Under the pieces are notes generated by a model. That model was given only the letters and a program-made list of their open reading frames with translations. It had not been told where the DNA came from and did no database searches. A stretch of 21,894 nucleotides of DNA, from assembly GCA_964247135.1 (NCBI GenBank), contig CAXTTL010000059.1, positions 1 to 21,894 of the forward strand. Reading direction: 5' to 3'. Each line of letters starts with the position of its first letter. Within the stretch, counting starts at the first letter, position 1. The DNA comes from an uncultured Deinococcales bacterium. Its GTDB lineage: Bacteria; Deinococcota; Deinococci; Deinococcales; JAAFIG01. This document shows, one piece after another, positions 1 to 21,894 of the stretch. A program made the position numbers and the translations under genes.

Positions 1-506
1 ATTGGATTTGAAGACCCAGCAAGGCTTTGGTCGGTTTGGGGAAATGGTATTTCTGGGGCGGCAATGGCAAGCCAAGGCAAAGCAATCAGGTAAATAAGGG
101 CTGTACCAATCAGAACCGCCACAAAAATAAGCTGAGGTTTGCGTGCCCAACCGCGATCTGCCAAATAGCCAATCGCAAAAGCCGCCACCAACGCCCCGAC
201 AAAATAACCTGCGTTTGGTAAAACCAATTTATGCCAACCGCTTAGCAAACCAGCCAAGACGGGCAAGCCGATGGCAGCCTCGAAAAAGTACAGTAAAAGC
301 GCCAAAATGGCGCGTTTGGCACCAAAAAACAACGCCACCAAAAATACCCCCAAGGTAAAACCCGTGATCGGCGAAGGTCCTGAACCAACCGATATTTGTG
401 CCAAGACAGCGATCAAAGCGCTCGAGCCAAAAGCCACCAGGAGGTCTTCTAAAATCCCAGATTCAGGAAAAAAACGTTGTCCCAAAAGCACCGATTCATT
501 TTTCAT
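1..506 (-). CDS. bioY: BioY-family biotin transporter (ECF S-component), 3' end runs off the window
   Basis: Not in the ORF track. Manual translation from ATG at 506 (GAAGG upstream) is open to position 1: MKNESVLLGQRFFP...LIAVLAQISVGSGPSPITGFTLGV...LLLYFFEAAIGLPVLAG...NAGYFVGALVAAFAIGYLADRGW...IYLIALPWL. This matches BioY motifs AQIS..P.PIT.QT, Y..G..GLPV.AG and GY..GF. Confidence 0.8.
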   Translation of the reverse strand, partial: MKNESVLLGQRFFPESGILEDLLVAFGSSALIAVLAQISVGSGPSPITGFTLGVFLVALFFGAKRAILALLLYFFEAAIGLPVLAGLLSGWHKLVLPNAGYFVGALVAAFAIGYLADRGWARKPQLIFVAVLIGTALIYLIALPWLAIAAPEIPFPQTDQSLAGSSNP

Positions 507-592
507 AAACACAACCTTCACAGCTGATTCTCGAGTTATACGTCACGACCCAGCCCATTTTTTGTTTGCACTTTTTCAATTTTGGTAGATTC

Positions 593-630
593 GTGGAATG
601 TGAATTTGGTACATCAGTGGAATGTGAATT
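593..630. repeat. 14-bp direct repeat GTGGAATGTGAATT x2 upstream of bioY
   Basis: Exact copies at 593-606 and 617-630 (24-bp period) in the lacI-bioY intergenic region. Confidence 0.7.
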
Positions 631-724
631 GGGCAGAGTGTACCTCGATTTTGACTCGAGTTGTGGTCATAAGCCGCAGACACGATTTCACAGACGTTTA
701 GGAACGGCAAAACTGAACTTTGGC

Positions 725-740
725 AGCTCAAGCTTGAGCT
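725..740. other. Perfect 16-bp palindrome AGCTCAAGCTTGAGCT just downstream of the lacI stop (possible terminator or operator)
   Basis: Self-complementary sequence 11 nt past the lacI stop. No clear U-tract, so the function is uncertain. Confidence 0.35.
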
Positions 741-751
741 TGTCATTTGTT

Positions 752-1759
752 TTATTTTTTGAGTTGTTTACGAAAATTTTTGGCAACGGTACTGCCGCGC
801 ACGATCAATTCTGTTTCAATCAAGGTTTCAGCCGTGCTCCGTGCCAGCAGCGACTCGAGTCCAACCCTGCCCAACAGTTCTTTATTCACCCGAACGGTGG
901 TCAGCGGCGGATGGGCGTGTGCGGCGGCATGAATGTCATCAAAACCAACGAAGGCAATGTCTTCGGGGATTCGCAATCCAGCCTCCAGACAGACTTGCAT
1001 TGCCCAAAGCGCCGATTGGTCATTGACGACAAACACCGCGTCTGGACGAGGCTCGAGTTTTAAGAGTTGGCGCATCGCCGCCTCCGTGCCTGCTGGGGTG
1101 AAGGCTGGCTCGGGGGTCATTTCCAGGGTTGGGTCGGCTGGCACGCCCGCATCGAAAAGTGCTTGTCTGAAACCATAAAGTCGCTGTTGAATCGAGTGGT
1201 GGTTGGGACCGCCCATAAAAGCAATTCGTTTATAACCACTTTGCAGCAAGTGCGCGACCGCCTTTTTGGCACCGTTGATGTTGTCCATGTTGACGCTGGC
1301 GATGCCTGGCGAGAAGTGATCGATCAGCACCAACGGCAGACCAATCGCGGCGATGCGTTCCATCAGTTTTGGCTCGAAGTAACCGGCGCACAACAAACCG
1401 TCCGCCTCGTGGCGACGCACGATTTCAACCGCCCTATCTCCTGGGCGCAACGATGTGTACGAGAGCACAATCTCCTCGTCGCGGCAGGCGTCCTCGACCC
1501 CGTGCAGAACGGGTGAGTAAAACGGGTTGATGGTCAAATCGGGCAACCGAGAGGTTAAAAAACTGACGCGTCTGAGCTTGTTGGGGCGTAAATTTGTGGT
1601 GTCGTAACCAAGCTCGAGGGCGGAGCGCAAGACTTGTTGGCGGGTTTGTTCGGTCAGACCAGCTTGGTTCTTGAGTGCCCTCGAGACTGTGCCAATCGAA
1701 ACACCAGCCCGCCTGGCGACATCGCGGATGGTGACTGAACTGCTTTCGGAGGCTCGCAT
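752..1759 (-). CDS. LacI-family transcriptional regulator
   Basis: N-terminal HTH VTIRDVARRAGVSIGTVSRAL and periplasmic-binding-like C-terminus (PDAVFVVND, IPEDIAFVGFDD, PPLTTV). Divergent from the mannosidase. Confidence 0.95.
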   Translation of the reverse strand: MRASESSSVTIRDVARRAGVSIGTVSRALKNQAGLTEQTRQQVLRSALELGYDTTNLRPNKLRRVSFLTSRLPDLTINPFYSPVLHGVEDACRDEEIVLSYTSLRPGDRAVEIVRRHEADGLLCAGYFEPKLMERIAAIGLPLVLIDHFSPGIASVNMDNINGAKKAVAHLLQSGYKRIAFMGGPNHHSIQQRLYGFRQALFDAGVPADPTLEMTPEPAFTPAGTEAAMRQLLKLEPRPDAVFVVNDQSALWAMQVCLEAGLRIPEDIAFVGFDDIHAAAHAHPPLTTVRVNKELLGRVGLESLLARSTAETLIETELIVRGSTVAKNFRKQLKK

Positions 1760-1768
1760 GATTTAGGG

Positions 1769-1777
1769 ATTGTAACA
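1769..1777 (-). promoter_or_regulatory. Extended -10 (TGtTACAAT) 9 nt upstream of the lacI ATG, implying a near-leaderless transcript
   Basis: Minus strand reads TGTTACAAT-CCCTAAATC-ATG with no Shine-Dalgarno. Confidence 0.45.
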
Positions 1778-1880
1778 GAAGTTGCTTGTGTTTTAGCAAC
1801 AAGAGAAAATGAAGCTTGCCAGATAAGCAATGATCGATTTTGATTAACTGCTTGCCAGTCGGAATATTTTTCGCTTCTGT

Positions 1881-1910
1881 TTGACACTTTAGGGCAAGAA
1901 GTGATAGCTT
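1881..1910 (+). promoter_or_regulatory. Sigma70-type promoter for the mannosidase operon
   Basis: TTGACA (1881-1886), 18 nt, TAGCTT (1905-1910) preceded by TGn. RBS AGGAG at 1935-1939. Confidence 0.6.
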
Positions 1911-1946
1911 TTGAATACTCAGTTTACTAAATTCAGGAGTTGTCCA

Positions 1947-4418
1947 ATGACAGAACGTTCACTCGAGCAAGATTGGAAGTTGAAACGCCGCAACCACAAA
2001 GTCAGCCTGGAAAGTGATTTTGCCACCACTGAAAATTGGCTGCCGACCACCGCCCCCAGCACGGTCTATCAAACCTTGTTTGATGCGGGCGTGATTCCCG
2101 ATCCGTTTTACAACACCAACGAGTTGAACGTTCAGTGGGTCGGCGAGGCGGACTGGTTGTACAAGCTCGAGTTTGATGCCAGCAAAACCGAAAAAAACCC
2201 CTGGTTGTGCTTCGACGGGTTGGACACCTTTGCCACGGTCTGGCTGAACGGCTTGCAAATTTTAAAGACACAGAACATGTTTGTGCCAGAGCGGGTTGAG
2301 GTGACACTGCAAGAAAAAAATACCTTGCATATTTTGTTTGAAAGTGCCTGGTTCAAAGGACGCGAGCTTGAAGCCGCCAACGGCGGCAAACGCCCCCTTT
2401 GGAATGGCGACTCGAGCCGTTTGTACGTGCGCAAAGCCCAGTACCATTATTCTTGGGATTGGGGTCCAAAATTGGTCGATCTGGGTTTGTGGCGCCCTGT
2501 CAGACTCGAGACGTTCAGCGCCAGAATCAGTGAGTGGCATTGCAGACCCGAATTGAACGCAAGTCTTGATGCCGCAAAATTGTCCGTTTCGGTCAAGCTC
2601 GAGGGCGCAATACAGGGCGCAAAACTGGTGCTGTCGTTGCTCGACCCAAATGGCAGCGAGTTGTCCAAATCGGTGCTCGACGCGAACCATCAAGTCGAGC
2701 ATGGGTTCTTACTCGAGCAACCCGAACTCTGGTATCCGCACCTGTACGGCGATCAACCGCTGTACACCGTGATTCTCGAGTTGGTGCGCGGCGGGCAACA
2801 TCTGGATTTCAAAACCCAAAAAATTGGCTTGCGGCAAATCCGCGTGGTTCAGGAAGCGGTTGCGGACGAGGCAGGCTCGAGTTTTTATTTTGAGGTCAAC
2901 GGCATTGCCATGCTTATGGGCGGCGCCAATTGGATTCCTGACGATTTGATGCTGACCCGCGTGACCCGCCAACGTTATGCCCAGCGAATCGCTCAGACCA
3001 AAGCCGCCAACATGCAAATGCTGCGCGTCTGGGGCGGCGGGATTTACGAGGACGATGCCTTTTACGAACTCTGCGACGAGGCTGGCATTTTGGTCTGGCA
3101 AGATTTTATGTTCGGTTGCGGGATTTACCCAGGGCATCCAGAATTTATCCAAAACGTCAAACTCGAGGCGGTCGCCAACATCAAACGCTTGCGGCATCAT
3201 CCGTGCCTGGCAATCTGGACGGGCAACAACGAAGATTATCCTCTGGCGTTCGGGCAGGGTTTGTACAAAGCCGATTTGCCACCCGAAGAAAACCCAGAAA
3301 TGCCCGCCCGAGTCATTTACGAGCGTCTGCTGCCGGAATTGCTGCAAGAACTCGACCCTGAGCGCTATTACCAACCTGGCAGCCCGTTTTATGGCAAGTA
3401 CCCCGACGATCCGAGCATCGCCGACCGTCACACCTGGGACGTTTGGGGTGGTATGGCGCGTCCTTACCGCGATTACATCAAACTCGAGGGACGGTTTGTC
3501 AGCGAATTCGGCATGGCGAGCGCCGCGCACCTCGAGACGCTCGAGGCGGTTTTACCCCCAGAGGAACGCCATCCGCAGAGTCGTGGATTTGAGCACCACA
3601 TGAAAGCTGGCGAGGGGATGCGACGCCTGAATGCCTACATCACCGACACGCAAAAACTGCCGACAAATCTTGCCGAATTTGTTTACGCCACGCAACTGGT
3701 GCAAAGCGAGGCGATGGATTGCGCCTACCGAATTTGGCGACGGCGTTGGGGCGTGGCGGGCAAACGCGCCGTCGGTGGCGCTTTGGTCTGGCAGATCAAC
3801 GATTGCTGGGCGGTCAGCTCCTGGGCAATCATCGACTCGAGCGCCACGCCAAAGCCAGCCTATTACATGATCAAACGCGCCCTCGCGCCAGTCAGCATCA
3901 ACCTTTGGACCGATGGATCGGTCTGGGCGTTAAACACTAGCCTCGAGCTTATACACTGCACACTCGAGCTTCGAGCCTTGAACTTGTCTGGGAGTGAGCT
4001 GAACTTTGAAAGCCGCGAGGTCGTGATTCCTGCCAACAGCGTGCTCGAGTTGGGCGTGTTTGCACCACAGCATGAGGGCGCCGTGGTGATTGCCGCAAGG
4101 TTGCTGACGGGAAATACGGTCGTTGCCCGTCATAGCTTGTTTCCAGAGCCGTTCAAATATTTTGACTTTCAAGCCCCAGAAGTAGAACTTCATTGGCAGG
4201 ATAAAAACTTGCGAATCTCGAGTCGTAAACCGGTCAAAGGCGTGTTCATTCATGGCTTAAACTTATCTGACAACATGTTTGATCTGATTCCTGGCGACGT
4301 CCAAACCATTGCCCTCTTGAGCATCCCCAAAAGCCTACCCAAAAGCTTGAAAGTCCAGTGGCTCGGTGGTTCGGGCGTGTTAACTGTAAAGCGTGAAGAA
4401 CTTGTCACCCACGACTAA
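1947..4418 (+). CDS. Glycoside hydrolase family 2 beta-mannosidase
   Basis: Motifs FDGLDTFATVWLNG, RKAQYHYSWDWGP, GANWIP, RVWGGGIYE, WQDFMFGC, WTGNNE (acid/base Glu), RFVSEFG (nucleophile Glu) and WQINDCW. Start moved from 1911 to ATG 1947 because of AGGAG at 1935. No signal peptide. Confidence 0.92.
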   Translation: MTERSLEQDWKLKRRNHKVSLESDFATTENWLPTTAPSTVYQTLFDAGVIPDPFYNTNELNVQWVGEADWLYKLEFDASKTEKNPWLCFDGLDTFATVWLNGLQILKTQNMFVPERVEVTLQEKNTLHILFESAWFKGRELEAANGGKRPLWNGDSSRLYVRKAQYHYSWDWGPKLVDLGLWRPVRLETFSARISEWHCRPELNASLDAAKLSVSVKLEGAIQGAKLVLSLLDPNGSELSKSVLDANHQVEHGFLLEQPELWYPHLYGDQPLYTVILELVRGGQHLDFKTQKIGLRQIRVVQEAVADEAGSSFYFEVNGIAMLMGGANWIPDDLMLTRVTRQRYAQRIAQTKAANMQMLRVWGGGIYEDDAFYELCDEAGILVWQDFMFGCGIYPGHPEFIQNVKLEAVANIKRLRHHPCLAIWTGNNEDYPLAFGQGLYKADLPPEENPEMPARVIYERLLPELLQELDPERYYQPGSPFYGKYPDDPSIADRHTWDVWGGMARPYRDYIKLEGRFVSEFGMASAAHLETLEAVLPPEERHPQSRGFEHHMKAGEGMRRLNAYITDTQKLPTNLAEFVYATQLVQSEAMDCAYRIWRRRWGVAGKRAVGGALVWQINDCWAVSSWAIIDSSATPKPAYYMIKRALAPVSINLWTDGSVWALNTSLELIHCTLELRALNLSGSELNFESREVVIPANSVLELGVFAPQHEGAVVIAARLLTGNTVVARHSLFPEPFKYFDFQAPEVELHWQDKNLRISSRKPVKGVFIHGLNLSDNMFDLIPGDVQTIALLSIPKSLPKSLKVQWLGGSGVLTVKREELVTHD

Positions 4419-7400
4419 AACCCCACCCAACAAACCCCTCGCGCGGCGACTCGAGCCTGCGGCGGGTAAAAATTTGGGCGGGGCTTGGTTTGTGGCGCCG
4501 TTCTTTGCGTTGTTTTTGGGATTTGGCGCGTTTGGTTTGTTGTTTTCGTTGTTTGTTTCGTTTCATGTCTGGGACCCCGTGCAAGGCACCGGCGAATTCT
4601 TGTTCAGGGGTTTGCGCCCGTACTGGCTGGTGTTTACCGACCCACCGTATTGGGCGGCAATGCTGCGTACCTTGCAGGATGGTCTGCCTGGTGTGATCTT
4701 GCAGCATTTGGTGGCAATGCCAATTGCGTTCGCACTGTTTTTGGTGTTCAGGCGTGCCCTGGGTCAACTCGGCGTGACCTTTTTTCTGCCCTACATCGCC
4801 TCGCCCGTGGCACTCTCGGCGGCATTGGGTTTGTTGCTGCGCCTGGTCAGCTCGCCACTCGAGGATGTGTTTGGCTTGCTGCGCGACCTGCCAATACTCG
4901 GTTCGATCCTGCCATACCGTTTCTCGGGTTTTGATAACTTGGACGCTTTTGGTCTGGTCTGGAATGCCGTGGGTTGGAATGTTTTGTTGTACCTGATGGC
5001 GCTGAGCGCCATTCCCCGCAGTGTGCTCGAGGCGGCACAGCTCGATGGCGCAGGTTTTTGGATGCAACTGCGAAAAATCGCTTTTCCCGTGGCACGACCA
5101 ATGGTTTTTATGGCTTTCAGCATGAGTTTGGTCACGGGCTTGCAAGCCAACGCCTGGCGTGCCAGTTACAGCGATTTTGATACCATTCGCCTGCCTGGTT
5201 ATATTTACGGCACGGCGTTCAAGTACGCCAACTTCGGACTCTCGAGCACCATGACCTGGGTATTTTTTTTGGTCATGCTGGGCTTCATTGGCATTGCGTA
5301 CTGGTTGTTTGGGCGCAATTTTAGCGCCATCGAAACCCCCGCCAACCTCGAGTCAGACCATGCGCCCTTGCGTTTGCCCGCCGTCACGACGTTGGTGATT
5401 AAGGTGGCGGTGGCGTTCGGCGTGTTCTTCAGCGTTTACCCTTTGCTGCTACTTTTTTTTCAAGCCACGCAAACTGCCGGCGGCGATTCGACCCAGTTAA
5501 GCCTTGGCGATGCCGCCAGCTACAATTACAGCTTGTTGCTCGAGCGCGTTCCAGAATTCTGGCGCAACCTTTGGAACAGCATTTACGTCTCGAGCCTCGC
5601 CAGCATTTTTGCCGTGGTCAGCAGCGCCCTGGCAGGTTTTGCCTTTGCCGCGCTCGAGTTTAAATTCAAGCGACTTTTGTTTGGCGTGGTGCTCGGAATT
5701 ATCGTTTTCCCTGCCATGTCCAACGCCATTCCGCATTTACTCGAGATGCGAATTTTGGACTGGATTGACACGCCCCGCGCCCTGTGGTTGCCCGCCAGCG
5801 TCAGCGCCATCGGCGTTTTTCTGGTGCGCCAGTACAGCCTCAACGCCCTGCCCAAAACCATGCTCGAGGCGGCAAGAATTGATGGCGCGAACGATGTTGC
5901 GATTTTTTGGCGCATCGGTTTACCGCTGATGACGCCAGTCCTGACCACGGTTGGTTTGCTGACCTTCGTCAGTTCTTGGAATCACCTCGAGGCTGCGATT
6001 TTACTGATGCGTTCCGAAGCCACGCGCCTCTTGCCGCAAGCCCTGGCGTTCTTGGGTGGCGATGCCCGAGACGCGGCGGTGATGGGCGCTGCGATTGCCT
6101 TGATCCCACCGCTCATCGTGTATTTCATCGCCTCTGGACAACTGGGGGCAGGTTTTGGACTTGGCTCGAGTTCTCGGTGGACTGGGATTTTCAAAAACTG
6201 GCGGCGGGGTATTCAAACCCGCCAAACCAGCCGTCAACAACCTCAAGACTCGGGTTTTGTGCTCAGCGGTGCGGATGGCGTGCGGGCGGTGGCGTGTTTG
6301 ATGGTGGTTTTCAGCCATTTGGCGCAACGCCTCGAGATGCCCAAGCAGGCAAGCTGGATTCAGGAGATTCAACAATTTTTGATGACCGGCGCTTACGGCG
6401 TCAGCGCCTTTTTTGTGCTTTCGGGAATGCTGCTCTCGATTCCGTTCTGGCGTCGTTATCTGGACGGCTTGCCGCTGCCGTCGTTCAAAGATTATGCGCG
6501 TCGCCGTTTTCTGCGCATCGCCCCAGGCTTTTACGTCAGCCTGATCGTGACGTTTATCATCGCTCGGGCGCTCGAGCCAGGGGATTTCATGTGGTTGCGG
6601 CTTTTTAGTGGTTTGACGTTCACGACCGCATTTCATTACGTGACGTTTTTTCCGGTCGAACTGAACGGTCCACTTTGGAGCATCGGTTTTGAGGTGTTTT
6701 GTTACGCCTTGATGCCGACATTCATGATTGGTTTGTTTGTGCTCGCCAAAAAAATTCAGGCGAACAACAACCACAGCACCCGCACGGTCACTCGAGAAAC
6801 CACCCGCACCGTCTTCAGAGGCGAGACGCAAATTGTCACGCGCAGCGTCAGCAAAACGACCATTCGCAGCAAGAGCAAAAACCTGCTCGAGCAAGCCGTT
6901 CCAGGCTCGCCAAGTTTGGCATTTGCGTACTGGGTTGGCGTGCTGATTCTGGCAATTTTGGCGCACCAATGGATTTTGACCCATCTTGTCCCAGACAGCG
7001 TCGACCGCAGTTGGAACAACGGTCTGATCGGCGGCGCGAAATTCTGGATGCCCAATTACAACCCGGTCGGTTTGTTCGCCCAGTATTGCATCGGTGTTTT
7101 GACGGCTGGGGTGATCGCGTATTGGCAAAAACGATTGAAGAACCTCGAGCGACCCATTCAAATTCCAGCGCTCAATTGGGTTGCCGTTGGCGCATTTGCG
7201 GCGGCACTGGCGCTGGTTTGGAACATGCGTCACGTGGGCGAATTCAGTTTCAGTTTGGGTTCGCAGCCCTATGCCTTCCCATTTTTTGCCGTTCTGATCG
7301 GCACGGTGCTGGCGGCAACCCCGTTCAGCTCTTGGGCGAAAACCATCATTGACAACCGTTTCACGCGTTACACCGCCAAGATTTCGTTTGGACTCTACAT

Positions 7401-7620
7401 CTGGCATTACCCGACCCTCGAGCTGGTGAGGTTGTTGCACAACAGCGATTACCATTATTTTGGCATCTCGGGTTTTGGGTATTGGGCGGTGTTGACGGGT
7501 CTGGTGTTGAGTCTGGCGTACTGGGTGGCAAGTTTGTCTTACACGCACCTCGAGAGTCCATTCTTAAAAGAAATCCGTCGCGTCAAACCAAAACCTTCAG
7601 CCAAACTCGAGACAACGTGA
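4393..7620 (+). CDS. Fusion protein: two carbohydrate ABC permease domains (MalF-like + MalG-like) plus an acyltransferase-3 (OafA-like) domain
   Basis: Two EAA loops (SVLEAAQLDGA near 5020-5052; TMLEAARIDGA near 5857-5889) in hydrophobic domains, then AT3 motifs DGVRAVACLMVVFSH, GVSAFFVLSG, RRRFLRIAP, LWSIGFEVFCY and ISFGLYIWHYP. Single uninterrupted frame. The GTG start overlaps the mannosidase end and is uncertain. Confidence 0.85.
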   Translation: MKNLSPTTKTPPNKPLARRLEPAAGKNLGGAWFVAPFFALFLGFGAFGLLFSLFVSFHVWDPVQGTGEFLFRGLRPYWLVFTDPPYWAAMLRTLQDGLPGVILQHLVAMPIAFALFLVFRRALGQLGVTFFLPYIASPVALSAALGLLLRLVSSPLEDVFGLLRDLPILGSILPYRFSGFDNLDAFGLVWNAVGWNVLLYLMALSAIPRSVLEAAQLDGAGFWMQLRKIAFPVARPMVFMAFSMSLVTGLQANAWRASYSDFDTIRLPGYIYGTAFKYANFGLSSTMTWVFFLVMLGFIGIAYWLFGRNFSAIETPANLESDHAPLRLPAVTTLVIKVAVAFGVFFSVYPLLLLFFQATQTAGGDSTQLSLGDAASYNYSLLLERVPEFWRNLWNSIYVSSLASIFAVVSSALAGFAFAALEFKFKRLLFGVVLGIIVFPAMSNAIPHLLEMRILDWIDTPRALWLPASVSAIGVFLVRQYSLNALPKTMLEAARIDGANDVAIFWRIGLPLMTPVLTTVGLLTFVSSWNHLEAAILLMRSEATRLLPQALAFLGGDARDAAVMGAAIALIPPLIVYFIASGQLGAGFGLGSSSRWTGIFKNWRRGIQTRQTSRQQPQDSGFVLSGADGVRAVACLMVVFSHLAQRLEMPKQASWIQEIQQFLMTGAYGVSAFFVLSGMLLSIPFWRRYLDGLPLPSFKDYARRRFLRIAPGFYVSLIVTFIIARALEPGDFMWLRLFSGLTFTTAFHYVTFFPVELNGPLWSIGFEVFCYALMPTFMIGLFVLAKKIQANNNHSTRTVTRETTRTVFRGETQIVTRSVSKTTIRSKSKNLLEQAVPGSPSLAFAYWVGVLILAILAHQWILTHLVPDSVDRSWNNGLIGGAKFWMPNYNPVGLFAQYCIGVLTAGVIAYWQKRLKNLERPIQIPALNWVAVGAFAAALALVWNMRHVGEFSFSLGSQPYAFPFFAVLIGTVLAATPFSSWAKTIIDNRFTRYTAKISFGLYIWHYPTLELVRLLHNSDYHYFGISGFGYWAVLTGLVLSLAYWVASLSYTHLESPFLKEIRRVKPKPSAKLETT

Positions 7621-7622
7621 AG

Positions 7623-7961
7623 ATGTTCGAGTTGCGCGAGTGGACGATTGCGCCAGATGATTTCGATCAAGCGCCAGTGCATACGCACCTCAGTTCGGAC
7701 GAGGTGTTTTATGTGCTCGAGGGAGAACTCGAGTTTTTACTGGGTTTTGAACGCAAGACTTTTGGCGCTGGTTCAACCGTCTACATTCCACAAGGCATGG
7801 CACATACTTTTGCCAACACCAGCCGACACCAAGCTCGAGTCTTGGTCATCATGACCCCAGAGATTGCTGCTTTGATTGATGCTTTGCACCAGCCAGACTT
7901 GAGTGCTGTTGAACGCAATGCGGTTTGGGCGCGTTTCAATTCCGTTCTTGAAAAACCTTAA
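7623..7961 (+). CDS. Cupin domain protein
   Basis: HTH...DEVFYVLEGELEF and YIPQGMAHTFAN cupin motifs. Start is ATG 7623 or the in-frame GTG 7617 overlapping the upstream stop (GTGA), not 7482. Confidence 0.85.
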   Translation: MFELREWTIAPDDFDQAPVHTHLSSDEVFYVLEGELEFLLGFERKTFGAGSTVYIPQGMAHTFANTSRHQARVLVIMTPEIAALIDALHQPDLSAVERNAVWARFNSVLEKP

Positions 7962-7995
7962 ATGAAACTGGCTCGAACGTGCCGCTCGAGCCAGT
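7960..7995 (-). terminator. Hairpin between the convergent cupin and lipoprotein genes, likely an intrinsic terminator for the minus-strand operon
   Basis: Perfect 10-bp stem ACTGGCTCGA (7967-7976) / TCGAGCCAGT (7986-7995), followed on the minus strand by TTCATTT. Confidence 0.6.
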
Positions 7996-8011
7996 GAAAG
8001 CATTGTTCGAT

Positions 8012-10096
8012 TTAACAAATTTGGTTGATGTGCAAGACCACAAAGTCTGTGCCATCGTTGTTTTGAGGGTCTTTGGCATGAAGTCGCAAACGGAGGAAAA
8101 AATCTGCTTCGTGACAACCAACACCGAAGTCAATCGAATCGGACGGTTTCCACTTCCCAGTTGCGGGTACCGTAATCACTTTCGTGGTTGTACCAGTACC
8201 AGTTGCCACATCATAAGGGTAAGTGATGTCAAAAGACAGCGTGACTGCGCCGCCTTCAGGGTCGGTGGCATTGCCCAGAATGTCGATCACTTCATCTGGT
8301 CCAACAAAAATATTGTTGGCAGGTTTGCTGATGTTCGCCACGGGCGGCAGGTTGGCGGGCGGGTTAATCACATTCACGCTGACAGTTGCAATCGCCGTTG
8401 CCCCTCGAGCATCCGTGCCTGTTAAGGTCAGGGTACGCGCCCCGTTGGAAGAGAAGGTCACTCGAGGGTCACAACCTGTGACGGGCAGGGCATCGCCTGC
8501 GACTGAGCTTGTCCAACTGAGGCTTGTGCATGGCAGAGCGCCGAGCAGATTATGTTGCGCGTCGGTTTCGTTGGCGTCAAAACTTGTACCCAAAACCTTG
8601 TAACTGACGCCCCTGAAAAATTCTTGGCTGGCGAGCGGCGAGATCATGGAGACGGTCGGTGCTGGGTTGATGACGTTGACGGTCACGGTGGCGCTCGAGG
8701 TTTTGCCCTTGCTGTCGGTGGCGGTCGCGGTGATGGTTCGAGGCGCCAGGCTGGTGAAGGTCGCGTTCACTTGGGGTTGAAAGCCCGAAGCGGTTCCCAG
8801 TGCGCCATCCACGCTCGAGCTGAAGCTCACAGCGCAACAGGCAGCACCATCTTCGGGGTCTGAAACTTCGACCCTGAAACCGTGCCCAACGTCGCTCGAG
8901 AGACTTTCATTGGGGTTTGGAGACAGGAATTTGATGGTTGGTGCGGCGTTGGTGGACTGGGCAATTTGCGCGGTCAGGTCAAACAGGGTTGCCGAGAAGT
9001 CTTTGGTGTAACCCAAAATGTCCACATGAAGTCCAATGTCGCCCTCGACCCCGCCGAAAAGTTTCCAGACTGGATCGCGCGGAATCACGGCGTCAAAACC
9101 AAGTTTGGGAACGATGCTGACAAATGGTCCAACCACGCCGTACAGCAGGAAATCGGCACGAACCGGTAATTTGACATTCACGCTGGCGTTGACCTTAGAA
9201 TCGCCTGCGGTGGCGTCAAAACTGTTGCTGATATCCGAAATATTGTGAAAGTCATCGGTGTATTGCACGCCCGCCACGGCGCTCAGGGTTTGCGATGCCT
9301 CGAAGGTGACATCGACGCCGATAGAACCATCGAGTTTGAGTTTAATGGTAAAGATGGGTGTAATCACCACTGGAATGGGTCCAATCGAAAAAGTGATTGG
9401 CGTGAAACGATGAATGAAAATTGGGATTTCTTTGCTGGCACTGAACGCCACTTTGGCAACGATTTTTAACGAGGCTTTTTCTTGCAGACCAACCTGAAAT
9501 TTAAAATCGATGTCGGGATCGGTGCACAAAAATCCGCAATGAAAACCGATGTGCGCATTGAAAACTGGGTCAAGGCTTAGAGTGCCCGAAGCTTTGATTT
9601 GGTCGTTGGTGGTTTGGTTGTTGCCGTCCTTGTCGTAAAGCACGCTGTCAATCGAGTACGACAGTCCAACGCCTCTGGCGGCTCGAGTTTGGTGAACGCC
9701 CGCCACCAGCGGCGTGACACTTTCAGAGTCGGCTTCGGTCAAATGTTTGGAGGCATCCAGCGTGCCCGTTTTGATGACATCGCCGAGTTTGGCTTGTTCG
9801 GTCTGCACCAGGGTTTTGCCATTCGCGGTTTGGACTTGCACAACTTTGCGCAGCAATCCATTGGGCGCATTTTTGCTGGGTGCAGAAACCATCACATCCC
9901 CTGTTTTGGCGCTGACATCGCCGGTGAAGACCAGTGTGCCGTCGGCTTTAAATTCCTCGAGGGCGCTGCGGGTGCTGGGGTCGAGGACTTTGGCTTGGTC
10001 GCGCACGACCGCATCGGGGGGCGGTGGCGTGACAGGTTGCGAGCAGCCGACGAGCACCAACATCGGGAAGAACAATTTCACAATAATGTTTCGCAT
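8012..10096 (-). CDS. Large lipoprotein with a beta-rich N-terminal region and about three C-terminal Ig/PKD-like repeats
   Basis: Lipobox LVLVG-C and RBS GAGG. Repeats NAAPTIKFLSP / NPAPTVSMISP / NLPPVANISKP, with DPEDG and T.T.TATDSKG...ATVTVNV patterns. Confidence 0.75.
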   Translation of the reverse strand: MRNIIVKLFFPMLVLVGCSQPVTPPPPDAVVRDQAKVLDPSTRSALEEFKADGTLVFTGDVSAKTGDVMVSAPSKNAPNGLLRKVVQVQTANGKTLVQTEQAKLGDVIKTGTLDASKHLTEADSESVTPLVAGVHQTRAARGVGLSYSIDSVLYDKDGNNQTTNDQIKASGTLSLDPVFNAHIGFHCGFLCTDPDIDFKFQVGLQEKASLKIVAKVAFSASKEIPIFIHRFTPITFSIGPIPVVITPIFTIKLKLDGSIGVDVTFEASQTLSAVAGVQYTDDFHNISDISNSFDATAGDSKVNASVNVKLPVRADFLLYGVVGPFVSIVPKLGFDAVIPRDPVWKLFGGVEGDIGLHVDILGYTKDFSATLFDLTAQIAQSTNAAPTIKFLSPNPNESLSSDVGHGFRVEVSDPEDGAACCAVSFSSSVDGALGTASGFQPQVNATFTSLAPRTITATATDSKGKTSSATVTVNVINPAPTVSMISPLASQEFFRGVSYKVLGTSFDANETDAQHNLLGALPCTSLSWTSSVAGDALPVTGCDPRVTFSSNGARTLTLTGTDARGATAIATVSVNVINPPANLPPVANISKPANNIFVGPDEVIDILGNATDPEGGAVTLSFDITYPYDVATGTGTTTKVITVPATGKWKPSDSIDFGVGCHEADFFLRLRLHAKDPQNNDGTDFVVLHINQIC

Positions 10097-10137
10097 GGTT
10101 CACCTCTTCTAAACAAGAATTCTTGAAAGCTCGAGCG

Positions 10138-11799
10138 TTAACGACCAATCACAATCTGATTTTCGGTACAGAATGAACCCGTTTTTCCAGCCGTCATGGC
10201 TTTACCACCAACGTCAAAACCTGTGCTTAAATTCCAGGCGACTGTTTTGCCGTAACCATATGGCGAACTTGGTGTGTAAGTCATGACCGTTAAATCGGTA
10301 TTCCAAGAGATTGAGCCACTAACAAATGCTGCGCCGTTGACTGTCAAGCTAAACGCCGTGCCAGTGTCGTTCCTCATCGGTTCGGAAAAAGTGATGTTGA
10401 TTGGTGAACTGACTCCAGCATTGCAAATAAAGGGTGTCACCGGACTCACCTTGATGATTCGGGGTGGCGCGTCTTTGGTGGCGAAACTGAACTGCGCTGC
10501 CGCAAGCATGGGGTTTCCGGCAAGGTCAACGACCCCAGTTCCTATTGTGATGCTGTAAGCGCTCAGTTGCTCGAGGAAGGTTTTGGAAACGCATTTGGCG
10601 GAGTTGAGTGTCCAAGTCCAGGTGCAAGCGATTGGCGGCGCACTGAGGAAGGCTGCCTCGGCGCTGGCATGATCGACGGCTTCGCTGAAATCGAAACGGA
10701 TCGTGGCAATATTGTCCAGACTCAGATTCTCGAGCACCCCTAACACGGTGGGCGCGGTGGTGTCTGGCGGAATTGGCACGGAGAACTCGAGGGTGTTGCG
10801 CCCAGTTAAGACGTTGCCCGCCAGGTCTTTGACGATCAACGTGAGGACGAACGTTCCGCCGCCAGAGAACAAATCGGCGCTTGGGGTGAAGGTCGCAACG
10901 GTGTTGCCCGCGCTGAAAACTGGCGTGCCGAGCTTGGTCAAATTCAGGCTTCCCGCTGGGCAGGTGCTGGCGTTTTTGGTGCAACCGTCTAGCGCAAAGA
11001 CGCCAGTGTCAATCGGTTCTGAAAACGTGAACTTTAGCGTCTGCACCAAGGTCAAATTGCTTGCCAAGTTCGCGGGGTCGCTCGAGAGTAATGTCGGCGG
11101 CGTGACATCTTTGGGCGTGACCGAAGCGACGACTGATCGCGGTGAGTGGTTGCCGCTTAAATCTTGGGCATCCAGGGCAAAAAAGTAGGTTTTGCCGTTG
11201 GTCAAACCCGTGACGGTGGTAGAGATGCCAGGTTTAGCCACAAACACCGAACTGACCACGTTGTCGGCGCTCTCACCCAGAAAGACGTTGTACCCCGCCA
11301 GGTCGGTTTCGGTGTTGGCGGTCCACTCGAGCAAGAATTGATTTTCGCCGGCTGTGGCTTTGAGGTTTGCCGGCACGTTGGGCGGCGTGGTGTCGGGCGC
11401 AACCACCGTTTGAAAACTGATGGTTTTGGTTCCCGTCAAGGCGTTGCCCGCCAAATCTTTGCCCTCAACACTTAACGTGTAACTCGAGCCGAGTTGCCAG
11501 TCGCCTGGCGGGTCAAACGCCACCGTGCTGGCATCGCCCCAAACGGGAGTTCCAAGCACTATCGGCAAGCTCGAGCTGACCTGCACCGAATTTTGCTGCA
11601 TCGCTTCGGAAAAGGTGATCGCCAAGACCGCCGACTTGGAAACGTGGCTCGAGCCGCTGGCGGGCGAACTCGAGAGCATGGTGGGCGCGGTGGTGTCTGG
11701 CGGCGGGGATTGCGGGCAGGCGTTGAGTCCCAAAAGCAAACCGAACGTGACCAGCAATCGTTGCAGGGTTGTGGATTTCAAAACTTTTATGACGTTCAT
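10138..11799 (-). CDS. Lipoprotein with four Big_5/SbsA-like Ig domains and one fibronectin-III domain
   Basis: Start reassigned to ATG 11799 (GGAGG RBS), lipobox LGLNA-C. Repeats of DTTAPT...TFSE...DLAGN, and the FN3 signature PANLKATAG..LEW...DLAGYNV...GLTNGKTYFFAL.A.D.SGN.S. Confidence 0.85.
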   Translation of the reverse strand: MNVIKVLKSTTLQRLLVTFGLLLGLNACPQSPPPDTTAPTMLSSSPASGSSHVSKSAVLAITFSEAMQQNSVQVSSSLPIVLGTPVWGDASTVAFDPPGDWQLGSSYTLSVEGKDLAGNALTGTKTISFQTVVAPDTTPPNVPANLKATAGENQFLLEWTANTETDLAGYNVFLGESADNVVSSVFVAKPGISTTVTGLTNGKTYFFALDAQDLSGNHSPRSVVASVTPKDVTPPTLLSSDPANLASNLTLVQTLKFTFSEPIDTGVFALDGCTKNASTCPAGSLNLTKLGTPVFSAGNTVATFTPSADLFSGGGTFVLTLIVKDLAGNVLTGRNTLEFSVPIPPDTTAPTVLGVLENLSLDNIATIRFDFSEAVDHASAEAAFLSAPPIACTWTWTLNSAKCVSKTFLEQLSAYSITIGTGVVDLAGNPMLAAAQFSFATKDAPPRIIKVSPVTPFICNAGVSSPINITFSEPMRNDTGTAFSLTVNGAAFVSGSISWNTDLTVMTYTPSSPYGYGKTVAWNLSTGFDVGGKAMTAGKTGSFCTENQIVIGR

Positions 11800-11993
11800 A
11801 TTCAAGACCTCCCAAATCCTGGACGCTCGAGTTTGCAGGCTCGGGCTGGGTTCAGTTTGGGAGATCAACGGTCACATGGCGGTAACAGGAACGAATTTTT
11901 ATTTGCTGGATTGAATTTTTTCGAGATTCAAAACGTGTTGCTCGATGGTTAAGGTTTGACGCCAAACAGACGCTCGTCAAATTTCCAGTCGAG

Positions 11994-12134
11994 TCATAGG
12001 GAATTAACGAGAACACTCCGTTATTCCGCTTCGCTCCATAACTCCGTTAACCTCGTTGATTCCGTACTTTTGCCACTCCCGTTGGTCGGGGGAACAGTCG
12101 ATAAAGCATGACTGTTCCCCGCAATTTGGTATCA
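11994..12134 (-). mobile_element. Structured 141-bp non-autonomous repeat element (Deinococcus SRE/SNR-like, MITE/REP-like)
   Basis: Termini TCATA / TATCA. Long hairpin 11997-12066, perfect 11-bp stem GGGGAACAGTC (12089-12099) / GACTGTTCCCC (12110-12120), and minus-strand motif CCGACCAACGGGAG. Resemblance to Deinococcota small repeats is from recall; single copy in this window. Confidence 0.55.
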
Positions 12135-12229
12135 AACATAAAAGCCTGGTTGGGTAAAGCCACCAATATCCGTGTAGCCTGTAAAGTTAAAGCCTACGCT
12201 CAGCACAAGCCCATTCAAGACTTTAAAGC

Positions 12230-12261
12230 AAAAAAGAATCCCCGAGAACAGGGATTCTTTT
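12230..12261 (-). terminator. Intrinsic terminator downstream of era (probably bidirectional)
   Basis: AAAAGAATCCC (12232-12242) / GGGATTCTTTT (12251-12261), with a T6 run on the minus strand, 20 nt after the era stop. Confidence 0.8.
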
Positions 12262-12281
12262 CAATATTACTGGCTCGAGTT

Positions 12282-13220
12282 TTATTCGTAACCCAGTTCG
12301 CGCAACGCCTCTTGGTCGCTGCGCCAGTCTGGAATCACGATCACTTCCAAACCCAAGAACACCCGCCCCGACAAGAAAACCTCGAGCTGCTTGCGGGTAC
12401 GTTGCCCAATTTTTTTGATCATCGCGCCGCCCTTGCCGATCACCATGCTACGGTGCTGCATTTTTTCGACAATGATCTCGGCTTGGATCATGTTCATGCC
12501 GTCCGCCCGTTGTTCCCAAGAGGTCACGCGGGTTGCCACAGTGTACGGCAGTTCCTCATAGAGGGCTTTCATGGCTTCCTCGCGGATCAGTTCGGCAGCC
12601 CAGACCTCTTTGGGTTGATCGGATTTGCCCGAGCCTGGAAAGAAAAACGGGTTTTTGGGCAGCACCGCCATGACTTCCTCGAGCAGCCCCGCCACCGCAT
12701 TCCAATCGTTCTGGGCGCTTAAGCGCACCTGATTAAACTCGGTTTGATCGAGCAGTTTGATGTAATGGTTCATGGCTTCGTCTGGGTATTTTGCCGCGTC
12801 CAGCTTGTTGCCCACCACCCAGAGCGGTCTGGAAAAACCTTTTAAGGCTCGAGCCACCATCGCGTCCTCATCGGCGGGCGGGCGGCGCAAGTCCACCACC
12901 CAGATCACGGCGTCCACGTCGGCGAGCGCGGAATGCACCTCGTCGTTCATGTACTTGCCCAGCGCATCTTTGGGCTTGTGAACGCCTGGGGTGTCCACGA
13001 AGACCGCTTGGCGGTTGCCAATGGTAGATATCCCCCGAACGCCGCGCCGCGTGGTTTGTGGACGGTCTGTCACGGGTGCGATCTTCACGCCCATCATGGC
13101 GTTTAAGAATGTGGACTTGCCGACGTTGGGCTTGCCCACAATCGCCACAAAGCCAGCGTAGGTATTGGGGTTGGTGATGTCTGTTTGGAGGTCATCACTC
13201 GGAATTCTCGAGTCAGTCAT
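12282..13220 (-). CDS. era: GTPase Era
   Basis: [15 protein letters not shown] (G1), PQTTR (G2), DTPG (G3), NKLD (G4), and a C-terminal KH domain (ELIRE, EELPY, VIGKGG). Confidence 0.97.
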
Positions 13221-13311
13221 AGAGCGTTAGTATCTCACTCGAGTTTGGTTCTGAATAGAGCAAATGACCCATATGTTCAGACCGCCTAAATTTTGGTAAT
13301 CTCGAGAGACT

Positions 13312-13635
13312 ATGGGAAACGCTCGCCGTGAAGAGAAATTAAGCCGTCGTCAAGAAGAACAAAAGTTGCTCGAGGCACAAAAACATCCGTTCAAAGCCGC
13401 CATGAAAGAATTCACGCTCGCCAATTATTTTGCCGTGCTCAAACGAACCTGGTGGAAGGTGTTGCTGGCGTTCGCGGGCGTGTTGTTCCTGCGTTTGATC
13501 CTGATTAAACTGGGCGTCAAATTTTTTGAAACCGAGGCGGGTTTGAACGTTCTGTTCATTCCAACCGTGATCCTGACCGCCTTCTGGTCACAGCAAGCCA
13601 GCGTGAATGTGCGGTCTGAAATCAACAAAAAATGA
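13312..13635 (+). CDS. Small hypothetical membrane protein (two predicted TM segments)
   Basis: Charged N-terminus and two hydrophobic stretches. Its stop overlaps the Nudix start. TGgTAATCT -10-like element upstream. Confidence 0.7.
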   Translation: MGNARREEKLSRRQEEQKLLEAQKHPFKAAMKEFTLANYFAVLKRTWWKVLLAFAGVLFLRLILIKLGVKFFETEAGLNVLFIPTVILTAFWSQQASVNVRSEINKK

Positions 13636-14090
13636 ACCTCGAGCCACCTTACGGAGGGACTGCCACCAGCCTGCGGGTCAGCGCCACAGCTTTCATTCGT
13701 GATGAGGCTGGGCGTGTGCTTTTGCAGCAACGCAGCGACAATGGATTCTGGAATTTACCTGGTGGCGGACTGGAGCTTGGCGAATCTGTCGCGCAGGCTT
13801 GCGTGCGTGAAGTGCGCGAGGAGACAGGTTTGGAGGTCGAAATTGTCAGGTTGATCGGTGTCTATTCCGCACCCGAGATCACCACCATGTCTTATCCAGA
13901 CGGACGCGTGATTCAGTACGTCACCAGCTTGTTTGAATGTAAAGTCATTGGCGGCAAACTCGAGCTTGATGCCGAATCTTTGGCGCTCGAATGGTTTGAC
14001 CCGCTCGAGCTGCCAGAGCCGTTTAGCCCAAATCATGTTTCGCGCCTGCAAGATGCGCTGGCTGGACAGGTTGCCGCGTTCTGGCGTTGA
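13632..14090 (+). CDS. Nudix hydrolase
   Basis: Nudix box GGGLELGESVAQACVREVREETGL. Confidence 0.93.
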   Translation: MNLEPPYGGTATSLRVSATAFIRDEAGRVLLQQRSDNGFWNLPGGGLELGESVAQACVREVREETGLEVEIVRLIGVYSAPEITTMSYPDGRVIQYVTSLFECKVIGGKLELDAESLALEWFDPLELPEPFSPNHVSRLQDALAGQVAAFWR

Positions 14091-14100
14091 GGCTCGAGCT

Positions 14101-14829
14101 TTAAATGTCCTGATTTTGCGGCAGCATCACCAGATCACGAATCGTGATATGACGTGGCAGGGACAGCATGTAAACCACCGCATCGGCAACATCTTCAGAC
14201 CTCAAACCAGCGTGTTCGCTGACTTTTTGTTCGATCAATTCTGGCGTCAATTCTCCCCACAAATCGTTCAGTACAATTCCTGGGGCAATCGAACCCACCC
14301 GCACACCTTTGGCGGCAACCTGACGCCGCAGGGCATGAACGAAAGCCTGAATCGCGTGTTTGCTGGCGCTGTAGACGGGTTCCCAGTGAATGGTTTCATG
14401 CCCCGAGATCGAACTGGTCACCAAAATATCGCCCGTCTCTCGCTCGAGCATGTGCGGCAAGACCGCCCGCACGCAGCGCAACACCCCGTTGACGTTGGTG
14501 TCCATCAGTTGCGCCCAGTCGTCGGGGTTGCCCTCGCTGACCTGCCCAGGCACGTAAATTCCGGCGTTGGCAAACAGCACATCGATCTGCCCGAAATGCG
14601 CCAGGGTTCGTTCGACCATGTTGCTGACATCATTGGCTTTGGTGACATCGGTTGGCACAAACAACGCTGCCGCACCGATTGCGACTTGGAGTTCCTCGAG
14701 CTTTTGGGTTGAACGGGCAGCCAAGGTCAGTTTTGCACCGCAGTTTGCGAGTGCCAGGGCGCTGGCTTTGCCGATACCAGAACTCGCGCCGGTCACGATG
14801 ATGACTTTACCCTCGAGCGGATGGTTCAT
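14101..14829 (-). CDS. Short-chain dehydrogenase, ribitol 2-dehydrogenase (RbtD)-like
   Basis: TGASSGIG, ANAG and YSASK catalytic motif. Segments EGNPDDW, RCVRAVLPHM, GDI and WEPVYSASK.AIQAFVH..RRQV are characteristic of RbtD as I recall it. Substrate unproven. Confidence 0.85.
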   Translation of the reverse strand: MNHPLEGKVIIVTGASSGIGKASALALANCGAKLTLAARSTQKLEELQVAIGAAALFVPTDVTKANDVSNMVERTLAHFGQIDVLFANAGIYVPGQVSEGNPDDWAQLMDTNVNGVLRCVRAVLPHMLERETGDILVTSSISGHETIHWEPVYSASKHAIQAFVHALRRQVAAKGVRVGSIAPGIVLNDLWGELTPELIEQKVSEHAGLRSEDVADAVVYMLSLPRHITIRDLVMLPQNQDI

Positions 14830-14848
14830 GGTTTATCCTAGACAATTT

Positions 14849-15139
14849 TCAGTTGGTTTGGGTTCTCGCGCCCGATTCGCGCACCGCAACTTCCTGAATT
14901 TCACCAAAACTGGCTTCATAACGCCTGATGTTTTCGGCAAGCGCCTGAAGAAAGGCTTTGGCGTGACGCGGGCTGGTAATGGTCCTCGAGACGACCTGCG
15001 CGGGTTGACCTGGGAGGCTGAACGCAAAGTCGAAGACGAATTCGTTGGCGGTGTGCGAGATCAGGGCAAAATTGGAAAATTTGCCTTGCGCAGTTTCGGC
15101 GCTCAAATCCAAACGAACTTCACCTTGGTTGTCATTCAT
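14849..15139 (-). CDS. DUF3467 family protein
   Basis: Pattern FSNFALISHT..EFVFDF...PG.PAQVVSR.ITSP.HAKAFL.AL.ENI.RYE..FGEI. Confidence 0.85.
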   Translation of the reverse strand: MNDNQGEVRLDLSAETAQGKFSNFALISHTANEFVFDFAFSLPGQPAQVVSRTITSPRHAKAFLQALAENIRRYEASFGEIQEVAVRESGARTQTN

Positions 15140-15224
15140 GGACTCACTCTGTCAGAAAACGGAAGCGGTGATTGGGAGGCAACATTGATTTGCATTTCGA
15201 GGCATTGAATGACACCATAAACCC

Positions 15225-16040
15225 ATGAAAAAACACTTCCAAAGATTCGTGCTTTTAATGTCGATTTTTGCGGTTTGGAATGTGATGGCTTCAGGGCAAA
15301 CCCTGAATTTAAAAGCGGCTCGAGAGTTGATGCCAGTGTTGTGCGAGGCTGGCAAGTCGGCTTTTGTTGAAAAAACAAAGAAAAATACTTTTTTGCGTTG
15401 CAATCCTTGCCCTTCGTTTACGGGTTTTGCTGGCGACGGTGAGAGTTTAAGTTTGACGAACGTGATCTTTGCCAAACCACTGCGCAAATCCGAAACCTTG
15501 GCGATCATGGATGTCAGCGGTTGCGAGCCGCACGTGACCAACTTTGGCGGCACGGTCTTGTTGCGTTGGCTTGGGTTGACCAAATGGGCATTTGTTCGTT
15601 ACGACGCGGGTCGGCGCACCGACGACTGCTTGAAATTTTCGGGTCGTGACGGACTTGATCGGCTGGTTTGCCAGAATGGTTATGGCAACCAAGGTTTTAA
15701 CACCCAGGGCGTGACGCTCGAGAATTTCGCGCCAAAACAGGAGGGCGTCGATTTGCTGCGGGTGGCGTCCAACGCTGGACAATGTTTTGATGACAAGCTT
15801 TACGATTTCGAGATTCTGTCCATGCTCGCTCGAGATTTAAACCGTGATGGTCGCAAGGATTTATTGCTCGAGGTGCGAGAACGTCATTTTGCCGCACCTA
15901 AAAATTGGAATTGCGGTGATGATGTTCCTTGGGGAACTTCCAAACTTCACACGCTCGAGTTTATGTTTGATGGTTTGCGCTTTACGCCAAACAAACGCAC
16001 GGCGGCACTGGTGGCGTACTTTAAAAAATTCTCAATCTGA
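15225..16040 (+). CDS. Secreted Cys-rich hypothetical protein with one DxNxDGxxD loop
   Basis: Sec-type signal peptide (MKKHFQRFVLLMSIFAVWNVMA), 8 cysteines, and DLNRDGRKDLLL. Confidence 0.75.
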   Translation: MKKHFQRFVLLMSIFAVWNVMASGQTLNLKAARELMPVLCEAGKSAFVEKTKKNTFLRCNPCPSFTGFAGDGESLSLTNVIFAKPLRKSETLAIMDVSGCEPHVTNFGGTVLLRWLGLTKWAFVRYDAGRRTDDCLKFSGRDGLDRLVCQNGYGNQGFNTQGVTLENFAPKQEGVDLLRVASNAGQCFDDKLYDFEILSMLARDLNRDGRKDLLLEVRERHFAAPKNWNCGDDVPWGTSKLHTLEFMFDGLRFTPNKRTAALVAYFKKFSI

Positions 16041-16099
16041 GGACATGTTCAGGACTCGAGATTTTTCTTGTACCGCCACCAAATTCGCCTTGAAACTCG

Positions 16100-16133
16100 A
16101 GTTGACGCTTGCCTTTTGAGGCGAGTGTCAATT
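16100..16133 (+). terminator. Long hairpin downstream of the secreted-protein gene (possible terminator or processing stem)
   Basis: TTGACGCTTGCCT-TTTG-AGGCGAGTGTCAA is fully paired on the plus strand with two G-U pairs. Weak U-tract. Confidence 0.45.
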
Positions 16134-16142
16134 AAACTAATT

Positions 16143-16159
16143 TTACGCTATTTGCAAAA
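16143..16159. promoter_or_regulatory. Candidate RDRM (DdrO-box)-like 17-mer
   Basis: TTACGC-TATTT-GCAAAA resembles the TT(A/C)(T/C)G(T/C)-N5-(A/G)C(G/A)(T/G)AA pattern and lies upstream of a DinB-like gene. Confidence 0.35.
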
Positions 16160-16230
16160 ATAGATTCAAAAATATGCTTAAAATTCGATCTCAGCTCAAG
16201 TCACCTTGGTTAACCCAGACAGGAGATTTT

Positions 16231-16689
16231 ATGCAAACCGACAACATTGCCAGCCCAATCATCACAAACGCCCTGCTTCGCGCTTTGGAGATGGTATTCA
16301 AAGGCGATGAAGCCAATCAAGGTTGGATGAATGGCATTTTGTTCTCGCTGGAGCATTTAAGCGCCGAGAACGCCTCGAGATCACCCGCCGAAGGTCGTCC
16401 AACCCCAGCCGCGCACGTCGATCACATTTGCGTAACCTTGCAAGCGGTACAAGCCTCGTCAAAAGGTCAACAAACCGAAATGGACTTTGGAGCCAGTTGG
16501 AACATCGGCATGGTGACACCAAGGCAGTGGGACGATTTAAAAGCAACAGTTCGCGCAGAATACGAAAACACCCAAGATGCAATTCGCAACGAAGCCACTT
16601 GGACTGAAGATAACTTGACATATGCCATTAATAATGTGGCTCATGTTGCCTACCATGCCAGCGCAATACGACAACTGATCAAACTCTAA
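16231..16689 (+). CDS. DinB/YfiT-like four-helix bundle protein
   Basis: SLEHLSAENAS, AAHVDH and HVAYHASAIRQL histidine pattern. Start at ATG 16231 after AGGAG (16221-16225). Confidence 0.8.
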   Translation: MQTDNIASPIITNALLRALEMVFKGDEANQGWMNGILFSLEHLSAENASRSPAEGRPTPAAHVDHICVTLQAVQASSKGQQTEMDFGASWNIGMVTPRQWDDLKATVRAEYENTQDAIRNEATWTEDNLTYAINNVAHVAYHASAIRQLIKL

Positions 16690-16714
16690 AGCTCGAGCTT
16701 TAAAGGAGTGAACC

Positions 16715-17119
16715 ATGATTACAGGCATCACACACGTCGTCCGTTACATTCCCAACGAAGACCAAGCCGTAGCGTTTTACCGTGACATGCTCGATTTTGA
16801 ACTCAAGATGGACAACCCGATGGGCGCTCCCGAACAGCGTTGGTTGACCATGAGCTTGTCAAGCCAACCGCAAATGGAACTGGTGCTGATGAACCCCAAC
16901 GGTTGGTTTAAAAACCAAGCACTCGAGGATGCGCTCTCACAGATTGGCAAGCAACCGCAATTGATTCTGGTGACAGACGACATTGAAGCCCTGCACGCCA
17001 AATTTAAAGCCGCAGGTCATGTTGCCTCGGACATCAACATCACCCCTTGGGGGAAAGATGTGCAGTTGCAAGACCCGTTTGGCAATGCCATTTACGTGGT
17101 GCAAAACCCAAGCGCTTGA
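16715..17119 (+). CDS. VOC / glyoxalase-bleomycin resistance family protein
   Basis: ITHVVRY...AVAFYRDMLDF, TDDIEALH and TPWGK...QDPFGN. RBS AAGGAG. Confidence 0.9.
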   Translation: MITGITHVVRYIPNEDQAVAFYRDMLDFELKMDNPMGAPEQRWLTMSLSSQPQMELVLMNPNGWFKNQALEDALSQIGKQPQLILVTDDIEALHAKFKAAGHVASDINITPWGKDVQLQDPFGNAIYVVQNPSA

Positions 17120-17299
17120 ATTCGAGCTTTACCCCGTTCTGGTCAGGTCCTCAATGTCCAGGGCATGATTTGTCACGAACTTGAGAATTTTATTGGCGCC
17201 ATGACGCTCGAGACCCAAAGCAATTTATGAGTGCTTGGTCACGTCAGCTTGCGAGTTTGGTCACTGCGTATTCGTGCTTAATGCGTTAGACTACAGGCA

Positions 17300-18796
17300 A
17301 TGCGGGAAATTAGCGTCTCGAGCGGTGGACATGCCTGGCCCTTTTCCAAAGGGCTGGTGGTTGAATCGCTATTGAACGCCGAGATCGAACGCGAACCCGC
17401 GATTGTCATTGCCAGACGGGTCGAACAACGCCTGTTGGACGAAAATTTGCGGGTGGTTGATCCAAGCAAACTCAAAGAAATCGTCTCCGAGGAGGCTCGA
17501 GAATTGCTGGGCGGCGAGGCAGCCGACAAGCTCGAGGCGCAAACCCCAGCTTTCGAGGACGTGGTGGTGACGGACGGCGACTCGAGCATTCCGTTTAGTA
17601 AGGGCATTTTATCGAGGTCGCTCGAGTTGGCTGGCGTGCCGATCAAGGACGCGCACGAACTGGCAAAAGAACTCGAGCGGCAACTGCGTATTTCGGGCAT
17701 CACGATCATCGACCGCAGCGAACTCGAGAAATTGGCGGTCGAAGAGGTCGAACGTCAGTTGGGCAGACAAGCCCGTGACGCCTACCTCGAGCGTTGGCAA
17801 CGCGCCAGTTTGGTCAACGTGGTCGATGAGGACACGGGTGTCAACTTTCCGTTTTCCAAGGGCATTTTGGCGCAGTCACTCCTGGCGACGGGTTTAAGTC
17901 CAGCCTACGCGCACCGTCTGGCTCGAGAGATTGAACTGAAACTTTTTGAGCGCGGCGAACCGACCATTGACCGCACGGGTTTGCGTGAGATTGTCGAAAT
18001 GGCGATTCGGGTCGAGGTCGGCGAGGACATGGCGGGACGCTACACGCTGCTGCGTTCGATTCGTCGCCCAGAAAAACCAATTTTGATCGTGATTGGCGGC
18101 GTGACCGGCACGGGCAAAAGTTACCTCGCCGCCGAGGTCGCCTACCGTCTGGGCATCACCCGCATCGAAAGCACCGATTCGATCCGTCAGGTCATGCGAG
18201 CCATGATCGCCAAAGATTTGATTCCAACCCTTCACGCCAGCACCTTCGACGCCTGGACGGCGACGCTCGAGCCTCATGTCGCCGCGCAGTACAAATCCAA
18301 AGGTGGTCGCAGGGTCATGAAACCCACACCAGACCAGCTATTGGACGGTTTCCGCGATCAGGTCAAACAAGTCACGGTGGGCGTCCGCGCCATCATCGAG
18401 CGAGCCAGCAACGAACACTCGAGCATGTTGATCGAGGGCGTGCACATTGTGCCAGGGTTTTTGCCGACCGAAGCTTTTAAGGACGTGATCGTGGTGCCGG
18501 TGGTGATCGTGGTGAAAAGCGAAGCCGAGCACCGCAAACGCTTTTACCTGCGCGACCAGGAAACCAGCCAGCACCGCCCGATGGAGCATTATCTCGAGCA
18601 CTTTGAGGACATTCGCGCCTTGCAGGGTTACATCGAGCAAATGGCAAAAACCGTTGGTGTCGCCATCATTGACGGCGAAAGCATCGACGTCGCCGCCGAA
18701 GGTGTGATTGAGGTTGTGACCAAGAAAGTCCTCGCAGTCCGCGCCGAAACCGAAAAGGCTCGAGAGAAAATGGCTTTAGAAGCATCTCGAGCCTGA
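17300..18796 (+). CDS. 2-phosphoglycerate kinase-like protein with three ATP-cone domains
   Basis: Three PFSKG(L/I)...SL repeats, then P-loop GGVTGTGKS, ESTDSIRQVMR, LHASTF and IEGVHIVPG. TAGACT lies 7 nt before the ATG (leaderless signature). Confidence 0.85.
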   Translation: MREISVSSGGHAWPFSKGLVVESLLNAEIEREPAIVIARRVEQRLLDENLRVVDPSKLKEIVSEEARELLGGEAADKLEAQTPAFEDVVVTDGDSSIPFSKGILSRSLELAGVPIKDAHELAKELERQLRISGITIIDRSELEKLAVEEVERQLGRQARDAYLERWQRASLVNVVDEDTGVNFPFSKGILAQSLLATGLSPAYAHRLAREIELKLFERGEPTIDRTGLREIVEMAIRVEVGEDMAGRYTLLRSIRRPEKPILIVIGGVTGTGKSYLAAEVAYRLGITRIESTDSIRQVMRAMIAKDLIPTLHASTFDAWTATLEPHVAAQYKSKGGRRVMKPTPDQLLDGFRDQVKQVTVGVRAIIERASNEHSSMLIEGVHIVPGFLPTEAFKDVIVVPVVIVVKSEAEHRKRFYLRDQETSQHRPMEHYLEHFEDIRALQGYIEQMAKTVGVAIIDGESIDVAAEGVIEVVTKKVLAVRAETEKAREKMALEASRA

Positions 18797-18797
18797 T

Positions 18798-19184
18798 TTA
18801 AAGTTGAATCAAACCCGCTTTGGTCGGTCTGAAACCGCACGCCGCGTAAAATGCTTCAAGATTGTCCTCAAAGTCCACATGAACCCATTCGCAACCGTGA
18901 TCTTGGGCAAACTGTACGGCTCGAGCGACCAGTTCGCGTCCGATGCCACGGCGTTTGTAAGCGGCATCGACCGACGGATCGAGCAAGAACGCGTGAACGC
19001 CTGCATCGCCAATCAGTTTGGCAAAACCAACCAGTTTTGAGCCGTCAAACGCGGCAACGTAACAAAGCGCCGCCTCGAGTTCGGGTTGAAAATTCACCGC
19101 ATACGGTTTGCCCCAGGCACTGGCGAACAACGCATTCAGGGCGGCATTCTCGAGTGGCGGATTGGTTTGGTAATTGATGTTCAT
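18798..19184 (-). CDS. GNAT family N-acetyltransferase
   Basis: VDAAYKRRGIGRELV acetyl-CoA motif A and FYAACGF motif B. Confidence 0.9.
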   Translation of the reverse strand: MNINYQTNPPLENAALNALFASAWGKPYAVNFQPELEAALCYVAAFDGSKLVGFAKLIGDAGVHAFLLDPSVDAAYKRRGIGRELVARAVQFAQDHGCEWVHVDFEDNLEAFYAACGFRPTKAGLIQL

Positions 19185-19227
19185 GCTCGAGGTTTAGATT
19201 AAACCTTTGCGGGAAATGTTTCGTCAT

Positions 19228-19256
19228 CTGAAAAACCCACCCTCGGGTGATAGACT
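19228..19256 (+). promoter_or_regulatory. Probable promoter for the SCP2-ADH(-R2lox) genes
   Basis: CTGAAA-N17-TAGACT with TGn extension. RBS GGGAG at 19280-19284. Confidence 0.45.
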
Positions 19257-19288
19257 TCAACCAAGTCCAAACATTTCAAGGGAGCACC

Positions 19289-19711
19289 ATGAAACTCGAG
19301 CTATTTACCGAAGCCTGGGCGCAACAAGCCGCAAGTGTCCTGCAAGCCAGCGAGGGCTATAAAAACGCCGCCAAAAACTGGGAGGGCGCGATGGTCATGA
19401 CCATGCAAGCCGATGCCAGCCTCGGCATCCCAGAGGCACGCTCGGTGTACTTTGATTTGTGGCACGGTGAATGCCGGATCGCTCGAGCGGCAAGCAGTGA
19501 AGATATCGCGGGTGCGCCGTATGTGATCTCAGCCGATGCCTTTACTTGGAAGCAAGTCCTTGAGGGAAAACTCGAGCCGATTGCGGGATTGTTGCGCGGC
19601 AAGTTAAAACTGGTCAAGGGCAACATGGCGGTGCTGGCGCGGTACGTGCTCGCCGCCAAAGAATTGGTGCTCGGCGCAACCCAGGTCGAGACCATCTTTC
19701 CAGGCGAATAG
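19289..19711 (+). CDS. SCP2 (sterol carrier protein 2) lipid-binding domain protein
   Basis: YKNAAKNWEG, DLWHGEC and ISAD..TWKQVLEGKLEPIAGLLRGKLKLVKGNM. Start at ATG 19289 after GGGAG. Confidence 0.85.
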   Translation: MKLELFTEAWAQQAASVLQASEGYKNAAKNWEGAMVMTMQADASLGIPEARSVYFDLWHGECRIARAASSEDIAGAPYVISADAFTWKQVLEGKLEPIAGLLRGKLKLVKGNMAVLARYVLAAKELVLGATQVETIFPGE

Positions 19712-19712
19712 C

Positions 19713-20747
19713 ATGAAAGCCGTCACCTTCCAGGATGTTGGTGTTGTACAGGTTTCTGACATTCCAGAACCCGAACTTCTCGAGGATTCGGATGTGATCG
19801 TTCGCATCACCCGCTGCGCGATTTGTGGTTCGGATTTGCATTTGTACCACGGCGATATTCCCATGATGCCCGGCGACACCTGCGGTCACGAATTTACGGG
19901 CGTGATCGAGGACACCGGCAATGGCGTCAATTTAAAACGCGGTGATCGCGTGGTCGGTACGTTTCATACCGCCTGCGGCGCTTGCAACGCCTGCCTTCGC
20001 GGGGAATTTCATTTGTGCTCGAGTGCCGCCGTGTTTGGTTACGGACCGATTTACGGCAGTCTCAACGGCACGCAAGCCGAGTTTGCTCGGGTGCCCAAAG
20101 CCGATGTCAACTTGCGTTTGATTCCCGCGCAACTCGAGGATGAACAGGCGCTGTTCGCAGGTGACATTCTGACCACCGCCTACGGCGCGGTCAAGAATGC
20201 GGGTGTCTCGAGTGGAGAAACGGTTGCGGTCATCGGTTGCGGTCCTGTGGGCATCATGGCGATTCAGAGCGCGTTTGCCCGTGGTGCGGCTCGGGTGCTG
20301 GCGATTGATTTGCTCGAGGAACGCCTGAACCTGGCAACAAGTTTGGGCGCGATTGCGGTCAACGGGGCGACCTCTGATCCCGTTGGGCGGGTCATGCAAC
20401 TGACCGACGGCGAGGGTGCAGATGCCGTAATCGAGGCGGTGGGCGGTCCTCGAACCATCAACCTCGCGTTTGAACTCGTGCGCCCAGGCGGTCGGATTTC
20501 GGCGGTGGGCGTCTCGAGCGAAACCACGTTTGAATACCCCTTGATGCAAAGCCTGACCAAAGACGTGAGCTTCAGAATTGGCTTGGCGAACATTCACCGC
20601 GACATTGACGAGACTTTGTGGTTAATCTCGAGCGGCAAAATTGACCCAACCATCGTGATCTCGCACAGGTTAAGTTTGGCTGATGCCGTGGAAGGCTATG
20701 ACCTGTTCGACAAACGCCAAGCCAGCAAAGTCATCTTGATTCCGTAG
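19713..20747 (+). CDS. Zinc-dependent medium-chain alcohol dehydrogenase (glutathione-independent FDH-like subgroup)
   Basis: CGSDLH, GHEFTG, structural Zn CGACNAC...C, GDILTTAY (Asp ligand) and GCGPVG. Confidence 0.92.
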   Translation: MKAVTFQDVGVVQVSDIPEPELLEDSDVIVRITRCAICGSDLHLYHGDIPMMPGDTCGHEFTGVIEDTGNGVNLKRGDRVVGTFHTACGACNACLRGEFHLCSSAAVFGYGPIYGSLNGTQAEFARVPKADVNLRLIPAQLEDEQALFAGDILTTAYGAVKNAGVSSGETVAVIGCGPVGIMAIQSAFARGAARVLAIDLLEERLNLATSLGAIAVNGATSDPVGRVMQLTDGEGADAVIEAVGGPRTINLAFELVRPGGRISAVGVSSETTFEYPLMQSLTKDVSFRIGLANIHRDIDETLWLISSGKIDPTIVISHRLSLADAVEGYDLFDKRQASKVILIP

Positions 20748-20802
20748 GGTGCGCCGTGCGCACCAATGCCACGTGTCCGACGGTGCGCGAGGCGCACCCT
20801 AC
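20744..20802. repeat. GTAG-family REP doublet (REPIN-like)
   Basis: GTAG-GGTGCG-CCGTG-CGCACC (20744-20764), a 17-nt spacer, then an inverted copy reading GTAG-GGTGCG-CCTCG-CGCACC on the minus strand (20782-20802). Confidence 0.8.
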
Positions 20803-20932
20803 CAGCCTGCTCGCCTTGATTTGGTGAGTGATATTCTCGGCGAACAAGTGATTTAAAGTTCGAGACATACCTTAATAAGCTGGACACGTTACCACCAAAT
20901 CTCGAGCTTCACTTCAACCCAGGAGAAACCCC

Positions 20933-21856
20933 ATGAGCATTGCTCGAGAATCCTTTACCACCAATACGCGCAAACTCAATTACGCCAGCTTCCCGATGCG
21001 GCTCTGGCAGAAAGCCAAAAAGTTTGGCATCTGGAATCCGAGCGATATTGATTTTAGCCAGGACATCAAGGATTGGGCGGCACTGAACGACCTCGAGCGC
21101 GAGTTGCTCCTCAACCTTGCCGCAATGTACCAGGCGGGCGAGGAAAGCGTGACGCTCGATTTGCTGCCCTTAATCATGGTGATTGCCAACCAGGGGCAAC
21201 TCGAGGAAGAAATGTTTTTGACCAGTTTCTTGTGGGAGGAAGCCAAGCACCTCGAGACGTTTGGACGTTTTATGACCGAGGTCGCGCAGTCGAGCGGTGA
21301 CCTCTCGAGGTTTCACACGCCCAGTTACCACACGATTTTTTACCAGGAATTGCACACTTCGCTCGAGCTTTTAAAAACCGATTCCAGTCCTGTCGCGCTG
21401 GCGAAGGCTTCGGTCACCTACAACATGATCGTTGAGGGTGTACTCGCCGAAACGGGTTATCACGCGTATCACAATATTCTCGAGCGCAACAACATCATGC
21501 CAGGGATGCGTTACGCCATGCAAAAATTCAAGCAAGACGAATCGCGCCACATCGCTTACGGCGTGTACCTGCTCTCGAGGTTGGTTGCCGAACACGGCGA
21601 CCCTGTTTGGGAGGCGATTGAAGCCCGCATGGGCGAATTGTTTGTGCCCGCCATCGGCGTGGTCAACGAAATGTTTGACATGACCGCCGCCAGGGGTGAG
21701 ATTCCTTTTTACCTCGAGCAAGACGAATTCGTGAATTTTGCGATTTCACAATTTCAAAAACGCATCGCCCGTGTCGAACGCGCCAGGAGTCTCAGTTTGG
21801 CAGAGGTGCTCGGCGAGGAAAGCCTGCAACTCGAGCGTGAAGAATTGGTGGCTTGA
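20933..21856 (+). CDS. R2-like ligand-binding oxidase (R2lox, Mn/Fe ferritin-like)
   Basis: WNPSDIDFSQD, GEESVTLDLLP, EEAKH, TYNMIVEGVLAETGY and DESRH. The Val (EESV) and Tyr (TYNM) of the R2lox cross-link appear conserved. RBS AGGAG. Confidence 0.9.
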   Translation: MSIARESFTTNTRKLNYASFPMRLWQKAKKFGIWNPSDIDFSQDIKDWAALNDLERELLLNLAAMYQAGEESVTLDLLPLIMVIANQGQLEEEMFLTSFLWEEAKHLETFGRFMTEVAQSSGDLSRFHTPSYHTIFYQELHTSLELLKTDSSPVALAKASVTYNMIVEGVLAETGYHAYHNILERNNIMPGMRYAMQKFKQDESRHIAYGVYLLSRLVAEHGDPVWEAIEARMGELFVPAIGVVNEMFDMTAARGEIPFYLEQDEFVNFAISQFQKRIARVERARSLSLAEVLGEESLQLEREELVA

Positions 21857-21894
21857 CGATTTACAGCGTTCGGGAGAAGATACTTTTAACGCAA

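Follow-up and report, generated by a model that had tools for sequence, protein, structure and literature searches.

CTCGAG as a highly iterated palindrome in a lineage of the Deinococcota

Abundance in the genome and in the window

The hexamer CTCGAG behaves in this Deinococcales genome, and throughout its family, as a real highly iterated palindrome (HIP) that is maintained at the level of the DNA, a reading to which we assign a probability of roughly 0.9. There are 33,925 copies in 5,091,702 bases (6.7 per kb, or one per ~150 bases), making CTCGAG the commonest hexamer of the genome; the observed/expected ratios are 24.7, 35.2 and 14.4 under Markov models of order 0, 1 and 2 (base, dinucleotide and trinucleotide composition, respectively). 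The mirror word GAGCTC, whose composition is identical, has no copies at all. The assembly comprises 386 contigs and is 84% complete; all 297 contigs of at least 5 kb carry the word, at 2.6–10.5 copies per kb, and the enrichment is therefore genome-wide, extending beyond the stretch in which it was first noticed, with the proviso that composition-based binning may conceal DNA devoid of CTCGAG and overstate this uniformity. The flanks display a weak preference only, with G at position −1 in 39% of copies.

The window, namely, the whole 21,894-nt stretch that was analysed, contains 132 copies by word search (6.0 per kb), distributed over positions 421–21835, in good agreement with the ~130 counted in the original prediction. 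By comparison, 100 dinucleotide-preserving shuffles of the window gave a mean of 3.76 copies (sd 2.05, maximum 8), and none of them reached 132. Gene calls, here and throughout, are crude longest-ORF calls with crude starts: all 17 genes so called in the window have at least one copy, giving 114 in total (68, 17 and 29 in frames 0, 1 and 2, respectively), and the remaining 18 lie outside them. The minus-strand gene for the GTPase Era (12282–13220), which served as the anchor in finding relatives, has four copies, and an intergenic copy lies upstream of it at 13301–13306. Three plus-strand copies follow shortly after an ATG: those at 13638–13643 and 19295–19300 encode Leu-Glu, the former as codons 3–4 of the ORF starting at 13632 (ATG AAC CTC GAG) and the latter as codons 3–4 after the ATG at 19289 (ATG AAA CTC GAG), whereas that at 20943–20948 is read in frame 1 (xCT CGA Gxx), close to the start of the gene for the ribonucleotide-reductase small chain (20933–21856). 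These four examples had been correctly described at the outset; the crowding at gene starts that they were taken to illustrate is not seen genome-wide, where the density is flat along genes (6.1–6.8 per kb by gene decile, the starts being crudely called), and rises to 8.0–8.4 per kb only in the last 60 bases.

Distribution with respect to codons and dipeptides

Across the genome, the coding copies number 17,205, 4,498 and 6,537 in frames 0, 1 and 2, respectively, such that 61% are read as CTC GAG; the density is higher in non-coding (7.5 per kb) than in coding DNA (6.5 per kb). Relative to a shuffle of synonymous codons, the word is in 5.5-, 13- and 11.6-fold excess in frames 0, 1 and 2, and relative to a shuffle of codon order, the excess is 15- to 25-fold. 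A preference for particular codons or dipeptides is thus ruled out as the cause, as the original prediction had maintained, since the enrichment survives the synonymous-codon shuffle and is present in all frames and in the spacers; the likeness to HIP1 that it had proposed stands on the same evidence. CTCGAG encodes 76.6% of Leu-Glu pairs, compared with the ~11% predicted by codon use, and no dipeptide is more over-represented than Leu-Glu (observed/expected 2.40). Summed genome-wide, the excess of the word is strong enough to place Leu-Glu first among dipeptides, and the proteins are thereby reshaped.

Occurrence across the family, order and phylum

All 19 genomes of the family are enriched in CTCGAG; the 18 besides the present one, of which one is a single contig, have a like density. 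Moreover, four stretches of the window recur, identical in every base, among contig pieces of two other public runs, and three of these stretches span four CTCGAG sites. On these grounds, an artefact of the library or assembly is ruled out. Weaker enrichment is found elsewhere in the order Deinococcales: the word is also enriched in genome G196, and less so in other genera, whereas G253 (30.7-fold) contrasts with its reduced-genome congener G197 (2.3 Mb), for which the ratio is 1.0. The suggestion of a clade-wide phenomenon in a Deinococcota lineage is therefore borne out, and CTCGAG-rich DNA in another part of the phylum, also suggested at the outset, has a counterpart in a genus of 22 genomes with 1.4–3.5 copies per kb (~6- to 11-fold in the two members sampled). 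In GC-rich relatives, codon use accounts for part of the excess, and one genome without enrichment has a ~2-fold ratio for CTCGAG and GAGCTC alike. Most of the compared genomes are metagenome bins, 57–94% complete.

A separate observation concerns restriction: the lineage is under exceptional restriction pressure, with most other 6-base palindromes purged from it. Both this pressure and the CTCGAG enrichment are missing in G197.

Conservation, turnover and spacing

In a congener at 85.8% identity, 1,100 of 1,395 CTCGAG copies are intact (78.9%, versus 47.1% for all hexamers), which ranks the word first of 411 hexamers for conservation; for non-coding copies, 119 of 157 are intact against a background of 46%. 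Third-codon positions within CTCGAG show 8–12% divergence in frames 0 and 2 (27% background), and non-coding copies 4.5–10% per position (15.6% background), the protection being about equal at all six positions. In two further genera, with similar densities, the position of a copy is kept in just 93 of 450 and 180 of 651 cases (21–28%), and hence the force must still be acting. It acts on the word itself, both in genes and between them, preserving copies and creating new ones, and protein constraint removes or forbids some of them. The scaled advantage of a single copy is weak, about S = 3 when estimated from how often the word occurs relative to its one-letter neighbours; among these one-letter variants, no transition neighbour is depleted and there is no bias towards the outer positions.

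Close pairs are avoided: those at distances of 6–9 bases reach 0.25 of the number expected at random, and those below 20 bases 0.25–0.56, so the pair 9 bases apart at 3531–3545 of the window represents a spacing that is rare genome-wide. Gaps of 50–200 bases are over-represented, and those of 300–1000 bases under-represented; at distances up to 600 bases, there is no periodicity except for the 3-base codon period. The copies lie in less constrained DNA: up to 10 bases away from a copy the sequences diverge by 17%, compared with ~11% beyond 200 bases. Recently acquired DNA is poor in the word: a recent restriction-modification methyltransferase gene has no copies, and a 5-kb region of conjugation genes has eight, the mean for that length being 33.

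Search for a cognate nuclease, methyltransferase or repair enzyme

Elhai's model for HIP1, a methylation-directed repair ratchet, would have an orphan methyltransferase mark CTCGAG, with a mismatch or very-short-patch repair activity, dependent on this mark, converting near-cognates into CTCGAG and protecting existing copies. Analogous cyanobacterial HIPs co-occur with methyltransferases that recognize them (PMC4390886), and CTCGAG is itself methylated elsewhere, being an m5C target in a Halorubrum (PMC8112702) and modified in hot-spring community genomes. Additionally, the enriched genomes are rich in methyltransferases, whereas G197 has none of the N6/N4, C5 and D12 classes. However, no XhoI-family nuclease (PF04555) was found in the six family genomes searched (the present one, 84% complete, and all five others), this family being represented in four of 251 genomes of the phylum, and there was no match to Vsr (PF03852) in the present genome. 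Of the methyltransferase types that adjoin XhoI-family nucleases in this phylum, the N6/N4 type is present in none of five family genomes, but 22 of 30 genomes in a non-enriched genus have it; the Eco57I/TaqI_C (gamma) type yields just 26%-identity matches in the family, and all three genomes of one genus that possess it have 0.7–0.9 CTCGAG per kb. Similarly, the N6/N4 enzymes of the present genome share just 26% identity with those adjoining XhoI-family nucleases. A correlation between enrichment and methyltransferases, for which the original prediction had suggested looking, is not seen for these types.

The four methyltransferases of the present genome whose neighbours were examined adjoin PvuII-, SacI-, NotI- or MvaI/BcnI-family nucleases, and so look like ordinary restriction-modification systems. 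In a comparison of five representative family genomes, none of the methyltransferases of this genome proved to be conserved, and the C5 enzymes of five genomes have at most 36% identity among themselves. The survey across genomes covered the N6/N4, C5 and D12 classes, and the gamma class in the present genome only; none of the former three is universal among enriched genomes. N6/N4 is missing from the single-contig G011 and from G196, C5 from G008 and the single-contig G207, and D12 from G196, the last class falling elsewhere into at least four unrelated groups. No cognate CTCGAG methyltransferase was therefore identified in the classes surveyed, specificity not being readable from sequence, and marking by methylation, as first envisaged, is left unsupported, with no XhoI-family nuclease, no Vsr and no surveyed methyltransferase class shared by all enriched genomes. 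The uniform protection of all six positions, and not just of the deamination-prone cytosine, also argues against a ratchet, as does the lack of a depleted transition neighbour. Methylation may instead be delivered by gamma-class or novel enzymes, or by different enzymes of the same specificity in each lineage; overall, we regard the ratchet as unlikely.

Possible function of CTCGAG

By analogy with known systems, our preferred reading, which we put forward tentatively and at somewhat less than even odds, is that CTCGAG is a candidate self-DNA word for natural uptake and/or homologous recombination. A conserved DNA-transaction machine would read it as a mark of kin DNA, either in natural uptake or in the initiation of recombination, or both. 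The richer a DNA is in copies, the more frequently it would undergo uptake or recombination, and the word would therefore spread by biased fixation, whether as molecular drive or weak selection; newly acquired DNA would begin without it. ComEC (PF03772) and secretin (PF00263) are encoded in all 12 genomes tested, including all three family members; since G197 and non-enriched genera encode them too, the competence core does not discriminate. As a 6-base palindrome present 6.7 times per kb, CTCGAG would be very unlike known uptake sequences, and this weighs against an uptake tag; so does the dependence of the HIP1 effect on methylation, given that no cognate methyltransferase has been found for CTCGAG. 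Enrichment and restriction pressure are jointly absent from G197, and the tagging of kin DNA may therefore be most important in lineages with ever-changing restriction repertoires.

A bolder version, which we consider distinctly doubtful, would unite the carpet of CTCGAG and the loss of most other palindromes in one regime, in a lineage whose set of restriction-modification systems is in constant flux: a putative conserved factor would read unmethylated CTCGAG as a universal tag of kin DNA, allowing the uptake, sparing or recombination of DNA from relatives irrespective of the restriction set of the donor. The regime would be shared across much of the Deinococcales at differing strength and would decay when the lifestyle is abandoned, as in G197, where an excess of Leu-Glu is all that is left and would be its fossil.

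Any form of selection on the word would account equally well for the conservation and turnover of copies, for example, selection for the binding site of an abundant, dimeric nucleoid or chromosome-organizing protein, which would keep a roughly even carpet. The palindromic symmetry, the conservation of all six positions in coding and non-coding DNA, the avoidance of close pairs, the dearth of long gaps and the recurrence of the same word across the order are all consistent with such a site, and Xu et al. argue that HIP1 is under selection and has a role in the nucleoid (PMC5861425). There is, however, no candidate protein, the codon period is the only periodicity up to 600 bases, and the joint loss of the word and of restriction pressure in G197 is unexplained by this reading alone; we judge it improbable. 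That the excess is a by-product of composition or of codon or dipeptide preference, or an artefact of assembly or binning, is scarcely credible and has been rejected: although frame 0 predominates among coding copies, codon use adds to the excess in GC-rich relatives and binning could exaggerate contig uniformity, it is refuted by the 14- to 35-fold excess under Markov models, the 5.5- to 13-fold excess over the synonymous shuffle, the denser non-coding DNA, the absence of GAGCTC, the conservation of synonymous and non-coding positions, and the agreement of 19 independent assemblies and of identical pieces in other runs.

Whatever its function, CTCGAG represents a second instance of a phenomenon hitherto treated as a cyanobacterial peculiarity, independent of the first, denser and from a different phylum; what such palindromes do has been argued over for three decades, and no earlier published account of its enrichment was found in a literature search. 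The question is testable, given the graded strengths across one order, the moderately enriched relatives that look culturable, and a close pair with and without the word. The word skews codon and dipeptide statistics, and gene finders and composition-based binning will therefore behave oddly; it also provides a built-in clock for recently acquired DNA. Digestion with XhoI would reduce such genomes to ~150-base pieces unless the sites are modified. The universal kin-DNA tag of the bolder version, if true, would amount to a novel type of self-recognition and open a tractable route into the 30-year-old question of HIP1.

Comparison with known systems

Chi is an asymmetric, strand-oriented word that occurs about once per 4–5 kb; CTCGAG may resemble it as an over-represented word marking self DNA for recombinational repair, but is palindromic and occurs once per 150 bases. 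Dcm/Vsr very-short-patch repair enriches CCWGG in Escherichia coli, the effect being small and the T-containing neighbour depleted. It demonstrates that biased repair linked to a methylated palindrome can make that word more frequent, whereas CTCGAG is 25-fold enriched, with no neighbour depleted, no Vsr and no conserved C5 methyltransferase. XhoI/PaeR7I-type systems (PF04555) recognize the same six bases; restriction targets are normally avoided in genomes, in contrast to this 25-fold enrichment, and the family genomes searched have neither a PF04555 nuclease nor a close relative of the methyltransferase. The uptake sequences of the Neisseriaceae (DUS) and Pasteurellaceae (USS) are non-palindromic words of 9–12 bases, at ~1 per kb, for which uptake bias has been demonstrated, and which are thought to spread by uptake-biased recombination. 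Like them, CTCGAG is over-represented genome-wide in genes and spacers, favours less constrained protein regions, is scarce in recently acquired DNA, is spaced more evenly than random and occurs in a family that has competence genes; unlike them, it is a 6-base palindrome at 6.7 per kb.

The closest parallel is HIP1 (GCGATCGC). It belongs to another phylum and is a word of 8 bases rather than 6, with 300–2,700 copies per Mb (PMC4390886), against 6,660 per Mb for CTCGAG. HIP1 is usually accompanied by GATC and CGATCG methyltransferases, whereas no cognate enzyme was found for CTCGAG; the latter also differs in making Leu-Glu the top dipeptide and in having one-letter variants without outer-position bias. 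HIP1 is periodically distributed at the 10–90 kb scale, as described by Xu, Lawrence and Durand (2018; PMC5861425), and alternate HIPs are known in cyanobacteria from the same paper and from Elhai (2015; PMC4390886). According to a preprint, HIP1 raises natural transformation by up to >100-fold, in a methylation-dependent manner in cyanobacteria, and is likened to Chi (10.1101/2024.09.10.611283); PMC13756078 proposes it as an uptake sequence. CTCGAG has four hallmarks of a HIP: a Markov excess of at least 10-fold, occurrence in all frames and in non-coding DNA, conservation, and sharing across a clade with a reduced genome as the exception. Both words are short, GC-rich palindromes, tens-fold over-represented genome-wide in all frames and spacers; both are conserved between genomes beyond background and are clade-wide; and both have host lineages rich in restriction-modification systems. 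Just as HIP1 is scarce in symbionts (PMC4390886), so is the enrichment of CTCGAG missing from the reduced genome of G197.

Abundance of CTCGAG in the window and the genome

The window contains 132 copies of CTCGAG, between positions 421 and 21835 (word search); dinucleotide-preserving shuffles of it give a mean of 3.76 and a maximum of 8 copies, and none of the 100 reaches 132. With 33,925 occurrences, or 6.7 per kb, CTCGAG is the commonest hexamer of all in the genome (assembly of 5,091,702 bases in 386 contigs, 52.7% G+C, estimated to be 84% complete), the observed/expected ratios being 24.7 for base composition, 35.2 for a dinucleotide model and 14.4 for a trinucleotide model. A maximal-order Markov ratio of 1.24 was discarded as uninformative, because its 5-mers themselves consist of CTCGAG. 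Each of the 297 contigs of at least 5 kb has a density of 2.6–10.5 per kb, a uniformity that may be overstated, as composition-based binning has possibly lost atypical DNA. Only two 5-kb windows of the assembly hold eight copies or fewer (mean 33.2, sd 8.0). One of these (contig C75, 14001–19000) includes a gene for a TraG/TraC-like conjugation ATPase; mobile DNA appears to be poorer in the word.

The unit of enrichment is the hexamer itself. Enrichment is seen for CTCGAG alone among the 16 NTCGAN words, the remaining 15 lying at 0.09–1.8 of expectation; the one-letter neighbours of CTCGAG lie at 0.08–1.7, with the outer positions not favoured, and hexamer counts in this genome reveal no depleted transition neighbour. 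Flanking preference is weak, G at −1 and C at +1 being found in 39% of copies.

The worry voiced in the original prediction, that the sites could be library or assembly artefacts, can be laid to rest: independent assemblies have an equal density, and pieces of contigs assembled from two further public runs are identical to the window at 13074–13235, 14233–14383, 14693–14910 and 15598–15797, three of these stretches covering four CTCGAG sites. The four public runs that were assembled gave short contig pieces only; the listed matching runs include no RNA runs, and all have small shares.

Codon usage and protein sequence

Genes were called crudely, as greedy longest open reading frames of at least 100 codons (4,480 genes, 4.35 Mb). 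Within them, CTCGAG occurs 17,205, 4,498 and 6,537 times in frames 0, 1 and 2, respectively, at 6.5 per kb versus 7.5 per kb outside. A synonymous-codon shuffle within genes leaves 3,113, 347 and 563 copies, such that the real counts are 5.5-, 13- and 11.6-fold higher; relative to a codon-order shuffle the excess is 14.7- to 24.8-fold. The synonymous shuffle and the denser non-coding DNA uphold the original prediction that codon or dipeptide preference is no explanation, and its statement that nearly every gene carries the word also holds, as at least one copy was found in all 17 crude genes of the window. The four example sites that it named in the window (13301, 13638, 19295 and 20943) are all correct. 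The crowding that it saw at first codons is not general: judged by crude start calls, density is flat along genes, rising only in the last 60 bases, to 8.0–8.4 per kb.

CTCGAG spells 76.6% of the 22,451 Leu-Glu pairs, for which codon frequencies predict about 11%. Moreover, no dipeptide of the proteome is more over-represented than Leu-Glu (observed/expected 2.40), and Ser-Ser reaches 1.64; CTCGAG has, therefore, altered protein sequences.

Two coding regions of the window are recorded here for their domain content. A 1,075-codon open frame on the forward strand (4393–7620) combines BPD_transp_1 (ABC-transporter permease) and acyltransferase_3 domains, and could represent either a fusion or the chance sharing of one frame by two genes. 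On the same strand, 17300–18796 encodes a 498-residue protein with an ATP-cone and a P-loop AAA/zeta-toxin-like domain; about 2 kb downstream lies a gene for the ribonucleotide-reductase small chain (20933–21856).

Conservation, turnover and spacing

In 199 kb aligned to G005, a congener, at 85.8% identity, 1,100 of 1,395 CTCGAG copies (78.9%) are intact versus 47.1% for all hexamers, the highest rank among the 411 hexamers with at least 100 occurrences. The intact fractions are 657/796, 112/176 and 212/266 in frames 0, 1 and 2, and 119/157 in non-coding DNA, against a background of 46–47% in every class; a smaller set from the era region gave 113/153 against 45.8%. Codon positions 1–3 have a background divergence of 8.6, 4.6 and 27.1%, respectively, and non-coding DNA one of 15.6%. 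Within CTCGAG, third-codon positions diverge by 9.9 and 8.4% in frame 0, by 9.0 and 12.4% in frame 2 and, with weaker protection, by 19.9 and 22.2% in frame 1, and each of the six positions of non-coding copies diverges by 4.5–10.2%. Protection, therefore, spans the whole word, silent positions included, and is not confined to one deamination-prone base.

The flanks are unprotected: divergence is greatest beside the word (17% over the nearest 10 bases, about 11% at distances above 200 bases), which indicates that the copies lie where proteins tolerate change. Site-directed repair that lowers divergence near CTCGAG was rejected, since the trend is the opposite.

In codon-aligned orthologues, 839 of 1,209 copies share their position with G005, 93 of 450 with G011 and 180 of 651 with G009 (the latter two from other genera), where chance would give <1%; at unshared Leu-Glu copies, the partner genome often has a different dipeptide. 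The low sharing between genera shows that density is upheld by ongoing gain and loss and is not a frozen relic. Under a simple mutation–selection balance, and taking observed/expected as 24.7 for the word and 0.96–1.74 for its neighbours, the scaled advantage per copy would be about ln(14–26) = 2.6–3.2.

Spacing in the genome is near random (mean 148, CV 0.96), and the codon period was the only periodicity seen up to 600 bases. Close pairs are rarer than expected (ratio of 0.25 at 6–9 bases and of 0.56 at 10–19), gaps of 50–200 bases are in excess (1.15–1.34), those of 300–1000 bases are deficient (0.73–0.86), and there are 85 gaps of >1 kb versus 40 expected.

Distribution across the family and the phylum

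The nearest public relatives of the Era protein encoded in the window come from metagenome bins named 'Deinococcales bacterium', five of them 96–97% and two 75% identical; these seven loci hold 4.2–7.3 CTCGAG per kb, and more distant phyla 0–1.5. Whole-genome counts give 4.3–6.8 per kb in all 19 genomes (five genera) of the window's family, and its sampled regions, which range from 45 to 60% G+C, show 13- to 29-fold enrichment. Samples from other genomes were of 36–400 kb; most genomes are incomplete bins, and relatives are non-independent samples.

Across the phylum (251 genomes surveyed), the strength of the word forms a gradient and no single island. G253, from another family, has 24,536 copies in 3.5 Mb (8.25 per kb and 30.7-fold in a 36-kb sample), and a further enriched genome, G196, has 13,562 (9.6-fold in its sample). 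A genus of 22 genomes has 1.4–3.5 per kb (11.0- and 6.2-fold in two sampled members), two neighbouring genera have 2.5–3.4, and several genera of a third family 1.5–2.6. A 30-genome genus (1.8–2.5 Mb) is neutral, its similar counts of CTCGAG and of the mirror word GAGCTC being explained by codon use. At the far end, genus g7 (92 genomes of 1.9–6.7 Mb) strongly avoids CTCGAG, with 26–1,010 copies per genome; a search with PF04555, the XhoI-family nuclease model, found no match in any of the 92, and a nuclease of another family targeting the site may be responsible. Given this gradient, the suggestion in the original prediction that another lineage of the phylum also harbours CTCGAG-rich DNA is plausible. 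Among viral contigs, three clustered copies occur at 120 loci, mostly on GC-rich contigs; tblastx found no similarity to the window's genome in nine picked candidates.

A congener of G253 offers a contrast. G197 (2.3 Mb, five contigs) is assigned to the same genus, with 79% identity between the two Era proteins, but it has only 683 copies in total (99 per 400 kb, observed/expected 1.01). As enrichment is found in G253, in G196 and in the window's family, loss is the simpler reading, and we infer that G197 lost the word rather than never having had it. It has 914 Leu-Glu pairs where 710 are expected, a ratio of 1.29 (binomial p = 1e-13); strongly enriched genomes reach 1.9–2.45, two non-enriched members of the phylum 0.98 and 1.09, and a set of 73 loci drawn from other phyla 1.00. 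This excess is only suggestive of a protein-level fossil of the lost word. G197 encodes none of the N6/N4, C5 and D12 methyltransferase classes and shows no general palindrome purge.

Search for a cognate enzyme

The XhoI-family nuclease is absent from the window's genome and from all five other family genomes searched, and present in only four of the 251 phylum genomes; neither was Vsr found in the window's genome. In two of these four, the nuclease gene adjoins a methyltransferase, of N6/N4 type in one and of Eco57I/TaqI_C type in the other. Close relatives of the former are encoded by 22 of the 30 members of the neutral genus and by none of five family genomes; relatives of the latter are encoded by 5 of the 22 members of the moderately enriched genus and by all three of a genus with 0.7–0.9 CTCGAG per kb, the window's family yielding matches of 26% identity only. 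Neither type tracks enrichment. In G021, an apparently intact XhoI-family nuclease is convergent with an N6/N4 methyltransferase (contig C1, 73699–77256); CTCGAG is not avoided there (129 copies in 60 kb), and it writes 43% of Leu-Glu pairs versus 24% predicted by codon use.

The window's genome has about ten DNA methyltransferase candidates. Each was rejected as a conserved family enzyme, their distribution being patchy and none kept across five representative family genomes. Classes were surveyed in 12 enriched and three non-enriched genomes. The N6/N4 class is absent from the single-contig assembly G011 and from G196, the C5 class from G008 and the single-contig assembly G207, and the D12 class from G196; within the 91–98% completeness of the genomes, these gaps exclude a single conserved methyltransferase of any of the three classes. 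Additionally, a common C5 enzyme was rejected because those of five genomes are unrelated (27–36% identity), and a common D12 enzyme because its members form at least four unrelated groups. Gamma-class methyltransferases, sought in the window's genome only, comprise two MmeI-like proteins and one methylase–helicase fusion. An apparent operon in G011 (contig C1, 4979787–4983683) encodes a C5 methyltransferase, an HD-CE protein and an ORC/CDC6-like ATPase, and may be a defence module instead of a plain restriction system.

The lack of a common enzyme in this survey weakens the proposal that a methylation–repair ratchet, the model that Elhai put forward for HIPs (PMC4390886), generates the word, as does the finding that the six positions are evenly protected; we consider it unlikely.

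Restriction systems and purged palindromes

Four nuclease-flanked methyltransferases of the window's genome look like parts of ordinary restriction–modification systems: an N6/N4 enzyme adjoining a PvuII-family nuclease (E = 9e-67; contig C36, 19235–21059); a second N6/N4 enzyme followed by a NotI-family-like open reading frame (E = 1e-5; C207, 3–1650); a D12 enzyme followed by a SacI-family nuclease (PF09566, E = 8e-7; C320, 1061–2985); and one paired with an MvaI/BcnI-family nuclease (E = 3.5e-64; C189, 4077–5632), beside ftsZ–ftsA. The methyltransferase gene of the last has 40% G+C and no CTCGAG and, therefore, looks like a recent import that has still to acquire the word. The specificities implied by two of the nuclease families fit purged words, CAGCTG (15 copies) and GAGCTC (0), and the D12–SacI-family pair is likely to be a GAGCTC system, which fits the total absence of that word. 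Relatives of this D12 enzyme are 76% identical in G005, 84% in G011 and 74.5% in G253; the SacI-family Pfam model, which is weak, gave one match over 12 genomes.

The purge of restriction sites is exceptionally deep in this genome: 28 of the 64 six-base palindromes fall below 0.1 of the composition expectation, 22 of these also under the dinucleotide model. Copies in 5.09 Mb number 0 for GAGCTC, 1 for GGGCCC, 3 for CGGCCG, 4 for AGGCCT, 5 for CGTACG and 7 for GGATCC; GGCC stands at 0.016 of expectation genome-wide, and the window holds one GGCC and no GAGCTC. Samples of other family genera purge partly different sets (16–29 palindromes below 0.1), and in 16 of the 19 genomes of the family GAGCTC has at most 25 copies. 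G253 purges 31 palindromes, G197 just a few TAG-containing words. CTCGAG enrichment and heavy restriction pressure, hence, go together, being jointly present in the family and G253 and jointly absent in G197; this is a correlation among relatives and no proof of a link.

Possible function and comparison with known systems

A force at the level of DNA acts on CTCGAG as a whole word, and it is still acting. As a mechanism we favour, with a probability of about 0.35–0.4, that CTCGAG would mark kin DNA for recognition during uptake and/or recombination. The word resembles uptake sequences in its position in tolerant protein regions, its scarcity in recent imports and its saturating local density; moreover, the same word is common to deep lineages, and its six positions are equally protected. 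Recent work on HIP1 points the same way, describing a role in DNA uptake or transformation (PMC13756078; 10.1101/2024.09.10.611283), although the HIP1 effect in the latter source required methylation, which counts against kin-DNA recognition. ComEC and secretin were rejected as discriminators of genomes with and without the word, both being present in all 12 genomes, G197 included. A nucleoid-protein site, as Xu et al. suggested for HIP1 (PMC5861425), would explain conservation and spacing equally well, but we rate it as less probable still than the ratchet.

In the literature searched, neither an iterated CTCGAG palindrome nor any HIP from Deinococcota is described, and the HIP papers examined regard the phenomenon as cyanobacterial (PMC4390886, PMC13756078, PMC5861425). 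In form, CTCGAG differs greatly from known uptake sequences, which counts against kin-DNA recognition. The DNA-level, still-acting force on the whole word matches the behaviour of the cyanobacterial HIPs exactly.

Follow-up and report, generated by a model that had tools for sequence, protein, structure and literature searches.

Introduction

The membrane subunits of CUT1-type sugar importers, such as MalF/MalG of MalFGK2, SugA/SugB of LpqY-SugABC and UgpA/UgpE, share two BPD_transp_1 domains with EAA loops, and to our knowledge such domains are known from importers only. FbpB of Thermus thermophilus FbpBC (PDB 9j4r), an iron importer without a fused enzyme, is a natural case of two type-I importer membrane domains joined head to tail. 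The joining of a transporter to an acyltransferase in one polypeptide is exemplified by LplT-Aas, a lysophospholipid transporter and an acyltransferase that occur fused or as a pair (NCBIfam model NF006386 for the fused form), which allows the translocated substrate to be acylated at once, although this protein combines an MFS transporter with a PlsC-type acyltransferase, acts on lipids and has no sequence relation to the protein described here. In sugar catabolism, LacA and Maa are the sugar O-acetyltransferases of catabolic operons.

The transmembrane acyltransferases of the AT3 family (PF01757), including OafA/OafB, OatA and Oac, function in surface-glycan synthesis and share a ten-helix core with the motifs R/K-X10-H (TMH1), FFxxSG (TMH2) and RXXR (before TMH3), as defined in part of PMC7448272. 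According to a section of PMC12423673, AT3 belongs to one superfamily with NagX/HGSNAT (PF07786). NagX and HGSNAT are also transmembrane acetyltransferases of sugar catabolism, which, in the course of breaking down a sugar, acetylate it across the membrane with acetyl-CoA from the cytoplasm; they N-acetylate glucosamine rather than forming O-esters, and neither has a fused transporter. For NagX, whose role is a proposal drawn from fitness data, import and cytoplasmic deacetylation would follow (PMC9007349, in the portion available). ABC importers and AT3 acyltransferases have each been well studied separately, and no description of the two being joined was found in the AT3 reviews or the literature searched; the fusions named in the available parts of those reviews are confined to SGNH, racemase and NRF, and neither 'ABC' nor 'permease' occurs there. 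The permease-permease-AT3 fusion reported here is a conserved but unstudied design.

Architecture of the fusion protein

In the window (the whole 21,894-nt stretch of DNA analysed, from an uncultured Deinococcales bacterium), a single open frame on the plus strand (4393..7620; P0001) encodes 1075 aa from a GTG start codon, with TTG 4402 as the alternative. The product is a genuine single-chain membrane protein, in which a MalF/UgpA-like permease is followed by a MalG/UgpE-like one, then by a linker that evolves fast and finally by a complete AT3 domain. The initial annotation had proposed this composition, with domain coordinates that proved accurate to a few tens of bases, and it is borne out by the open frame, Pfam, NCBIfam and full-length relatives. 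As anticipated there, Pfam recognizes BPD_transp_1 (PF00528) in two stretches (the best being 414-580; score 47.1 bits, cut-off 26.4) and Acyl_transf_3 at residues 626-1045 (E 4.8e-25; score 88.7 bits, cut-off 31), the latter spanning profile positions 3-324 of 326, and at E <= 0.1 returned besides these only a sub-threshold 60KD_IMP match. NCBIfam distinguishes a UgpA/GlcT/MalF-type half (~46-248) from a UgpE/GlcU/MalG-type half (~342-581), with permease scores that all lie far under every equivalog cut-off. The AF2 model of the whole chain has a pLDDT of 81.9 and a pTM of 0.76.

In the first ~590 residues, the two membrane-spanning subunits of a sugar ABC importer of the CUT1 type are arranged head to tail. 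Permease domain 1 (4480..5355, plus strand; residues ~30-321) is MalF/UgpA/GlcT-like (NCBIfam UgpA 53-248) and has six TM helices in the AF2 model, while permease domain 2 (5365..6162, plus strand; residues ~325-590) is MalG/UgpE/GlcU-like (NCBIfam GlcU 342-579, UgpE 388-579). Each half retains its EAA loop, as had been noted from the sequence, and across 58 sequences of relatives these loops contain invariant positions: E213, A214, G219, P232 and P236 in loop 1 (5029..5100, plus strand; residues 213-236, EAAQLDGAG...P232...P236), which is the expected ATPase docking site, and E492, D497, G498, A499 and P515 in loop 2 (5866..5937, plus strand; residues 492-515, EAARIDGAN...). The fold resembles that of SugA/SugB/MalG chains (TM by target 0.7-0.83), and Foldseek matched domain 2 to SugB/MalG at 0.72-0.83 (8hps_B 0.83; MalG 0.72-0.74); unlike in these systems, both subunits reside in one chain, together with a 450-aa enzyme domain, and no binding-protein gene could be assigned specifically to them. 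FbpB of 9j4r was matched over 552 aligned columns (TM by target 0.69; 16% identity).

A polar cytoplasmic linker (6163..6261, plus strand; residues 591-623) separates the permease pair from the AT3 part. It is poorly conserved, with 65% identity to its counterpart in the closest relative (G137) against 91-96% for the flanking domains, and its pLDDT falls below 50 at residues 612-620. The last ~450 residues probably form a catalytically competent AT3 acyltransferase, which the model places against the flank of the permease pair. The AT3 domain (6262..7578, plus strand; residues 624-1062) contains ten modelled helices (627-644, 654-691, 698-727, 759-792, 840-864, 891-918, 926-944, 964-978, 998-1016 and 1028-1062), and both ends of this core would be cytoplasmic, judging from the cytoplasmic C-terminus of MalG-type permeases and the distribution of K and R. 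All three motifs are present, namely the acyl-CoA/catalytic motif R631-X10-H642 in TMH1 (6283..6318, plus strand), F673 F674 V L S677 G678 and R705..R708. Residues R631, S677, R704 and R705 are invariant in the 58 sequences, and H642, F673, F674, G678 and R708 occur in at least 90% of them. A variable K/R/T-rich insert (6769..6909, plus strand; residues ~793-839), modelled as a low-confidence beta-hairpin (pLDDT ~54), is probably cytoplasmic; it has 11 K+R in its loop, evolves with a dN/dS of 0.34-0.9 and is missing from P0069 and P0068.

Two neighbouring classes were considered and rejected. The OafA/OatA-type AT3-SGNH class does not fit a chain that ends 13 residues past helix 10, with neither an 11th helix nor a C-terminal SGNH domain (no SGNH/GDSL match in Pfam), and the NagX/HGSNAT family is excluded by the lack of a PF07786 match at E <= 0.1. 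In contrast to OafA/OafB, OatA and Oac, the partner of this AT3 domain is N-terminal and a transporter, and its context is catabolic.

Docking of the AT3 domain on the permease pair was predicted with an ipSAE of 0.67, against 0.00 for the best of three controls. Of 157 solved complexes, 116 attained that mark, as did 2 of 215 mismatched pairs; these counts apply only approximately, since our own alignment was used. The contacts agreed by at least 97% across runs, with partner pLDDT of at least 79. They involve TM3 of permease 1 and TM1 of permease 2 on one side and TMH3 and the last helix of AT3 on the other, and are situated on the flank of the permease pair, away from the central cavity.

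Conservation and distribution of the fusion

A search for full-length relatives carrying both PF01757 and PF00528, as suggested in the initial annotation, returned 66 matches of 823-1188 aa (41-91% identical), 58 of which align end to end with the fusion protein (42-92% identity). The same genome contains a paralogue of 1006 aa, encoded by the last gene of an SBP-permease-permease-GH10-GH43-fusion cluster. In a survey of the phylum, 31 of 364 genomes gave a match, three of them over the permease pair only, and within the window's own family the proportion was 15 of 18.

Comparison with the 92% identical orthologue of G137 yielded dN/dS values of 0.054 for permease 1, 0.126 for permease 2 and 0.099 for AT3; all three domains are therefore under purifying selection (0.05-0.13), and the description of the permease halves as divergent was misleading, as they are constrained as strongly as the AT3 part. 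The notion that the fusion is only apparent, owing to mis-assembly, loss of a stop codon or gene decay, draws on the fragmented, 84%-complete source assembly and on the second junction (6150-6260), which is supported by full-length homologues only, its linker being too diverged for cover by related-strain contigs in the runs compared. At the first junction (5320-5380), related-strain contigs bridge the region without gaps in 4 of 4 runs. Moreover, independent assemblies, among them complete genomes of cultured Deinococcus species, show the same frame uninterrupted, a second copy exists in the same genome, and every domain is under the selection described above. No stop codons interrupt the junctions, homologues share the architecture and selection on the permease part is not relaxed, the points on which the initial annotation had staked its claim. 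The probability of an artefact is negligible and this explanation is, for practical purposes, already refuted.

In other orders, members of the same AT3 subfamily are joined to transporter domains as perm-AT3, perm-AT3-perm, AT3-perm and AT3-MFS, and in a quick tree these arrangements fall in separate branches, suggesting from sequence that at least four separate transporter-AT3 fusion arrangements arose independently. The MFS partners of AT3 relatives, whether paired or fused (e.g. P0069), are of the efflux type (TIGR00900/Mef/EntS-like). The majority of stand-alone AT3 relatives in Bacillota lie next to unrelated or envelope-type genes, the latter, found beside several of them, comprising NAD-epimerase (three cases), Wzy_C, CE4 deacetylase, VanZ and SH3.

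Genomic context

The fusion gene follows a GH2 gene (1948..4418, plus strand; Pfam Glyco_hydro_2_N2, Glyco_hydro_2 and Mannosidase_ig), whose ORF was listed from TTG 1911 and which more likely starts at ATG 1948, preceded by aggag; its N-terminus (MTERSLEQDW...) shows no signal-peptide-like stretch. The beta-mannosidase label given earlier to its product was upheld by PDB matches (5n6u, E 5.2e-134; BtMan2A, 1.8e-126; exo-glucosaminidase, only 1e-26). The two genes are likely co-transcribed, because 26 nt are shared by the end of the GH2 gene and the start of the fusion ORF, and four of five window-type relatives have this gene order. Upstream and divergent lies a gene for a LacI-family regulator (752..1759, minus strand; Pfam LacI and Peripla_BP_3/1), and the proposed association with LacI holds in 6/6 window-type loci, where such a gene adjoins; GH2 and fusion are paired in 5/6. 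A CE7 (AXE1) acetyl esterase gene lies between them in two window-type loci and an SGNH hydrolase gene beside the fusion in one, so that such neighbours occur in 3/6 window-type loci and in none of the second clade.

Within the window's family, the fusion gene is the last or first in LacI-linked operons for intracellular beta-glycosidases (GH2, GH10/GH43, GH81, GH1/GH3), and 7 of 14 second-clade loci lie in GH10/GH43, GH43/xylose, GH1/GH3 or GH81 clusters; altogether, a LacI-linked catabolic context was observed for 12/20 fused loci. Among Deinococcus species, only one of the six loci that we assign to family f2 is in a sugar cluster and three lie beside aroQ/aroB/aroC, and the paralogue of the closest relative adjoins FabH and P450 genes.

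The earlier remark that neither a binding-protein nor an ATPase gene is adjacent is correct for the window, which begins at the contig end (C59:1), but the missing binding protein is probably an effect of that edge: relatives have a LacI-(BioY)-SBP-permease set in divergent orientation, with SBP and permease genes immediately past BioY in G137, so that the fusion would supplement a conventional importer rather than serve as the sole one. The beta-glycosidase loci usually hold a binding protein and a pair of ordinary permeases already. In mannoside loci, the fused domains have no close relationship to the conventional permeases encoded nearby (no match for permease 1; 30-35%, partial, for permease 2), which makes sharing of the neighbouring binding protein doubtful. 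The 84%-complete genome yielded only two MalK-type ATPase genes (C48 and C226, both OB_MalK-bearing), whereas its permease pairs number in the dozens.

Possible function

The reading that we prefer, tentatively, is transport-coupled O-acetylation of oligosaccharides, taken together with the single-chain architecture and the flank packing of AT3. The fusion would rely on a shared ATPase of the MalK/MsmK type, would assist the locus's conventional binding-protein transporter and would couple the passage of oligosaccharides (here beta-manno-oligosaccharides) to acyl transfer. AT3 would use acetyl-CoA in the cytoplasm as its acetyl donor and O-acetylate the oligosaccharide at the outer face, near the permease entrance, after which the attached permease pair would import the acetylated product, and its breakdown would be completed by an esterase in the cytoplasm (CE7 or SGNH where present) together with an exo-glycosidase. 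By analogy, this acetylate-outside, import, deacetylate-inside scheme is the one proposed for NagX. Physical coupling of AT3 to the permeases, implied in the initial annotation, is supported by the predicted docking, with its controls, and by the recurrent fusions.

Several observations fit this scheme less well. O-acetylation of a sugar followed by its deacetylation costs acetyl-CoA, and esterase neighbours are confined to half of the window-type loci. The family f2 loci of Deinococcus lie mostly outside sugar clusters, as does the FabH/P450-linked paralogue, and most stand-alone Bacillota relatives have unrelated or envelope-type neighbours. The efflux-type MFS partners fit export better than import, and the predicted interface faces the flank rather than the central cavity.

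The efflux-type partners, the accessory position beside a full importer and a layout reminiscent of lacI-lacZ-lacY-lacA (regulator, GH2 and transport domains, with the acetyltransferase encoded last, as may be compared for LacA and Maa) would also suit an enzyme that acetylates excess or non-metabolizable glycosides so that they are released and not retaken, the permeases serving only to present or recognize the sugar. This is unlikely, since BPD_transp_1 is known only from importers and the invariance of the EAA loops points to import driven by ATP; moreover, LacA and Maa are soluble hexapeptide-repeat enzymes of an unrelated fold, to which the fusion protein has no Pfam match. Cytoplasmic detoxification is likewise not the expected geometry for AT3 proteins, whose acceptors, as far as the available text of PMC9558356 goes, are extracytoplasmic. 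The same part of that source describes the characterized AT3 proteins as modifying surface glycans, and this, the envelope-type genes beside several stand-alone relatives and the Deinococcus loci outside sugar clusters point towards an ordinary second importer whose AT3 acts on another extracytoplasmic acceptor, such as an envelope or S-layer glycan protected while glycanases are induced, with no chemical coupling to the transported sugar. We consider this reading improbable: if there were no functional coupling, it would be difficult to account for at least four separate transporter fusions and a confident intramolecular interface, and the LacI-linked catabolic context speaks against such a reading too.

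AT3 might instead run in reverse, the acyl-group recovery raised in the initial annotation, transferring acetyl groups from O-acetylated manno- or xylo-oligosaccharides outside to cytoplasmic CoA, with ATP-driven import pulling the reaction. Transfer from ester to thioester is thermodynamically uphill, and we know of no AT3 that runs this way. Natural mannan and xylan carry acetyl groups and decorated oligosaccharides are known to be deacetylated within cells after their import (PMC11127375; PMC8262883), both copies in this genome lie in mannoside and xylan operons, and a fused importer would remove the product. Nevertheless, GH81 (beta-1,3-glucan) and GH1/GH3 loci, whose substrates are not typically acetylated, also carry the fusion, and where the operon has a CE7 esterase the two activities would overlap in part, which leaves this direction very improbable.

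Returning to transport-coupled O-acetylation, the fusion arrangements, the confident predicted interface and the strong selection on every part together suggest that this AT3 subfamily works as a sugar-transporter subunit in plant-polymer-degrading bacteria. Should the transported oligosaccharide be the substrate of acylation, this would represent a new step in hemicellulose catabolism and provide a tractable bacterial model for transmembrane acyltransferases that meet soluble acceptors. A broader and doubtful possibility is a previously unrecognized mode of uptake, in which the importer's own acyltransferase acetylates its substrate, or deacetylates it with capture of acetyl-CoA, as an obligatory step of translocation. 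Such group translocation by acylation would have evolved repeatedly, as perm-perm-AT3, perm-AT3-perm, AT3-perm and AT3-MFS, in Deinococcota and probably Bacillota. The presence of the fusion gene in cultured Deinococcus species makes the idea directly testable.

Downstream end of the operon

Directly after the fusion stop, a small cupin of ~112 aa is encoded from ATG 7623 (7623..7961, plus strand; Pfam Cupin_2), with weak NCBIfam cupin matches only. It had been counted as a member of the system and is instead a strain-specific addition, being absent from G137 (an indel of ~360 nt) and giving no tblastn match in any of 21 related loci. Between the cupin gene and a convergent gene of 694 aa, a hairpin with a 13-bp stem (7967..7995, no strand assigned), called by pattern match in a search whose total number of sites was not above that in shuffled sequences, likely marks the end of the operon.

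Domain architecture of the fusion

The fusion is encoded by a single open frame at 4393..7620 on the forward strand (1075 aa in the ORF listing of the window), and the domain map proposed in the initial annotation proved correct in Pfam and NCBIfam searches. Pfam recognizes BPD_transp_1 in two stretches and Acyl_transf_3 at residues 626–1045 (E 4.8e-25; score 88.7 bits, cut-off 31), and NCBIfam places a UgpA/GlcT/MalF-like permease half at residues ~46–248 and a GlcU/UgpE/MalG-like half at ~342–581. All NCBIfam permease scores lie far under the equivalog cut-offs, so that no known transporter is an ortholog of the fusion. EAA loops are the docking sites of the ATPase, and their retention in both halves is borne out by an alignment of 58 sequences, in which E213, A214 and G219 of loop 1 and E492, D497, G498 and A499 of loop 2 are invariant.

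In the AT3 protein OafA, the available part of the source describes an R/K-X10-H motif in helix 1, an FFXISG-type motif and an RXXR motif as essential (PMC7448272). The same alignment places their counterparts at R631-X10-H642, F673 F674 V L S677 G678 and R705..R708, with R631, S677, R704 and R705 invariant and H642, F673, F674, G678 and R708 present in at least 90 % of the 58 sequences. The AT3 domain also holds a fast-evolving, T/R/K/S-rich low-complexity insert (6769–6909, residues ~793–839), modelled as a long beta-hairpin of low confidence and missing from AT3-MFS and permease-AT3 relatives.

Distribution and authenticity

A word-indexed search yielded 66 proteins, 823–1188 aa in length, that carry both PF01757 and PF00528 and are 41–91 % identical to the fusion, named sources being a Meiothermus sp. 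and several Deinococcus; 58 of them align with it end to end. A further full-length gene of this kind is present in the genome of the window (contig C61:12833–15760, reverse strand; locus L009:7807–10827; 1006 aa, 46 % identity), where it is the final gene of an SBP-permease-permease-GH10-GH43 xylan operon (SBP, substrate-binding protein). Across the phylum, 31 of 364 genomes match at E ≤ 1e-100, including three with the permease pair only, as two genes parted by TGA; the window's family accounts for matches in 15/18 genomes and the other families for 13/125, 2/68, 0/128, 0/23 and 0/1. Matches spanning all three domains were confined, in a scan of species-representative genomes, to Deinococcales MAGs, Meiothermus MAGs, Deinococcus yunweiensis, D. 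rufus and Deinococcus sp. The two named Deinococcus species are cultured and carry a copy of the second clade described below.

Comparison with the 92 %-identical ortholog in the related genome G137 (Nei–Gojobori) gave dN/dS values of 0.054 (permease 1), 0.126 (permease 2) and 0.099 (AT3); the linker (0.15; 65 % identity) and the AT3 insert (0.34) are the faster-evolving parts. Contigs of related strains from four public runs (no run contains the strain of the window; word share at most 0.12) bridge junction 1 (5320–5380) gap-free; at junction 2 the bin 6184–6224, in the diverged linker, is without cover, and the loose ends there show divergence only and give no evidence either way. The initial annotation had raised the prospect of an assembly error, a strain-specific read-through, or an architecture without homologs and with permeases under relaxed selection. 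Relatives share the architecture, dN/dS stays low over all three domains and the first junction is bridged: the fusion is not an artefact, and the chance that it is one is vanishingly small.

Genomic context

The context set covered 20 kb around 18 further fused and two split loci, together with the C61 paralog. The fused loci fall into a window-type clade (six, the window included) and a second clade (14). LacI adjoins in all six window-type loci, and in three of them (the window, G137 and G143) the fusion gene comes immediately after GH2. In two others (G133 and G130) a CE7 (AXE1) acetyl-xylan-esterase gene stands between GH2 and the fusion (L042:11513–12487 and L043:11532–12506), and in G143 an SGNH/GDSL hydrolase gene is found beside it (L040:7655–8278). 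A divergent LacI-SBP-permease(-permease) set comes next in four of the five window-type relatives.

The initial annotation found no SBP gene adjacent to the fusion. This absence is a contig-edge effect, because the window starts inside BioY at the contig end and G137, with the order LacI, BioY, SBP, permease, has its SBP past BioY. With the G137 SBP as query, the window's own genome yielded only a 40 % paralog on contig C78; the actual ortholog is probably located past the end of the contig.

In the second clade, seven of the 14 loci lie in sugar clusters, six do not and one is mostly masked. The sugar clusters comprise SBP-perm-perm-GH10-GH43-fusion (own genome, G141), LacI-SBP-perm-perm-...-GH43-fusion (G192), GH43-xylose isomerase-like-FGGY kinase-fusion (G128), GH1-GH3-fusion (G032) and fusion-LacI-SBP-perm-perm-GH81 (G133, G130). 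Among the non-sugar loci, three assigned to Deinococcus (family f2) adjoin aroQ/aroB/aroC, the G137 paralog adjoins FabH and P450 genes, and the remaining two are uninformative. The split, AT3-less relatives occupy an ordinary LacI-SBP-perm-perm-GH39-like/GH3 locus. The permease domains of the fusion have their nearest relatives in these split permeases and in xylo-/gluco-oligosaccharide-type permeases (36–44 %), and bear no close resemblance to the conventional ones that adjoin them in mannoside loci. Such transporters habitually share an ATPase, and the gene content fits this habit: in the genome, which is 84 % complete, only two genes for MalK-type ATPases were found (one, on contig C48, an orphan), compared with dozens of permease pairs.

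Relatives and repeated fusion of the AT3 domain

An exhaustive search of representative proteins gave 130 clusters at E ≤ 1e-30. Pfam on selected matches and BLAST place the same AT3 subfamily in further arrangements, namely one permease-AT3 (P0068, P0077, P0081, P0088), permease-AT3-permease (P0072, 1008 aa), AT3-permease (P0080), AT3-MFS (P0069) and AT3-DUF2141 (P0082); permease-permease without AT3 (P0078, P0141) occurs as well. The ESM Atlas added a lead, an AT3+BPD_transp_1 cluster of 921 aa with 138 members, most commonly from Bacillota, at scores of 0.86–0.87 (under the 0.9 bar). In a quick, midpoint-rooted maximum-likelihood tree of 55 AT3 domains, supported by SH-aLRT alone and including some overly wide domain cuts, the permease-permease-AT3 proteins all fall to one side of a branch with support 76. 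The permease-AT3 and permease-AT3-permease group belongs to another clade (99), AT3-permease clusters with stand-alone proteins (89) and AT3-MFS with other stand-alone proteins (98). Subject to these caveats of the tree, transporter fusion arose at least about four times, and such repeated independent fusion is the strongest argument that AT3 and transporter work together.

Stand-alone AT3 proteins of 36–45 % identity occur in Paenibacillus (many species), Cohnella, Halalkalibacter, Alkalihalobacillus, Ruminiclostridium hungatei, Clostridium and a Trueperaceae MAG. Over 110 flanks of 1 kb around 55 such genes, most neighbours are unrelated. Those related to carbohydrates are GH43 in four loci and, once each, GH125, CBM56, a CE4 deacetylase and GH16 with two permeases; three further loci have an esterase or alpha/beta-hydrolase gene. 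An MFS gene follows in five loci and is Mef/EntS-like, that is, of efflux type, in the four examined. Some genes have envelope-type neighbours (epimerase in three cases, Wzy_C, VanZ, SH3).

Public databases list the fusion sequences under automatically assigned names ('acyltransferase family protein', or the double name used by JGI). A literature search, which extended to neither subscription journals nor TCDB, found no paper on AT3 joined to ABC sugar permeases, in agreement with the initial annotation, which knew of no described fusion of this kind. Neither 'ABC' nor 'permease' occurs (0 occurrences) in a review of AT3 proteins (PMC9558356) or in the paper on TmAT (PMC12423673), the available parts of which name only SGNH, racemase and NRF as fusions. 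There is a real chance that the fusion represents a new chemistry coupled to transport.

Predicted structure and docking

The AlphaFold2 model built from the 58-sequence alignment (mean pLDDT 81.9, pTM 0.76) contains six plus six helices in the permeases and ten long helices in AT3, with low confidence confined to the N-terminus, the linker (612–620), the AT3 insert and the C-terminus. In Foldseek, the permease part matches SugA/SugB of LpqY-SugABC, MalG, an alginate importer and, over 552 columns, FbpB of Thermus thermophilus (9j4r), an importer subunit that, like the fused pair, naturally unites two domains in a single chain. Judging from MalG-type topology and K/R counts, each module probably has an even number of helices and both ends in the cytoplasm, which would make the modules joinable in any order.

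When residues 30–590 and 624–1060 were folded as separate chains, the permease pair and AT3 docked with an ipSAE of 0.67 (0.67, 0.65 and 0.70 in three runs), against 0.00 for the best of three controls, the alignment rows being halves of the same proteins, which aids the model. Of 157 solved complexes, 116 attain this ipSAE mark, as do two of 215 mismatched pairs; these counts apply only roughly here, since the alignment was self-supplied. At least 97 % of contacts agreed between runs, and the pLDDT of the partner was at least 79. The interface, taken solely from the two-chain prediction, would involve helix 3 of permease 1 (147–158), the start of helix 1 and the following loop of permease 2 (330–338, 367–370), and, in AT3, helix 3 just past RXXR (711–734) and the last helix (1015–1018, 1052–1057). 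The predicted pairing is topologically consistent, cytoplasmic ends meeting cytoplasmic ends, and supports, rather than demonstrates, docking of AT3 on the permease pair. We know of no comparable complex that has been solved, and there was none among the Foldseek matches to the model.

Possible mechanisms

The analysis establishes the architecture and its conservation, the intact motifs, the predicted docking and the place of the gene in operons. We infer that the fusion, together with a shared ATPase, serves as an accessory to the importer of the locus and links the passage of oligosaccharides with acyl transfer. In the version that is tentatively preferred, whose chance is judged to be somewhat short of even, the oligosaccharide would be O-acetylated at the outer face with acetyl from acetyl-CoA, imported via the attached permease pair, and de-acetylated in the cytoplasm before hydrolysis. 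This version follows a logic that is established for HGSNAT and, according to the available part of the source (PMC9007349), has been proposed for NagX. Acetylation followed by import and de-acetylation would explain the CE7 or SGNH genes in three of the six window-type loci. On the other hand, the other loci lack esterases, the surroundings of the Deinococcus genes have no link with sugars, the MFS partners are of efflux type and AT3 is predicted to contact the permease pair along its flank instead of at the central cavity; the benefit of acetylating and then de-acetylating is also unclear.

A release valve resembling LacA is considered unlikely, as is, to a similar degree, an ordinary importer that merely carries an envelope acetylase. 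The latter, as a reading in which envelope acetylation would be the basic job of the AT3 subfamily, is kept alive by the neighbours of the stand-alone genes; the repeated joining to transporters argues for cooperation between the two parts. Salvage of acetyl groups, with AT3 working in reverse, seems more doubtful still.

The operon and its surroundings

The neighbours are as first described. LacI (752–1759, reverse strand) adjoins the GH2 frame (1911–4418, forward strand). Translation of GH2 probably starts at ATG 1948, which an aggag motif precedes, and the N-terminus of the enzyme is not signal-peptide-like. GH2 is of beta-mannosidase type (PDB 5n6u, E 5e-134; BtMan2A, 2e-126). The candidate reading of GH2 as a CsxA-type exo-beta-glucosaminidase, with AT3 as a GlcN N-acetylase, was rejected, as the CsxA match reached only 1e-26 versus 1e-134 for beta-mannosidases. 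The small cupin gene (7623–7961, forward strand; start ATG 7623 directly past the fusion stop), which weakly resembles ureidoglycine-aminohydrolase-type cupins, had been counted as a member of the system; it is missing from G137 through an indel of ~360 nt and has no tblastn match in any of 21 related loci, and is a strain-specific passenger.

A search for a LacI operator (seed 6) found no inverted repeat in 1740–1930. The LacI–GH2 intergenic region contains the arms GTTGCT...AGCAAC (6 nt, 8-nt spacer) at 1781–1800 and two copies of a GCTTGCCAG repeat (about 1815 and 1849), each a possible operator element. In a promoter and terminator scan, the number of sites was not above that in shuffles.

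Two genes on the reverse strand run convergent to the operon. The product of the first (8012–10096), 694 aa long, matches no Pfam family with confidence; that of the second (10138–11868), 576 aa long, combines four Big_5 Ig-like repeats with fn3. The pair is syntenic in G137 (L039:4838–8691). Further along, on the forward strand, a gene at 17300–18796 encodes a 498-aa protein with an ATP-cone and an AAA/zeta-toxin-like P-loop region, and a few genes downstream of it is a ribonucleotide-reductase small-chain-like gene (20933–21856, forward strand).
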